64,000 nucleotides of DNA from Amoebophrya sp. A120 (Eukaryota; Protista; Dinoflagellata): positions 4,543,694 through 4,607,693 of the forward strand of contig CAJINV010000002.1 in the NCBI GenBank assembly GCA_905178155.1. Direction: 5' to 3'. The translations under genes and the position numbers were made by a program. Below are positions 1 through 64,000 of this stretch, piece by piece. The notes under the pieces are model-generated. The model was not told where the DNA came from and searched no databases. It saw only the letters and a program-made list of their open reading frames with translations. The number at the start of each line of letters is the position of its first letter. Within the stretch, counting starts at the first letter, position 1.

Positions 1-925
1 GGGGCGCGGCCCGTTTCAGCTTTGTTGTCTTTTATTTCCGAGGCACCCCAAGCACAGGCAGAGGTCCTTCGGCGCAATTTCCGGAGAATTCTCTGCCCGG
101 CGTCGGGCAATTGCTCCGGGACGTTTGGGGACCTCTTTGAGGGGCATCATTCGCTGGGGTTTCGCGTTTTTTTTGGGGGCATCTTTTCACCCCTTCCGGA
201 GGCAGCCCCCGGGGCTTGCCGCCGACGCTTTCCTGGTAGTGCATTTACTGGCCCGCAGTCGCCTGGCAGGTCGCGCGGGGCCGGGCAGGCTTGCGCGGCC
301 GCGGGGGCATACCCCGGCAAAGGCTTCGGCGGGCTGCACGGCGGCCCGGCGGGCGGGCGGCGCCGCGGGGACTGAACTCGCACAGGCGCCGCGCTCGCGA
401 TTGGCGGCGGGCCCACCGACTATGTCTATGCGGTCGCGCACAGGGAGGGCGCATCCGCAAAGCCTTCGCCACGAACGTGGGCGCGCCGAATCGATGGGAA
501 ACCAAAAACGCGGCCCAATGTTGCGCGGCATCGTCGAGGTTTGCCCAACCTGTGCAACGCCTCTACTTGCTCGAAGTGTGTGTGCCCGCGCGGCGGGGCA
601 TGCGCATCGCCAACACATAGGGGCGCGCCCCTTGGTGCACTTCGGGACGCCGTGGCGCCTCGCCAACAGCGAATGCCACGCGGCGGGCCCTCCACGAAGT
701 GGGCCCCGGAGGAGCTTGACGTGGCCAGCCTCCAAGCTGATAGACACAGGCCCTGTGGGAACGGGGCGCGATGTCTTCGAGTGTCGCCCAAGTGCTCGGA
801 ACCCGAATCGTCATGCGAAAAAAAATGCATATCAAAATTTTCAGCATACTTGAAAAAAGCGTCGCTGACGCCACCATATTTGCGCGACCGTGAAAATTAT
901 ACGTCAAAAAAAATTGCTCTCCCCT
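1..925. mobile_element. GC-rich non-coding segment, possibly the end of another transposon
   Basis: Composition (GC-rich with short A/T tracts) resembles the cores of the larger elements here; ORFs are low-complexity R/A/G/P. Only one end is visible. Confidence 0.3.
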
Positions 926-1938
926 TATTGTTATTGTGGTATCGATCGCGTTTATTTTTATTTGTTATTGTCTATGTTTGTTTTATTGACCTCTTCCTTT
1001 TTGCGAGAGTATCCCAGGATATTCAATTTAACCTATTAATTTGTTGTTTCCGTAGTGTAGTATCTGTAACTGTATATTTTGACCACATGATTCTATAATT
1101 TCTTTTGCGTAAAAGATGGAATCTCACAGTGTCCGTTTGGATCGTCCTTCCGGTTCTCTGCGTGACTTGATGCAGAGTCTCGATTGACCCGGCGTTCTTC
1201 GTGTAGTTGCCAAATGACATATCGTTCTCTAGTGCACTTGCACCATTGCGCCCACGACGTTCACGGTCTTCTTCACCACAATTACTAGTCGCGCATCGCC
1301 GACGGATATTAACCGATGAAGGGAACCGATTTATTATTGGAATCCGAATGAAGCCTGCTTTTGCTTTTCCGTCCTGCTTCTTCGTCATTACGGTCTCCAT
1401 TGGTGGACTACAACCAGTAGCTCCTGACGAAGAGGCGCACAACTTCTACTGCAGAAAGTATAGAAATCATTTCTGCATCCAGTTCGATCGAAAGCCGACA
1501 TCATTATGTTGATTCAAGACCTGCTAAGTACCGCGGCGGGTTCTTGTCCAGCGAGCGACATCACTTTCCCCGCACGTGGGAACAACGAGATCGTCTGCCG
1601 GAAGATAAAGATATGGACGCAAGTTTCACTCGGGTGAACTTCTCTTGAACAAGAGAAGACAGCTCCTGCACATTACAACTTCTTGTTACGAGCGCGACCT
1701 TGCAAAACATGAGGACGTCGAGAGGACTATCACGAAGCTCTTTACGACGAGGACAATCTTCCGGTCTAGTCCACTCTGTAAAGTGACGAAGCGCGACAAA
1801 GATGAAAAAGCTCGGTCGACAGAAGAACCATACTTAAATCAGATCACCCACACGTCGACCAAGCCTGCGCCCGCCAGGTTCTACTCGAGGACGACGTCCT
1901 GACCACTTCGGTCTGACGAGATCAACACCAGCACAAAA

Positions 1939-2313
1939 ATGACCTGGAAGATAATATACCGGATCTGGGTGGGCGTCGGCATAATTGCCGTCGTCATCAC
2001 CTCGATTCGTCTCGGCGCCTTTGCGACGTACCGGAATCATCTACAAGAAGACGATGGAAAGATGAAAGCTGCTACTAGTACTAGAGCTGCTACTTCTACT
2101 AGTCCCGAGGACAATGGGGACGACATCAGCACAAAAGCGACGAGTCAGCCTGAACCTGCTGCTGCTGCTGCTGCACAGCAGGAAATAACTTTTATTCAAG
2201 AGCCCCAAGAACCTCCGAAGGACAACGTGAAACATGAACAACAAGAGGAACAAGCAGCGAAGGAAAAAAATGTTCTTCAAAAGGCAAGAGGCCTGTTGCT
2301 TCATTATCATCAC
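1939..2313 (+). CDS. Probable first coding exon, encoding a signal peptide/signal anchor
   Basis: ATG at 1939 in an A-rich context (caaaaATG); MTWKIIYRIWVGVGIIAVVITSIRLGAFA is basic then hydrophobic; joins in frame to 2471 across the element at 2314-2465. Confidence 0.75.
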
Positions 2314-5300
2314 TATGCAATACAAATTTCCCGAAGATCAAGATGTTGATGTACAAGATGCATCACAAATTTCGTGTAAAACTTGTCATGCTAAACTAGC
2401 AAAGAAGAAAAGTTTTGCCATGTAGAGACCGCATTTGTACGTGTACGGGAAATTTACTGTGGATAATCACGATCATGAACATGATGCTGATAAGCCCCAC
2501 CGACCTACCGTTACTGACCGGATGGCAGAGGTCGAGGCCCGATGGGGGCAGAAACATCAACATGGCCGAGATGATCTCGCAAATAAAATCGGGGAAGATC
2601 CTGATGATGATGCTGGCGCAACTGGTGATGAAGATGACGATACCGATTCGCAGGAAGTACCGACCACAAGCAGAGGACATGTAGAGCACCTTCACATAGA
2701 TGAAGAGGGTGACGGGGTCGTAGACGTTTCGCTGATATCCTGTGCAAAAGTATCTGATACTCGTATTGCAGTCATGCGTTGCAAATCATTTTCTTTTTCT
2801 TAAGGTGCAAAGGCATTACAAATTTCATTTCTCATGCTGAGGAAATTTGTATATGCATTTATACATTCAAACACGATACTTTTGCAAAAATCCATAGCTA
2901 ACTAGGCAGCAGCTGCGCAACTTGCTAGCTGGAAAGGAAAGAAATGCAGAGGAAGATGATGAAGAAGATCATGCTTCTCATGACCCACGTCGTTATTTGC
3001 ATTTGCGCGATGGCGATAAAAAACAAACAAAGCGGGACAAGAGTCTCCGGGAGTTTATAAGCCGGGAGGATCTTATTTCAGCAGTATCGGACGAAGAAGT
3101 GAAAAACGAAGAGCAAAAAAGAAAAACGACTAGACAAACTCAGGTTGAAAATAAAGATAAAGAACCTCCACAAGAAGTAGCAGGAGAAATAAATCAACTT
3201 CTAGTACAACCAGTCGAAACAACAACATCCTCAGCTGAAGGTGCGACTTCCTCGGTAGGAGGTCTTGACAGCGAAGAGGAAGAAATTCTCGCTCCAGACG
3301 GCAGAGGGACTGAAGTCCTCGGGGTCATTCCAGCGGGGGAAGAAGTAGAGGACCAACTGCTAGCAGATGAGCAGTTTGCCGCTGCGTCCGTAGTTCCAGT
3401 TCCCGTGCAGGGGCCAGGGGAACAAATGAGTACGCAGGCTTCTCCTGCGATTCCTGTCACTGATGTGAAGAACGACCTAGATACAGCAGCAGGCCCGATA
3501 TTTTCATCAACGCCACCTAGTAGCAGAAGTACAACTACTGCGAGTAATGATAACATCGTCCACGACGTTGAGGACCCGGCGGTTGCCGGAGGCGACGTAC
3601 TAGCGCAGCAAAATATAGAACAAGAACACGCGCCGCCATCATCATCTTCACAGGAAGAAGCTTCTTCTGCAGCTGCGACGACATCGGGTCGTATTGCAAA
3701 AACATCAATAAATACCGATAGCACTAGCACACTTGATGAAAAAGAAAATCCGGAGCAGCAGGTCCAAATAAAGCATGAGAACAACGACCTCCGCGGCGAA
3801 GCGGTAGAAGGAGTAGCAACGATAGTGGCCCATGAAGATGATGTCGCACCAGCAGAACAGCCGGCGCAAGAACTAGTACCTGAACCAGCAGCAAAAGCCT
3901 CGATCCCGGGGTCCTCCCTCTCGTCCGCTGGCACCACACGGATCCAGGCGGAGAAAGCGCAGCTATTGATGCAGAGACGACAAGCGGAACAGGTGCAGCA
4001 CCAGCAGAAGCGAGAAATAACCGAGAAACGCGAGATGAAGACGAGCTCTAGAAGTCTTGCTTCCAGTGCGACATCTCCAGGTGAAGACGGGAAAATGACG
4101 GAGCAGAATCAATTTGACGAGCAGATGGAACGGGATATGAAAAGCGGGAACGCCGCGACGTTCGGCAACGCGCAAACTTACGACGACCCAACCACGGAGG
4201 AGATCGAAGCGCTAGTGGACGACTACCAATTGAAAAAAGAATTCGACCAGATGTTATGCAATGTAAATTTCCCGTACATGTACAAAATGCATGACAAATT
4301 TCGCTGACTTGCAGTGTCCAACTTGTCATGCTAGACTAGGATTGAAGGCAAGTTTTGTCATGCAGAGACTCCATGTGTACGTGTACGGGAAATTTACTGT
4401 GGATAGATGTACGAAAAGTGCTACGACCCGCAGTGTATGCATTGCAAAAGTATCGTACTCGTTTGAATGCAAATCTTCCATGACAAATCTCGTTCTCAAG
4501 GGAAACCAGCATGACAAACTTGATTTCTCATGCTGAGGAAATTTGTAATGCAATTTACTATTAGAAGAAGTGCGATACTTTTGCAGTTCATACAGTGCAC
4601 TCAGCTGGTGTTCAAAATTATGTGCGGCACGAGGGTGGTCTGCGTGCCAGATGCCAGCACAACTTTCCTCACGCAAAAGCTCGAGGCCGATCGGGCGCGA
4701 TTCAAAGCGAACAGCCTGCTCAAGCCTGGCGCCGGTGGGCCGGGGATAATTATGTCACCGGAAGAGGATTACCAAAAAATGCAAACATGTCCGGGTCTGG
4801 AACAACACCCAAACTTGTGATGCTTCGTCTGGATCATGCTAAAAAAACCTGTATTGCATGACCAGCAAGAGGATTCAAATTTGGCTACGCGGTGGAAAGG
4901 GCATTTATCATGCTGGATGCGCATAGATAAAAAGCGCTCAAAAAATCGGTGATGCTATGGCATACATCACAGACATCATGGACCATGGAAAGTGTGCATG
5001 ACAAACTTGTGCTCTTCCAGATGACTCAGACATTTTTGCATCTGATAAGGATCAGGAATTCAAGAACACCACGCCAGCGGGTCCTAGTTCGTCGTCGTCC
5101 GGAAACGTAAATCCCTTCGCTTTCAACCGCCAGTTTCATCCTAGACCAGAGGACGAGAACCCGCTGGATGTCGCTTTGCTGGATTCACAAACGTATCCTG
5201 TGCAAAAGTATCTGATACTCGTATTGCAGTGATGCATTACAAATCTTTTTGTGAAAGAAAATCAGCATTACAAATTTTATTTCTCATGCTGAGGAAATTT

Positions 5301-8300
5301 GTAATGCATTTATACGAGTACGATACTTGTTCTGCAGCTGCATAAAACGCCTTTTTTCGCCGTGGAGCAGAAAGAAGCGGAACTTCACGACCACGGGCAG
5401 CAAGGAGCTACTTCTTACGCAATGCAAAAGCATCGCAATAGAAGAAATCGCATCACAAATTTTGTCAACATTAAAAAAATAGCAGTGAATTTGTAATGGT
5501 GAATATGGCCACACAGAGGTAGATCTGTTATGCACGATTGCGTCGAGTGGTACTGGTACTCGTACGAGTGCCATGATGCTTTTGCTGTGCATACTTCTGG
5601 TGGAGCAGCCGCGCGCCCGCTCCCGATGGACACCACCATGGAAAAGTTGGCCACCCTCGCGGCACATTGCGAGGCGGACGAACTTTGCACGGCTTTCATC
5701 TCTTTCGACGATGACACGCTGCGGACGCGGGAAGTACCCCCCGCGGAGGTGGCAGAAAAGGAGGAAAAGGAACTCAGCAAAAGAATCGACGAACTGTACA
5801 ACTCCGCATTTAACACAGCAATATCAAATGCAAATATGTCTGGGCCTGGAAACTTGAGTTGCTGATTCTTGCACTGCAGACTGGTCGGTTGTACGGTATA
5901 ACAGCATGACAAGTTATCCTCGCCCCATTGCGGGCTCATTCGTGTTTAGCATGACAAGCTGACTCCATCCAGCACGACAAAAATAAGAATGGTCAATCGT
6001 ATTTATGCATCACAGAGACAGATCTTGTTGTCCCTGAGCTTGAGGTCTCGCAGTACAAATCTAGACCCAAATGACGCATTTGCATTTGATAAGGAAATGT
6101 AGTTGACAACGGTGAGGGCGAGCTGCATTCCTCTGCTTCTACGACTGGTGGAGGGGTGTTGAGCGACATCAAAGATAAACACTCTCCTCAGCCCTTGGAC
6201 TTGCATCTGGCGGAGGATTATCAACTGTAAAAATGTCTGGGTCTGGAAGAGTGTAAACTTGTCATGCAGGTTTTTTATGACCCATGAGGTCTGTGATGCG
6301 GAACCTAGCACGACAGACTCTGTGAGGTCTCTGCCATGCCTATCCTGCATGAGTAGAAACTCCCTCCCAACTCGGTCGAAAGTGGACAGCTTTTGGCACT
6401 CATGCAACACAGATTTTTTCATGATTCGGATTTACCATGACAAGTTGCAATCTTCCAGACCCAGACATATTTGCAATCCATAAGGATTCGATCAAGTTCG
6501 GGGACTTTTTCGATGTCTACGAAGACGAGGAGATATTGGAACACATCCGAAATACTGCGGCACGGAAGCAATTAGCTGTGTCAGATTTTAGGACAATGTC
6601 AAACAGTTTGACTGATGAAGTAACGCAAAGAGGAACGTATCAACGGGCCCCGGGGACCATGGTATGAACTACTGCAAAAGTATCCGATACTCGTATAAAT
6701 GCATTACGAATTTTCTCAGCATGAGAAATGTAATTTGTAATGCGGATTTATTTTAGGAAAAAAAATTGTAATGCATGATTGCAATACGAGTGTGATACTT
6801 TTGCACAGGATACATCGACATGGACGAGTATATATCAACTGTAAAAATGTCTGGGTCTGGGAGAATCCAGCTTGTCATGCTGATTTTGGATTCTAAAAAA
6901 ATCTGTACTGCATGAGCAGCAATAAAGAGAGCCCAAGCTTTGCTACACGGAAAGAGCATTTGCCATGCGGTATAGGCATCAGGAAGCCCTCACAAAATCT
7001 GTGATGCATGGGCACGCATCACAGACATCAGGAGTCATGCAACATGTGCATGACGAACCTGGCAATCTTCCAGACCCAGACATTTTTACATTTGATAGTA
7101 TATCAGGATGAAAAATTATCCCCCCTCTCATATCAAAACGAAGTTTCTGATGCTGGCTCTGCGTTGTACACAAATGAGATTTGTCTTGCTGGCAAGGCTG
7201 CAGCCAGGCCCATATCAAGCCTGCAACACAGAGACGATTTGTGGTCACAAATGAGCAACGCAAATTTTCGAAAACGTACCTTGTCAATACGGGCGGGGGG
7301 GGAATAAATATCCTCGCGATAGAGTACGTGACGAATACAATCGCGAAGGAACATATCGCAGGAAAAAAATGTTTCACTGTAAACTTGTAATGCGCAGAGA
7401 TGAAGGCACCCCATCCCCAGAAGGATTTGTCTTGCTACACATGCAAGACAATGGATTTTTTTAGCTGTCTTTTCCCTTAGGAACCTAGCATCACAAAAAA
7501 TTTTCTCTGTCATGTTGAGCAAACCTGTTCTGCAAAACTTGCAAATCGTTTACAAAATCCTTACAGTGAAACACTTTTTTCTTGCGATAGAAAACGAAAT
7601 ACTCGGGGAGGACGCTGACTACAGAGAAGGTGATGAAAGTAAACGTGAGCCGGGTCGTACATATCCAAGAAAGAAACGTTGTTAGTGTAAATTTGTGATG
7701 CGCAACGTGCAAGATGATTGCGTCTGTCATGCTTGGCATGCATCGTAGGGTCCATTAAAGGGCGTTTTCGCGTACTATCTGCGCATGACAGGTTTTTGCT
7801 GTCATGCCAGACAAATTTGTAATGCTGTTCCTCCAAAAAAGTTACACCTACAATGTTTTTTTCTTAGATAGTACAACTGCCAGGAGTACTAGACGCGACG
7901 TCGACGCTGTTGCGCCGCCCAGCGAGGATGAGGATGACCTTGACGACCTCGACGATTTTATCGCAAGAAAAAACTGTTTCACTGTGAACTTGTGATGCAG
8001 AAAATGGATCGCAGAAGTGTGTGTCATCTACACATGCAAGACAGTGGATTTCTAGCTGTGTCTTCCCCGCCTAGGAACCCCGTATGACAGATTTTCAGTG
8101 TCATGCGGAACAAACTTGTGATGCAGATTTTGCAAAATCACCACAGTGAAGCAGTTTTTTCGTGGGATAGATTTGGACGAGGAAAAAGAGTTTGAGGAGG
8201 ATTTTCTTTTGTTCGAGCGGGCGCGCAACGCAGTGGGTCTCCCCATTGGCTGTCCGTTGGACTCGGGCGCGCTCATCATTGCCTCTATGCCCACCATATC

Positions 8301-11300
8301 CTGTGCAAAAGTATCGTACTCGTATTGCAATCATGCATTACAAATCTTTTTCTCAAGGTCACTCAGCATTACAAAATTCATTTCCCATGCTGAGGAAATT
8401 TGTAATGCATTTCTACGAGTACGATACTTTTACAGTTGATACACCAAGGAGAGTCAGTTTGGCAACACCGCCGGAGCACTCGATATCGATGTGGCCGCGG
8501 CGCAGCTGAGAGCAGAGAGGAACAAAAATATTGACCACAAAGGCAAGGAAGTACAACAGACTGCGCAGCAGGTGGAGCCCGATGGTAGTGCAACAGGAGC
8601 CGAAGGAGAAGATGTTCTTGCTGCAACTACAGCTGCAGCTCCAGGCACTAGCGACAGCGATCAAGACACTGTAGCTGCCCCAGCAATTACCACCTCGGAA
8701 GATGTTGATAAAGAAAAAACATCAGGTGGCTCTTTTCAACAAGAACAAGCGAAAAATCCGTACCAGGGCACGGATGAGCTCCATGCGCTGGGGCCCGAAT
8801 ATCAGCTAGGTTTTGGGAGGTTCAGCTACAGCAAATTTCTGGACCCGTATGCAAAGCAAATGTATCGTACTCCTCGTGGTATTGCAATACAGATTAGCTC
8901 AGCATGACAAATGGAATTTCTCATGCGGATTTAGCTCCAAAAAGAAATCTGTCTTGCATGACTGCGATAATTAGTACGAGTGCGATACTTTTGCAAAGGA
9001 TAACCCGGGGTGGAAGACAAAAAACAAATTGTGTGACAAAGAGGAGCTCCCGTTGCTGCGTGCCCCGCTGAAAACCACAGTGACGGTCGACAGTGTTGTC
9101 TTCGAGAAAACTGCCATGGAGGAGGAGGAAAGGGAGCTAAAGCGGTTCAGCAAAGAAAATGAAAGGGACAAGACGACTCATTCTACATTCACGGAAGTCC
9201 TCCTTGATGAAGTCAAGACAACCAATGCAGCAGCTGCTGCTGCTCACACTGCTTTTCTGGCGGAAGACCCGGGGACTCTGGGTCAAAGAACTACTGGCGC
9301 AAAAACTTCCTCCACTGTCAGCGTGGACGAAGCCGGTGCAGCAAGCCTGGTCGAGATTGAAGACGAGGAGGACGCAGAGTCGATATAGCGTCGTAAAAGT
9401 TGTATTTGACTAAGACCGTAAAAAAATTTTTGCGCGCATTTTTTCGCGGCGCCTATCTAGTAAACCTGTGCACGCAGACAAAAGGTCAATCCCAGTGCCG
9501 TTTATTTTGGCCCGCCTATGCGAAGCGCTTCTCAATAGCTAAATATGGACTGCTGCGGAGGTGAACGATTGCGGATCTGCCTCGGAGCGCCCTTAAAGCC
9601 CCGAGCTGCTTCAGCAGGTCCTCACGCAGGTCAGCGGCTAGGCAATGGGTCTCACTTTGTGCAGGTCGGTCGGAGTCGAGGGCGCAAATGGAACTGCCCG
9701 CGGCTGCGTTTCCAGTTGGTTCTAATGCCGTGCAGCTGTGCGCGCGTGTACCGGCACGCACGCGCGCTTTTTGCCTTTGTGGTTTTTTCTTGAAAAAGCG
9801 AGAAAGCCGACAGCCTCTCGGACGGGGTTCCCGGAGGGGCTCTGGGACCCCTTTTGGGGAGGGGTAGTACCATCGTGATTCAAAGAAAAAAAGATGGGCT
9901 TTTTGCTAGGGTTCCGGGCACCCCTCCGCCCCCCCCTTTTTGTTAGGGTTCCGGAAAGGCCTTCGCGACTAACATATGTGCGCGGAACTCGCTAGAGACA
10001 ACATCGCCAGGGCCTGCGTAGACATCTCTTGGGGCGTTTGCAGCTTCGCATCTTGATCCAGGCCATAGCTGCAAACAGCTGCAGTGGGCGAGCAATCCGG
10101 AAAAAGGAGCGAAGCGTTGTGAGTGCCCGGCGCTTTCTCTGTGAAAGCATCAGCCGCGAAACAATCCTCAGCGCCCCGCCCTCCTCCATGTCATTCTCCG
10201 CATAGCGGGCAGAGAATTGCTTCTGATAAGCTAGCTAAAACAAACGGCGCTCAAGTCAGTCTCTCACTCGCGTGCACGGGTTTAGTAGCAACACGCCGCG
10301 AAAAAATGCGCGCAGAAAATTTTTTACGGCTTTAGCCAAGTACAACTTTTACGACGCTATAAAGCCTGGTCGAGATTGAAGACGAGGAGGACGCAGAGTC
10401 GGCTTTTGATGTAGGCCCTAAAAAATCCATCTCTACGCCCATCTTTTCAAAATTTGCTCTATCGGTTTGCCGCCATTTCGTTGCATTCTCATACATAAAG
10501 CCTCTCGAGCAGCTCGACCGCAGATCCTGGCTGGCGATATTGCCTGACAGATTTTCCGGGTCTTGTTTTTCTTTTTGCAGCTTGGTGGAGGAGTGTGGTA
10601 GGAGTTGTGAGGCCAACTTGTCATGCACATCTCCGCGACATGCAGAAACAAGAACAAAACCGGGAGAATTTTACTGGGTGCGCGCCAAGTCCTGAACCGC
10701 TAGGGGTTTGGGAAGCTGCGCAGAAGATGCGGTGGGCGCTGTTTCCGAATCAGGCCCAAGCCAGGCCGGGGCTGATAAGAGGGGGGGCGCAGCCTTTCGC
10801 TTGGCTGCGCCTTGTGGAGGGTAAATTCGCCGGGGGCATTTTCCGCGTTTGTCGCTATTGCCGGGCGCCTTGCCTTACCTGCGCAAGCAGAGGCGCGCTC
10901 AGGGTCCATGGCCTCATATGATTGGGAGGCTCGTTTGGGTGGCTTTTCTCTTTGGGGTCTTTGGCTTGCGTTTCTGCCCCGGGCCTCGGGGCAGAAATAG
11001 AACAGCCCGGCTTGGCGCGTTTGCAAAGGCGGACGCGCAGCCGCCATCGAAGAGGCGCTACGCGATAATCGGCGAGGGCGCCACGCAATCAACTGGCCAA
11101 AATTTGAAAAGATGGGCGAAAAGGTGGATATTTTAGGGCCTTCATTTGAGATTGAAGATGAGGAGGACGCAGAGTCGGCTTTTGATGTTGATCTCGATGC
11201 TGGTCTTGAAGACATCGCTGAGCAGAAGGAAGAAGGGCCGGAAATACTGAATGAACCACCCGAGCATTCTTCGCCCCCCATGCGTGTATCCCCGACTTCA

Positions 11301-14300
11301 TCCCCATCAAGGGTTCCACCTTCTGCAACACGACGACAGTACACGGTTCCAAAGCGACCCTCGAAGTTTTTCCAGAAGGAGCTTTTGCGGCAACAAATGG
11401 AACAGGGAAGGATGAAAAGTTCTTCTTTTTCTCAACAGGGGAAGGAATTCCCCAATTCATCTGAAGAGGTGGTAGACCACGACTTGCATGATCAGGGAGC
11501 AGCAGTAGAGTCTGCTGCCAAGAATGCCGGCGCGCAACAAGCGGCAAGTACTATCCCGACAGCGAGCAGATTCGCGTTTGCCCGTGCCCAAGATGGTAGT
11601 AGTACGCCAGGGCAGCACCTCCACGACGGCAAAAATGATCCAGCTGAAGAGGATGCTGATGAGGAGGGCACAACCCCGCCGGTTCAAAAGGAAAATAACC
11701 CAACCCCGCCCACCGCCGCGCAAGTTGTAAAAGAACCTCCGAACTACAATAACAAAGTAGGACCTGATTCCGGAGGTGATAAAGATAAAGAAGAGACTGT
11801 CGCGCGACGATGTGGGATTCTCAATTGTTACATTGTCAGCTGTTACATGAATTTGTGATGGTACAAGAGTGAAACAGGGAGAGGCCGGATCTTGCAACTC
11901 TTGCATTACAAATTCGGCACAGATTCCCATGCTGTTTAGCCCTTCCAAAATTTGTAATGCGAAGTAGCTCCACCGTTTGCGTTTGGACGCTGATGCTCAT
12001 TTTGCATGGCAAATCATGTAACAGTTGAGAGTGTAACATTTGAGAACGCCATAGACGAGCCGTGCGCGTTATCGAAGCGGTGTCAACGCCTCGGCGAATC
12101 CTCACGGCCGAGAGCAGCAGCTTCATGGACATAAACCAAGGCATATCACAGGCAAAAGTGTATAGCGTCAATGGAATTTGTGTTGCAGTAATGCATCAAA
12201 AAACGTGCCCAAATTTGTCATGCATACCATGCATACAGATACAACAAGGCAAAATTTGTCATGCATGTTTGCAATCTAATATGAGATCCGCCACCGTTAG
12301 CACTTTTTCCTTTGATAAGGCACCAACCCCTTTGCAGAGGCGATGAGCCCGAACGTCGCCGCGTTTCACCAACCCACACCCGAACTGCACTCGAACGCCG
12401 CTAGTAGAAGTGCGGCCCTGGGGAGTACGGACTCGTTGACCAACCCGCGGGGGGGTGGGAAAGGCCGGTTTGGCACCGACGGCCTGTCCGATGACCTGGA
12501 GGAAACCAACGAGAGCATGCTACAACAGCGGTACAAAACTACCCGGCCCCTGTATCAAAAGGAAAAATCCCGCCTCCCCATATCAAAACGAAGCTTCTGA
12601 TGCTGGATTTCCGTACACCAATCAGATCTTCCTTGCAGTAGAGGACTGTAGACATACGCCAAGCCTGAATGGAGAGGTTTTGGCAGAGGCAACTAGCATG
12701 ACAAACGTCTAGGCTGTAAGCCCAACAGCATGTTGACAAACCGCCTCCATAATGCGGCGGACTCTCTGGGTTCGCCTTCTTGCAACACAGAGAGTATTTG
12801 TGGTCACAAATCTGCATCACAAATTTTCAGACGAGTGCGTTTTCAGTATGGGGAGGGGGGATTTTTCCTCACAATACCCTGTACGTGAAAAAGCAAGCTT
12901 ACGAGACCGCGAAGCAAACCTATGGATGTGTCAGGATCGAAATTGTCAAAAATGAAACAGTTTGTCATGCATAAAATGCAGCGCAGAGGCAGAGATTGTC
13001 TCTATTGCAGAGGACGCAAGAGAGGCAGACTGTAAGCCTGTGGAGGGGTAGAAGTAGAGCTGCTCAAGTAGCATGACAAAAGGCGTCGTCCTTACCCAAA
13101 CAGCATGACAAATTGGATTGAGATAATTCTACCCAAATTTGTCATGCGCCACAAAATGCCAGCCCGTAGTAGCACAGTCTGTTTTTGTCATGCGCCACCT
13201 GGAAACTGGGACTCAACTGGCCTCCATTTGATTATGCATGGCAAATTATTTCAGCTTTGTCGATTTCGACCCTGACAGTTCCATAAAACCAAAAAAGTGC
13301 TACTCGGGTATCTAATCTCGAAAAAATACATGTCCACGCCAAATCCACTGACAAACAAAATCCACGGCGCAGCGTTGCAGCCAGCAGATATTCGCAAATT
13401 GCTCGGTGTTACAACTGAAGAAGAAGCGGCACTACAAGAACCCGCTATGGACGAAGAAAAGTTGGTCGCGGCGGAACAAGCGATAGAGGAAGAAAAGTTG
13501 CAATTGGACGAAACGGAAGAGAAAATGAAGTTTCTAAGCGCGTCCGCCCGACGTCGAATTATTGAAAAAGAAGCGGCACTCGCCAACCAATTGGAGGAGG
13601 ACCAGGACCGGCTTGCTGCGATGGGAGTTGTGCGAGACAAAGATGGAAACTGGAGGAAAACGCGAAGAAGAATATGCATTGCAAAAGTATCGTACTCGTA
13701 CTGATTGCGTTTATGCATTACAAATCTCTTTATTAAGGCAAATCCGCATTACCAATTCAATTTGTAGTGCTAAGTGAATTTGTAATGCAATTTATACTAG
13801 TAAGTAAGTACGATACGTTTGCACTTCATAAAGCAAAAAAAAGCGCAAAAAGCAAACTTTGCAGGAAGTGTTCCGCGACCGCAAACCGACTTCCCAGTTT
13901 GCATTTCGGGCACAGGATGCACTGCAAATGTGTCTGGGTCTGGTAACTTGTAATGCTGCGATGGGAATAGTGAATGCTCTGTAATGCACAGCCCAGCATA
14001 AGAAATACTTATCTGCGCTACTTTGTGTTGCGTTTTTCGCATGACGAGCTGCGTTTTTGCATGACAGGCGAAAGGGTCTCTTGTTGGACACGCATCGCAA
14101 ACTTTTTGATCATGCCAGACAAGCGTGACAAATCTCGCAATCTTCCCGACCCGGACACTTTTGCATTTGATAGGCAGCAGTCCAACGCAAAATTTGGCGC
14201 GCGCATGATCGAAGAGCTCCGCGAACAGGAAACGGCCGCACTGCTCGATATGGCGTTCTCAAACGTATACATTCTCAGCTGTTACATGATTTTTTGCCAT

Positions 14301-17300
14301 GCAAAAACACTATCACTCTTTGCACGATCAAGCCTTCTTCGCATGGCAACTTCTCGGCGATGTCGCGCTAAATAGCACTAGAATTAATATCCGCCCCAAA
14401 TCTGTAATGCAAAAGACGCAATCTTCCTCCTTTCACTTTTGCTTTTGGCATTCTTAGGACATCAGAAATTCATGCAACAGCTGAGAATTTGTAAGAACGT
14501 TTGAGAGCCCCATACTCGAAAAGTTTGACTTTGGGTTATCAACTGTAAAAATGTCTGGGTCTGGAAAAAATCACGTTTGTCATGCTTGTCTGGCATGACT
14601 CTTAAATCTGTCATGCACGTTACCCAAGAGCTCCGTTTTTCTGTGATGCAGAAGCGCACTCTGTCATGCAGAATAGGCAAGACCTAGGAGCTCAGAAACT
14701 TGTCATGCTGAGCCAGCATTTGTAGCCTCATCATGAGACGCCACCCAGCATCACAAGTTTCCAGACCCAGACATTTTTACAATCCATATGGGTTTACGGC
14801 CGACAAATGGTTCCGTTATGCAAGAAAAAAACGGTGTAAGTGTAAATCTGTGTTGCAGAGGATGAAAGACACTTACACTTCTTGTCATGCTGGACATGCA
14901 TCAGAGATTTGTTTTGTACGTGTTCTTTTCACGTACTAGCTGCGCATGAGAGGTTTTCTCTATCATGCAGAGCATATTTGTGACGCTGTTCCTCCAAGTA
15001 GAAAGTTACACTTACACACTTTTTTCTTGGATATCCGTATTCCATCCTTCATGCAGGAATACATGGGTTCGGCCTTCACCGACTACGTCCCGCCCGCTCT
15101 GCAGGCCGCGACCAGACTAACGGTATGACAGTGCACAACTACTACCCCTCCCCCTCATTTGTCATGTAAAATGCCAAATCCAGTCGCTTCCCTGCGGCAC
15201 TGTTTGCATGACAAATATCGAAATAAGCGGAAACAGTATGTTTGTATATGTTTCGTAATAAGCGTTTGTCTTATTTGTGTTGCTGTTCATGCAATGCAAA
15301 TGAGCGAATTGGGGAGCAGTTGCGCACTCTCATAAGCGGCATTCGGTCTGGATAAGGCCCTGGGTGGCATCACGGTGTTTGAGTCGCCCGCGGCACGCGC
15401 GGCATATCCCGAGTAAATAAAACGTCTCCAGCACCCCGTAGTTGTAATGCAAATCCCCATGCTGAAAATGTTACTCATGCGGAGCCCCATGAGAAGCATT
15501 TTGCAGCCGTGTTTCGCAATTTGTCATGGTGCAATAAGCATGATATACTAGATCAGTGATGCTGCTGAACAAGCGAAACTGGATTGTACAACCAGACCAC
15601 AAACTTGTCATGCGCCACAGCCAAAGCTGGCTGCTTTGTCTAGCAGGTTTCCCATCTTGACTATGGGCGGGTGGGGACGTTTTTACACAGGACGCGGCAG
15701 ACTCCATGTTTTTCAACTGGTTTACCGACGTGACCTATGCATTGCAAAAATATCTGGCTCTGGAACAAAGCAACTTGTCATGCCAAATCTGAATCACGTA
15801 AAAATCTGTGTTGCATGATTACCGAAAGCTGTCCACTTTTCACGTAATCGAGAGGCAGTTTCTCATGCAGGATAGGCATGCTAGAACTCTCACAAAATCT
15901 GTCATGCTATGTCCTACATACCAGACCTCATGGGTCATGGAAAACCTGCATGAGAAGTCTGGCATTCTTCCTGACCCAGACATATTTGTATTTGATATGA
16001 CCACAAGCGACCTGCGCATCATTGGAAGCACCAACAATCGCGAGTTCTACGACAACATGGGACTGCACGACTACCTTCTCACCGGTTTAGATTCGCAGCA
16101 CCCGCTAAACCCCTACGACCACATATCCTGTGTAAAAACGTCCCCACCCCAGCTAGAGTTGTAATGCAAATCTGCATGCTTAAAATGTTTCTCATGCGGA
16201 GACACACGAGAGGCGTTTTCTAGGGGTGGTTTGAGATTTATTGTCATGCTCGAATCAGCATGACAAACTGAATATGTGATGCCGCTGCACTAGCTAAACA
16301 CGACTACATGGCGAGCAGCCCAAACTTGTCATGCGCGACAGCCAAAGCTTAGGGATTTGTATAGCAGATTTCCCATGATCTTGACAACTAAGGGGTGGAC
16401 ACGTTTTGCCTCAGGATGCCACATCTTTCGTATCCACCTGGACATGCTGTACGGGCAAGGGTTCGCGCCCATAGACGCGCTGCGCAAAAACATGGGGCAG
16501 TGGCAGCAGAGCGTCCTGCAGCAGGCCTCCTTGGGCGACATCCAGGGGGGCGTTTTGGATCTGATGGGTTTGCTGTTCCAACTTTCCATGAACGCGGCGG
16601 TGTTTGACTATGCAACACAAATTTCCCGTACATGTACAAGATGCATCACAAATTTCACCAATTTGGAGTGTGAAACTTGTCATGCTAAACTAGGATCGAA
16701 GCCAAGTTTTGCCATGCAGAGACCGCATTTGTACGTGTACAGGAAATTTACTGTGGATATTGACACCTATTACCGCATGCAGCTCGGTGAAGACAACGAT
16801 TTGGTGTTTATATGACCTGCAAAAGTATCGTACTCGTATAAATGCATGACAAATTCCCTCAGCATGAGAAATAAAACTTGTAATGAGGATTTACCTTGAG
16901 AAAAAAATTTGCAATGCATGATTGCACTACGAGTGCGATACTTTTGCACAGGATAGTTTACGCTGGAAACCAACGAAAAGTCCACTGCTTCGGTATCAAA
17001 AGGAAAAATCCCCCCTCCCCATATCGAAGAGGAAATTTGTGATGCTGGATCATTTGGATACACAAAACAAATTTGTGTTGCAGTAGAGGACTGCAGGGCC
17101 ATAATCGTGCCTGAGTAGACAGCTTTTGGCCTAGGCACTTAGCATGACAGAGGTCTACGCTGTAGGAACAACAGCATGACAAACCGCCTGTAGAATTCGG
17201 CGGAGTCTGTGGAGTTGCCTGCATGCAACACAAAGACGATTTGTGGTCACAAATCGGCAACGCAAATTTTCGAAAACGCACCTTGTCAATATGGAGAGGG

Positions 17301-20300
17301 GGGATTTTTCCTCACAATATTCGGAAGTGGGCGGTAAGCAGGGGCGCTACTGCTCCGCAAACACGCACAAGCTGTACGGGCTTTGGGAGCGCACGCTGGA
17401 ACGTATCCCACTGGACATGAAAAATCCGTTCCTGATGGAGCGGCGCCAGTGGATCACGATGGGCATGCACCTCGGGGCAAGGATGCCGGTTCTGGACCTA
17501 CACACCCACGACATTGGAAGGTACTATAACTTATGAGGAACATCATGATCTTCAATGGCACTACGAGATGAGGACCAACAAGACAAAGGTCAAAGCAGTT
17601 TATTTCAAGTCCTCGCTGCACGAGCGGACTATTGAAATTGGTTTGTTTTGATGTGTAACATGTTAGAGGTTCCTTTTTTTCATCCAAATTACACAGGTAC
17701 CACCAGTGGCACAATGACACCAGCAAGAAGCACCACTCTCTGTGGGGGCGCAGCCATGCGGTGGAGAAACAGAAGCACAAATCGCAAGCCATTGTCTTAC
17801 AGCTTGGATGGCCATTAGATTTCTCTGTGGTGAATTTCCGTTGATTTTAGGGGCCTGCAAGAGTTCGATAGTGGCTCCGCGAATATTCTTTCCCGCAAAG
17901 ATCGACATCCACCCGATGAAGAAGCCGGGGCGACCTAACGCCCAAAAGGCTCCCGGTGGTGGCGGAATTTTTCCCGGGAAAAAAAACGGGATGGGGCGTC
18001 GCAGTGTGTAGCTGCATTGTCAGCGCCCTATCCCCCGGGTGATGAGTTGCGAAGTAGCTTCGCGTGGTTACTTTTTGTTTTGTGGGTGCTGCGGATGGTT
18101 TGCCGGGCTCGGTGGTTTGGGTCTGCCAGATGCTCTCCATAGCATGGAGAGCATCTGGCAGCTCAAGTAGCACTCACAAAAAAATCATTGCCATAGCATG
18201 GCGTTTCGCTTTGAAAAGCAGCCCTTTCCCGATGGTGCTGTTGTTTTCCCCTTGTCTTTCTTGCCCAAAATTGAAACACGGAAGCTGAGAGTTGAAGCTG
18301 AATGATTCAAAGTCATGAAGCCACCAAACGACTCAACTTCAACAAAAAAGAAAAAAGTAGCCGCCTGCCAAGGGTGTTGCGTGGTGAGGATTTTCATCCA
18401 AACGGATTGACCCATGCCAGGGATCATAACGGGCGGGGCGACTTCTGTTTTTGCCTTCCATTTCGCAGACCACGACTACCCTGAAAGCCGAATGGTGACA
18501 CAGGACCGCCTTCAAAAATCACTGGAAATTCACCGGCCTTAAAGCTAATGGGTGCCCAAGCTCTAAGCCATGCCCCGGAGAAACAGAAGCACAAATCGCA
18601 AGCAAAAACAGCCCTCCCCTTCTCGGTGCTGGAAACAAAACAGAAACAGAAAAAATCGCAATTTTGGAAATCCGTGAAATCTTGGTGGAGCGGAGGCAGT
18701 TCAAAGAAGGAAGACGAGGGGGCTATCAAAATGAAGAATCCCCCCACCCCATACTCAAACTAGAAATTTGTGATGCAGATTTGTGGCCACAAATCAGCTT
18801 TGTCATGCTAGAAGGGAAAAGAAGCGGACTGTAGGGCTGGTTGGAGTGGGAAAGCCTTGCATCATCAGCATGACAGGGGGGAGCTGGAAGTGGGAAACAG
18901 CATGACCAATTGCCTGCAAACGAGGCCACAACTGCGTCTCTTGTGCTTCTAGCTTTACAAGTCGATTTGTGTACTCAAATACAGCATAACAAATTTCGTT
19001 TTCGATATGGGAAGGAGGGATTTTTTCTTTTGATAGGGGCGGCCGGAGCTGCTTCAGAAACCGGGCCTGAGCATGACGGGGGCGAAGAGATAAAATCAAC
19101 AACTCCTGTTGCTGGCGCGGGTAAAGAAGATCCTGCTCCCGCTGATAGTAGTGGTAGTAGTGCAAGTACTACTAGTACTACGACCTCCACGAGCACCACA
19201 ACTAGCAGGAGAAAGTACTTTCAGTTTTCCGACCCCGTGCAGGACACCAGAGCGCAGCTTCTCATTTGGGTATCAACTGCAAAAATGTCTGGGTCTGGAC
19301 ACTTGTGATGCTGGGTGGCGTATCATGAGGAGGCCACAAGTGCTCGCTCAGCATGACAAGTTTCTGAGCTTCTAGGTGTAGTTGCCCGCTCTGCATGACA
19401 AACTGCGTTTCTGCATGACAGAAACATAAGGCTCTTGGGTAATGTGCATGACAGATTTAAGAGTCATGCGAGACAAGCATGACAAACTTGCAACCTTCCA
19501 GACCCAGACACTTTTGCAATGCATATTGGGAGGCGGAAGACGAGTCACTTGCAACAGCTCGCGCCCTCGTCCCGGCCGTGCCGCCGCCGTTTTGGGACGT
19601 GGTGTTTTTCAGCAAGCAGCTGGGACTAGTTGACGGGCTACAGGATAAGGTCGGTGGTCTGTTCACCACACTGGGAGAGATGAAGACCAGTCTTCTCTAC
19701 TCGTTGTGGGGGAACGTTCCCGTGCAGAGCTTGTTCGTTCCCCTCGCAGAAAAGCTGGACGAATTTCTGGTGAAATACACCCGGCTCAAGGGCTGGCTAT
19801 GAATTGCAGCAAAAGCATCGTACTAGTACGAATTGCATGACAAATTGGCTTAGCATTACAGATTGAATTTGTAATGCGGATATGCGTTACGAAAAAGATT
19901 TGTAATGCATAAACGCAATTGTTAGTACGAGCGCGATACTTTTGCAGTGCATACTGGCGGAGCTACTACGACGCGAAGCCGACCTCGATCATGGATTTGG
20001 TGGAGGACCCGGTGTATGCACTGCAAAAGTATCTAGTATGATTTGCATGACAAATTAGCTCAGCATGAAAAGGGGAATTTGTCATGCTGTTTTACCTTGG
20101 GATGGAGATTTGTAATGCATGACTGCGAAGATTACTACGAGTATGATACTTTTGCAGTACATACTGTCCAGGCCAACTGCGACTTCGATGATGAGGACCG
20201 AAAAGTGTGTATCATTTGTAAAAACGCCTCCATCTTCCCAGAGTTGTAATGCAAATCTGCATGATGCTGAAAATGTTTCTCATGCGGAGACCCACGAGAA

Positions 20301-23300
20301 AGAGCTGTCTCTACTGGTGTTTTGAGATTTGTGATGCGCAAATCCGCACTGCGTGGTAGATCTGTGATGCTGCTGCACTAGCGAAACACGACTACCACAT
20401 TGCGAGCCCAAAGAACTTGTTATGCGCAACAGCCAAACCTTGGCGCTTTGTCTAGCAGATTTCCCATCTTGACTTTGGGGTCGTGGGGACGTTTTTGCTC
20501 ACCATAGTGCGCCAGCTGCTCCAATCTGAGCGTGCGAACTATGGCGTTCTCAACTGTTACGTGTTCAACTGTTACATGGTGGATTTGTGATGCAAGAATG
20601 GCAAACGTGAAAGGGGGAAGGTTGCGCCTGTAGCATTACAAATTCTGAACAAATTTAGGTGCTGTTTGGCCCTTCGCAAATTTGTCATGCGAAGCAGCTT
20701 GATCGTGTGGATGGTGATGGCATTTTTGCATGACAAATTCATGCAACAGCTGAGAGTGTAACGTTTGAGAACCCCATACGAACGGGATGCAGGTGAACCA
20801 GATGACCGACCCCGAGAGGCAGCAGATGAAGCAGGCGTTGACTGTCGATGCCAAGGAGGAGGCGCTGGAGGAGCAAGAAAGTTCGATGCAGCACTATTTC
20901 GACAGTACGGCCTATCCTACGCAAAAACGGCCCGACGACACCGTAGGCAAGATGGAAAATTTGCTTCACAGATCCGCAAGTCTTGGCTGTCGCGCATGAC
21001 AAGTTTGGGCTAGAAGTAGTGTAGTAGTCCTCTTTACCTGCTGCTAGCGCAACAGCATTACGAATCGACTACCTTATCGTTATCCTAATTCGAGCATGAC
21101 AAATCCCAAAACAGCGTTAGAGAATACTCCTCATGGGACTGTGTCGATGAGAAACTACCTGTTAGGTGTGCAGATTTGCATGACAACTCTGGGGAGGTGG
21201 GGACGTTTTTGCTCAGCATACGGCAAAGCAGCTGTTTATGGATGTGTCAGAGTTGAAATCGTGAAAGTTGAAATAGTTTGTCATGCATAAAATGGATGCC
21301 AGTTGGAACCCAGTTGCCAAGTGGCGCATGACAAACTTCGGCGGTCCCTAAATCCAGTTTGTCATGCTGTTTAGGCAAAGAAGAGCGATTTTCTCATGCT
21401 ACTTTAGCAGCTCGATCTGTAACCCCAAACAGGCTGACAATCGGCCTCACTTGCCTGCTCTGCAACACACGTACCTCGGGTCATGCATTTTATGCATTAC
21501 AAATTATTTCAACTTTGACGATTTCAAACCTGACGCTTCCATACTATTTGAGCAAAATGACGTGTTGCGGGAGAGCGACAAGGTGCGGAGCGCGCGCGCC
21601 AGGGTGCTCATATGCATTCTTGCAAAAGTAATATCGTACTAGTAGAAATCGCATCACAAGTTTATTGGTCGGTATGAAAGATGGATTTTTTAATGCTGTG
21701 ATTAGTGTACACTGATAGATCTGTCATGTTGCCTGATTGCCATTTTTACTACGAGTGCGATATTACTTTTGCAATGCATAGCTCAATAGCCAAAGCGAAA
21801 GCACCGCAGCTGCCGCGCAAGAGGCGGAAGACACACTGCAGGGGCGGAAGGAGCACCTCGCGCAGAGGGCTATGGAGTCGCTGCTGCCCCAGGGACCGGA
21901 GCGCTTGCGGGATTTTGTGGAAACCTTCCCGTTATGCTTTGCAAAAGTAAAAGTATCGTACTCCTAGTGGAAATTATCGCATTACAACTTCGGTCAGCAT
22001 GACAAATGGAATTTGTCACGCTGTTTTACCTTGGGATGGAGATTTGTAATGCATGATTTCGATTACTCCGCGTGCGATACAACTTTTGCACAGGATACCC
22101 CTTCCGCCTCATTTTCCCGCACGGGATGGTGCTGGCCTGCTCCGCCGTGTATCACGAGGAAAAATCCCCCCTCCCCATATCGAAAAGGTACGCCGCAGAA
22201 AATTTGCAATGCTGACCTGCGACCACAAATCATCTCTGTCTTGCAATAGCAGGCAACATCACACTACATTCCGCCGCATTATGCAGGTGGTTTGTGATGC
22301 TGCTGAGCCTACAGCGCAGACGTGGTCTTTTATACTAAGCGCCTAGACCAAAACCTCGCCCCTGCGCAGGCTTGATATGGGTCCGCAGTCCTCTCCCGCA
22401 AGACAAAGCTGATTTGTGTACGCATTTCAGCAACAGAAATTTCCGTTTTGATATGGAGAGGTGGGATTTTTCACTTTGATACCGTGCCGGCGGTGTTCAT
22501 CGACCGCGAGTCGGCCGACGGATCGGGACGTATCAAACAGAAAAAAATCGTCACGATCACTCATGCGCATTTTTGCAATGCAAAATTTTCTGTCATGCGT
22601 AAAAATGCATCACAGCCAAACTTCGTAACGGATTTCCTTCGTGTGTCTGCAATACAAGGAAAAGTTGTGATGCTAAAAACATTTGTAATGCAAAGCCTTC
22701 AATTTAGTGACTGTGGCAAACTCTGTTCTCTCCATAACACGGCCCAGGATCGCACTGCACAAAGTTTGGGACATGGACCTGGACACCGACGACATGGTAC
22801 AGGCTTGGTCCCTATCAAATGTAAAAATGTCTGGGTCTGGAAGAATGCAAGATTTGTGATGCAGCAGGTTTTCCATGACCCATCAGGTTTGGAATGCGAG
22901 ACCCAACATGACAGATTTTTTGAGGTCTCTATCATGCCTTTCCTGCGTGAGAAACTCCCTCTCAACTTGGTCAAAAGCGGACAGCTTTTGGTACTCACGC
23001 AACACAGATCTATGCATCATTCAGATTTAGCATGACAAGTTCTACCCTTCCAGACCCAGAGACTTTTGCACTTGATAGTCCCGCGCCTACGGCCCCATGG
23101 TGTACGAGGACCTACCGTTGGTTGCGGACCGACATATAAATTGCAAAAGCATCCTACTAGCATGAATTGCATTACAAATTTCCTCAGTACGAGAAATGGA
23201 ATCTGTAATGGTGATTGACCTTATATCAAATGATAAAAGTACTCAACTCTATTTTTACTCATAGGGCAAAAAAAAAATTTTTTGAGTATATTTTTAGTTC

Positions 23301-26300
23301 AGAATTCAAGGCAGGCAGCATCGCCAAAGCGAAAAGGGACTCAAGGTAAGTTGCGGAATGGTCTACCTGTTGTGTGTTTTTCAATGATAATGCTGCTTTT
23401 AATTAATCTAGATCATCTGCAGGCTTAGCTATGTGATTAGCTAGATAATCAAGTGTATTTTTGAACTAATATGAAACGATCTGAAGCCACAGAGCTTGAG
23501 AAGCATTGCCGGGAAGGACTTGCTGGGAGATCGCCGCGGGGTTTGACCAAGGAGGACCGCCTTCAAAAGCGGCCACATTCGTATTTGTGGTTGCAGACGA
23601 GGTAGTTGTGGATCCAGCAGCTGTGCGGATTCGGGCGAATCCGCTGGCCTCGTTCCTGATGAACTAGCTGCTCCGCCTCCGATCGGGTCCTGCGAGAGCT
23701 TTGGTGTAGCTGCTCCTCGGCAAAGTATCCTGCTGAAGACCTCCCAGCAAGTCTTCGTCGGCTGCTTCGGTCAAGCTCTTTAAGCTTGAGGGCTTTTATG
23801 ATGAAAGTCGCTATATAGCTTTGAACTAGCTATTCACTTAGCTAAGCCTGCAGATCTAGCTAGTGAAACATGAATCAAAATGATAAGCAAACTCAAACCT
23901 TCAATTGCTCCAGGTGGATCCGGTGTCGCCAATCCCGAAGCATCTCCTCAGGAGATGCTTTGTTTTTAATAAATAAAAACCTACTCAAAATTTTTTTTTT
24001 TTGCCCTATGAGTAAAAATAGAGTTGAGTACTTTTCTAATGTGATACCTTAGGGAAAAGACTTGTAATGCATATACTGCAATTACAACTACAAGAGCGAT
24101 ACTTTTGTACTGGATACGACACAAGCAGAAGCAAGCAGAAGCGGCGAGGGCAGCAGCTGCCTCGGCCCGCCAAGCGGAAGCGAAGGCTAAGCGCAAACTG
24201 TTGCTGAAGAGGAAAGTAAAAAATAAGAAGCGTCTTTCCCGGAAGCAAAACAAGTGGAAGGAAATTGCGAAGATATCAAATGTAAAAATGTCTGGGTCCG
24301 GAAGAATGCAACTTGTCATGCTAAAAAAATCTGAAGCATGCAAAAATCTGTGTTGCATGATTACCAAAAGTCGTCCAGTTTTGACCAAGTCGGGAGGGAG
24401 CTTCTCATGCAGGATAGGCATGAGAGAGATCGCACAGAATCTGTCATGCTAGGCCCTGCATTCCAGACCTCATGGGTCATGGAAAAGCTGCATGACAAAG
24501 AAGTCGCACACTCTTCCAGACCCAGACACTTTTGCATTTGATAGAAGAGAAATAAGAACAACTTCGTTGGCAAGGCCCTCCGCGGACTTCAGAGCCTCCG
24601 ATCGTCCTTCCTATCAACTGCAAAAATGCCTGGATTTCTGGAAGGCTGCGAACTTGTGGCGCGTGTTGCGGATCATACAAAAATCTGCGTTGCATGACTT
24701 GCAAAAGGTCTCCATTTCTCGCCATGCCGAGAGGGCGTTTCTCAAGCAGAAAGGGCATCACCAGCACGCTGCAGAACCTGTGAAGATGCTAGGCCCTGCA
24801 TTCCAGATTTATTGGCGGAGCTTGGAAAATAAACTGCATGACAAATCTCGGAATCTTTGAGATAACCCAGGCATTTTTGCATTTGATACTTCCAACGCCT
24901 CCACAATGTCAATGACGACTATGTCTCAACGCGCCACATGAACTGGCACCGCAAGGGCCTTCAGATCGAAGAGCCGGAGGACGGTGCAGATGAAGATAAT
25001 ACGACCGCAGCGCCGTCGATGGACGACAAGGTAGTTGACGAACTGCAAAGTGAAAGTAATAGTGAAAAGAACGGGGAACAAGAGCAGAAAAGTGAAACAA
25101 CCTCCTCGAGGACGACTGATAGGACAACAACCGGCGCAAATGAAAATGTTGGGGAGGCAGACGAGCTGGAAGCAGGGGCAGAAAATGAGAACACCTCCCC
25201 TGCAGCGAAAAATGAAACCTCGTCCACGGCCTCCGCCGTGTGGGCGGAAGGTCTCCGGCGCGGGGCGGAAGGCGCCGAAAAGATAAAGGGGCATGCCGAA
25301 GGGGCCGCCAGATATCTTCGTGACAAGGCCGGCGACTATCCTGAGTAAAAACGTACCCACACCAGAGTCAGGATGGGGATTTTGCAACACAAACCTAGGA
25401 GTTTTGTGAGTCACGCATGACAAGTTGCGCCCTGCAGTGTAGTGCAGGTTAGCAAGCGCAGCCGCATCACAGATTCATCTGCTCATCCTGTTCACAGCAT
25501 CACAAATTCAAAAACGCTATTGGAAATGGCTCTCATGGGGATGCGCATTACAAATCTTCCTGTCTTCGCAAATCTGCACTACAACTCTGGCGTGGGGACG
25601 TTTTTACTCAGGATAGCGACGCCGTGCGGTCGCAACTGAGGGGGATGCTGGGCAAAAAGGCCAAAAGGGGCATATAACCCGCTCAGGTCCTACAATCTCA
25701 AGCGTTACAATAGAATATGGAAATCTGTGATGCAAGAGTGCATGATCTAGCCAAGTCTCATAGGATTGCGCATGGCAAGTTCATCCGGGGCCCCAAACCC
25801 CAAAACAATCTGCCGAAATTCGTATTGCAGAAAGTGCCACGCTCGGCGATTCTGTCATGCCGAGCGTGCAACACAAATTCCAGACTCTCTTGTAACGTTT
25901 GAGACTGTAACACCTGAGCAGGTTATAGGGCATCGCGCGGCTGTTCTCGTCCTGGCAAGCGAACCGGTACACGATCAAAGCTATGAATTTTTGCAAAAGT
26001 ATCGTACAGTACTCGTGTAAATGCATTGCAAATTTTCTCAGCATGAGAAATGAAATTTGTAATGCGGAGTTACCTCAAGGAAAAATAATTACGTACGAGT
26101 GCGATACTTTTGCACACGATCAACGCCAACGGGCGGCAGGCGAAAGAAAAAGTGTACTACCCCGTGTCCGAAGTGTGTGCAAAGAAAAAAGTGTTACAGT
26201 TACACATTCCATTGTGTTGCAAGCCCAGCATGACAGACAACCTCTGTCATGCCCGAAATGCTCCCGCGCTTCGTTCCATACATGTTTTCCCTTATGATCT

Positions 26301-29300
26301 CTGCATTGCAAGTTTTCTCTCTCATGCAGAGAAAATTTGTGTATGCTGAATTGACAACACATGCGTAACTGTAACACTTTTTTCGTGGCATAAGGTGTGT
26401 GCGCCCTACTACCGCATGCGGCTGCAGCTATCCAGGAGGAAAAAACACTTATCCTGATCCATTTTTTGCATGAAAAGCACTGGACTTCATGCATGTTTCG
26501 CATGACAAATTGGATCGGGTGGATCATGGTTTTTTTTTGTGGATAGGAGCATGTGCGGGAACACAACTTTTACAACCATGACGACTTGAAGAAGAAGCGC
26601 GGCGCTGACGCTGGGGACCACTCCCGCGGCACATCTATGGCATTCTCAATCGTTACTACATTCTCAACTGTTACATAAATTTGTCATACAAAAGACTGCC
26701 TTAAGCCGCGAGATGATCAAGCTGTGCTTCGCATGACAAATCCCCGAGATCATGAGGCTAAACAGCATCGAGATCTGTGCGGCCAAAGCTGTGATGCGAA
26801 AACAGCAATCTTGCCTCTTTGACTGTTCTTGCCACTCTTGCATCGCAAATGCATGTAACAGTTGAGAATGTAACAGTTTAGAACGCCATAAAAACATCAA
26901 CCGCAGGGCGAGAGGACGTCGACCCCTATCTCGCCGACGAATCCGCGGAGAGTGTGGAAGGGGACCTGAAAACGGAATTGCGCGGCTACAGGCTCACCAA
27001 ATGTCGCAGTCGCGGAAGTAATCGGGTATCACAGGAAAAAGTGTTATCGTCAACGAAATTTGTGATGCAGTAAGAACGCATCAGAAAAGGTGCCCAAATT
27101 TGTGTTGCGTAGCATGCATGGAAGGCAAAACTTGCAATGCATAGCTGCCATCTGAGAAAACCGTTAACGTTAACACTTTTTTGTTCGATATCGGGTTGTG
27201 TACGAGCACAAACCCCTGGACCAAGCGTTGACGCAGGAGCAAAGTGCGGAGCTGCTGGAACAGGAGATCGAGATCATTGCAGCTGCGGAGGCGGTATCAA
27301 ATGCAAAATAAAATGTCTGGGTCTGGGAGATTCTGAGACTTGTCATGCACGTTTTACGTGAGCCATGATGTCTGTGATGCATGCCGTAGCATCACTGATT
27401 TTTCGAGGGGTTCTTGATGCCTATTTCGCATGACAAATGCCCTAACCGCGTCGCAAAAATTACACTCCCTTTGTTATTCATGCAATACAATTTTTTTTGG
27501 AATCCAAATGCAGCATCGCAAGTTGCTTTGTTCCAGGCCCAGACATTTTTGCATTTGATAGGCGGTGGACGGCGACGAGTCGTTGTCAACAACATCAAAC
27601 GAAACAATCAACCGCACCTGCACCATATCAAATGCAAAACTGTCTGGGTCTTGGAGATTGCGAGATTTGTCATGCTAGTGTGGCATGACTCTGAACTCTG
27701 TATTGCGTGGCCGCGAAGAGCTCCTCCTCCCTGTCATGCAAAAACGTAGTTTCTCATGCGGAATACGCAACTCAGAACCAAGGAAAAAACTTGCCATGCT
27801 TGGCAGCGCATTATAGCGAGCTCACTATTCCCTTTCTTGCATCACAAGTTTCCAGACCCAGACACATTTGCAATGCATACACCACTCCCCCTTGTGTTGA
27901 CGACGCGAATAACTCCACGGACTGGATTTCTAGCCCCAGGTCGGCCGCCAAGACCCTGAAATATGCATTGCAAAAGTATCGCACTCGTTGTACTAATCGC
28001 AGTCGTGCATTACAATTAGTTTTTGCCAAGGTAAATCCGCATTACAAATTTCATTTCTCATGCTGAGGAAATTTGTCATGCGATTTATACTAGCGCGGTA
28101 CTTTTGCAGTGCATATGAAAGAGAGAGCCACGAACGCCGCCAAGGCGTTGATGAGCAAGGCAGGAGCCCTGAAAAATAAAGTGTTGAAGAAGGCCGGCAC
28201 GAAACTGGAAGATATTTCCTTCGAACTTTCCCGCCTGCGGAAGCTGACGGCCACCAACATGACTGCCGCGGCCAAGGAAAAGCTACGGGCCGTGCTGGAG
28301 CACAAGGTCTTTGAGGAAGCGCACGACGCGCTGCACAACGGCACGCAGAGGTTGCGACTCACCGGGCAGCAGGCGCGTGACATCGTGCTATCGACTGCAA
28401 ATATGTCTGGGTCTGGAAGGAAGATGCAAGTTTATTTGTCATGCACATTTTACATGACTCCTGATGTCTGTGATGCATGCCCCAGCGCCACAGATCTTGC
28501 GAGGGGGGGCTTCCTCAAGCCTATACCGCATGAGAAATGCCCTCTCGCCATGGGAAAAACTGGACCTACAGTGCTGTTCATGCAATGCAGATTTTTGTAG
28601 AATCCAAAGGGAGCATCACAAGTTGCATCCTTCGTCCAGACCCAGAAATATTTGCAATGCATACGTGCTGCAAAGCGGCAACTTCAGCTTTCTTGCGGAC
28701 AAACTGGCCGCCATGCAGCAGGGCTTGAAGCAGGGCATATGCAATGTAAATTTCCCGTACATGTACAAAATGCATGACAAATTTCGCTAAACTTGCAGTG
28801 TCCAACTTGTCATGCTAGACTAGGATTGAAGGCGAGTTTTGTCATGCAGAGACTGCATTTGTACGTGTACGGGAAATTTACTGTGGATAGGGCACGCAGG
28901 GATACACCAGCAGTGCGCTCTATGGAAGCGTCAGGTTTGAAATCGACAAAGTTGAAATGATTTGCCATGCATAACATGGAAGGCATCAAGTGCCTGTCTT
29001 GCCAGGATGACAAGTGAGGCCGATTGTGAGCCTGTTTAGGGTTTGAGATAGAGCTGCGAAAGGAGCATGACAGAAGCAGTCTTGTGTGCCCAAACAGCAT
29101 GACAAATTGGATTCCGGTGATCGAAAAAATTGTCATGCGCCGCTTGATAAGTGGGCATCCTACGGGTATCGGTTTTAAGCATGGCAAACTATTTCAACTT
29201 TGACGATTTCGATCCTGACACCCCCATACGCTCCTGAAGTTCCAACAATTGTTGGACAGCGAGGCGCTGCAGGGGCTTATGCATTGCAAAAGTATCGTAC

Positions 29301-32300
29301 TCGTATAAATGCATTACAAATTTCTTCAGCATGAGAAATAAAATTTGTAATGCGGATTTACCTTTAAAAAAAAATTTGTAATGCCTGATTGCAAGAATAC
29401 GAGTACTTTTGCACGGCATAGGGCTCTTCGACACGCAAATCCCCTGGTGCGAGGACGAGTGTGATCCGAAACCGAGCTGCTGGACAAAGTGTTTCGATGC
29501 TGTAGATGACTACTGCGTGCACACACTGATCACACACTGCTGCTTTCTAAACTATGACGTAGGGGACGAAGAGGAGGAGTATTGGAACGAACTGCAAAAA
29601 CGAAAGCAGGGGCCACAGCTGCAGGGGGGAAAAAAGTTGTATCCGGGTGAGATGGCCGGCACCTCCTCTAACCCGCTCGGCACCAGCAGCACGTACCTCA
29701 GTTCGCGGGAAGAATACCAGTCCGGACAGGACTACAATACATACCGCCGCGTGTGCGAGTTTGTGTTCCGCACCCCACTTGACGCCTATGTCGCGCTGGA
29801 TGAGTATAGGGAGCGGCGCAACAACAAGATCTCTTGGCTCTTATGCAATGCAAAAGCACCGTACTAGCGTAAATTGCATTACAAGTTTTCTCAGCATGAC
29901 AAATGCAATTTGTAATGCTGTTATAGATACCTTGGGAAGAAGATTTGTGTTTGTCATGCATATTTGCAATTAGTACGAGTGCAGTGCGTTTGCACATTAT
30001 AGCTCTACGACGACGGCAAATGCGTTTCGGTGCACCACCACACGCTATCCAGTGCAAATATGTCTGGGTCTGGGAAGTTGCGAGGTTTGTCATGCCAGTC
30101 TGGCATGACTCTGAACTTTGTGTTGCGTCACCGAAAAGATCTCCTCGTGTCTGTCATGCAAAAACGCAGTTTCTCATGCGGAGTACGCAACTCAAAACCA
30201 CGGAAAAACTTGTCATGCTTGGCAGCGCATTAAAGTGTGTTCCTTATTCCCTTCCTTGCATCACAAGTTTCCAGACCCAGACATATTTGCAATGCATACA
30301 CGCGCCTGCAGAGCAAAACGCTGAACTTGAACTGGATCGCCGGCATGCTACCGTACTACGAGAAATTCAAAAGCAAGAACACTTTGTCGCCCCTGTACGA
30401 CCAGAGCACCAACCAGGACGCCTTGTCCGACGAAGGCATTGGATATCAGAGTGCACAACTCTCCCCCCCCGACATAATTTACGCAGTTCGCTCCGGCTAC
30501 AGTGATCTACTTAACCTTCATTTTTGATTTTACATTGCAATATGATTGCATGAACAGCAATACAAACACCACCACACGTGAAGCCTGTGCATGGCAAATT
30601 CATGCGCCTAGTGTAACTAGTATTGTTTGGGCTCCCTCCGGTGGAGTGATCTGTCATGCAAACAGTGTCACAGGGAAGCACTTGGACGATTTGGGGTTTT
30701 GCAAATTACAAATAAGGGGATGAATGGGGAGTTGTGCACTGTCATATTGGTCCTCCGGAACATGCTTCTGGTGCTGCGCCGGGGGAAGAAATGGGTGGAC
30801 ATCCAGATGGTTTTATCGACAAAAGCGGAATCATTTTCAGCAGTACTGTTGCTGTTCCTGCGACCAACCAAACATCAAACACATCTTCGAGGACGACGAC
30901 CAGCGCTTCTACTGGGAGGAAAAAAAGAGGACGTCAGGATAGTACTTCTAAACGGGCTGTTGTTGTTCCCTTCGCAAAGCAGCGGCACGGGTTGCCGGCC
31001 AAGGAAAGAAATCGGCTGCTATATGGATTGCAAAAGAAAAAGTATTGTACTCGTATAAATGCATTACAAATTTATCTCCCAGTATGAGAAATAAAATTTG
31101 TGATGCGGATTTAGCCTAAGAAAAAGATCTGTCATGCAGCATGATTGCAATTGAACTACGAACGATTACGATACTTTAGCACAGGATATGCTACTCTACT
31201 CCGCGATTCGGGACATGAATCCGTTTATTCACCGGAGCATGCTTCATAGTTGGCAGCTCGCGCACCAGAAGGACGCACAGGTGCAGGAAGACCGGCTGAA
31301 TCAAGAACTGACGAAATATGCTGAACAAAAACGTCCCCACATCGTCCCCAGAGTTGCACTTGTCATGCAAATTTGCAATGACAAGAACACTTGTAATGCG
31401 CATCCCCATGTTGTTGAGAGGCTGATTTTCCATCGTGCGATGTATCGCATTCGCGCCTGTGATGCTCTAAACAGCATGAGGAGATCCTTTTGTGATGCGG
31501 CTGTCCTTCGTAACCTGCACTGCAATTCAAGAGCGAAAAACTTGTCATGCGTGAGACCTAAAACTTCAGGATTTGTGTTGCAGACTTCCCAACTTAAGTG
31601 TGAAAAAATGGGGACGTCTTTACTCAGGATGCGAAAACCCTTTTTCGCGAGGACGACGTCGCCGCAGAAAAAGCCACGAAAAAATACGTGCAGACGCACA
31701 TATCAACTGCAAATATGTCTGGGTCTGGAAGATTCTAAACTTGTGATGCTGTCTCTGGATTCTAAAAAAATTTGCATTGCATGACCAGCAAGAGGACGCC
31801 ACATATGCTACGCGGTGGAGAGGGCATTTTTCATGCGGTAGAGGCATCACAAAGCCCTCTAAAAATCTGTCATGCTGGAGCATGCATCACAGACATCAAG
31901 GGTCATACAAAATATGCATGACAAACCTGGCAAGCTTCCAGACCCAGACACTTTTGCAGTTGATAGCACATGATGGATGACAACGCGGCCGCAGAGGAGC
32001 AAGCGGAGCAGGTATGAAAGTGCACAACTCGCCCTCCCCCTCATTTGTCATGCAAAATACCCAATCCACCCATTGCCTCTTGGCACTGTTTGCATGGCAA
32101 GTCCTGGTAGCCCAGATCGCACTACACTCCAGTGCAAATTTGTGATGCAAATCCGGCACTCTTGCTGATGCTTGTATTGCCTTTTATGCTAAACAAATGA
32201 TGGGGAGGGGGAGTTGTGCACTGTCATAGCAGGACCTGGCAGACGAAAAGCAAGCAGGAAGTAGTAGAACCTCTAGGAGTATTACAGGTGAAAATAAAGA

Positions 32301-35300
32301 GCAGGATGAAGCAGAAGAAATTGCCGCCGCGACTAACCAAACGAGTACTTCTACAGGGCTCGAGCATGCCGTCCAGCCGGTTACTGTCGTCACGAAGAGA
32401 AGCGAAAAGGACGTCGGCAGCGACTCAGATAGTAGCAGCACCGAGGAAGAGGAGGACGACGAACAAGACGATGCAGTTTTCTCGGCGGAGAAGTGCTACT
32501 TGTCGTACAACGAGAGAAGAGAGATGCTCGGCAGAAGCAAAAAGACGAAAAGCTTTCTCCAGGAGGGATCGTCTGGATCTGGTACTACTAGAGCAAGTAG
32601 ATCTAGAAGATCATCTTCTTCTCAAGGTCGTGGGAAAAACAAAAAGAAGAAGAAAAAGAAACCGAGATTCGCGGTCGAGGAGTGCCTCACGTACCGAGAT
32701 CTGTACTCGGTCTGCGACCAGGGGACGGTGCACTGCAGCTTTGACCAGGACATGCTGTTCCCAATCTGCATGTCGGCCATTGCCAATGTGGGCGCGGTAT
32801 CCTGTGCAAAAGTATCGTGCTCTTACTAATTGCGTTTATGCATTACAAACAAGGTCCGAGCACGGGGACAGAGTGGTCCCCGTGCGGCGACCTTCGTTCC
32901 GGCATTTGTCCGCGCGGTGGCACTGGGCAGGCAGGTCGCCTGCAGCTAGGTATCTCGGTGCGCCTTGCACTCACTGACCCGCGACGGGCCTGCGGACGCG
33001 GCCCCCTTGCTTGCGCGCACTAGGTTCATTAGCCTGCCGCGCGCAAAGATAAAAGTAAGAAACGAAGAAACTGGCGCGCGCCGGGTCTGGAGCCGGCCCC
33101 CAGGTCATGACGCGGCGACGGAGTCCCCGCACTGCCCTAGGGCTTTTCTCTGCCCCTTCCATCCTTGGCCGCGCGGTGTGGTGTCCGGGGAGTGTTCCTT
33201 CGCAGCTAGCCCCTAGCCATGACGCGGGGACCGAGTCCCCGCGCTGGCCTAGGGCTTTCGCCCCTTGGCCGCACGGTGCCCAGGAAACGCTCACAGCTGG
33301 CCCCTAGGCCATGGCGCGGGGACCGAGTCCCCGCGCTGGCCTAGGGCTTTCGCCCCTAACTTGGCCGCACGGTGTCGCCGGGGAGCGCTCGCAGCTAGCT
33401 GGCCCCTAGGCCATGGCGTCAGTCGGAGGGCCCCGGGGCCATTTTGGGCGCTAAAAAATTGCTAAATTTTGCGCGATTTTTAAAAAACCCGGAAGCCGGC
33501 GCGTGATGAAGGGCGCCGCCTTTTCCAAGCCGGCCCCGTTTGGGCATTGGTGGCGGGTGGTTGCCTGCCCCGCCCCGGTAGCTGCGCGCAGGGGGCCCGC
33601 GTAATATTTCGCGCGCTCTCGGGCCGCCTCCCCTCCGCCCCCGAGAGGCTTCGCGCGGGGCCGCGTTGGTTTTCGGGTTTCGCTGATTTTCCGCAGCCGC
33701 GAATTCCTTGCGTTGTCCGTTTCCTTTGTGGGCCACCGGGGCGCCCGGCCTTGGCAAGCATCACGCCGGCGGGCGGCCTGGCGAGCGCGGCCCCCCGTGT
33801 CTTTCCCGGCTCGGGCCCGATGGGTGCCCGATGTCGGTAGGAGGTTGCTCTGCCCCGGGTATTTTTTGGGTCCCGGCGCCGGGGATGTTTCGGCCCTTTG
33901 GTTAGCAGAAGGCGCGCGACCAGAGTCGCGCAAAAGGTCCGGGCACAACCATTGTCGCATCCTTCGCGAACTGCTAAAACGGCCGCTAAATCCGGACCAC
34001 AGGCGTTTTGGGAAGGATTTTGCGTTTTCGCAGGTTTTGCGGAAGGTCCCGGGCCCTTCGCGGACCGTACCGCCGCCCTTCTCCAGCAGAAATTTAGCAG
34101 GGTTTTTAGCAGGCATTTTTAGCACCCAAATTTAGCAGGATTTTTAGCAGGGATTTTTAGCACCCAAATTTAGCAGGTTTTTTAGCAGGATATTTAGCAC
34201 CCCAAAAATAGCAGCATATTTAGCAGCAAAAATAGCAGGCATTTTAGCAGGTCCTAAAATTTGCCGTGTATTCGGGACCTCGCGGTCGTGTTCTCTGCAA
34301 TGGCCGAAAGAATGCCGGCTAAGGTTTTGCATCGGGGGCGTGGCTCCTTAATGAAAAAGGGGCGAGCCGGCTCCTTTGATTTTGGGGCCGCGGCAGTGGG
34401 TTATCTGGCTCGGGCCGCGGGGTGTGTCGTTCCTTGTGTTGCGCACCCAGTACCGAAACCCGGCGCCCCACCGCGCCCCCGCCGGGCGCCTCTGTTGCCG
34501 CCCTAGCGCCGTTCCTTGGGAAGGGTTCTGGCTTGGCACTTTGAAAAAATAAGACAAAAAATAGCGCGAATTTAGCAGGCCCAACCGCCCCGGGCCCTCC
34601 GACCGAATGGCGCGGGGACCGAGTCCCCGCGCTGGCCTAGGGCTTTCGCCCCTTGGCCGCAAGGTGTCCGGGAAGCGCCCGCAGCTGGCCCCTAGGCAAT
34701 GACGCGGGGACAGAGTCCCCGGCCGCGCGCGCTGGCCTAGGCAGGGCTTTCGCCCTTTGGCCACACGGGGCCACGAGAAGTGCTGCGAGCTAGCCCCTAG
34801 GCCGTTGCGCGGGGACCGAGTCCCCGCGTTGCCCTAGGGGTTTCGCCCCGCCCTTGGCCGCGCGGTGTCCGGGAAGGATGGAAGCGCGCACAGCTGGCCC
34901 CTAGGCCATGACGCGGGAACCGGGTCCCCGCGCTGGCCGAGGGCTTTCGCCCCTTGGCCACACGGATTCACGGGGAGTGCTGCCTCCAAGCTTGCTAGCC
35001 CCTAGGCCATGGCGCAGGGAACGGGCCCCCGCGCTGGCCTACGGCTTTCGCCCCTTGGTCGCACGGTGTCCGGGACGCGCTCAGTCACAGCTGGCCCCTA
35101 GGCCATGACGCGGGGACCGAGTGCCCGCGCTGGCCTAGGGCTTTCGCCCCTTGGCCGCACGGTGTCCGGGAAGCGCTCAGTCAGACCTGGCCCCTAGGCC
35201 ATGACGCGGGGACCGAGTCCCCGCGCTGGCCTAGGGCTTTCGCCCCTTGGCCACAAGATGTCCGGGAAACGCCCACAGCTGGCCCCTAGGCCATGACGCG

Positions 35301-38300
35301 GGGACCGAGTCCCCGCGCTGGCCTAGGGCTTTCGCCCCTTGGCCACATCGTGTCCGGGAAACGCCAACAGCTGGCCCCTAGGCCATGACGCGGGGACAGA
35401 GTCCCCGCGCTGGCCTAGGACGTTCGATCGCCCCTTGGCCGCACGGCGCCCGGGAAGCGCTCACAGCTGGCCCCTAGGCCATGACGCGGGGACCGAGTCC
35501 CCGCGCTGGCCTAGTGCTTTCGCCCCTTGGCCGCACGGTGCCCGGGAAGCGCCCAAAGCTTGCCCCTAGGCCATGACGCGGGGACCGAGTCCCCGCGCTG
35601 GCCTAGGGCTTACTTTCGCCCCCCCCTTGGCCAAGCCGTGTCCGGGTAACGCCAAAAGCTGGCCCCTAGGCCATGACGCGGGGACCGAGTCCCCGCGCTG
35701 GCCTAGGACTTCCGCCTCTTGGCCGCACGGTGTCCGGGAGGGAAGCGCCAAAAGGTGGCCCCTAGGCCATGACGCGGGGACCGAGTCCCCGCGCTGGCCT
35801 AGGGCTTTCGCCCCTTGGTTGCACGGTGTCCGGGAAGCGCTCAGTCAGAGCTGGCCCCCAGGCCATGACGCGGGGACCGAGTCCCCGCGCTGGCCTAGGG
35901 CTTTCGCCCCTTGGCCGCAAGATGTCCGGGAAACGCCCACAGCTGGGCCCTAGGCCATAACGCGGGGGCCGAGTCCCCGCGCTGGCCTAGGATTTTCGCC
36001 CCTTGGCCACATCGTGTCCGGGAAACGCCAACAGCTGGCCCCTAGGCCATGACGCGGGGACCGAGTCCCCGCGCTGGCCTAGGACGTTCGCCCCTTGGCC
36101 GCACGGCGTCCGGGAAGCGCTCAAAGCTGGCCCCTAGGCCATGACGCGGGGACCGAGTCCCCGCGCTGGCCTAGGGCTTTCGCCCCTTGGCCGCACGGTG
36201 TCCGGGAAACGCCCAAAGCTGGCCCCTAGGCCATGACGCGGGGACCGAGTCCCCGCGCTGGCCTAGGGCTTTCGCCCCCCCCTTGGCCACGCCGTGTCCG
36301 GGAAACGCCAACAGCTGGCCCCTAGGCCATGACGCGGGGACCGAGTCCCCGCGCTGGCCTAGGACTTCCGCCCCTTGACCGCACGGTGTCCGGGACGGAA
36401 GCGCCCACAGGTGGCCCCTAGGCCATGACGCGGGGACCGAGTCCCCGCGCTGGCCTAGGGCTTTCGCCCCTTGGCCGCACGGTCTCGCGTGGCAGACTGG
36501 ACGTCGGGCCCAAACCTCATACGACAAAGTCCGAAAGTTTGGCCGGGGTGTGTCCGAAAGTCTGCCCGGGGTGTGTCCGAAAGTCTGCCCGGGGTGTGTC
36601 CGGGGTGTGTCTGGGGTATGTTCGGACTTTATGCCTGGGGTATGTTCGGGGGTCTGTCTGGGGTATGTCTGGGGTGTGTCTGGGGTGTGTCTGGGGTATG
36701 TTTATACCCCACCTGTTGGCTTTTCGGCAAAATATTGTAGTCCGCCCGTGATTGAGGAGCATTTGCATACCCCTGACACACCCCCGAACACACCCCCGAA
36801 CATACCCCTCGCATGCATTTTTGACCAGCTGCTGCAGTTTAGATAGTAATCTTTTTTTCAAGGCAAATCCGCATTACAAATTCAATTTGTAATGCTAAGC
36901 CAATTTGTGATGCATTTATACGAGTACGATACTTTTGCAGTTCATACGCGGAGGCAACCTTTGACGAGACCACTGGGGTCCGCCGCGCGGAGCCAGCCTA
37001 TGAATTGCAAATATGTCTGGGTGTGAAAGAATGCCGAACTTGTCATGCAGGTTTTCCATGGCCCATAAGGTCTGATATGTAGGACATAGCATGACAGATT
37101 CTGTGAGAGTTCTACCATGCCTATCCTGCATGAGAAACTGCCTGTCGGTTAGGTCAAAAGTGGACAGCATTTGGTAATCGTGCAACACAGATTTTTGCAT
37201 GATTCAGTGTTAGCATGACAAGTTGCAGAGTTCCAGACCCAGACATATTTGCAATGCATACAGTCACTTGGCTAGCGATCTCGCATGTGTTAAAGAAACA
37301 GAACGTGTACTCCATCTCGCACATGAACAGCCTGGTCCTGGAAACCTTGCTGGATTCCCGGGTGTGGGCGTTGGGGAAGCAGCGGTTTGGCCGAAGGGCC
37401 TTCGAAAAGTACTTGGGGATTATGTCCCGGGCCGTTTCCCCCATGCGGCTCCTTTGTCCGGCCAGCATGGTGATGCGCCACGACGCGAAGCAAGGCTCGA
37501 CGCAACTGATGCACGAAAAGGTGCGAAACCGGGTCCGCCTGTACGGTGCGCGCACGATGAAGACGATGATGTATACGATTCTGCTGTCGATTATGGAGGA
37601 GCTGGTCTTCAAGTTTGCCTTGTCGTTCGTGGGGGCTGCCGTTTTGCTGGTATGCATTGCAAATGTGTCTGGGTCTGGAAGGATGGAACTTGTCATGCTG
37701 CGTCTCGATCACAAAGAAATCTGTGTTGCATGAACGCCAAGAGCTGCCTAATTCTCGCTAGGCAATAAAAGGCCGGCCTCTCATGCGGAATAGGCATGAG
37801 GAAGGTCGCGCAGAATTTGTTATGCTTTTGTGTGCATGCCAGACCATGCGTGCGGTCCGCGAGATACATGACAAATCTCACACTCCTCCAGACGCAGATA
37901 TATTTGCATTTGATTGCTGGCTAGTCCCAACGACCCCATCACACAGCTCACCATGCGCGGCATATGGGATTCTCAAACGTTCCAGTCTCAACTGTTACAT
38001 GATTTTTTGTCATGCAAAATGAGCATCAACATCCACAAGATGAAGCTACTTCGCATGACAAATTTTGGACAGGCTAGACAGCGCCTAAACCTGTGCGGAA
38101 TTTGTAATGCTACAGGTGTAGCGCCCTCCCTGCTTTGACTTTTGCCATTCTTGCATCACAAAATCATGTACCGCTTGAGAATGTAACAGTTGAGAACGCC
38201 ATACGGCATCCACCAAGGCTGGGACGTGGCCACGCAGCACAATGTATCCAATGCAACTATGTCTGGGTCTGGAAGAATGCAAGTTTGTGATGCTTCATGC

Positions 38301-41300
38301 TTGTCTCACATAACTCTTGAACCTGTAATGCGTGAGCAGGAAAAGAACCTTTTGCCTGTCATGCAAAAACGTAGTTTGTCATGCGGAAAGCGAATCACAA
38401 AGAAGGAGCCCAGAAACTTGTCATGCGTGGCTGGCTATTGCAGTGTCAGTCCCCACTACAATTCATAAATTAGCATCACAAAAAATTTCCAGATCCAGAC
38501 GTATTTGCAATGCATACAATGTCGGCGCGGGCGGAGAGCTGCTGCGGGGCGCCGCGCACAGCCACCTATGAGTTGCAAAAGCATCGTATCGTATGAATGC
38601 AATACAAATTTCATCTTCAGCATGATAAATGAAATTTGTAATGCGGGTTTACCTTGAGAAAAAGATTTGTAGTTGCAAGACTTGCATTTATACGAGTACG
38701 ATACTTTTGCACAGGATACCACCTGCCATCCACCTACACCAACGGGGCTGCCGGCGCGACGGGGGGTGGTGCATCTTCACAGGCGGCCGCCATCCCGGGG
38801 ATAGACCATCAAAACGCCCACGACTTATACAGTGGGGCCTCCGCGGTCCCCCTATGAATTGCAAAAGTATCGTAGTACTCGTATAAATGCATTACAAATT
38901 TCCTCAGCATGAGAAATAAAATTTGTAATGCGGATTTACTTTATAGAAAAAGATTTGTAATGCATGACTGCGCATACGAGTGCGATACTTTTGCACAGGA
39001 TACCCCCACCCCCACCACGATTACGGTATGATGGCGCTGCACGGGGTATCCTAAGTAAAAACGTACCCACCTCAGAGTTGTCATGCAAATGCGCAATGAC
39101 AGGAACATTTGTAATGCGCATCTCCGTGAGAGTCATTTCCAATTGTGTTTTGGCATTTGTCATGCTGTAAACAGCATGAGAAGGTGGGTTTGTCATGCGG
39201 CATCCCTTGCCAACCACCACTACGCTGCAGATGGAAACTTGTCACGCACCGCTCCCAAGAAAACTTCGGGGATTTGTGTTGCAGATTTACCAACTTGACG
39301 ATGGGGCGAGGACATTTTTGCTCAGGATACGGGGCCCACGCGCCCACCGCTCACGGGTTCGCCAGTGGCCACGCCACTGCGGCCCTGGGTGCCGCTCATC
39401 ATGGTGGCGCTGCAACATTGGCACAGGGCGGCGCCGGGCTGAAGGTATCCACCGTAAATTTCCAGTACACGTACAGATGCAGTCCCTCCATGACAAAACT
39501 TGGCTTCGGTCCTAGGTTAGCATGACAAGTTTTACACGTACAAATTGGTGAAATTTGTGATGCATCTTGTACATGTACGGGAAATTTGTATTGCATAGAA
39601 GGTTGCAGCTTTGCACAAGGGAGCGGCGTCGTCGTTGGCGGGTCACAGCGGCCTGTACCACGGGAATTTTCTGTATAATCTGATTCAGCACAGCTTTCAA
39701 ACTTCGGGGGTGATGATGTCGATCGGGCTACCGGTCCCCATCCTGACCGGGATCACCTGGGTCTCGGTGTTGATCGCCGTGTCTGTGGTCCAGAACCTGC
39801 TGATGCGGCTGAAAATGTCGATTCTGGAGCTATCGATGGGGCGGGACGACTTTCACTTAACTTTGAAACGGTCCGGGTTTCGCTCCATCAGAAAGCGCGT
39901 GCACCTCCTATGCATTGCAAATATGCCTGGGTCAGGAAGATTGCGAGATTTCTCATGCTAGTTTGGCATGACTCTGAACTCTGTATTGCGTGGCCACGAA
40001 GACCTCCTCTTCTCTGTCATGCAAAAACGATGTTTCTCATGCGGAATACGCAACACAGAGCCACAAGAAAATCTGTCATGCTTGGCGGTGCATTACAGTG
40101 CGCTTTCTGGTGTTCACTGACATGCATCACAAGTAGTTTCCAGACCCAGACATATTTGCGCTTGATACCTCCGCACGCGGCACCACGAATACGACAGGGA
40201 GGGGAACTATGAGAGTGCACAACCCCCCTTCCCCCTCATTTGAATTTGTACGGCCTGGCCAGCAATACAAGCGCCAGCAAGAATGCAGGTTTTGCATGAC
40301 AAAAAATTTGCTCAGGAGTGTAGTGCTATTTGGGCTTCCACCAGAATTTGTCATGCATAGTAGTGACACGAGGGAAACAAGCGTGGAGTTGGTATTTTGC
40401 ATGAGAAATGAGAACGAGGGGGTGGAGTAGTTGTAGTGCACTCTCATAGGAACTTGCTGGATGCCAATGGGAGACCGGTCCCACATATCAACTGCAAAAA
40501 TGTCTGGGTCTGGAAGATTAGAACTTCCCTTGCTAAATCTAAATGATGCAAAAATCTGTATTGCGTGAGTGGCAAAAGCTGTGCCCTTTTGACCAAGTTG
40601 AGCGGTAGTTTCTCATGCAGGAGAGGCATGATAGAGACCTCAGAGAATCTGTCATGCTGTTTCTCGCATTCCAGACCTCATTGGTCATGGAAAACCTGCA
40701 TCACAAATCTTGCATTCTTCCAGATCCAGACCCAGACACGTTTACACTTGATACCACACCACGAGGCCGAGGCGCACCGTCGAACTGTATCAAATGCAAA
40801 TATTTCTGGCTCCGGAAGAGGAGAAGTTTGTCATGCACATTTTCCATGATTCGTGATGTCTGTGATGTATGCCTTAGCGTCACAGATTTTTTGAGCGCTT
40901 CTCGATGCGCATCCCGCATGACAAATTATGCCCTCCCCGCGTGGCCAAATTTGACGCCCCTTGCTGCTCATGCAATACAGATTTTTTTTAACATCCAAAT
41001 GCAGCATCACAAGTTGCACTCTTCCAGACCCAGATCGATATTTGCAATGCATCAACTGCGGAAGCACACAACTTCGGCTTCCACCACGAGGCCAAGCACT
41101 TCATATGACAGCGCACAACTCTCCCTCATTTGTCATGCAAAATACCTAATTCACGTCTTGTCTTTATTTAAGCACTCTACGCATCCGCATGACCAGTTCA
41201 AGTTTTGGACGCCCAAACAGGACTACAATCCATTTACAACGGATTTGTCATGCAAAAGCTGCACTTGTGGCATTGCTTCTGTTGCTGCTCATGCTATGCA

Positions 41301-44300
41301 AACGAGGGGGAGGGGTAGTTGTGCACTCTCATACTTCAAGCACCACAAGCACAAGAAGTATCACAAGCACCTGAGTAGGAAGAAACAGCAAGCGATGGAT
41401 GACAAACAGGAGCACAATTACGATTACATCCACGACAGCGAGGAAGATTTCGATGGTATCCGGTGTAAAAATAACGTCCCCACGACCCTGTAGTTGTCAT
41501 GCAAATCTGCATACGCAAAATGTTTCTCATCATGCGGAGCCCCATGAGAAGCATTTTCTAGTCGTGTTTTGGATTTTGTGATTCTCGAAGCAGCATGATG
41601 TGCTAGATTTGTGATGCTGCAGCACTAGCTAAACGCGATTAATACATTGCGAGCCCAAACTTGTCATGCGAAACAGCCAAAGCTTGTTGATTTGTCTTGC
41701 AGATTTCATCCCAACTTAGCTATGGGGTGAGGACGTTTTTCTGGAAGATAGGTGCCGGACCAGTGAGAGGGTTTCAGCTGGACCGGTTGTTTTCGCCCGC
41801 CACGCGCGCGTGGCGAAAAACGATGGAGTTCAAGGACTACCTATCAGCTGAAAAAATGTCTGGGTCTGGAAGAGTCGGGGCTTGTTGTCATGCACATTTT
41901 GCATGACCCGGGAGGTCTGTGATGCTGGTGCTAGCATCACATATTTTTTGAGAGCTTCTCTTCTGGATGCTACTTACGCATGAGAAATGCCCTTTCCGCG
42001 TGCCAAGAACTGACTCCTCTTGCTGCTCATGCAACACAGATATTTTTACAATCGTCCGCAGAGAGCATTACAAGTTCCACTCTTCCAGACCCAGACATAT
42101 TTGCAACCCATACTACCTCCTCGGCAACAATGTCACAAGACACGGCGACCACGAGAATACCCAGGATGAGCGTATAACCCGCTCAGATGTTACAATCTCA
42201 AACGTTACAATAGAGCCTGGAATTTGTCTTGCATGATGAGCATGACGGAATCGCAGAGCATTCCACTTTCTGCAGTACAAATTTCGCCAGGTTCTAGTGC
42301 GGTTTGGGGCTCCGAAACTTGTCATGCGCAATCCTGTGAGAGTAGGTTAGCTCCTGCACTTCTTGCATCACAGCTTTCCATATTCTATTGCAACGCTGGA
42401 GATTGTAACGTTTGAGCAAGTTATAGAACGGGGCCACCAAAACCCCTACGGTTTGGAGGAGACCCACGCCCTGAAAGAACTGGAAACAAACGAGGAGCTC
42501 CGCGATATCCTGAGCAAAAACTACGTCCCCAGCCAAGAGTTGTCATGCAGATTTTTCATTGCAGAAGCATTTGCAATGCGCATCCTCACAAGAGGCATAA
42601 TTTTCAGTCGTGCTTTGGAACTTGTAATACTGTAAACAGGATAAGGAGATGGATTTGCTATGCGGTTCGCCTTGCTAAACCGCACGGCCCTGCAGCCTAC
42701 AACTTGTCATGCGTCACTCTCAAAACTTCCAGTTTTGTGTTGCAAAATCTCCATCTTGACTCTCGTGTGGGGGCGTTTGTATTCAGGATACGCGACCACC
42801 GGTATTTCCGCCAGCCCAGTGCCTTCCAGCGGCATTTCGTCAAGGAGAATTCGATGCTGAGCCGGTATCAAAAGGAAAAATCCCCCCTCCCCATATCAAA
42901 ACGAAATTTCTGATGCTGGATTTGGATACACAAAACACATTTGTCGCGCAGCAGAGAACTGCAGGCATATGCCCAGCCTGAGGCGAGAGGTTTTGACGTA
43001 CGTTCCTAGCATGACAAATGTCTATGCTGTAGGCCAAACAGCATCACAAACCGCCTACATAGTTCGGCGGACTCTCTAGAGTTGCCTTCTCGCAAGACAA
43101 ACAGGATTTGCGGTCACAAATCTGCATCACAAATTTTCAGGCGCGTTCGTTTTCAATATGGGTAGCCGGGATTTTTCCTTACGATAGCCGGCTTACCGTG
43201 CCCTGGTGGGTGAGCGGCACTACCACACTGGAAGAGCTGCGGCGGAGCTATCACAAGGCGGCGCCGGTCACCCTGAAACTGGCGGAACAATACCTGGCCT
43301 GGCGTCTGCCGCTTTCCATTCGCGAATTCGGCACAGAGGATTATGTCTTGCACCAGATTCGCATACCGCAGCAAGATGTGTGGACCAAGCTCTGCCCCGT
43401 CCGTCAACACTTCATGGACAAACTGTGGGAGCGCAACTATCGTAAGAAAACCTTCCCCCTCCCCGTATCGAAAAGCAAGCCACAGAAAATTTGCAATGCT
43501 GCTTTGTGACCGCAGGTCGTCTCTGTAGTCTTGCAAGGAGGCAACTCCATAGGCCCCGCCACATTATGCAGGTGGTTCGTGATGCTGTTGGGCCTACAGT
43601 GTGGACATTTGTAATGCCGGGGCCTATGTCAAAACATCGCCGCCCGGGGTTGGCATATGCCTGCAGTCCTCTACTGCAAGACAGCTCTGATCTGTATGCG
43701 CAAATCCAGCATCACAAGCGTCCTTCTCGATATGGGGAGGCGGGATTTTTCCTGTTGATGGCAACGCGGTGTCCGCCAAGTTTTACGTCCGGAAAACGCG
43801 GAACGCCTTCCAATCTGAGCAGGCGAAGGCGAGGGCAGAGGCCGCGAGAGAACAAGAGGAAGCTTTTGCTTACGTGGTTTCGCAGACCATGTTTGGCAAT
43901 TTGGTGACGCGGGGAAGCATCCTCGTGGGCGTGTTCACGGCACCCGCCTTGAAAAAACTACATCTCGAGTACTACCAGGCACATATCAACCGCAAATACG
44001 TCTCAGTCTGGAAGAATGCAAGGTTTGTCATGCATGTTTTGCATGACCCACGATGCCTGTAATGCATGACCTAGCATCGCAGATTTGTAGAAGGCTTCCT
44101 GATGCCTATTGCGCATGACAACTGCTCTCCCCGCGTAGCACAAAGTGGGCTCCTCTTGCTGGTCATGCAATAAAAATCTTTTTAGAATCCACACACAGCA
44201 TCACAAGTTGCAACCTTCCAGACATCCAGGGACATTTGCCATGCATAGCACACCTGCTGTCCCAGATTCGCAGCAACACCGCTTTCTATCCTGAGTAGAA

Positions 44301-47300
44301 ACGTCCCCACCCAGAGTTGTCATGCGAGTGTGCAATGACAGAAACATTTGTAATCCGCAGTTCCATGAGAGGCATTTCCAATCGTGTTCTGGAATTTGTA
44401 ATGCTGTAAACAGGATGAGAAAATGGCTTTTTCATGCAGCTTCCCTTGCCAACCAGCACTACACTGCAGAGGGAAACTTGTCATGCACAGTTCCCAAAAC
44501 TTGCAGATTTGTGATGCTAGAACCCCAACTTGACTATGGGGTGGGGGCGTTTTTGCTTAGGATACTTTCTGGGGCTACCTCAGCACTCTCAAACCGGCCG
44601 GCCACCAGCTGTGGGAGGACTTGGTCCAGCACCAACGGGAAAAATATCCAAGAAAAAAACTTTGTTAGTGTAAATTTGTGATGCGCAACATGCAAATTGA
44701 TTGCGCCTGTCATGCTATGCCTGCATTGTAGGGTCCATACAAGGGCGTTTTCACGTACTATCTGCGCATGAAGACAGGTTTTTGCTGTCATGCATGAGAA
44801 GATAACTGTCATGCTAATCCTCCAAGAATAAAGTTACACCTGCAAAGATATTTTTCCTTGGATAGAAAAGGCAGCGCGTTTGTTAAAGACCCTGCACAGG
44901 AGAAGCAGGCCGAGACGCGGCGGAAAAACCGAAAGCTGCGGAAGAAGAGGGGCTACCTCCTGGTCCCCCACATGTACCCGCGGCGGCTCCAACCCTCGAA
45001 GAACAAGAAAAAGGCGGGTGGTCACCATAGCGCCGCCCAGCTATCGGCATTCCTGGAGAAGCCCACCGTGCCCCGGCGCCGCTTTGAGAAGCCGCATCCG
45101 CTGTTCGAAAAACCAATGCCGATCAGGAGCCTGATGAGGGGCGGGTTCCTGGAGGTGAAGGAAGCGCGAAGACTACAGAGGGAGCGCCAGAAGAAAGAAC
45201 GGCGCGGCGAGCCGGGATCGTCGTCACGAGAGGAGGACGCAGCTGGAGCAAAAGCTGCTGGAGGGGACTTGGTGGAGGACCGCCAGCAGCAGGATATTAA
45301 GACTCACCCTTCGAACCCGAAAGTAGAAGGGTCCTCCTCCTCGTCTCATAACTCTATCATCGAGCAGATTTTGAGTTATGATGAAATGGAGCGAGAAATC
45401 AGGGTGGTGGTGAACCGCGAGCACTTGCTGTGGGTGCAGCGCTATGAACTGCAAAAGTATCGCACTTGCGTAAATGCATTACAAATTTTCTCGGCGTGAG
45501 AAATAGAATTTGTAATGCGGATTTACGCTAAGAAAACAAATTTGTAATGCATGACTGCAGCAATGCGAGTAGGATACTTTTGCAATGCACAAGCGCGGAA
45601 CGTCGGCCCCCGCCTTCGATTTTTTGAACAGGCCGCTCGGGAGCTTGCACAACGAATTTTTTGGACATATGGGATTCTCAAATGTTACACTCTCAACTGT
45701 TGTAACATGGATTTGTCATGCAAAAACGCTACTGCAACTGGTCTTCTTTCACCCGATCAAGCCTTCTCTGCATGACAACTTCTCGACGTGCTAAATAGCA
45801 CTTCTAAAATCCGTTCCAAATCTGTAATGCAAAAGGCGCAATCCTCCTCCTTTAACTTTTGCCATTCGTGCATTACAAATCCATGCAACAGCTGAGAACC
45901 TAACAGCTGAGAATCCCATAGGACACCGAGGTGTCGAGGCCAAGGACAAACTGGTGATGCTGGACCCCTCCGTATCGCAAGAAGAAACTGTTATCACTGT
46001 GAACTTGTGATGCAGAAAATGGAACGCAGAACTATTTGTCTTGCCACAACACCTGCATAGAGCATTGGAGTTTCAACCGTGTTTATTTCTCCTATGCCAT
46101 AGGAGAAATAAACACGTATGGGATGAAATGCGCGCATGACAAATTTTCAGTGTCATGTGTAAGAAACATGTGATGCAGATCTTGCAAAATCATCACAGTG
46201 ATGGAACAGGTTTTTCGTGGGATGCTCCACATTTTATCGAGATTACGACGCAGCCCCACGGAAGGCGGGCGGCCACGAGAGTGCAGCCATCAATCTGATC
46301 GGTCGCGTCGGTCGCGTGATTCTATGACAGTGCACAACCCCCCCTCCCCCTCATTGATTTGTATTGCATGAACAGCAATACAAGCGTCAGCAAGAATACT
46401 GGTTTTGCATGACAAATTTGGACAGGAGTGTGGTGCTATTTGGGCTGCCAGAGCTTGTCATGCAAACAGTGCCAAGAGCCGAGGCGTAAATTAGGCACTT
46501 TGCATGACAAATGAGGGGGAGGGGGAGTTGTGCACTTTCATAGATTCGCGACGGGAGCTACACCAACAGGCGGATGTTTGAGCACCAAGCGGTGTCCACT
46601 ATGGGGTTCTCAAATGTTACATTCTCAACTGTTACATAAATTTGTGATGCAAGAATGGGAAAAGTGAAAGGGAGAAGCTTGTACCTGTAGCATTACAAAT
46701 TACGAACAGATTTAGGCGCTGTTTAGCCCTTCGCAAATTTGTCATGCCAAGCAGCTTGATCGTGTAGATGATGATGGTGCTTTTGCATGACAAATCCATG
46801 TAACAGCTGAGAGCGTAACGCTTGAGAACCTCATATCCACCTTTTTGGACTTGCAGCCCATCGAGTTTTGCGTGGTGGCCTTTCCCACGGGGATCAAATT
46901 TTCCAAATTGCTCGACAGGAGCAGTAGTCCTGCGCATCTTCCCCCTGGTGTTCCCGGCAATCAGCAGCAGGGCACTAGTACTAGCAAAGTGAGCGGCACA
47001 ACCGCACGAGAAGGCACTCGTGATAAAAATTCCGCCAATAGCAAACAGGAACAGTCGGAGAGCATCAAAAAGTCCCCCGCCCACGCCGATCTTTTGCGTT
47101 TTCAAGTGGAATCCAAGTCGATCTTCAGCTTGTCCCGCTATGAGGCCAGCATTTTGCTGAATCAAGCAGTGGCCAAAACGAAGCGAAAACTGGACCTGGA
47201 ACCGGCACAACTGCTCGACCAAATCTGTGAAAATAGCCCCGACCTTGTTCCGCCGCCCGCATCATCTTCAAAAAGGGCCACGTCATCATCCTCAGGAAGA

Positions 47301-50300
47301 AACAAAAAGCGCGGAAACAAGAAAGGAGGGGCCGCGACGGCGGGCGACGCGGCGGCCCAAGGGGGCAACGCGGCGGCCCAAGAACAGGCCAGGCGGGTGG
47401 ATATGCATTGCAAATATGTCTGGGTCCGGAAGGATGCAAGTTTGTCATGCTTGTCTGGGATGACTCTTAAATCTGTGACGCATGAGCAGGAAAAGGGCCT
47501 CTTGCCTGTCATGCAAAAACGCAACTTGTCATGCGATAATCGAAATACACGTCAGCGCAAAAACAAACTTGTGAAGATGCTTGGCTGCATACTGCAGTGT
47601 GCCCACAATTCGTAGATTTGCATCACAAGTTCCCAGACCCAGACTACATATTTGCATTTGATAGTGGACAAGAAGATACCAAAGCCGGAATTGCGGGCCA
47701 ACGACGACCTGGTGCTGACCTTATGAAAGCCTCAGGTTGGGAATCCTCAGACTGAGAGTAGTTTGCAATGCAGAAAACCACTCCAGTTTAGGCCCCACTT
47801 CTAGGGAGCGCATGACAAATTTCCCGGGCGCTCAAAGCATGTCTGTCATGCTGGTTAACGCAAAGAGGTGCGGTGCCCTTCTCTCGTGCTAATCAGCACT
47901 CCAATTCTTAACCCGTAGAAGCGAAAGCCACTAGTCGCCCTCCATTGCGTCCTCTGCAATGCAGTCTTTTTTCCGTCGCATTTCATGCATCACAAATTGT
48001 TTTCACTTTAAGGATTTTCATTCTGAGGCTTTCATAGACCTTCCTGGTGAATGGCGAGCGCCCCTTGCCCCACCACGCGTGGCTGAAGAACGTGTATGAA
48101 ACGAAACGGTACGAAGCCTCGCAGACGGGGTTCGGGAATTCGGGCTTTATGCGGGTTTTGAAAATGAAGGGCCGTGTGTCGTTCTGCCCGATATGCAATG
48201 TAAATTTCCTGTACATGATGTACAAAATGCACGACAAATTTCGCTACCTTGCAGAGTCCAACTTGTCATGCTGGACTAGGATTGAAGGCAAGTTTTGTCA
48301 TGCAGAGACTGCATTTGTACGTGTACGGGAAATTTACTGGGGATACCCGAATCCGCAACTCACTTCCGTCGTGCCCTACCGGAGGAGAAAGCACCACAGT
48401 ACGGAAATTCTAGCTCGAAAAGGTATCAAAGTCAAAAAACAAGCCCCCGCCTCATATTCAAAAGACAATTTGTGTGGCTGGGTTTGTGTACACAAATGAA
48501 CATTGTATTGCAGCAAGAGCTTGTCGGCATATTCTAAGCCCATTTGGGTACGCATCCGGCTAGCAGTTGAGCATGAGAAACAAGTCTGACATAGGCGAAA
48601 ACGCATGACAGACTCGCTGCACAATGCACCACATGAATGCCGTTTGCCTTGTACGGCGCACGACAAAGCTGATTTGTGGTCACAAATCAGCATCACAAAT
48701 TTTCTTTTCGATATGAGAAGGGGGGGTTTGGGTTTTTCCTTACGATAAAAGAGCGCAACACTCCTATGGGAACCACGACAGTAGCGGCGACCGGCGAAAG
48801 TAAGCAGGACGGCGGAGTGGGAGAGAATCTTATGGGTATCACCGATGTATTATGCATTGCAAAAGTATCGCACTCGTATAAATGCATTACAAATCTTCTC
48901 AGCATGAGAAAGAAAATTCGTAATGCGGATTGACCTTAAGAAAAGGATTTGTAATGCATGACTGCAATACGAGTGCGATAGTACTTTTGCACAGGATATG
49001 TGTTGAAAGCGGAGGAGATGGACTATCCTGTGCAAAAGTATCGTACTCGTATAAATGCTCATGCAAGTCTTGCATTACAAACCTTGTTCTCAAGGGAGAT
49101 TAGCATTACAAATTTTATTTCTCATGCTGAGGAAATTTGTAATGCATTTATACGAGTACGATACTTTTGCAGTGCATATGGACGACAGGGACGCAATGCT
49201 CGTCTTATCTGAAGCAAAAATCCCTGGATGTCTGGAAGAATGCACGTTTGTCATGCTTATCTGGCATGACTCTTAAATCTGTCATGCGCGTTACCCAAGA
49301 GCTCCATTTTCCTGTGATGCAGAAACGCAGTTTGTATATGCAGAATAGGCAAAACACCTAGAACAGCTCAGAAACTTGTCATGCTGCGCCAGCACTTGTA
49401 ATGCCTCATCATGAGACGCCGCTGAGCATCACAAGTTTCCAGACCCCGACACTTTTGCACTTGATACGTGTGCAGCTCCAACAATTGCACAGATGCCGAC
49501 ATTATCAAATGTAAAAATGTCTGGGTCTGGAAGAATGCAACTTGTAATGCTGTTAGCGGATTCTAAAAATATCTATGTTGCATGAGCAGCAAGAGGAGTC
49601 AGTTCTTGGCACGCGGAGAGTGCATTTCTCATGCGTAATTAGCATCAAGAAGCTCTCAAAAAATCTGTGATGCTAGCACCAGCATCACAGACCTCACGGG
49701 TCATGCAAAATGTGCATGACAAGTCCCGACTCTTCCAGACCCAGACATTTTTGCATTTGATAGACATCAAAAATGCGACCGGCAACTCGTCAGTGTGGAC
49801 GAAATACTTCACGCTTAAAAACTTCACTCATTAAAAAAAAATTTTTTTTTGGTGTTTTTTTGGATCTCTGAAAGCAAAGCAGCTGCTTCGAGGAGGTGAA
49901 TCGTTTGTCAGCCACGCCTAAGCTCCAACCCAAAAGGCCTCGAAAAAGGAGTCACTTTCGGGCCACCAAAAAGGGCCAGCTTTGAGAGGTGAATCAAATG
50001 ACAATCCCACCTATGTTCTTCCCAGAAATGCCTCAAAGCCATAGCACTTTTCGCAAAAGCATCGCTTTGATGCACCATTTCGACGATTTTCAAAAGTGCT
50101 CACTTTTGAGAGCTCGCGCCGCTTCTACGGTGGCCAAAAACGGCGAAAATGAATCAAATGTCCCCGGAGCCAGTTTTTGGATTTTTGCGAATTCTTCGGC
50201 CGGTGCTACGCTCAAAAAAATGATGTTTGATTCATTTTACTTCCAAGTCGTCGACTTTTTCACTTTTTCGCTCACAAAAGTTGGCTTTTTGCTTTCATCT

Positions 50301-53300
50301 TACTCAACTGAAGACTCTGTGGAACTTTCGCTCTCAGAATTATATGTCGTGGCGTCTTCACTAGTCAAAAGCCAATCGCTGCCACCCAAAGCAAGGCCCA
50401 GTCGTCCTTCCACTGATCCAGAAGGTGCAGGCGCCGCAATCGCCGCCGTCGGCACGTAGCTGCCGATGCTGTAAGCAACAGCATCAAACCTCACTAAAAA
50501 AATTTTTTTTTTAGCAAGTGAAGTTTTTAAAAGTGAAGCGTTTAGCCGTGTGATAGGCAACTCGTCAGTGTGGACGAAATACTTCGAGGACAATCTCTTC
50601 TCGTCCAATTGGAACTTAAACCCATTTCGGTGGAAATGGGGCGGGTCAACAGCAACTACTAGTACAACGAGTAAAATAAACGAAACCGGCGATGCCGTGG
50701 AGAAGGAAAAGAAAGAGCAGGAACAGGCAACGGTATTGGATGAGCCCCGGGCTGAGGATGCACTCGAAAAGTTAGTGGACAACGCGCTCGAGCCGCCGAG
50801 TATGGAAGCGTCGGGATTAATATCGGCAATGTTGAAATAAAAAGTAATTCCTCATGCATAAATTGCAAGGCATGCAGTTGATGGTTCCTCTCTTGCAGGG
50901 ATGGCAAGTGAGGCCGACTGTCAGCCTGTAGCTCGGGGTCTGCGATAGAGCTGCTAAAGCAGCATGACAAGAGACGCCTTCGTTCCCTAAACAGCATGAC
51001 AAACGGGATTCAGATGGTGCCAAAATTTGTCATGTCCCGCTTCAAAATTGGGCTTCCAATTGGTATCGATTTTATGCATCGCAAATTTTCAACTTTGTCG
51101 ATTTCGATCCTTACGCCCCCATACTGAGCGCGGCCTTTTTACCGGGCGTAAACCGGGACGAGGAGAAGCTGCTGTATTACAGTGAAACATGCCCCCACCC
51201 ACAAAGGTGCAAAATTTTGTGATGCAAGGTTTCCAAATGAAAACTTTTTGTTGCGCATGAAAGGAGTATGAATCTTTCTGATGCAGATTCTTGGCGTGTA
51301 TCGCATCGCTTGCATGACAGGCGCCGCTCTTGCTGGGGTCTTTTGCAATAAAAATTTTTCCTCTTCACGATAGGAACTCTGTGATGCTGATAGATGCAGG
51401 AGGGCGAGTGTTTCATTTGGAAAGGTTTGCAATACAAATCAATGCTCCCAAGTTCGGGGGTGGGGGCATTTTTCATTGCAATATGCTGGAAACCGAGTGC
51501 TACGTGCGGACCTGGAACGAAGCAGTAGACTACGTGTACAATGTCCGCGAGGAAGTGGGAATGGCGGATGAGCTCCTATGCATTGCAAAAGTATAACGTG
51601 CTAGTCGTAATTGCAATACAAATTACCTCAGCATGACAAGTGGAATTTCTCATGCTGTTTTACCTTGGGATGGAGATTTGTAATGCACCATAACTGCGAT
51701 GATTACTACGAGTACGTCGATACTTTTGCGGTTGATAGCTCCACACCCTGAATAACTGCATGAAGACGTGGGGCCTGAAGCCCCAGGTGTCTACGCACGA
51801 ACACGAACAGGCCTTGCGCCACTTTCTCCCGGGGGTAGCCGAAGACACAAGGCAGTTGCGCATCCTACTCCACCTTATCCACAGAAAATTTCCCATACGC
51901 GCACAATCAAATTCAAATGCGGCCTCTGCATGACAAACCTTGGCTTCGATCCTAGTTTAGCATGACAAGTGATGTTACACTCCGAATTGACGAGATTTGT
52001 GATGCATTTTGTCCATGTAGTTGTACGGGAAACAAATTTGTATTGCATACCCCTAGAGGACATCGTAGAAGATGCGTCAGGAACCTCCCCGTGGTGCGTG
52101 GCCAAAAAAATGAGGGACGATATCGCTCGCCGCATGAAAGGAGGAAGTGCTTCTTCTAATATGGGCGAACAACAAGAAACAGCACGCGAGAGCACAACAT
52201 CAGGCGGCGCAGCGCCGCAGGAGGGCGGTTTAGATGCTGAACAGGCAGAAGAAGCAGCTGCTCGTATCAAAATGGAAAATCCCCCCTTCCCAACCCCAAA
52301 TCAAAATGGAAATGAATCTGTGATGCGGGATTTGTGTACACACATGAAATTTGTGCTGCAGTACAGCACTGCACGCAGATCGCAGGCCTAAGTGGGGACG
52401 TTTTTTTGTAGGCGCCTAGCATAGCAGACGCCTGCACTGTTGGCCGCCTTACAGCATTACAAGTCGCCTGAGTACTTATTTACGTGGCGGACAGCCTGAG
52501 TGCGCCTGCTTGCAAGACAGACAGGATTTGTGGTAGCAAATCTGCATCACAAATTTGCAATATGGGGACGAGGGGGGATTCTTCCTTGCAATAGCTCGCA
52601 GAGAGCACGAAGACCACGTGCGTGCAACCCACGACGCACGGTATCGGGCTATCCTGTGCAAAAGTATCGTACTCGTATAGTATTGCAATCATGCATTACA
52701 AATTTTTTTCTCTAGGTAAATCCGCATTACAAATTTTATTTCTCATGCTGAGGGAATTTGTAATGCATTTATACGAGTGCGATACTTTTGCAGTTCATAC
52801 GGGCTGCGTGGGAACAAAAAATGAGTGCTGGTGGTACTCGCGGAGGCCAAGGTGGAGGTGTGGCGCAGCCGGAAGGAGATCCACTGCACCAGCGCGGAGG
52901 AGGTCGTGGTACTCCTACTCCGCGGGAGCAGACGACGCGGAATCTTCACCATGACCAAGGAGCGACGTCGAATCAGCATGGTAAAAATTCGCCGTCCTGT
53001 GTGGATTCCCAGTTGCGAAGGGCTTTTCTGATTGACAAAATCGTACATGTTCTGGAGAAAGTGGTCGATGCGGATTTGGTCTACGACTTAGAGTATCCAA
53101 CGCAAATATCGATCTGGGTCTGGAAGAGTGCAAGTTTGTCATGCTTGTGGTCTCACATGACTCTTGAACCTGGATTGCGTGAGCAGGAAATAAAAAGCCC
53201 CTTGCTTGTCATGCAAAAATGTAGCTCGTCATGCGGAAAACGAAACACTGAGGAGCCCAGAAACTTGTCATGTGTGGCTGTCTATTTTTGCAGTGCCCCC

Positions 53301-56300
53301 ACAATTCATGAATTAGCATCACAAATTTCATCCAGACCCACACATATTTGCAATGCATACAGAGTCCCGGTCGGCCCGCCCCGTCCTGGTACTGGTTTCC
53401 TCCCGGAGTCCGCAGTTGTATGTGGAGGTAAAGTATCAAATGCAAAAATGTCTGGGTCTGGAAGAATCCGAACTTGGGATGCTGCATTTGGATTCCAAAA
53501 AAACCTGTCTTGCAAGACCAGTATAAAGGGAATGCAATTTTGGCCACGCGAAGACGCAAATTTGTCATGCGGTATAGGTATCACGAGGCCCTCAAAAAGT
53601 CTGTGATGCTAGGGCATGCATCACAGACATCATGTTCCATGCAAAACGTGCATAACAAGTCTCAGAATCTTCCAGACCCAGACATTTTTGCATTTCATTC
53701 AAAGAAGGCTTTCGAGGCACACGTGAGCCGGAATTTGAAACGCCAATGGTCCACCGCACATCGGTATCTTGAGAAAAAAGTGTTACAGTCACACTCTCGG
53801 ATGCAAGACAAGCAAGACAGACAACCTCTGTCGTGCAGGAAATGTTTGCCAGCCTCATTTCATGGTGCAGCGTGTTTTCCCTTATAGTCTGCGCATTACA
53901 AGTTTTCTTTATCATGCAGAGCAACTTTGTGATGCTGAAATTACAACAAATGTGTAAAAACTCTAAACACTTTTTTCCTGCGATAATCGGCGGTTCTGGG
54001 GCATGCACAAAGACCTGGGCCGCAACGGGCAGCCAACCGGGGCGGAAAATAAAATTAAGGAGCGAGCGATGCGACGGGGGCTCAGACGTATGCATTGCAA
54101 ATACATCGTAGTCGTACTAATCGCATTCCTGCATTACAAATTTCTTTTTCAAGTTAAACCCCCATTACAAATTTCATTTCCCATGCTGAGGAAATTTGTC
54201 ATGCGATTTTTACTTAGTGCGATACTTTTGCAGAGCATAAGACGACAACAGCAGCAAAATCTACAAGCGACCCAGTGGATGCGCCACATGCAGGAGCAGC
54301 AACCGGCTTATGAATTGCAAAAATGTCTGGGTCTGGAAGAATGCAAGCTTTGTCATGCATATTTCTCATGGCCCATGATGCCTGTAATGCATGACTTAGC
54401 ATCGCAGACTTTTAGAGGGCTTCCTGATGCACCTTCCGCATGAGAAATGCCCTGTCGGTGTAGCACAAATTATACCCCTCTTGCTGGTCATGCAATACAA
54501 ATTTTTTTAGAGTCCAAAAACAGCATGACAAGTTGCAATCTTCCAGACCCAGACACTTTTACATTTGATACAGCTCCTTCGAATACAGTTCAAGGAGGCG
54601 GAGAAGTAGAATCAAAAAACAGCCCGTCTGCAGGAGCCACCACCTTGCTAGAGGTGGAGGAAGATGATGTGAATGCAGATGCAGATGCAGCGCACCAGGT
54701 CGCGTTGTCTATTAATGGCACTACTTCATCAATATCTCCGGCCAGAGATTCTTCTACTCCGCTTACTTCTTCTTCCCAACTGCAACTGGCAGAAAAGGGA
54801 ATCGCCGTTCCGATTAGCGGCGCAGAAAGTGCGGATCAAGACTCATCTGCGGAGATAGAGGACTTTTACCACCAGGACGAGCAGCGCGACCCGACTAGTT
54901 ATGCGAGTGTACAACTCGTCCCCCTCCCCGTCATTTGTACTATGGCATGAACAGCAATACAACCACAAGCACGCGTGGAGCTTATGCATGACAAATTTAT
55001 GTGCCTGATGTAGTATTCTTTGCACAGCTTCCGGAATAAATTTGTCATGCATAAATAGTGACGCAAGCGAGCAACTGGAATTGTGGACTTTGCATGAGAA
55101 ATGAGAAAATGAGAACGAGGGGGAGGAGTTCTTGTGCACTGTCATGCTAGTAGTTTCACTACGTCTAGTACACACATACGCGGGGAGGATCTTGAGGATT
55201 TCATATCCACAAAAAAAAAACCCTCCCCATCCATGTTCGGCATGACAAGCACTGGGTTTCATGCATGTTTTGCATGACAACATCAAATTGGATGGGGATG
55301 GGTGTTTTTTGTCTTAATATTTCACGATGGAGTTGCAGAAGACATATGAGATATGAACGGACAAAATACAATTTGACCCCAGAAAGAGCATTTAGTGCCA
55401 CGAGAATGAAACTAGCGACCTACGAGAATGAGGAAGCAAATGGGGCTCCACCCGCTTACAACTTTTCCCGCTCCGGACGGGGTAGAAGCTGCGCTTTTCA
55501 TAGGGCTTGTGCCCGTTTTTTCGCGCGCAAAGCTACTTGTTTTGCGCGCGGTTTTTCTCCGCTCGAGCGGTCGGGTGGAGAAAAACTGCATTACAAAATT
55601 GGAAAACCAGCCGGATGCAGATGCAGCTTTTCTCCCCGCAGGAGAAAAGCCGCGCCACAAATTCGCAAACTCCGCTTCCTCCGGTTGGAGAAAGTGAAAG
55701 ACCGCGCCTCCGGTTCTCCGCATTACAAATGCGGAAAGGTGGCCTTTCCGCATTACAAGTGCGGAAAGGTGCCCATAGCCATTGCATTTGTAATGCGGAG
55801 AGCCCGACCTTTCAAAGGTCGGGCTCTTCGCATTACAAATCCAATGGGCGGAAAGGTCGGGCTCTCCGCATTACAAATGCGGAGTGCGGGGCTCCCCAGA
55901 GCTCGGGGTTCGGGTTGTGGGTAAAATGGGGAGAGGGGAAAGCCCGGACCCTCGGGTTCTCCGCAACCCGGGCTCTTCTCCGCATTACAAATCCCCCCGT
56001 TCGCCAAAAGCGGCTGCCACAGCCGCTGCACACCGTCGGGCGTAACCTTTTGCGCGATGCTATCCCCAAGCAGCAATATTCGCACTCCCGATAGCATCGG
56101 GCGTGAGGTTATGCTGCATGGTATCGCTGCGTGCGAATTTTCCTCGCAGCCATACCATGCTGCATTAGGTTACGCACGACCTGTGGCTGTCTTTTTCTGC
56201 CCCCCTTGGGCGTTGTGCAGCTTCTTTTTACCCTCAAACACGACCGGACTCCGGGAAAAGTTGTGGCTTTTAGGGAGGAAGCACAACTTTTCCGCGGACC

Positions 56301-59300
56301 ACCCCAAGCCGGCCCCGCGGTGCCTCTTTTCCCGCATGAAACCACGGGGCCGCGCGGGCCCTCATGCAGTCAATGGTCCAAATTCCCGCGGCGTTCGGTG
56401 TTTCGCAAGCATACACCTTCGCAGACACGGCCGATTTTTGGCGTTTGCCGTTTTTGCGCCGGGCCCCGAGGGTCCGGTCGCTAGCAATGAGGGGCCAGCG
56501 CGCGCCTTCGTTGTGTAGCCGGCGCGCTTTTTGTAGCAGGCTGCGTGGCTTTTCGTTTTGTTTTTTCGTTTCTTTTCCTGCTGGGGCCAAAAGAAAGGGC
56601 GCGGAACGAGGGGCGCCGGTGCGCTGGCGGTGTTTCTGGGGCAGCGCCGGTAGCGATGCACCAACCAAGCGGGGGGGGGGAGGGCGCCTCTGCAAAAAGC
56701 GCGACCCGCTGGCGGCTCGATGCCGGCCATGCGCATGCCGGTGGAGAGAGTCTGACGGGCGCACGCATACCATTTGGTGGCCCACCTTGCCCGGGCGACC
56801 GTCCGACGAGGTGTGAAGGAGGCGGGGGCCCCGGCGATTCGTGGGGCAGGGCCACTGCCATGGCAGGCCCAGCGGTGCATTCGCTGTGGCGCACCTTCCT
56901 CAGACCTTCGATCGCGCGCAACCGCGGAGCCGGGGCCGAATGGTCTGAAAACCGGAAGCGGGGGCCCCGGGCCCGATGTTTTCTACATGTTTGGCCGGGC
57001 ATCTTCCGAGCCCACCGTCGTGAGCCCTGTCGGAGGGACCGGGCCGCGGCGGCATGACAGTCTGACAGGCCGTGGGAGATCGGCTTGCACCCACCCCGCC
57101 GGCCTCAACTCCCAGCGCGCGCGCGGACGTTCATTCTTGCCACAATGGGGGCGGTTGGCTTTCTGGGCGGCCCCAGATAGAACCGCCCGCCCGCGTCGAG
57201 CAGCGGCCGGCCACAGCCTGTGGCGATTGAAAAGACACCGCCCGGCGCCCGGGCCTGTTGTATTCAGCGCCCGCGCGGGCCCGCTGCCTGGTGGTCGTCA
57301 GATTGGGAGGCACACACCGGCGCCTTGTTCCTCTCGTTGCGCCAGCCCACATATGTCGTCCCCCAAGCCGCGCCCGCTTCCCTGTTTCTCCCTGCGCGGC
57401 ACTGCCCCAATGCCTCGCGCGGAGCTGCCCGCCGGGCCGGCGTGAGCCGGGTTTGCGCGATTTTTCCGCTCGGGCAAGTGGGATTCGGAACCGCGCCGGG
57501 CGGACCCGAGAAAGAGCGGCGCGAGAATGATTCTCGCAGGGCCTAGCTTTCGACGTGAAACGCCTCTCCATTCTCGCGGAAGCACTACGTTTGCGCGAGA
57601 ATGGCAGAGAATTTCATGCAGATGCGAAGCCCGCCACGAGAATCATTCTCGCGCCGCAAGTTATGGGAGCCTGCCCGCAGCAACCCGGAAGCACACGGAA
57701 AATGCCCGGGGCCTGGGGGAAAACTGCTGGCGCTTGCCAAAAATGCAGCGCGCCGACGGCAATACCGGGGCCGGCCAGAAGGCCAGAGGGAGGGCGAGAG
57801 GCTGCAGGCGCGTGGCGCCCCTCGGGCAAATTTCTGCCCAAGATCTTTCCGGCCGGGGGGCCCCAACGCTTTGCCGAAGTTCTTTTTTCTGAAAATTGTT
57901 CGGCGGGCGCCCGCTCGCAGGATGGGGCCCAGGCGCAGCGGGGCCGGGGGCAACGGCGAAAGCGGGAGGCGAGGAGGCGGGGCTGGCGGATATTGGCAAG
58001 GCCGATGCAGTGGCAGCGCAGGCACCGCCTGCCCACACGCGCGCGCCACAAGCCGTGCCGGCCGGCGGGCCCTGGACATTGTGGCTGGGCTCAGGCGGGC
58101 GCGGCCAGCCTGTTGGCCAGCGGGCAGGAGCCGAGCTATTGCATGATGTGGCCACCAATGCATCTAGTGCCGGCGGCACCGGGGCCCGGGGCCTTCGCCC
58201 TCCGTTGCATGCGCCTGCCCTTCGGTCCACAGAGAAGACAGAACCCGCCGGCCGCGCACACACAGCTTTGGGCGCGCGGCGGCAATTGTCCCGCTCCGTG
58301 CAAGCCCCACCAAGCCAAGGGCTTCGCGCAATGCGCCCAAGTCTGCCGGGGCCGGGGCAACGAGCAGGGAGCGAAAATAAAGGCAGGCGGCGCGCAAAAG
58401 CGGGCCCCGCCCGGTGATTCTATTGCAGAAAAGAAACAGGCGGGGCGCGCCCCGTATATTGCGTTGCCGGGCCCGCCTGGTGTCTGTTAGTCTTCCGCCC
58501 CGATTTGCGGGGGCGGTTGCTGGCCTTCTTTGTGTTGGCCCGCCCTGGTTTCCCGCGTTTTTTTCGCACGACATCCCCGGGTCAAATGTGCACGAGGGGG
58601 CGTTGGCCCTCAAAATAAAAGCGCCGGGCGCGCCGCGGCCTTTTGGGTAGCCTAGGTAGCGAAGAGAATGAACGGCCGACGGCCTCCCATCAATCAGAAC
58701 CCCGGCCCGGGCCCGGAGTAGATGCAGCCGGCGCGCAAAATAGAGAGGCCACTCTCATGGGCGTGCGTGCTTGCGAAACAAAGACAACCGCCACAATTTT
58801 GCGCGCGGCCCCGGCGTGTCTCGCGGGCGCCCCTTGGGGCGGGGCCGGCTTGGGGTGCGTGGTCCGCGGAAAAGTTGTGCTTCCTCCCTAAGCCACAACT
58901 TTTCCCGGAGTCCGGTCGTGTTTGAGGGTAAAAAGAAGCTGCACAACGCCCAAGGGGGGCAGAAAAAGACAGCCACAGGTCGTGCGTAACCTAATGCAGC
59001 ATGGTATGGCTGCGAGGAAAATTCGCACGCAGCGATACCATGCAGCATAACCTCACGCCCGATGCTATCGGGAGTGCGAATATTGCTGCTTGGGGATAGC
59101 ATCGCGCAAAAGGTTACGCCCGACGGTGTGCAGCGGCTGTGGCAGCCGCTTGTGGCGAACGGGGGGATTTGTAATGCGGAGAAGAGCCCGGGTTGCGGAG
59201 AACCCGAGGGTCCGGGCTTTCCCCTTTCCCCATTTTACCCACAACCCGAACCCCGAGCTCTGGGGAGCCCCGCACTCCGCATTTGTAATGCGGAGAGCCC

Positions 59301-62300
59301 GACCTTTCCGCCCATTGGATTTGTAATGCGAAGAGCCCGACCTTTGAAAGGTCGGGCTCTCCGCATTACAAATGCAATGGCTATGGGCACCTTTCCGCAC
59401 TTGTAATGCGGAAAGGTCACCTTTCCGCATTTGTAATGCGGAGAACCGGAGGTGCGGCCTTTCACTTTCTCCAACCGGAGGAAGCGGAGTTTGCGAATTT
59501 GTGGCGCGGCTTTTCTCCAGCGGGGAGAAAAGCTGCATCTGCATCCGGCTGGTTTTCCAATTTTGTAATGCAGTTTTTCTCCACCCGACCGCTCGAGCGG
59601 AGAAAAACCGCACGCAAAACAAGTAGCTTTGCGCGAAAAAACGGGCGCAAGCCCTATGAGAGCGCAGCTTCTACCCCGTCCGGAGCGGGAAAAGTTGTAA
59701 GCGGGTGGAGCCCCATTTGCTTCCTCATTCTCGTAGGTCGCTAGTTTCATTCTCGTGGCACTATATGCTCTTTCTGGGGTCAAGTTGTATTTTGTCCGTT
59801 CATAATATGAGATCCTGGATGGCAGTGCGCGGCACACCGAGGGCGGGGATTGGCTGAGTGATCGGAAATTGTATCACATCCGCAAGCGGTGGCTGCGCAG
59901 TTTGTACACCAGTCAGCAGTGCTTGGAAAACCTCCGGCAGCGAGCGATGCGCATTCACTACGAGAAGTACCACCGGCGCACCCGTCGTGTGGTAATTTGG
60001 TCCGAGCAGCTGAAGCGGCTGCGGTTGAAGTTGAAGCGGTGGGCGCTGCAGTGCAAACAAGACATTCAAAAGGAGCTCACGCCCTGGGAACGGTGGAAAC
60101 TGGAAAATCTGCCGGCGCGGCTGCAAAACTCCTGGCTTTTTAGCGGAGGCAAGCCGCACCCGATGATCGGGCAGAGCGGCGACAACCTGAACGGTATCAC
60201 GCAGGAAGAGACCATGCTGGCGTCGTTAGTTTTCGAGGATGAGGAAGAGTTGAGTATCGGCGTCAGTGGCCAAGCTGTCGGTGCGCATGGGTCTTCGAGT
60301 TCGTTTGCGCAGGCGGGCGAGGCGAGAATGAACTATGAACTGCAAAACAAAGTAACGTACTAGAAGTATAAATTGCATTACAAATTGACTCAGCATTACA
60401 CATTAAATTTGTAATGCGGATTTGCCTTAGCAAAAAGATTTGTAATGCATAAACGCAATTAGTACGAGTACGATACTTTTGCACAGGATATGAACAACGG
60501 AACAACTACGTCCTTGAACGATGAACAGATTTCATCTCCGGATCCGGAAGATGTTCTCGAACAGCCCAAGAAAAAAACACCTCGCCCGGAGCAGGTCGCT
60601 GAGGAGGAAGAAATATCAAATGCAAATATGTCTGGGTCTGGAAACTTGTGATGCTAAAAGGTGGATGCTGGAAACAGTTCCGCATGCAATTTAGCATGAC
60701 AACTTTCCAGAACGCTTTCTCATAAGCAATCCGCATGAGAAACTGCGTGTTTGCATGTACAAAAGAGGCTGCGACTTTTGTTGGTTATGCAATACAGATT
60801 TCCTAGGTATGGAAAGCTAGCATCACAAGTTCCAACCTTCCAGACCCAGACACATTTGCAATCCATAAGAAAATGAAAATACCAGCAGCGAAGACGAGCT
60901 GGAGGGCGACTTATGGAAACGTCAGGATTGAAATCGTCAAAGTTGAAATAGATTGTGATGCATAAAATGCAACCCACAAAGTGCCTGTCTTGCAGAATAG
61001 GCAAGGGAGGCAGATTGTCAGCCTGTTCAGAAGTAGAAATAGAGCTGCCAAGGTAGCATGACAAAAAACGTCTTCCTTACCCAAACAGCATGACAAACTG
61101 GATTTGAGTTCTACCCAAATTTGTCATGCGCCACTTGAAAACTAGGCACCCACTGGTATCCGTTTTATACATCACAAATTATTTGAACTTTGTCGATTTC
61201 GATCCTGACACTACCATACGACTTAGAAGACGACGGTGGGGAAACAGCGGACGCACGCAGCTGGGGCACGCAAATGTGGGAGGTATCAACTGCAAATATC
61301 GATCTGGGTCTGGACGAAAAGTGGAACGTGTATTGCTTGGCTTGCATGCCAGTGAAATCTGTATTGCATGACTAGCAAATAAAATAAGTGCGAGGACTAC
61401 TTCTTTTGTCGTGCAACGACGCAGTCTCTGATGCGCGGTACGCATGAGATAAAAGCGGTTCAAACATTTGTCATGCTTGGCTGCACGCTAGAGGATGCTC
61501 AACCATTGGCATTGCGATCCAGCATCACAAGTTTCCAGAGGACCCAGATGACATATTTGCAATGCACAAGAGGACTACGTGAGGAACCCCGTCCAGCACC
61601 GTGTGCAGCAAGCGGTGGGGGAGGTGAAGCGGTGGGTTATCAAAAGAAAATAAAATCCCCCCGTTCCATACCAAAACGAAGTCTCTGATGAAGGACTTGT
61701 GTACAACTACACCAATCAGATTTGTATTGCAGTGAAGGATTGCAGGCATATGGTAAGCCTGAGTACTAGACGAGGTCTTGACGTAGGCACCCAGCACGGC
61801 AAATGTCTACGCTGTTCTTGGCCCAGTAGCATCACAAACCGCCCGCATACTTACTTAATGCGGCGGAGCCAGCAGCGGCGTCGCCTTCTAGCAGGACAGA
61901 GACGATTTGTGGCCACTAATCAGCATTGCAAATTTTCTGAGGCGTGCCGTTCTGATATGAAAAGGGAGGACTTTCTCTTACGATATGGGTTCCCACCTGG
62001 CTATCCGGTGATCCGCTGCAAGCACTATCCTGTGCAAAAGTATCGTACTCGTATTGCAATCATGCATTAAAAAAAGTAGTGAAATAATTTAAAGATCTTT
62101 TTTCATGAAGCCCGTCACCAAAAGATAATAGAAAAATAGATTTTTTGCCTTTTTGTTAAGGTACATCAGCATTACAAATTTTATTTCTCATGGTGAGGAA
62201 ATTTGTAATGCATTTATACGAGTGCGATACTTATTTAGCAATCCATAGTCGCAGAAAGGCGACAACGCGAATACCCGGGCGCGCAAGAAGAGGAAGCGGA

Positions 62301-63690
62301 AGCTGGCTCGGAAGCTGCAGCAAGAAAAGCTGCGGCGGGAGCAGGCGTATCCACAGTAAAGTTCCCGTACACGTACAAATGCAGTCTCTGCAAGGCAAAA
62401 CTTGCCTTTAATCCTAGTCCAGCATGACAAGTTGGACTCTGCAAGGTAGCGAAATTTGTCATGCATTTTGTACATGTACAGGAGATTTGTCATGTGCATA
62501 AGGCGAGCAAGCAGCGCATCAAGTCGGGCGACTTGGTTTTGCTGGGCAGGACGTCGTATCACATGCAAATATGGATCTGTGTCTGGAATTCGATTGAACT
62601 TGTAATGCCAGGCCTACATTCCCCCAAAGATCTGTATTGCATGACTGACAAATAAACGACGCCACCTTTTGTTACAGACAACCGCAGGAGCTTCCCATGC
62701 GGACGGCGCATGAGAAAGCGTGGTCCGCAAAACTTGTCATGCGTGGCAGCTGCATGGGGAAGTCGAAGTATTTCAGTCATGCACATAATTTCAGCATCAC
62801 AAGTTTATTCCAGACCAAGATCGATATTTGCAGTTGATACGTCGGACCAGCAGACGCACGAAATGCAGGAGCGGCGGCTAAAGAAACACGACGAGGACCA
62901 CATGTACCGGGCGCACAAGGTCAGCTATTGTGAGGAAAAATCCCCCCTCCCCATATCGAACAGGAAATTTGTGATGCCGGATTTGCGTACACAAGTCAGT
63001 TTGTACTGCTAGAAGGGCAAGAGACGCAGTTGTGGCCTTGTTTGCAGGCAATTTGTCATGCTGTCTCCCGCTTCCAGTTGCCTCGTGTCATGCAGAAGAT
63101 GCAAGGCCTTCCCACGCCAGCCAGAACTACAGTCCGCATCTTTTGCCTTCTAGCATGACGACATGACTTGCGGCCGCAAATCAGCGTCACAAATTTCCAC
63201 TTTGAGTTTGGGGTGGGGGGATTTTTCATTTTGATATCAGCGAAGCCCTCCTGACAGAGGCGGACGAGCAAATGTACAAGCAGCTGTTCGGCCACCACTT
63301 GATGGAGGAGGCGGAAGAAGATAGTGCAGACGAGTCCGCCGAGCTGAACGACGCGGTTGCGATGCAGGCGGGCGGGGCAACGGCAACGGCTGCGGCAACC
63401 GCCCAAAATACTGCGGGAAGATTAAAGCGCAAGGCCGAGATATCGTAAGAAAAAACTGTTCCACTGTAAGGATTTTGCAAGTTTTGCATTACAAGTTCAC
63501 TACACATTACAAAGGAAGCTTGCCATGCGAGTATCCTAAGGGAAAACACCACTAAAAATCACTTGTCTTGCATGTGTAGCAAGACAAACACTTCGGTGAT
63601 GCATTTTCTACATCACAAGTTCACAGTGAAACAGTTTTTTCTTGCGATACGAGAAGCTGCGCAAGCTCGTGGAGAAGCAGGTGGCCGAGT
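1939..63690 (+). CDS. Giant multi-exon gene (135 exons, about 18.25 kb CDS, at least 6,084 aa, 3'-incomplete); hypothetical secreted/membrane protein
   Basis: Manual splicing (element plus one direct-repeat copy removed) keeps one stop-free frame. Exons: 1939-2313,2471-2735,2902-4254,4411-4435,4598-4769,5053-5193,5350-5415,5599-5821,6097-6218,6488-6662,6818-6830,7327-7353,7595-7661,7876-7958,8175-8296,8447-8847,9008-9382,10402-10412,11189-11810,12059-12143,12323-12552,12882-12920,13291-13672,13836-13915,14178-14248,14520-14536,14794-14816,15039-15123,15340-15404,15700-15735,16003-16123,16424-16608,16765-16810,16961-16993,17325-17520,17697-17789,18604-18723,19041-19270,19531-19797,19959-20014,20169-20209,20512-20539,20784-20912,21226-21236,21549-21610,21786-21932,22103-22149,22487-22530,22742-22812,23083-23134,24122-24273,24549-24611,24894-25336,25621-25672,25933-25981,26127-26175,26398-26428,26551-26635,26899-27026,27196-27294,27566-27625,27885-27961,28121-28388,28669-28737,28895-28920,29234-29277,29426-29841,30007-30045,30304-30443,30752-31021,31194-31316,31637-31700,31971-32012,32234-32797,36952-36998,37266-37650,37921-37962,38209-38244,38522-38566,38724-38852,39008-39046,39335-39445,39603-39908,40173-40207,40454-40485,40759-40787,41059-41103,41339-41456,41756-41841,42118-42172,42431-42505,42796-42865,43192-43437,43766-43983,44253-44286,44570-44644,44870-45442,45597-45667,45926-45972,46230-46322,46548-46599,46841-47401,47669-47721,48042-48191,48351-48423,48753-48850,49004-49023,49184-49205,49472-49502,49768-49810,50586-50800,51129-51174,51489-51576,51743-51875,52055-52264,52599-52649,52805-53093,53365-53433,53705-53764,53991-54088,54245-54308,54576-54899,55152-55203,55325-55351,59813-60333,60496-60613,60873-60911,61224-61283,61574-61637,61991-62025,62253-62347,62506-62556,62845-62925,63242-63440,63655-63690. 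The exact junction within each repeat is ambiguous. No domain recognised by eye. Confidence 0.88.
2902..4254 (+). CDS. Largest exon; acidic, low-complexity, probably disordered segment
   Basis: Matches ORF 2922-4307 up to the element starting at 4255; rich in E/Q/S/T/A. Confidence 0.9.
4255..4405. mobile_element. Introner/MITE family C (TATGCAATGTAAATTTCCCGTAC...GTACGGGAAATTTACTGTGGATA), about 150 bp, 8 copies
   Basis: DR GATGT here. Forward copies: 2314-2465,4255-4405,16609-16759,28738-28889,48192-48345. Reverse copies: 39446-39597,51876-52049,62348-62500. Confidence 0.95.
6219..6482. mobile_element. Introner/MITE family A (TIR TATnnnnTGYAAAWATGTCTGGGTCTGG), about 250-285 bp, 33 copies; representative shown
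   Basis: TIR plus 5-bp DR (AGGAT here). Copies: 4770-5047,5822-6091,6219-6482,6833-7097,13916-14172,14537-14788,15736-15997,19271-19525,22813-23077,24274-24543,24612-24888,27295-27560,27626-27879,28389-28663,30046-30298,31701-31965,36999-37260,37651-37915,38245-38516,39909-40167,40486-40753,40788-41053,41842-42112,43984-44247,47402-47663,49206-49466,49503-49762,53094-53359,53434-53699,54309-54570,60614-60867,61284-61568,62557-62839. Confidence 0.95.
7959..8169. mobile_element. Introner/MITE group E (TATCGCAAGAAAAAA-type ends, several subfamilies), about 115-250 bp, 15 copies
   Basis: DR GATTT here. Copies: 7354-7589,7662-7870,7959-8169,12144-12317,14817-15033,22531-22736,26176-26392,26429-26545,27027-27190,44645-44864,45973-46224,53765-53985,55204-55319,63441-63649,63691-(runs off the window). 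Confidence 0.9.
8297..8441. mobile_element. Introner/MITE family B (TIR TATnnnnTGCAAAAGTATCGYACTCGT), about 140-180 bp, 30 copies; representative shown
   Basis: DR CACCA here. Copies: 2736-2896,4436-4592,5194-5344,5416-5593,6663-6812,8297-8441,8848-9002,13673-13830,16811-16955,19798-19953,20015-20163,21611-21780,21933-22097,23135-24116(nested insert),25982-26121,27962-28115,29278-29420,29842-30001,31022-31188,32798-36946(nested insert),38567-38718,38853-39002,45443-45591,48851-48998,49024-49178,51577-51737,52650-52799,54089-54239,60334-60490,62026-62247. Confidence 0.95.
9384..10361. mobile_element. Long-direct-repeat TIR element L1 (intronic)
   Basis: Imperfect TIR of about 70-95 bp (TATAGCGTCGTAAAAGTTGTA.../...TACAACTTTTACGACGCTATA); perfect 40-bp DR at 9343-9382 and 10362-10401. 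Confidence 0.92.
10413..11147. mobile_element. Long-direct-repeat TIR element L2 (intronic)
   Basis: TIR of about 45 bp (AGGCCCTAAAA.ATCCA...CGCCCATCTTTTCAAA, inverted copy ending at 11141); 41-bp DR at 10372-10412 and 11148-11188 with 1 mismatch. Confidence 0.9.
11189..11810 (+). CDS. Internal exon, low complexity
   Basis: Frame of ORF 11112-11858; bounded by the long-DR element ending at 11147 and the introner at 11811. Confidence 0.85.
12553..12876. mobile_element. Introner/MITE family D (TATnnnnAGGAAAAATCCCCC...), mostly 310-350 bp, 12 copies
   Basis: DR CCCTG here. Copies: 6831-7321(host of a nested family-A copy),12553-12876,16994-17319,18724-19035,22150-22481,42866-43186,43438-43760,48424-48747,51175-51483(diverged),52265-52593,61638-61985,62926-63236. 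Confidence 0.92.
17521..17696 (+). other. Canonical GT-AG spliceosomal intron (176 nt)
   Basis: AG|GTACTA...TTCCTTTTTTTCATCCAAATTACACAG|G; removal bypasses the TGA at 17534 and restores the frame (IGR YHQW). Confidence 0.85.
17790..18565. mobile_element. Long-direct-repeat TIR element L3 (intronic)
   Basis: 38-bp DR at 17752-17789 and 18566-18603 (3 mismatches, last 27 bp perfect); degenerate TIR (AGCTTGG..CCATTAG..GGTGAATTTCC..TGATTTT and its inverse). Confidence 0.85.
20540..20778. mobile_element. Introner/MITE family F (TATGGSRTTCTCAA...TTGAGAAYSCCATA), about 235-265 bp, 7 copies
   Basis: DR CGAAC here. Copies: 11811-12053,14249-14514,20540-20778,26636-26890,37963-38203,45668-45920,46600-46835. 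Confidence 0.92.
23224..24046. mobile_element. 823-bp foldback MITE nested in a family-B introner
   Basis: TAT...ATA ends, TSD CCTTA, TIR of about 65 bp (AAAAGTACTCAACTCTATTTTTACTCATAGGGCAAAA) plus further internal inverted blocks (CTGCAGGCTTAGCTA; GACTTGCTGGGAG). Confidence 0.92.
24894..25336 (+). CDS. Internal exon, acidic
   Basis: Frame of ORF 24938-25348; bounded by elements with DRs CTTCC and GCGAC. Confidence 0.85.
25337..25615. mobile_element. Introner/MITE family J (TATCCTGAGTAAAAACGTCCCCA...), about 280-315 bp, 10 copies
   Basis: DR GCGAC here. Copies: 15405-15694,16124-16418,20210-20506,20913-21220,25337-25615,31317-31631,39047-39329,41457-41750,42506-42790,44287-44564. Confidence 0.92.
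25673..25927. mobile_element. Introner/MITE family K (TATAACCCGCTCAG...TGAGCARGTTATA), about 255 bp, 2 copies
   Basis: DR GGGCA here; second copy at 42173-42425 (DR GAGCG/GAACG). Confidence 0.88.
28921..29228. mobile_element. Introner/MITE family G (TATGGAWGYGTCAGG...CCTGAC..CCATA), about 305-365 bp, 6 copies
   Basis: DR CGCTC here. Copies: 12921-13285,21237-21543,28921-29228,47722-48036(diverged),50801-51123,60912-61218. Confidence 0.92.
29426..29841 (+). CDS. Internal exon with a Cys-rich patch (WCEDECDPKPSCWTKCFDAVDDYCVHTLITHCC)
   Basis: Frame of ORF 29409-29867; bounded by family-B elements with DRs GGGCT and GCTCT. Confidence 0.85.
32013..32228. mobile_element. Introner/MITE family H (TATGAnAGTGCACAAC...GTTGTGCACTnTCATA), about 210-300 bp, 7 copies
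   Basis: DR GCAGG here. Copies: 15124-15334,30444-30746,32013-32228,40208-40448,41104-41333,46323-46542,54900-55146. Confidence 0.92.
32234..32797 (+). CDS. Internal exon (acidic, poly-Lys, then a Cys-containing segment)
   Basis: In frame with ORF 32500-32829; continues at 36952 after a 4.15-kb compound intron with DR CGCGG. Confidence 0.85.
33090..33418. repeat. Hairpin satellite, first block (about 3.5 units)
   Basis: Unit GGCCCCTAGGCCATGACGCGGGGACCGAGTCCCCGCGCTGGCCTAGGGCTTTCGCCCCTTGGCCGCACGGTGTCCGGGAAGCGC...AGCT. Confidence 0.9.
33419..34606. mobile_element. 1.19-kb GC-rich TIR element inserted in the satellite
   Basis: TIR TCRGTCGGAGGGCCC(C)GGGGC; 6-bp TSD ATGGCG (33413-33418 and 34607-34612) splits one satellite unit. 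Confidence 0.9.
34092..34252. repeat. Degenerate TTTAGCA(GG) short-repeat cluster
   Basis: More than ten TAGCA cores at roughly 12-13 bp spacing; the same word occurs near both ends of the host element (TGCTAAA at about 33460, TTTAGCA at about 34571). Confidence 0.8.
34607..36483. repeat. Hairpin satellite, main block (about 20 units, mostly 92-100 bp)
   Basis: Tandem units each containing nested palindromes (CCTAGGCCA...TGGCCTAGG and CGCGGGGA...TCCCCGCG); a roughly 660-bp, 7-unit higher-order duplication is visible. Confidence 0.95.
36526..36810. repeat. GGGGTRTGTY 10-22-bp minisatellite with inverted copies
   Basis: Repeated GGGGTGTGTC / GGGGTATGT at 36545-36701 and complementary ACACACCCCC / ACATACCCC at 36765-36809. 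Confidence 0.85.
37266..37650 (+). CDS. Internal exon ending in a hydrophobic, possibly transmembrane segment
   Basis: Ends ...MMYTILLSIMEELVFKFALSFVGAAVLL; frame of ORF 37215-37733. Confidence 0.85.
39603..39908 (+). CDS. Internal exon with a second hydrophobic segment
   Basis: Contains GVMMSIGLPVPILTGITWVSVLIAVSVVQNLLM; frame of ORF 39611-39961. Confidence 0.85.
44870..45442 (+). CDS. Internal exon, Lys/Arg-rich
   Basis: Frame of ORF 44858-45499, between two introners. Confidence 0.85.
46841..47401 (+). CDS. Internal exon
   Basis: Frame of ORF 46845-47615 up to the element at 47402 (DR GTGGA). Confidence 0.85.
49811..50555. mobile_element. Long-direct-repeat TIR element L4 (intronic)
   Basis: Perfect 30-bp DR at 49781-49810 and 50556-50585, weakly extendable to about 37 bp; TIR ACGCTT..TAAAAACTTCACT..TAAAAAAAAATTTTTTT and its inverse ending at about 50541. 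Confidence 0.9.
55352..59804. mobile_element. 4.45-kb long-TIR (foldback-type) DNA transposon acting as an intron; apparently non-autonomous
   Basis: TIRs at about 55352-56318 and 58839-59804, highly similar; TAT...ATA ends; 8-bp TSD ATATGAGA; GC-rich 2.5-kb core without a recognisable transposase. Confidence 0.93.
59813..60333 (+). CDS. Internal exon following the 4.45-kb long-TIR element
   Basis: ...QKTYE|ILDGSARH... joins 55325-55351 to the frame of ORF 59869-60363 once the element and one ATATGAGA are removed. Confidence 0.85.
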
Positions 63691-63717
63691 TATGCAAGAA
63701 AAAAACTGTGTAAGTGT

Positions 63718-64000
63718 TATAAACTATGTTACGAAACATGCAAGACACGAACCGAAAATCGCTGAATTTTTCTCGATGCAAAACGTGCAAAATGGTGCAA
63801 AAATCGATGCAAAAACGTCAAAACGATGGCAAAAGCCACGAAAAACGTTCCAAATCGAGGAAAATGCGACGAAAAAAAATCCGCGAATATTAGCCGAAAT
63901 TTCGCAAATTGTTGCGGTTCGGGCCTGCGTTTTTGTAAAGCAAACGGGACAAAATGCGCGCAAATTAGGTCAATAGCATGCGAAATCGTGCAAAATGACA
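63718..64000. mobile_element. Probable nested insertion (starts with TAT) inside the group-E element beginning at 63691; truncated by the window
   Basis: 63691-63717 matches the start of the copy at 14817, then switches abruptly to unrelated A-tract-rich sequence. Confidence 0.55.

Follow-up and report, generated by a model that had tools for sequence, protein, structure and literature searches.

Removal of more than 60% of introns without GT-AG in Amoebophrya has been a standing question since 2021. The introners of Amoebophrya sp. A120, as portrayed in the open text of Farhat et al. (2021; PMC7789003), are elements of about 250 nt with 3- to 5-nt direct repeats, terminal inverted repeats (TIRs) starting TAT, and non-GT-AG boundaries. 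Their end signature is given as TAT, seven looser bases, and AAA, and their removal mechanism is reported there as unresolved. Among the A120 entries compared from Gozashti et al. (2025; PMC12130899), families are mostly classed as "TIR DNA, unknown superfamily," with mixed splice dinucleotides. Outside Amoebophrya, the open accounts of Euglena nonconventional introns (PMC12501133; PMC11282704) give them a MITE-like origin, paired ends, and no GT-AG, with an experimentally shown geometry that combines a CAG/CTG motif with 3-nt and 5-6-nt spacers and an exon beginning with a purine (PMC12501133). Transposon introns of Fritillaria borealis (AG-AC/AG-AT) have TIRs and target site duplications, keep preferred terminal dinucleotides, and are described as removed by an adapted spliceosome (PMC11282704), and Micromonas and Aureococcus introners are described as MITEs turned into introns via target duplication that carry or co-opt canonical sites (PMC11282704; PMC7789003).

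The locus described here lies in a window of 64,000 nt, the whole stretch of DNA analyzed. Compared with the A120 introners in the open text of PMC7789003, it shares the organism, TAT-start TIRs, an A run, repeated families, and non-GT-AG boundaries, and it differs in presenting the complete 134-intron set of one gene, which the annotation splits, at 7.3 introns per kb of coding sequence versus 1.42 genome-wide. Its elements carry duplications of exactly 5 bp, and a fixed register is a candidate for them, whereas in that paper the sites are termed variable (with respect to the hairpin, in the Fig. 3 legend). "Tens of introns in a single gene" are likewise noted for A120 introners in PMC12130899; splice geometry, 30- to 41-nt repeats, and nesting are absent from the 19 of 58 A120 rows compared from that source. 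As far as the open Euglena texts allow comparison, the locus shares the MITE-like origin, paired ends, lack of GT-AG, and a spacer-length rule with the 5' side shorter than the 3' side (PMC12501133). The lineages are unrelated, the Euglena geometry is experimental whereas we infer that of A120, and the Euglena signature N3-CDG ... CH'G-N5-6 / R does not describe the ends here (TAT ... ATA), so that the two are alike in geometry at most. Both termini appear free here, unlike those described for Fritillaria borealis, and only the insertion at 17521-17696 resembles the canonical-site introners of Micromonas and Aureococcus. The gene is a real, extreme member of the published introner class, and the phenomenon is already in print; what is added here is that the elements work in both orientations and that a candidate rule, removal of the element plus 5 nt, can be formulated.

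Elements were chosen without regard to reading frame, on the evidence of inverted repeats at their termini and direct repeats in their flanks. An automated scan for such repeats at TA...TA ends gave 109 elements, and the others were added by eye. Excision of the 134 top-level insertions left 18,256 nt, and concatenating and translating the exons, the check proposed with the original prediction, gave 6,085 codons without an in-frame stop (Table 1). Exons had a median length of 71 nt (range, 11-1353 nt; n = 135), introns made up 70.4% of 1939-63690, and a further insertion inside three introns brought the total to about 137 events. The predicted figures (about 135 insertions, more than 6,000 codons, a summed exon length of 18,253 nt, and a locus about 70% transposon derived) were all essentially right.

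Table 1. Features of the locus, in window positions; the numbered sets list elements without their duplicated target
Feature	Position	Strand	Detail
Single reading frame	1939..63690	+	Amoebophrya sp. A120; at least 6,085 codons in 135 exons
A120 model P0001, 575 aa	54279..63710	+	12 of 14 junctions as reconstructed
A120 partial model P0002, 182 aa	50652..52184	+	182/182 identical; 4/4 junctions
129 MITE introns	2314..63649		TAT...ATA ends, 5-bp target duplication
GT-AG intron	17521..17696	+	only real-looking one; decayed TAT...ACA element 17525-17695
4,453-nt element	55352..59804		about 900-nt inverted ends 99% alike, TAT...ATA, 8-bp duplication
Inverted-repeat element	9383..10361		40-nt flanking direct repeat
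Inverted-repeat element	10413..11147		41-nt flanking direct repeat
Weak-inverted-end element	17790..18565		38-nt flanking direct repeat
Inverted-repeat element	49811..50555		30-nt flanking direct repeat
Nested pair	6831..7321		element 6833-7097 across 5' end of element 7101-7321
MITE with inner element	23135..24116		contains 823-nt TAT...ATA element 23224-24046 with own 5-bp duplication
Swollen 150-nt-family MITE	32798..36946		4,149 nt through GC-rich insert
Element with poor repeat	62026..62247		flanking repeat matches 2/5 bases only
Elements, set 1	2314-2465; 2736-2896; 4255-4405; 4436-4592; 4770-5047; 5194-5344; 5416-5593; 5822-6091; 6219-6482; 6663-6812		
Elements, set 2	6831-7321; 7354-7589; 7662-7870; 7959-8169; 8297-8441; 8848-9002; 9383-10361; 10413-11147; 11811-12053; 12144-12317		
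Elements, set 3	12553-12876; 12921-13285; 13673-13830; 13916-14172; 14249-14514; 14537-14788; 14817-15033; 15124-15334; 15405-15694; 15736-15997		
Elements, set 4	16124-16418; 16609-16759; 16811-16955; 16994-17319; 17525-17695; 17790-18565; 18724-19035; 19271-19525; 19798-19953; 20015-20163		
Elements, set 5	20210-20506; 20540-20778; 20913-21220; 21237-21543; 21611-21780; 21933-22097; 22150-22481; 22531-22736; 22813-23077; 23135-24116		
Elements, set 6	24274-24543; 24612-24888; 25337-25615; 25673-25927; 25982-26121; 26176-26392; 26429-26545; 26636-26890; 27027-27190; 27295-27560		
Elements, set 7	27626-27879; 27962-28115; 28389-28663; 28738-28889; 28921-29228; 29278-29420; 29842-30001; 30046-30298; 30444-30746; 31022-31188		
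Elements, set 8	31317-31631; 31701-31965; 32013-32228; 32798-36946; 36999-37260; 37651-37915; 37963-38203; 38245-38516; 38567-38718; 38853-39002		
Elements, set 9	39047-39329; 39446-39597; 39909-40167; 40208-40448; 40486-40753; 40788-41053; 41104-41333; 41457-41750; 41842-42112; 42173-42425		
Elements, set 10	42506-42790; 42866-43186; 43438-43760; 43984-44247; 44287-44564; 44645-44864; 45443-45591; 45668-45920; 45973-46224; 46323-46542		
Elements, set 11	46600-46835; 47402-47663; 47722-48036; 48192-48345; 48424-48747; 48851-48998; 49024-49178; 49206-49466; 49503-49762; 49811-50555		
Elements, set 12	50801-51123; 51175-51483; 51577-51737; 51876-52049; 52265-52593; 52650-52799; 53094-53359; 53434-53699; 53765-53985; 54089-54239		
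Elements, set 13	54309-54570; 54900-55146; 55204-55319; 55352-59804; 60334-60490; 60614-60867; 60912-61218; 61284-61568; 61638-61985; 62026-62247		
Elements, set 14	62348-62500; 62557-62839; 62926-63236; 63441-63649		

In the initial frame test, 131 of 132 exons were entered in open frame; under random phase, the probability of every exon being entered in this way is about 1e-30. The exception, 17325-18723, comprises the GT-AG intron 17521-17696 and the long-repeat element 17790-18565, two separate insertions that supersede a reading of this stretch as one 1,179-nt GT-AG intron (17521-18699). Shift and retention controls were computed on a 133-intron version of the gene. Moving all cuts by −5, −2, −1, +1, +2, or +5 produced 144 to 168 stops, of 264 tests in which one junction was moved by 1 or 2 nt, 262 ran into a stop (at a median of 26 codons downstream), and the remaining five frames contained 97 to 237 stops. 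Intron lengths modulo 3 were distributed 44/50/39 (n = 133), and in-frame retention was possible for only 3 of 133 introns. With all 134 junctions required to be exact, the gene provides a complete, unbiased intron set. Because the frame is intact among old insertions, the gene appears to be under selection, and the same frame suggests a continuous single transcript across all exons. An in-frame stop lies 13 codons 5' of the ATG, where an open frame at 1639-1899, in the same phase as the gene, terminates; this frame is either the end of an upstream gene or an upstream ORF. At the 3' end, another TAT element begins at 63691, with unrelated A-rich repeats after about 60 nt (63691-64000), and the gene may extend past the window or terminate at a stop within that element.

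In the encoded protein, blocks that look ordered alternate with low-complexity tracts. It may be membrane anchored, as suggested by hydrophobic segments at the N terminus (aa 2-31) and at aa 2508-2526, 3815-3834, and 4012-4041; a hydrophobic segment is flanked by His/Gly/Ala-rich and His/Lys-rich tracts (38209-41456). Pfam, protein, metagenome-contig, and Atlas comparisons revealed no family or orthologue. Pfam gave 0 hits at cut-off among 36 exons and the two database models, exon 59815-60333 had no relative in metagenome contigs, and none was found in 404 kb of a second assembly (JACKZZ01 contigs L001-L153). Exon 9008-9382 had no match among proteins of 220-2000 aa, and the sole match to exon 19533-19796, a tandem-repeat protein, was judged spurious. 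Atlas gave nothing usable for P0001 residues 140-300 and scored the Cys-rich exon 29427-29840 as P2RX7_C at 0.91 with low recognition, an assignment that was not accepted.

A 5-nt direct repeat flanks 129 of the 134 elements, and the other five have repeats of 8 or 30-41 nt. Target duplications of the 129 were perfect in 96 cases, with one mismatch in 27, two in 5, and three in 1, and they could not be extended, adjoining flank positions matching in only 18-30 of 128. The excision rule of the original prediction, element plus one direct-repeat copy, kept the frame at all 134 junctions, but it probably fails at the five elements with other repeat lengths. With TIRs, a fixed-length target duplication, short length (mostly 116-365 nt), and occurrence in either orientation, these elements are MITEs, and they fall into 15 multi-copy families plus singletons. 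Best within-family identity averages 81%, the elements being about 20% diverged from each other. Both orientations are present in 9/9 families having at least four copies, so a strand-symmetric signal is required. TAT starts 123 of 128 elements, and A occupies positions 11-13 in 99-113 of 128; these ends match the published A120 signature and the exons are 100% identical to A120 proteins CAD7933406.1 and CAD7933402.1, which bears out Amoebophrya, the organism named in the original prediction. Repeat mismatches are synonymous in 15/40 cases against an expected share of 0.26. Of the 80 open frames of at least 80 aa in six long inserts, 30 were scanned against Pfam and gave no transposase (0 hits; 49811-50555 excluded; short elements are too small).

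Element stems carry an A-run/T-run. Positions 1-3 pair across the two ends in 118-127 of 129 elements, positions 4-7 in 47-76, and positions 8-20 in 87-117. The duplex formed by an element's own ends averages −38 kcal/mol versus −20 for ends from different elements, and one element folded end to end gave z = −7.2 (0/200 shuffles). Cross pairing was stronger in 13 of 128 pairs of neighboring elements, a possible source of exon skipping. The same families were observed within long frames of the JACKZZ01 contigs, which belong to a metagenome collection; 118 of 133 elements had a full-length match there at 70-95%. A total of 344 elements were called in that assembly, 205 of them inside long frames after the same removal, and 13 of these 205 could be drawn as GT-AG.

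Element termini show no preference for G at +1 and none for AG at the end. Sliding the boundary within the repeat allows 6 of the 129 five-bp elements to be drawn as GT-AG (chance expectation, 4.8), and in-frame GT..AG pairs at most 3 nt from the ends numbered 26 versus 17-28 for control dinucleotides. GT(GC)-AG or AT-AC termini were found only at 17521-17696, where GT and AG both come from the duplicated target GGTAC. The claim of a single GT-AG intron holds for what looks real but not for what can be drawn. Damaged ends occur in 3 of the 6 GT-AG-drawable elements versus 15 of 123 others (p = 0.035), which is no more than suggestive of ends decaying when canonical sites are at hand, as in 17521-17696. 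For this gene, exact removal independent of orientation and of GT-AG is required, and it very probably takes place at the RNA level.

Several insertions depart from the common pattern. The four with 30- to 41-nt direct repeats are mutually unrelated, and three carry a short one-sided tail; where mapped, they are low copy (depth 60-300 versus 25-30 for unique DNA). They possibly represent a transposon type having long variable target duplications. One of them, 17790-18565, contains a near-perfect 39-nt palindrome at 18123-18161. No Pfam hit was obtained in 8 of the 44 open frames of 55352-59804. The stretch 33100-36500 is a GC-rich tandem array of 92- to 96-nt units (21 copies listed) that belongs to a nested insert lacking clear inverted ends. 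For the pair at 6831-7321, rebuilding the outer stem would need ordered removal.

The A120 gene models derive, according to the open text of PMC7789003, from assembled transcripts aligned with BLAT owing to noncanonical sites. Where these transcript-driven models overlap the locus, they reproduce 16 of 18 junctions spanned, which, with the frame tests, supports the predicted base-exact, GT-AG-independent removal. P0001 and P0002 cover only the 3' part (codons 5100-5281 and 5509 onward), and P0001 ends by reading 7 codons into the further element at 63691. A model search with two 5' exons (9008-9382 and 19533-19796) found none. The comparison shows that very long genes are fragmented in the A120 annotation. 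At 62026-62247, P0001 removes exactly the element plus 5 nt. At 55352-59804 it keeps 3 extra nt, equal to one extra codon, and at 62926-63236 it drops 30 additional nt, 15 per side, which fits no rule and reflects either alternative splicing or an artifact; one drawing of the latter junction ends in AG. Runs X5, X6, and X8 (RNA or probable RNA), mapped on 1900-21800, covered only element copies and no exons, and such matches carry no information on gene expression. RNA reads of X6 and X8 at 7064-7097, 13917, and 15784-15822 join element ends to other genes (59-68 reads per place), so element pieces are retained in some transcripts of that material.

Because perfect repeats hide the cut, exceptions were used to locate it. 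At 55352-59804, the extra codon of P0001 is reproduced by −1/+4 and by no other offset tried, which puts the first cut a single base ahead of the 5' TAT and the second four bases past the 3' ATA; this junction could be an alignment artifact, and the exact register rests largely on it. Of five mismatched repeats within the models, four were informative; in every one of these the base retained at position 1 or 2 comes from the left copy, three being compatible with registers 2-5 and one with 1-5. Register 0 creates a stop in the window, and two cases in contig L056 exclude registers 0 and 1 once each by a stop; a stop-informative case in contig L004 was dropped because its boundary had been miscalled. 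Codon usage of repeat mismatches gave no signal for register. Applied to all 134 insertions, −1/+4 yields 6,138 codons with no stop, and the translation matches P0001 over 495 residues and all of P0002; for the four long-repeat elements, the fit came only once stem ends had been chosen, each a 1-in-3 test. Removal seems to take the element plus 5 nt regardless of the repeat, as the annotation supports, and a fixed ruler cutting at −1/+4 is the probable register. Introns so cut begin NT, as do all 9 top A120 noncanonical motifs in Table S4 of Farhat et al. (PMC7789003), but placement inside perfect repeats is aligner dependent. The geometry N+TAT...ATA+NNNN was not found in searches of open-access text.

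The reading we prefer, with a probability of about 45%, is that end pairing and distance-placed cuts, probably made by a relaxed spliceosome, remove the 134 transposons from pre-mRNA. The inverted ends would pair in the pre-mRNA and define the intron, and a 5-nt ruler would place one cut a single base before the 5' TAT and the other four bases after the 3' ATA. Splicing of this transposon group would be scarless, since the two offsets, 1 and 4, add up to the 5-bp target duplication. Cut in this way, the intron would start N-U-A-U-(G/C), donor-like with a free first base when set beside the yeast-type donor consensus. The stem might replace U1 snRNA, and an A that hardly varies, at −7 relative to the 3' cut, might serve as the branch point, leaving AG unneeded. 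No branch consensus beyond A-U was found in the elements.

In the window, the 5' T varies in 1 of 129 elements and its partner A in 10 (p = 0.010), while A at −3 varies in none and its partner T in 2. Among 180 clean elements of the second assembly, the 5' T had 0 variants and its partner 4 (p = 0.125), and the T at position 3 varied in 6 versus 1 for A at −3. The asymmetry was not significant there with a strict detector (2 versus 2 of 155) or with a loose one (12 versus 17 of 205; p = 0.44). Speculatively, the asymmetry, which would not be expected from pairing alone, suits a +2 U of a donor site and a −7 A acting as branch point. A120 is reported to have U2, U4, U5, and U6 plus 83 of 89 spliceosome proteins, with U1 snRNA undetected (PMC7789003, open text). 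Since strain A25 is reported to have a U1-70K homologue (PMC12787238, open text), U1 may only be divergent. With U2, U4, U5, and U6 present and U1 undetected, the relaxed spliceosome was ranked first and the Euglena-like route second. Spliceosomal chemistry as such is slightly favored. A second A120 splicing code, consisting of N+TAT...ATA+NNNN, a paired stem, free terminal bases, function in either orientation, and the −7 A as branch point, is put forward tentatively.

It is also possible, if unlikely, that the same end pairing and ruler direct a nonspliceosomal cut-and-ligate reaction, as proposed for Euglena, with circles released instead of lariats. Such a reaction would suit the unconstrained terminal dinucleotides, and the Euglena precedent, in its open accounts, includes a paired motif with fixed, genetically tested spacers of 3 and 5-6 nt (PMC12501133) and introns that leave as circles (PMC11282704). 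A120, however, is described as retaining a near-complete spliceosome and 35% GT-AG introns, and the end asymmetry, though weakly replicated, fits strand-specific donor and branch roles. Guidance by homology, with one repeat copy swapped for the other, is the reading to which the wording of the original prediction points, and it is improbable. It accommodates the frame maintained at every junction by element-plus-repeat removal and the predominance of perfect repeats, but 33 of 129 repeats are imperfect, the one matching at 2/5 bases is still removed exactly, and the 8-bp-repeat element leaves 3 nt in P0001. Harder still to credit is an ordinary spliceosome using cryptic GT/AG sites, or a misjoined ordinary gene cluster or dead locus: the database does split the locus into small models, with none at the two 5' exons, and an in-frame GT..AG lies at most 12 nt from the ends at 59 of 134 junctions, but control dinucleotides reach 60-77, the database models follow the repeat junctions, and the 6,085 codons contain no stop despite elements about 20% diverged. 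DNA-level excision in some life stage, like the excision of internal eliminated sequences in ciliates, has very little in its favor beyond a transposon anatomy with scarless geometry and the fact that rare variants can be hidden in contigs. It is opposed by run X1, whose contigs contain, without a mismatch, both element-exon junctions and a whole 979-nt element at a depth (24-39) resembling that of exon-only DNA; by inheritance, as the DNA loss would be passed on in a parasite with a single nucleus; and by the published junctions, which, as described, derive from RNA-seq.

This gene is of value as a test bed, with a specific, checkable splicing rule for existing RNA data and natural variants in the 8-bp repeat, the 30- to 41-nt repeats, the 33 mismatched repeats, the nested pair, and the decayed GT-AG copy. 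If splicing is scarless, the spread of this transposon group would be explained. If the second code is true, it would be accurate enough to join 135 exons into an 18-kb message, and any 5-bp-duplicating TAT transposon would be a scarless intron in A120.

Follow-up and report, generated by a model that had tools for sequence, protein, structure and literature searches.

Introner elements of Amoebophrya A120 interrupt exons in both orientations and are conserved at their ends in transcript direction

Host genes and the elements that interrupt them

The window analysed here is a 64,000-nt stretch of Amoebophrya sp. A120 (contig CAJINV010000002.1, forward-strand positions 4,543,694 to 4,607,693), in which two long open reading frames emerge once a dense series of inserts is excised. 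Measured from stop to stop, host ORF 1 spans 1903..17533 (+; 2127 aa, 34 intervals removed) and host ORF 2 spans 17659..63710 (+; 3994 aa, 99 intervals removed), the end of the latter being the start of a further incomplete element at 63691. An arrangement of the host genes on opposite strands was rejected, both ORFs being on the plus strand. As the earlier note had claimed for every insert, excision together with one copy of the flanking direct repeat (DR) restores the frame, at 133 of 133 junctions and over more than 6,100 codons; the boundaries of the 15405 end, the 22531 element and the five large inserts were set after frame breaks were seen, and the first excision pass, before that curation, gave 2566 aa across 61 junctions. 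The 133 intervals correspond to 129 small elements and five larger inserts, two of the elements being merged as one composite. Read-through is possible in just three of the 133 inserts. Removing the element plus 0, 1, 3, 4, 6, 7 or 9 bases yields an ORF of at most 635 aa, frame alone does not separate removal of +2, +5 and +8 bases, and on the minus strand no ORF ever exceeds 355 aa under any tested excision length.

Single-exon searches found no homologues and no deposited protein for either host gene, and a Pfam search of 11 host-ORF stretches gave nothing at E<0.05. Such a lack of homologues would suit dead genes in which removal is only apparent, and DRs flanking a hairpin are a classic template-switching substrate, over which a reverse transcriptase might skip. 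This explanation is largely refuted by the complete set of in-frame junctions and the scarcity of inserts that can be read through. In addition, third codon positions show DR mismatches at about twice the rate of the other two (9.5% versus 4.3% and 5.5%), which indicates that the exonic DR copy is under coding selection, and a conserved PseB-like enzyme from the wider sample introduced below can be aligned to intact homologues with no additional residues at most of the 12 junctions in its gene.

The 129 small TAT...ATA elements (span 2314..63649) were detected by scanning for TAT...ATA pairs flanked by repeats, complemented by BLAST for missed copies and by manual boundary checks. They are flanked by 5-bp DRs and measure 116–365 nt, excepting two with nested inserts. 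The left-end T, A and T are present in 128, 127 and 127 elements and the right-end A, T and A in 129, 126 and 119, respectively; TIR positions 11–13 are occupied by A in 101, 106 and 114 elements, and 2785 of 3528 aligned terminal pairs are Watson–Crick. The DR is an exact 5-bp match at 95 of the 129 elements and agrees in at least four of five bases at 123, while exact DRs of 6–9 bp occur at none. The earlier description of its sequence as arbitrary holds, given 122 distinct left DRs among 129 elements, including CCCCC at 38853, CTTCT at 5416 and GGGGC at 18724. Six apparent 4-bp and three apparent 8-bp DRs (TIR 15–19/20) were dropped as chance pairings across or inside elements, and one internal palindrome was likewise discarded.

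A composite at 6831..7321 (+) consists of one element (6833–7097) inside the first bases of another (7101–7321). An element of family F1 at 23135..24116 (−) holds a nested 823-bp TAT...ATA element (23224–24046, DR CCTTA), and a second F1 element at 32798..36946 (+) is removed in frame despite a 4-kb insert (about 32852–36847) with a 92–96-bp tandem array. The window also contains five larger TIR-bearing inserts, listed without strand, whose DRs are 8 bp or 27–41 bp long. These are a 978-bp TAT...ATA element at 9384..10361 (92-nt TIR, 40/41-bp DR), an insert at 10413..11147 (DR of about 41 bp; possible in-frame GT..AG splice 10411–11150), an insert with uncertain boundaries near the start of ORF 2 at 17790..18576 (DR of at least 27 bp), an insert at 49811..50555 (30-bp DR) with the 3' end GATA and without a 5' TAT, and a 4453-bp TAT...ATA element at 55352..59804 with TIRs of about 0.9 kb and an 8-bp DR, where two ORF halves are joined in frame. 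A Pfam search of 24 ORFs from the two largest inserts revealed no transposase domain, Rfam gave no match across the window, and the family A end motif had no match among viral contigs.

The motif TTGTNATGC or its complement is found in 124 of the 129 small elements, with 155 occurrences on one strand and 130 on the other, and is absent from 20,680 nt of excised sequence. It looks like a set of transposase-binding repeats, and a DNA-binding protein (a domesticated transposase or similar) that sits on the TIRs or subterminal motifs could mark the ends co-transcriptionally for an RNA-cutting machine. We consider this improbable, because transposition needs alone explain the motif, no such protein was identified, and five of the larger insertions, namely the four with long DRs (0, 1, 0 and 0 copies) and the nested 823-bp element (0 copies), are free or nearly free of it, yet the four long-DR inserts appear to be removed.

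Judged by sequence, the elements match the known A120 introners and show no difference in kind. Those introners have an inverted repeat of 8–20 nt or more at both ends, starting with TAT, followed by about seven variable bases and a run of three or more A, and short DRs of 3–5 nt, for which a 5-bp length is named in the legend to Fig. S19 of Farhat et al. 2021 (PMC7789003); the likeness covers the TAT-start inverted repeat, the DR at the exon boundary, the presence of many families in coding genes and the non-canonical dinucleotides. A120 introners were later attributed to diverse transposons (PMC12130899), and the elements described here are non-autonomous transposon copies that interrupt exons either way round. 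They share TA..TA termini and TIRs with the IS3EU/GingerRoot DNA transposons, whose target duplication is usually 6 bp (PMC10045372), whereas here it is 5, rarely 8 or 41 bp; none of the 129 elements has an exact 6-bp DR.

Families, orientation and canonical splice signals

Family C is present in both orientations, as the earlier note had observed. Forward copies lie at 2314..2465 (DR ATCAC), 4255..4405 (DR GATGT), 16609..16759 (DR TTGAC), 28738..28889 (DR GGGCA) and 48192..48345 (DR CCCGA), all on the plus strand, and reversed copies (−) at 39446..39597 (DR GAAGG; among the few elements able to read GT..AG), 51876..52049 (DR CACCT/CCCCT) and 62348..62500 (DR AGGCG). Compared with the copy at 4255, the reversed copies are 73–90% identical as reverse complements and about 60% identical on the same strand. 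The family A copies at 41842..42112 (−) and 49503..49762 (+, forward), previously described as near reverse complements, are indeed 87.5% identical in that sense and 60.8% identical on the same strand. As both host ORFs are on the plus strand, the element orientations differ relative to the transcript. An all-against-all comparison of interiors yielded 13 multi-copy families plus singletons, with no inconsistent edges. The count of orientations per family, which the earlier note had proposed as a check, places 10 of the 13 multi-copy families in both (family A 20/12, F1 11/17 and family C 5/3 in the window).

For a wider sample, metagenome contigs were scanned with the family A end motif, giving 152 loci (557 kb including overlaps) that were chosen for carrying elements and are hence unable to show empty sites. 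They carry the families of the window with identities of up to 95%. Of 439 unique elements, 424 passed the boundary filters; for 325 the gene strand could be assigned with confidence and consistently across the locus, and 114 were dropped. Strand was assigned by a codon model that had been trained on window sequence, so that its calibration on the window is circular. Relative to the transcript, the families of window and loci are represented 103/85, 37/40, 20/13, 18/14, 6/5, 6/6, 9/10, 9/6 and 7/4 times in the two orientations, and two small families depart from an even distribution (10/2 and 11/2; uncorrected p = 0.04 and 0.02).

One of these loci, L126, contains a PseB-like dehydratase gene with 12 elements in both orientations. 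An exon of this gene is 100% identical to the deposited A120 protein P0001, and in-silico excision of the 12 elements reproduces P0001 at 291 of 292 residues. This match implies that the removed length is the element plus five bases, and not plus two or plus eight, at all 12 junctions.

Insertion in both directions is reported for the introners of Micromonas and Aureococcus, which co-opt splice sites (Huff 2016, as reported in PMC10228655), and opposite-orientation introner copies were searched for in the survey of Gozashti et al. 2022 (PMC9860276). The elements resemble Micromonas and Aureococcus introners as DNA-transposon-derived introns with TIR and TSD in both orientations. Those introners, as described there, obtain their splice sites from either the element or its TSD, and Aureococcus elements have canonical splicing motifs, whereas here GT-AG is available at just 5 of 129 window elements, counting six equivalent placements across the DR, and at 19 of 325 elements in the loci.

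Under the same six placements, GC/GA-AG is available at 9 of 129 window elements, and it is available at 18 of 325 in the loci; at the register favoured below, GT/GC..AG is read at 15 of 454 elements. Frame-preserving GT/GC..AG pairs within 5, 10, 15 and 20 nt are found at 36, 81, 94 and 114 elements, compared with 34, 72, 98 and 113 random sites. Conserved cryptic GT/GC..AG sites, the finding by which the earlier note would have been contradicted, were rejected on these frequencies, as was an assignment to the canonical spliceosomal introner class. An enrichment of AG within the DR was also rejected (23–37 of 454 per position versus a background of 7.6%). The branch consensus is yUnAy, and its U is present in only about 43% of copies. 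This, and an arbitrary 3' dinucleotide that resembles no standard spliceosomal acceptor, count against removal by a spliceosome.

Polarity of the termini and position of the junctions

Read along the transcript, 4 of 454 copies have a changed first T, against 25 with a change at the mirror position, the last A (p = 1e-4). The difference is seen in the window (1 versus 10 of 129), in loci elements whose DR matches in at least four bases (2 versus 13 of 307) and in each orientation class (1 versus 13 of 240; 1 versus 10 of 190), and it is gone when the same copies are read in element coordinates (11 versus 14 changes). Conservation therefore tracks transcript direction and not element direction. 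Interior transitions are balanced (1314 versus 1261, sum of per-family rows), and a general mutational strand bias was accordingly rejected as the source of the polarity.

According to DR mismatches at first codon positions, post-insertion drift amounts to about 4.3% per site (about 4–5% overall), so that about 19.5 changes are expected per terminal position. Observed were 4 changes at U1, 5 at A2, 6 at A-3 and 8 at U-2 (all p<0.003), 13 at U3 and 25 at the last A. U1, A2, A-3 and U-2 are constrained, also at a stricter drift of 3.25% (p≤0.04), and U3 marginally so; the last A is free and changes at approximately the neutral rate.

The earlier note had reasoned from the two orientations that removal cannot rely on strand-specific signals. 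This reasoning did not survive, since the TIR offers a 5' UAU and a 3' AUA whichever way the element lies, so that directional signals can ride in both orientations, and the polar termini themselves count against strand-independent recognition. The transcript-polarised constraint speaks for signals that are read on RNA or at least in the direction of transcription, and against symmetric excision from DNA.

Excision from DNA in some life stage or nucleus, in the manner of ciliate IESs, would account for symmetric ends, both orientations, TA termini and the exact restoration of the pre-insertion sequence. Under this explanation the polarised constraint is unexpected unless symmetric excision is coupled to transcription. 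In Paramecium-type IES excision one TA is left behind, whereas the junctions here retain an arbitrary 5-mer and the frame is lost when the element is taken out with 0 or 1 base; in this the elements differ from ciliate IESs. We know of no germline/soma nuclear split in the group of Amoebophrya. Both the window and a separate public assembly carry the elements, including 12 in one conserved gene, and Farhat et al. 2021, comparing RNA reads with genomic DNA, counted 66,565 introns in A120 (PMC7789003). We regard DNA excision as very improbable and are confident that the elements are removed at the RNA level.

Several observations bear on where the junction falls within the DR. A single DR mismatch informative against P0001 places that junction, the only one placed by a protein, 1–4 bases into the DR, and at 61284 in the window a stop codon rules out retention of the whole downstream DR. 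Of 147 DR mismatches, 88 show a codon preference for the upstream copy; in the codon test k=0 (24.6) ranks above k=1 (17.3), and at DR position 5 the downstream copy is not favoured (14 versus 9 for upstream). Table S4 of Farhat et al. 2021 lists NT-NN for nine of nine of the commonest non-canonical A120 motifs and TT-NN for nine of nine top motifs of A25, whose inverted repeat starts with TTA (PMC7789003), although these motifs, like the annotated protein, may carry aligner bias. The register N/UAU...AUA NNNN/ fits most of this evidence and would give the +2 and +3 positions the U and A of a standard donor.

The position of the 3' end appears to follow distance. Three genuine DRs of other lengths (8, 8 and 41 bp) are all in frame under a fixed removal of +5 (chance about 1 in 27), and so are three elements without a recognisable DR, namely the F1 element at 62026..62247 (+; AGCAC/GTCGC) in the window and the elements L036:4379 and L015:8833 in the loci. 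Six further loci elements with intact ends and low DR similarity comprise two clear cases, three ambiguous ones and one boundary miscall. In a control with 280 elements from the loci whose DR and ends are perfect, +5 was best in 177 of the 204 having coding signal. The insert at 49811 conforms to neither of the removal rules. Fixed spacing between branch and 3' splice site is also described for introns of Trichomonas, Giardia and Yarrowia, which keep a strong CTAAC-type branch motif and a terminal AG (PMC2483917), both of which the elements here are without.

Pairing of the ends and the mechanism of removal

An end-to-end duplex is possible in every window element (weakest −11.6, median −30 kcal/mol), and the ends still function across the 4-kb nested insert. 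These properties would suit an RNA removal guided by the TIR hairpin and carried out by a non-spliceosomal enzyme, of a cut-and-ligate or euglenid-like kind, with a small polar preference at the base of the stem. Such a mechanism would also agree with the arbitrary donor and acceptor dinucleotides and with the report that U1 snRNA was not found in A120 (PMC7789003). It has a counterpart in the nonconventional introns of euglenids, which have TIRs, DR-like ends and circular RNAs (PMC11282704).

Selection for the hairpin was not detected. G.U pairs do not consistently exceed A.C pairs, with 143 versus 175 in the window and 317 versus 270 in the loci, and individual zones disagree in sign: in window zone 4–7 there are 17 G.U and 44 A.C, and loci zone 17–28, with 136 versus 86 (p = 0.001), provides the one G.U excess that speaks for the hairpin. 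Consensus-polarised substitutions are likewise even at TIR positions 9–28 (302 versus 293), as in the interior. Sense and antisense duplex energies do not differ (p = 0.42 and 0.23), positions 4–7 beside the junction are paired in just 54–56% of cases, and the stem mismatch of 10–19% is at or above the neutral decay of two copies. Weak selection diluted over a 20-bp stem could evade the wobble and energy tests, and a tolerant stem may bring the ends together. Of the earlier proposal that recognition works by symmetry, the importance of symmetry itself stands, while consistent strand-specific selection on an RNA hairpin was not seen. On balance we judge hairpin-guided removal by a non-spliceosomal enzyme to be rather unlikely.

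The elements also share TIRs, TSD-like ends, non-canonical junctions and a probable MITE origin with the euglenid nonconventional introns and those of Fritillaria borealis. According to PMC11282704, the euglenid introns have a conserved stem (CAG/CTG) and form circles, and the introns of Fritillaria borealis are spliceosomal with preferred AG-AC/AG-AT ends. The elements here have a conserved 5' UA(U) and a 3' AU inside an arbitrary flank.

The reading that we prefer, at a probability of roughly 50%, is RNA splicing, likely by an altered spliceosome, at N/UAU...AUA-NNNN/ with a 3' end set by distance. A DDE-type transposase would insert the elements as DNA, creating the 5-bp target duplication. 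The 5' cut would then fall one base before the TIR and yield N-U-A-U-S, similar to a GUAUG-type donor with relaxed +1; GUAUG is the yeast donor consensus. The conserved A three bases from the end of the TIR could serve as a branch-like anchor, and the 3' cut would lie at a fixed four bases beyond the TIR, irrespective of sequence. With such a fixed distance the element plus five nucleotides leaves and one DR's worth of sequence stays, and as the TIR is palindromic, both signals are rightly placed in either orientation. UA...AU alone occurs much too often to mark out an intron, so that a hairpin or a protein must also select the ends, and TIR pairing may help to match the two. A120 is reported to have U2, U4, U5 and U6 together with the majority of spliceosomal proteins (PMC7789003).

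More specifically, and tentatively, the spliceosome may have been rebuilt such that the palindromic end of a transposon has become the splice code, with an nUAU donor recognised without U1, a 3' branch anchor and a measured acceptor that lacks AG. We hold this stronger form to be possible but less probable than altered splicing as such.

The element class is already published, and this window makes its mechanism of removal directly testable. Farhat et al. 2021 left the mechanism open and already described the hairpin idea and the missing U1; the accessible text of that paper contains no count of element orientations, no terminal polarity, no fixed-distance rule and no 8- or 41-bp DRs, the word orientation referring to genes only (PMC7789003). 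Our literature search found no paper that resolves splicing in Amoebophrya and none that gives orientation counts, polarity or a ruler for these introns. Splicing with a fixed-distance 3' end predicts the exact mRNA sequence across 34 junctions whose DR copies differ, and additional codons where the DR is 8 or 41 bp long.

Purifying selection is seen at specific terminal bases, in transcript direction, and was not detected for base-pairing. If the spliceosome has been rebuilt in the way suggested, TA-ended elements with a target duplication of 2 modulo 3 (5, 8 or 41 bp) would be harmless introns on arrival, in both orientations. Amoebophrya would then be a eukaryote in which a transposon-end signal directs the splicing of most introns, with no part for GT, AG or U1, which would explain mass intron gain.

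Distribution and orientation of the introners

Within the two host ORFs, introners interrupt the coding sequence roughly once in every 140 nt of exon, whereas the region upstream of ORF 1 (window 1-1936) contains none, a contrast that hints at exon targeting or selection. Orientation relative to the transcript is skewed in two multi-copy families, F9 and F12 (10/2 and 11/2, respectively, counting the window and the metagenome-contig loci together), a bias that may be due to chance.

Nested and large elements

Elements have also inserted into one another. At window 6831-7321, one element sits in the first bases of another, whose 5' end is rebuilt once the inner element is taken out, an arrangement similar to that of stwintrons. 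A GC-rich insert of 4 kb (window 32852-36847) is nested in a 153-bp introner and carries a tandem array of about 20 units of 92-96 bp as well as shorter arrays, and an 823-bp TAT...ATA element (window 23224-24046; 76-nt TIR, 5-bp DR), likewise nested in another introner, harbours additional inverted repeats. The 4.45-kb TAT...ATA element at window 55352-59804, which has near-perfect TIRs of about 0.9 kb and an 8-bp DR, contains 14 copies of the TTGTNATGC motif that most of the small elements also carry, and no Pfam domains were found in its ORFs; it is predicted to behave as an intron.

Long direct repeats and atypical ends

Four TIR-bearing inserts are flanked by direct repeats of 27-41 bp (window 9384-10361, 10413-11147, 17790-18576 and 49811-50555), the first two having struck a single site in succession. 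In having long, discrete TSDs they are reminiscent of IS481EU (PMC10045372). In the element at window 15405-15694 the final two bases are both altered (it ends GACG), and the frame is nevertheless kept. A further element starting at window 63691 runs for about 58 nt before unrelated sequence interrupts it, and it is cut by the window end (64000).

Metagenome-contig loci

A PseB-like UDP-GlcNAc 4,6-dehydratase gene (L126:143-4428) contains 12 introners; one of its exons shows about 50% identity to database dehydratases, and the gene includes a very short exon, with 8 nt between removals. In a second locus, an F3 element of ordinary size (L068:5095-5374) has a perfect 8-bp DR and is a suitable site for testing the ruler model, the proposed removal of the element plus a fixed 5 nt, with the 3' cut set by distance whatever the DR length.

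Follow-up and report, generated by a model that had tools for sequence, protein, structure and literature searches.

Four unrelated elements bounded by terminal inverted repeats (TIRs), L1–L4, lie within coding frames in a 64-kb stretch of DNA (64,000 bases; hereafter the window) from Amoebophrya sp. A120, a syndinian parasite of dinoflagellates, and each is flanked by direct repeats of some 26 to 40 bp (Table 1). We put at about an even chance the explanation that L1–L4 are non-coding TIR elements inserted through a long staggered cut, with L1–L3 likely to be spliced and most of the duplication retained in frame. According to this proposal, a DDE transposase supplied in trans would act on the ends of L1–L4 and cut its target with a long, variable stagger, leaving duplications of 27–40 bp at insertion. 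L1–L3 would be excised from the RNA adjacent to the base of the hairpin, most of the duplication would be kept in the mRNA, in frame, and insertions into exons would survive only where such in-frame removal is possible. L1 and L2 together would add 69 nt (23 codons) to the mRNA, giving three copies of an acidic motif.

Table 1. Elements, duplications, host frames and predicted introns, in window coordinates.
Feature	Position	Strand	Description
L1/L2 host frame	6741..11855	+	615 codons open after removing all insertions and one repeat each
L1 left duplication	9343..9382	+	40 bp of coding-frame sequence, identical to 10362-10401
Element L1	9383..10361	.	979 bp; TIRs 9384-9475 / 10270-10361
47-bp island	10362..10408	+	overlap zone of the right duplication of L1 (10362-10401) and the left one of L2 (10372-10408)
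Element L2	10409..11147	.	739 bp; TIRs 10409-10456 / 11098-11145, plus 2 unpaired right-end bases
L2 right duplication	11148..11184	+	37 bp, 36/37 identical to left copy
L3	17763..18603	+	787-bp element; exact 27-bp repeats at 17763-17789 and 18577-18603
L4	49781..50585	+	745-bp element; exact 30-bp repeats at 49781-49810 and 50556-50585
Exons of annotated partial A120 protein P0001 (CAD7933402.1)	50652..52184	+	five exons, matching letter for letter
Predicted GT-AG intron over L1	9379..10364	+	986 nt; in-frame retention of 33 duplicated nt predicted
Predicted GT-AG intron over L2	10411..11150	+	740 nt; retention of 36 nt predicted
Alternative predicted L2 intron	10411..11147	+	737 nt, GT..TT; would keep 39 nt (coordinate arithmetic)
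Predicted GT-AG intron over L3	17794..18580	+	would keep 27 nt in frame

An earlier note on this DNA had described two unrelated TIR elements of 0.98 and 0.74 kb, stacked between direct repeats of coding sequence of 40 and 41 bp. Both elements are present as claimed, and blastn detected no similarity among L1–L4, this pair included. The TIRs of L1 (92 nt, 87% identity, with weaker pairing out to about 150 nt) end in TAT...ATA, with one additional A at 9383, the position at which a second copy of the family likewise begins in contigs from sequencing runs. Those of L2 are shorter (48 nt, 88% identity), and L2 plus its repeats folds with z = -6.1. The TIR scores found within the repeats were matched by 0/3000 (L1) and 3/3000 (L2) random position pairs. 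For L1 the 40-bp repeat stands, being identical at 40/40 positions (9343-9382 versus 10362-10401). The 41-bp repeat of L2 (10372-10412 versus 11148-11188) is identical at 40 of 41 positions, and its sole C/T difference falls at a third codon position and is synonymous. Other copies of L2 have left ends at 10409 or 10410 (runs X6 and X3) and a right end at 11147 (two contigs of run X1, one of X6 and one of X7); L2 is therefore 739 bp long with a duplication of 37 bp (10372-10408 = 11148-11184), and the final 4 bases counted in the "41-bp" repeat belong to the end of L2 itself. Read-through from the host frame into L1 terminates, as had been noted, at an in-frame TAG at 9386-9388. L1–L4 contain no transposase-size open reading frame (ORF): the longest beginning with Met ranges from 82 aa, in L1, to 153 aa, and a Pfam scan of the L2 plus-strand ORF gave no match.

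We checked in the run contigs whether the triplication could be an assembly artefact. A contig of run X1 covers 9343-10391 with 0 differences at a depth of 41.8 (flanks, 40-44), a second covers 11118-11906 without a difference at flank depth, and both L1 junctions are also present in run X3, a library from the X1 sample that is rich in indels. Assembly error is thereby excluded, the left junction of L2 not being among the listed pieces. Both elements are multi-copy, since the contigs show distinct flanks. Summed depth reaches about 25x flank for L2 and about 13-16x for the ends of L1, values that, we stress, are not copy numbers. Contigs of the L1 family pile up on the ends, and parts of the interior are at single depth (85% likeness), as would be expected if the ends are recognised in cis. 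Contigs related to L3 are present in run X1. Among other copies of L2, two left and two right flanks compared by eye share no long overlap, and one flank pairing in run X6 would give 3 bp; these flanks come from different contigs and may belong to different copies. In runs X1, X4 and X6 there is a subtype that is common to L2 over 10668-11147 and different in its left part, and one variant in run X4 diverges at its right end past 11128.

Exact direct repeats of at least 12 bp, spaced 100-6000 bp apart, were collected from the 64-kb window. The search gave 1189 repeats, 107 of them low-copy, and outside the short-element families only those of L1, L2, L3 and L4 reach 25 bp. Each of these four encloses a TIR pair in the top 0.4% of 3000 random pairs. 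The TIRs of L3 are weak (17793-17848 / 18515-18570, 73%), and in L4 (49807-49849 / 50496-50538) the left arm is 17 nt shorter; the L4 duplication would be 26 bp if the last 4 repeat bases belong to the element. A search for decayed long repeats in the window, with the families masked and 20/24 matches required, found none. The claim of a class of such elements thus holds in that it recurs, four times in 64 kb, with multi-copy families for L1 and L2. The proposal that the cuts are staggered by about four helical turns is not supported, since the lengths vary (40, 37, 27 and 26-30 bp). The junctions between TIR and repeat are also ragged: they are offset by +1, -2, -4 and -17 nt, and L2 and L4 each show an overlap of 4 nt on the left.

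The short elements of the window behave differently. An exact 5-bp duplication flanks 64 of 81 short TAT...ATA elements (11 others have one mismatch and 6 have more), and no repeat of at least 10 bp adjoins any of the 81. Dependence of the duplication on element length was rejected as an explanation; elements of 823 and 4149 bp also carry 5-bp duplications, so that length alone does not give long repeats. We consider it quite probable that long repeats are a property of the L1–L4 families. Searches beyond the window gave 0 matches in Rfam and 0 matches to the L2 TIR pattern in genome contigs. One TIR match in a metagenome contig was a bare 21-mer without a partner arm, and the TIR patterns had 0, 2 and 0 matches in viral contigs, the two being of only 23-25 bases; all of these were set aside as chance.

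With the insertions and one repeat each removed, host frames of 615 (L1/L2), 250 (L3) and 476 codons (L4) are open. These are three separate frames, otherwise intact, and one of them was struck twice at the same site by L1 and L2. An open frame proves nothing by itself, since enumeration of near-end cuts for L1 and L2 gave 5040 combinations that leave the frame open. The L1/L2 host frame is of low complexity and without a Pfam match. It had no match among the longer proteins and two weak, low-complexity matches (27-29%) among the representatives, and no homologue or annotated protein was found for it in these searches. Pfam run over 34 plus-strand ORFs gave nothing above the cut-off, with sub-cut-off hits for 3 of the 34, and revealed no transposase among them. 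The frame of P0001 runs through the L4 site. P0001 itself begins 66 nt past the right repeat of L4 and, because it starts there, is neutral or slightly adverse on splicing of L4.

Splicing of L1–L3 is suggested by the position of candidate splice sites. Within 5 nt of both ends, a single GT-AG pair that is in frame and free of stops is present in each of L1, L2 and L3; in L4 there is none. When the same elements were inserted in silico into exons of the window, such a pair arose in 1-10% of cases, and the probability of three or more in four is about 6e-4, in what is a post hoc test with n = 4. The outcome is stable when the distance allowed is set to 4-10 nt (P 2e-4 to 0.04); at 3 nt the test fails (1/4), and at 15 nt significance is lost. 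The short elements, put through the same test, pass in 8/86 cases on the plus strand and 18/86 on the minus strand. An AG lies within 4 nt of all four right junctions (P 0.019). The predicted L1 and L2 introns would enclose an exon of 46 nt (10365-10410). Inverted repeats of A120 introners are described as lying 1-5 nt from splice sites (PMC7789003), so removal of a whole 40-bp copy is unlikely. From the sequence we judge it probable, with some reserve, that L1–L3 are spliced with in-frame retention of most of the duplication. The acidic motif EIEDEEDAES had been claimed to occur three times in the DNA and once in the restored frame; the three DNA copies are there, but "once" is probably wrong, as the geometry of the splice sites favours retention. 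In the protein the motif is predicted to occur three times, with the last residues of the first copy altered. None of 8 run placements (7 different runs) gave RNA cover of the exons; runs X7, X8 and X9 had no cover of 9102-9452 and 11208-11558 and X6 almost none, which makes them uninformative on expression, and the contigs from these runs hold no spliced or empty form and no joint across L1/L2.

Among the points against the best explanation are that L4 fails the GT-AG test and that no annotated protein was found for the L1/L2 frame. In a rival reading, which we regard as rather unlikely, these are young insertions with long duplications that are not spliced and that disable or truncate the genes they sit in, L1 stopping its frame at the TAG. 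The missing protein fits this, as does a partial P0001 that begins just past L4. The two repeat copies differ at 1/134 sites in the long duplications compared with 17/390 in the short ones (Fisher P 0.054), and only 2-3 bases in 137-180 separate L2 from the relatives most often found; with repeat copies this nearly identical, the insertions may be too young for host genes to have decayed. Unspliced insertion is countered by the in-frame GT-AG pairs at three of the four elements, and by the three frames that are otherwise intact, one of them hit twice.

As to how the duplications arose, we lean slightly towards a transposase rather than RNA or repair routes. A DDE enzyme is favoured because the ends of the copies are fixed and better conserved than the interiors, because there is no tail and because bacterial precedents exist. 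The ragged junctions count against clean two-ended strand transfer and keep target-primed reverse transcription and repair or re-insertion alive. Aberrant local re-insertion and repair synthesis are known from work on the P element and Ac, and L1–L4 could be elements with short duplications whose long repeats originated later, through aberrant re-insertion involving a sister-chromatid end or through hairpin repair synthesis. Ragged junctions, the 17-nt loss at the left arm of L4, the TAT...ATA ends that L1 shares with the 5-bp families and the stacking of L1 and L2 at one site would all suit such an origin. It is nonetheless unlikely, given that none of the 81 short elements has a long repeat and that four unrelated families fall in a narrow range of 26-40 bp, where accidents should scatter widely.

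Copying of a hairpin RNA by non-LTR enzymes through target-primed reverse transcription seems to us unlikely as well. It would give long, variable duplications and untidy 5' junctions, and here the lengths do vary and the left junctions are ragged with short overlaps. LINEs with very long duplications are described (Dualen, R9; PMC9977147), and A120 has introners that have been attributed to non-LTR elements (PMC12130899). However, L1–L4 carry neither a poly(A) nor a simple-repeat tail, the ends of other L2 copies shift by no more than 1 base on either side, and in the L1 family the ends are better conserved than the interiors.

The P0001 annotation removes four short elements, each as the element plus 5 nt, at ends that are not GT-AG. 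None of the 4 annotated introns has a GT-AG register, so A120 does not need one. Exact restoration of the original mRNA, by splicing that removes each element with one whole repeat, could draw on this annotation and on GA..AG and AT..AG registers within the repeats of L1 and L2 and a GC..AG register within those of L4, but it is improbable, since L1–L4 offer no GT..AG register for it, its splice site would have to lie as much as 40 nt from the hairpin base where the published distance is 1-5 nt, and it leaves the in-frame end sites of L1–L3 unexplained.

Among known systems, L1–L4 come close to the introners of A120, for which direct repeats of 3-5 nt (3-8 surveyed) and inverted repeats starting with TAT are described (Farhat et al., 2021, PMC7789003). 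Like these, L1–L4 are TIR-bounded, non-coding inserts in coding frames; inverted repeats join both ends, L1 and L2 are repeated in the genome and L3 has related contigs. Unlike the introners, with their 3-5 nt repeats, L1–L4 have duplications of 27-40 bp. Of the motif described for the inverted repeats (TAT, 7 bases, at least 3 A), the TAT start occurs at both ends of L1 and at the right end of L4, with the run of A shifted by 1-2, and is absent from L2 and L3. The short elements of the window fit the published description; the annotation removes them with one whole repeat, whereas L1–L3 are predicted to leave most of it. In the account of Gozashti et al. (2025, PMC12130899), A120 family fam26 has 32 intron copies, a length of 730 bp, a 10-bp TIR, 5' splice sites that read GT in 20 cases and AT in 10, and splice positions that fall 4 and 6 columns beyond the limits of the called element. 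L2 resembles it in having a perfect 10-bp core TIR (10414/11140), with true ends 5 and 7 bases outward, and a left end that offers both AT and GT, a likeness by description only, for which fam71 was also named as near. It differs in that fam26 is called there with a 3-bp target-site duplication (TSD) and with non-canonical 3' ends in all 32. No TSD exceeds 9 bp in 50 of the 58 A120 rows of supplementary file 8 of that paper, introner TSDs are given as 3-9 bp elsewhere (PMC9860276), and the motifs of L1–L4 were not found in the supplements searched.

In sharing TIRs without a transposase, L1–L4 resemble MITEs and other non-autonomous cut-and-paste elements, but these have a short, constant duplication specific to the superfamily. 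Long duplications together with TIRs are found in bacteria, in the IS1202 group (16-28 bp, with a sister group at 3-5 bp that parallels the 5-bp families of the window; PMC10132070) and in IS1549/IS1634 (variable, 8-514 bp; PMC2266710). No sequence link to either was found, and these are bacterial, autonomous, transposase-coding elements that are not introns, whereas L1–L4 have no ORF of the size of a transposase. An Aureococcus introner is described that adds 12 bp to the transcript and whose duplication stays in the protein (PMC9860276); there an 8-bp duplication gives 4 residues, compared with a predicted 9-13 residues per insertion for L1–L3. Eukaryotic elements with long or variable duplications include the LINEs Dualen-4b and R9 (PMC9977147) and Replitron-1 (bioRxiv 10.1101/2022.12.15.520654), whose fuzzy ends recall the ragged junctions here. 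As described, the first two are non-LTR elements and the third is an HUH element, and they lack long TIRs, unlike L1–L4. Retroposed, SINE-like elements have the long, variable duplication in common with L1–L4, which lack the poly(A) or simple-repeat tail. Such elements are often truncated at the 5' end; here, two other copies of L2 have left ends at 10409 and 10410, and the left arm of L4 lacks 17 nt.

How long a duplication they leave is one of the characters by which DNA transposon superfamilies are defined. Duplications of 27-40 bp in a class of eukaryotic TIR elements would imply that integration follows another geometry, and they make the transposase worth looking for. We found no eukaryotic TIR element with duplications of 25-40 bp in the openly accessible papers searched. 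For the long bacterial duplications, an account from 2008 reports that no mechanistic model had been proposed (PMC2266710). We suggest, tentatively and at somewhat less than an even chance, an undescribed group of eukaryotic TIR transposons with a variable stagger of 25-40 bp or more that become introns and write tandem repeats of 9-13 residues into proteins. If this is true, transposons would give rise to peptide repeats by a route that escapes surveys of introners limited to bases near the splice sites; the survey of 2022 compared bases equidistant from the two splice sites (PMC9860276) and, for that reason, would be expected to miss a repeat offset by 30-40 nt. Were the duplications to stay in the mRNA, every insertion would add a tandem repeat to the protein, and this would tie the spread of introners directly to the protein evolution, fast and of low complexity, that is reported for Amoebophrya. 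A long repeat also separates cutting at the hairpin base from restoring the empty site, which 5-bp repeats cannot do.

The window as a whole is densely broken up by short elements (about 80, of 145-370 bp, in many families), and 28,558 of its 64,000 bases lie within repeats having 3 or more hits. The exact 5-bp duplications begin with C or G in 46/64 cases. In the short introner at 50801-51128 a single base distinguishes the two 5-bp copies, and at that position P0001 keeps the left one, which bounds the 5' splice site of the element. The 823-bp TAT...ATA element (23224-24046) has 73-nt TIRs and a 5-bp duplication; its size and ends recall, by description only, the Ginger-like A120 family fam38 (808-810 bp, 5-bp TSD, TA/TA ends; PMC12130899). 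At 32798-36946 a member of the 150-bp short family has grown to 4149 bp and kept its 5-bp duplication; the insert is GC-rich, with a roughly 92-bp tandem array. A third duplication class, of 8-9 bp, is represented by a GC-rich element of 4453 bp at 55352-59804, which has 967-bp TIRs (98% identical) and no Pfam hit in its scanned plus-strand ORFs. A GC-rich block (61%) at 1-1000, truncated by the start of the window, is possibly the end of another long element.
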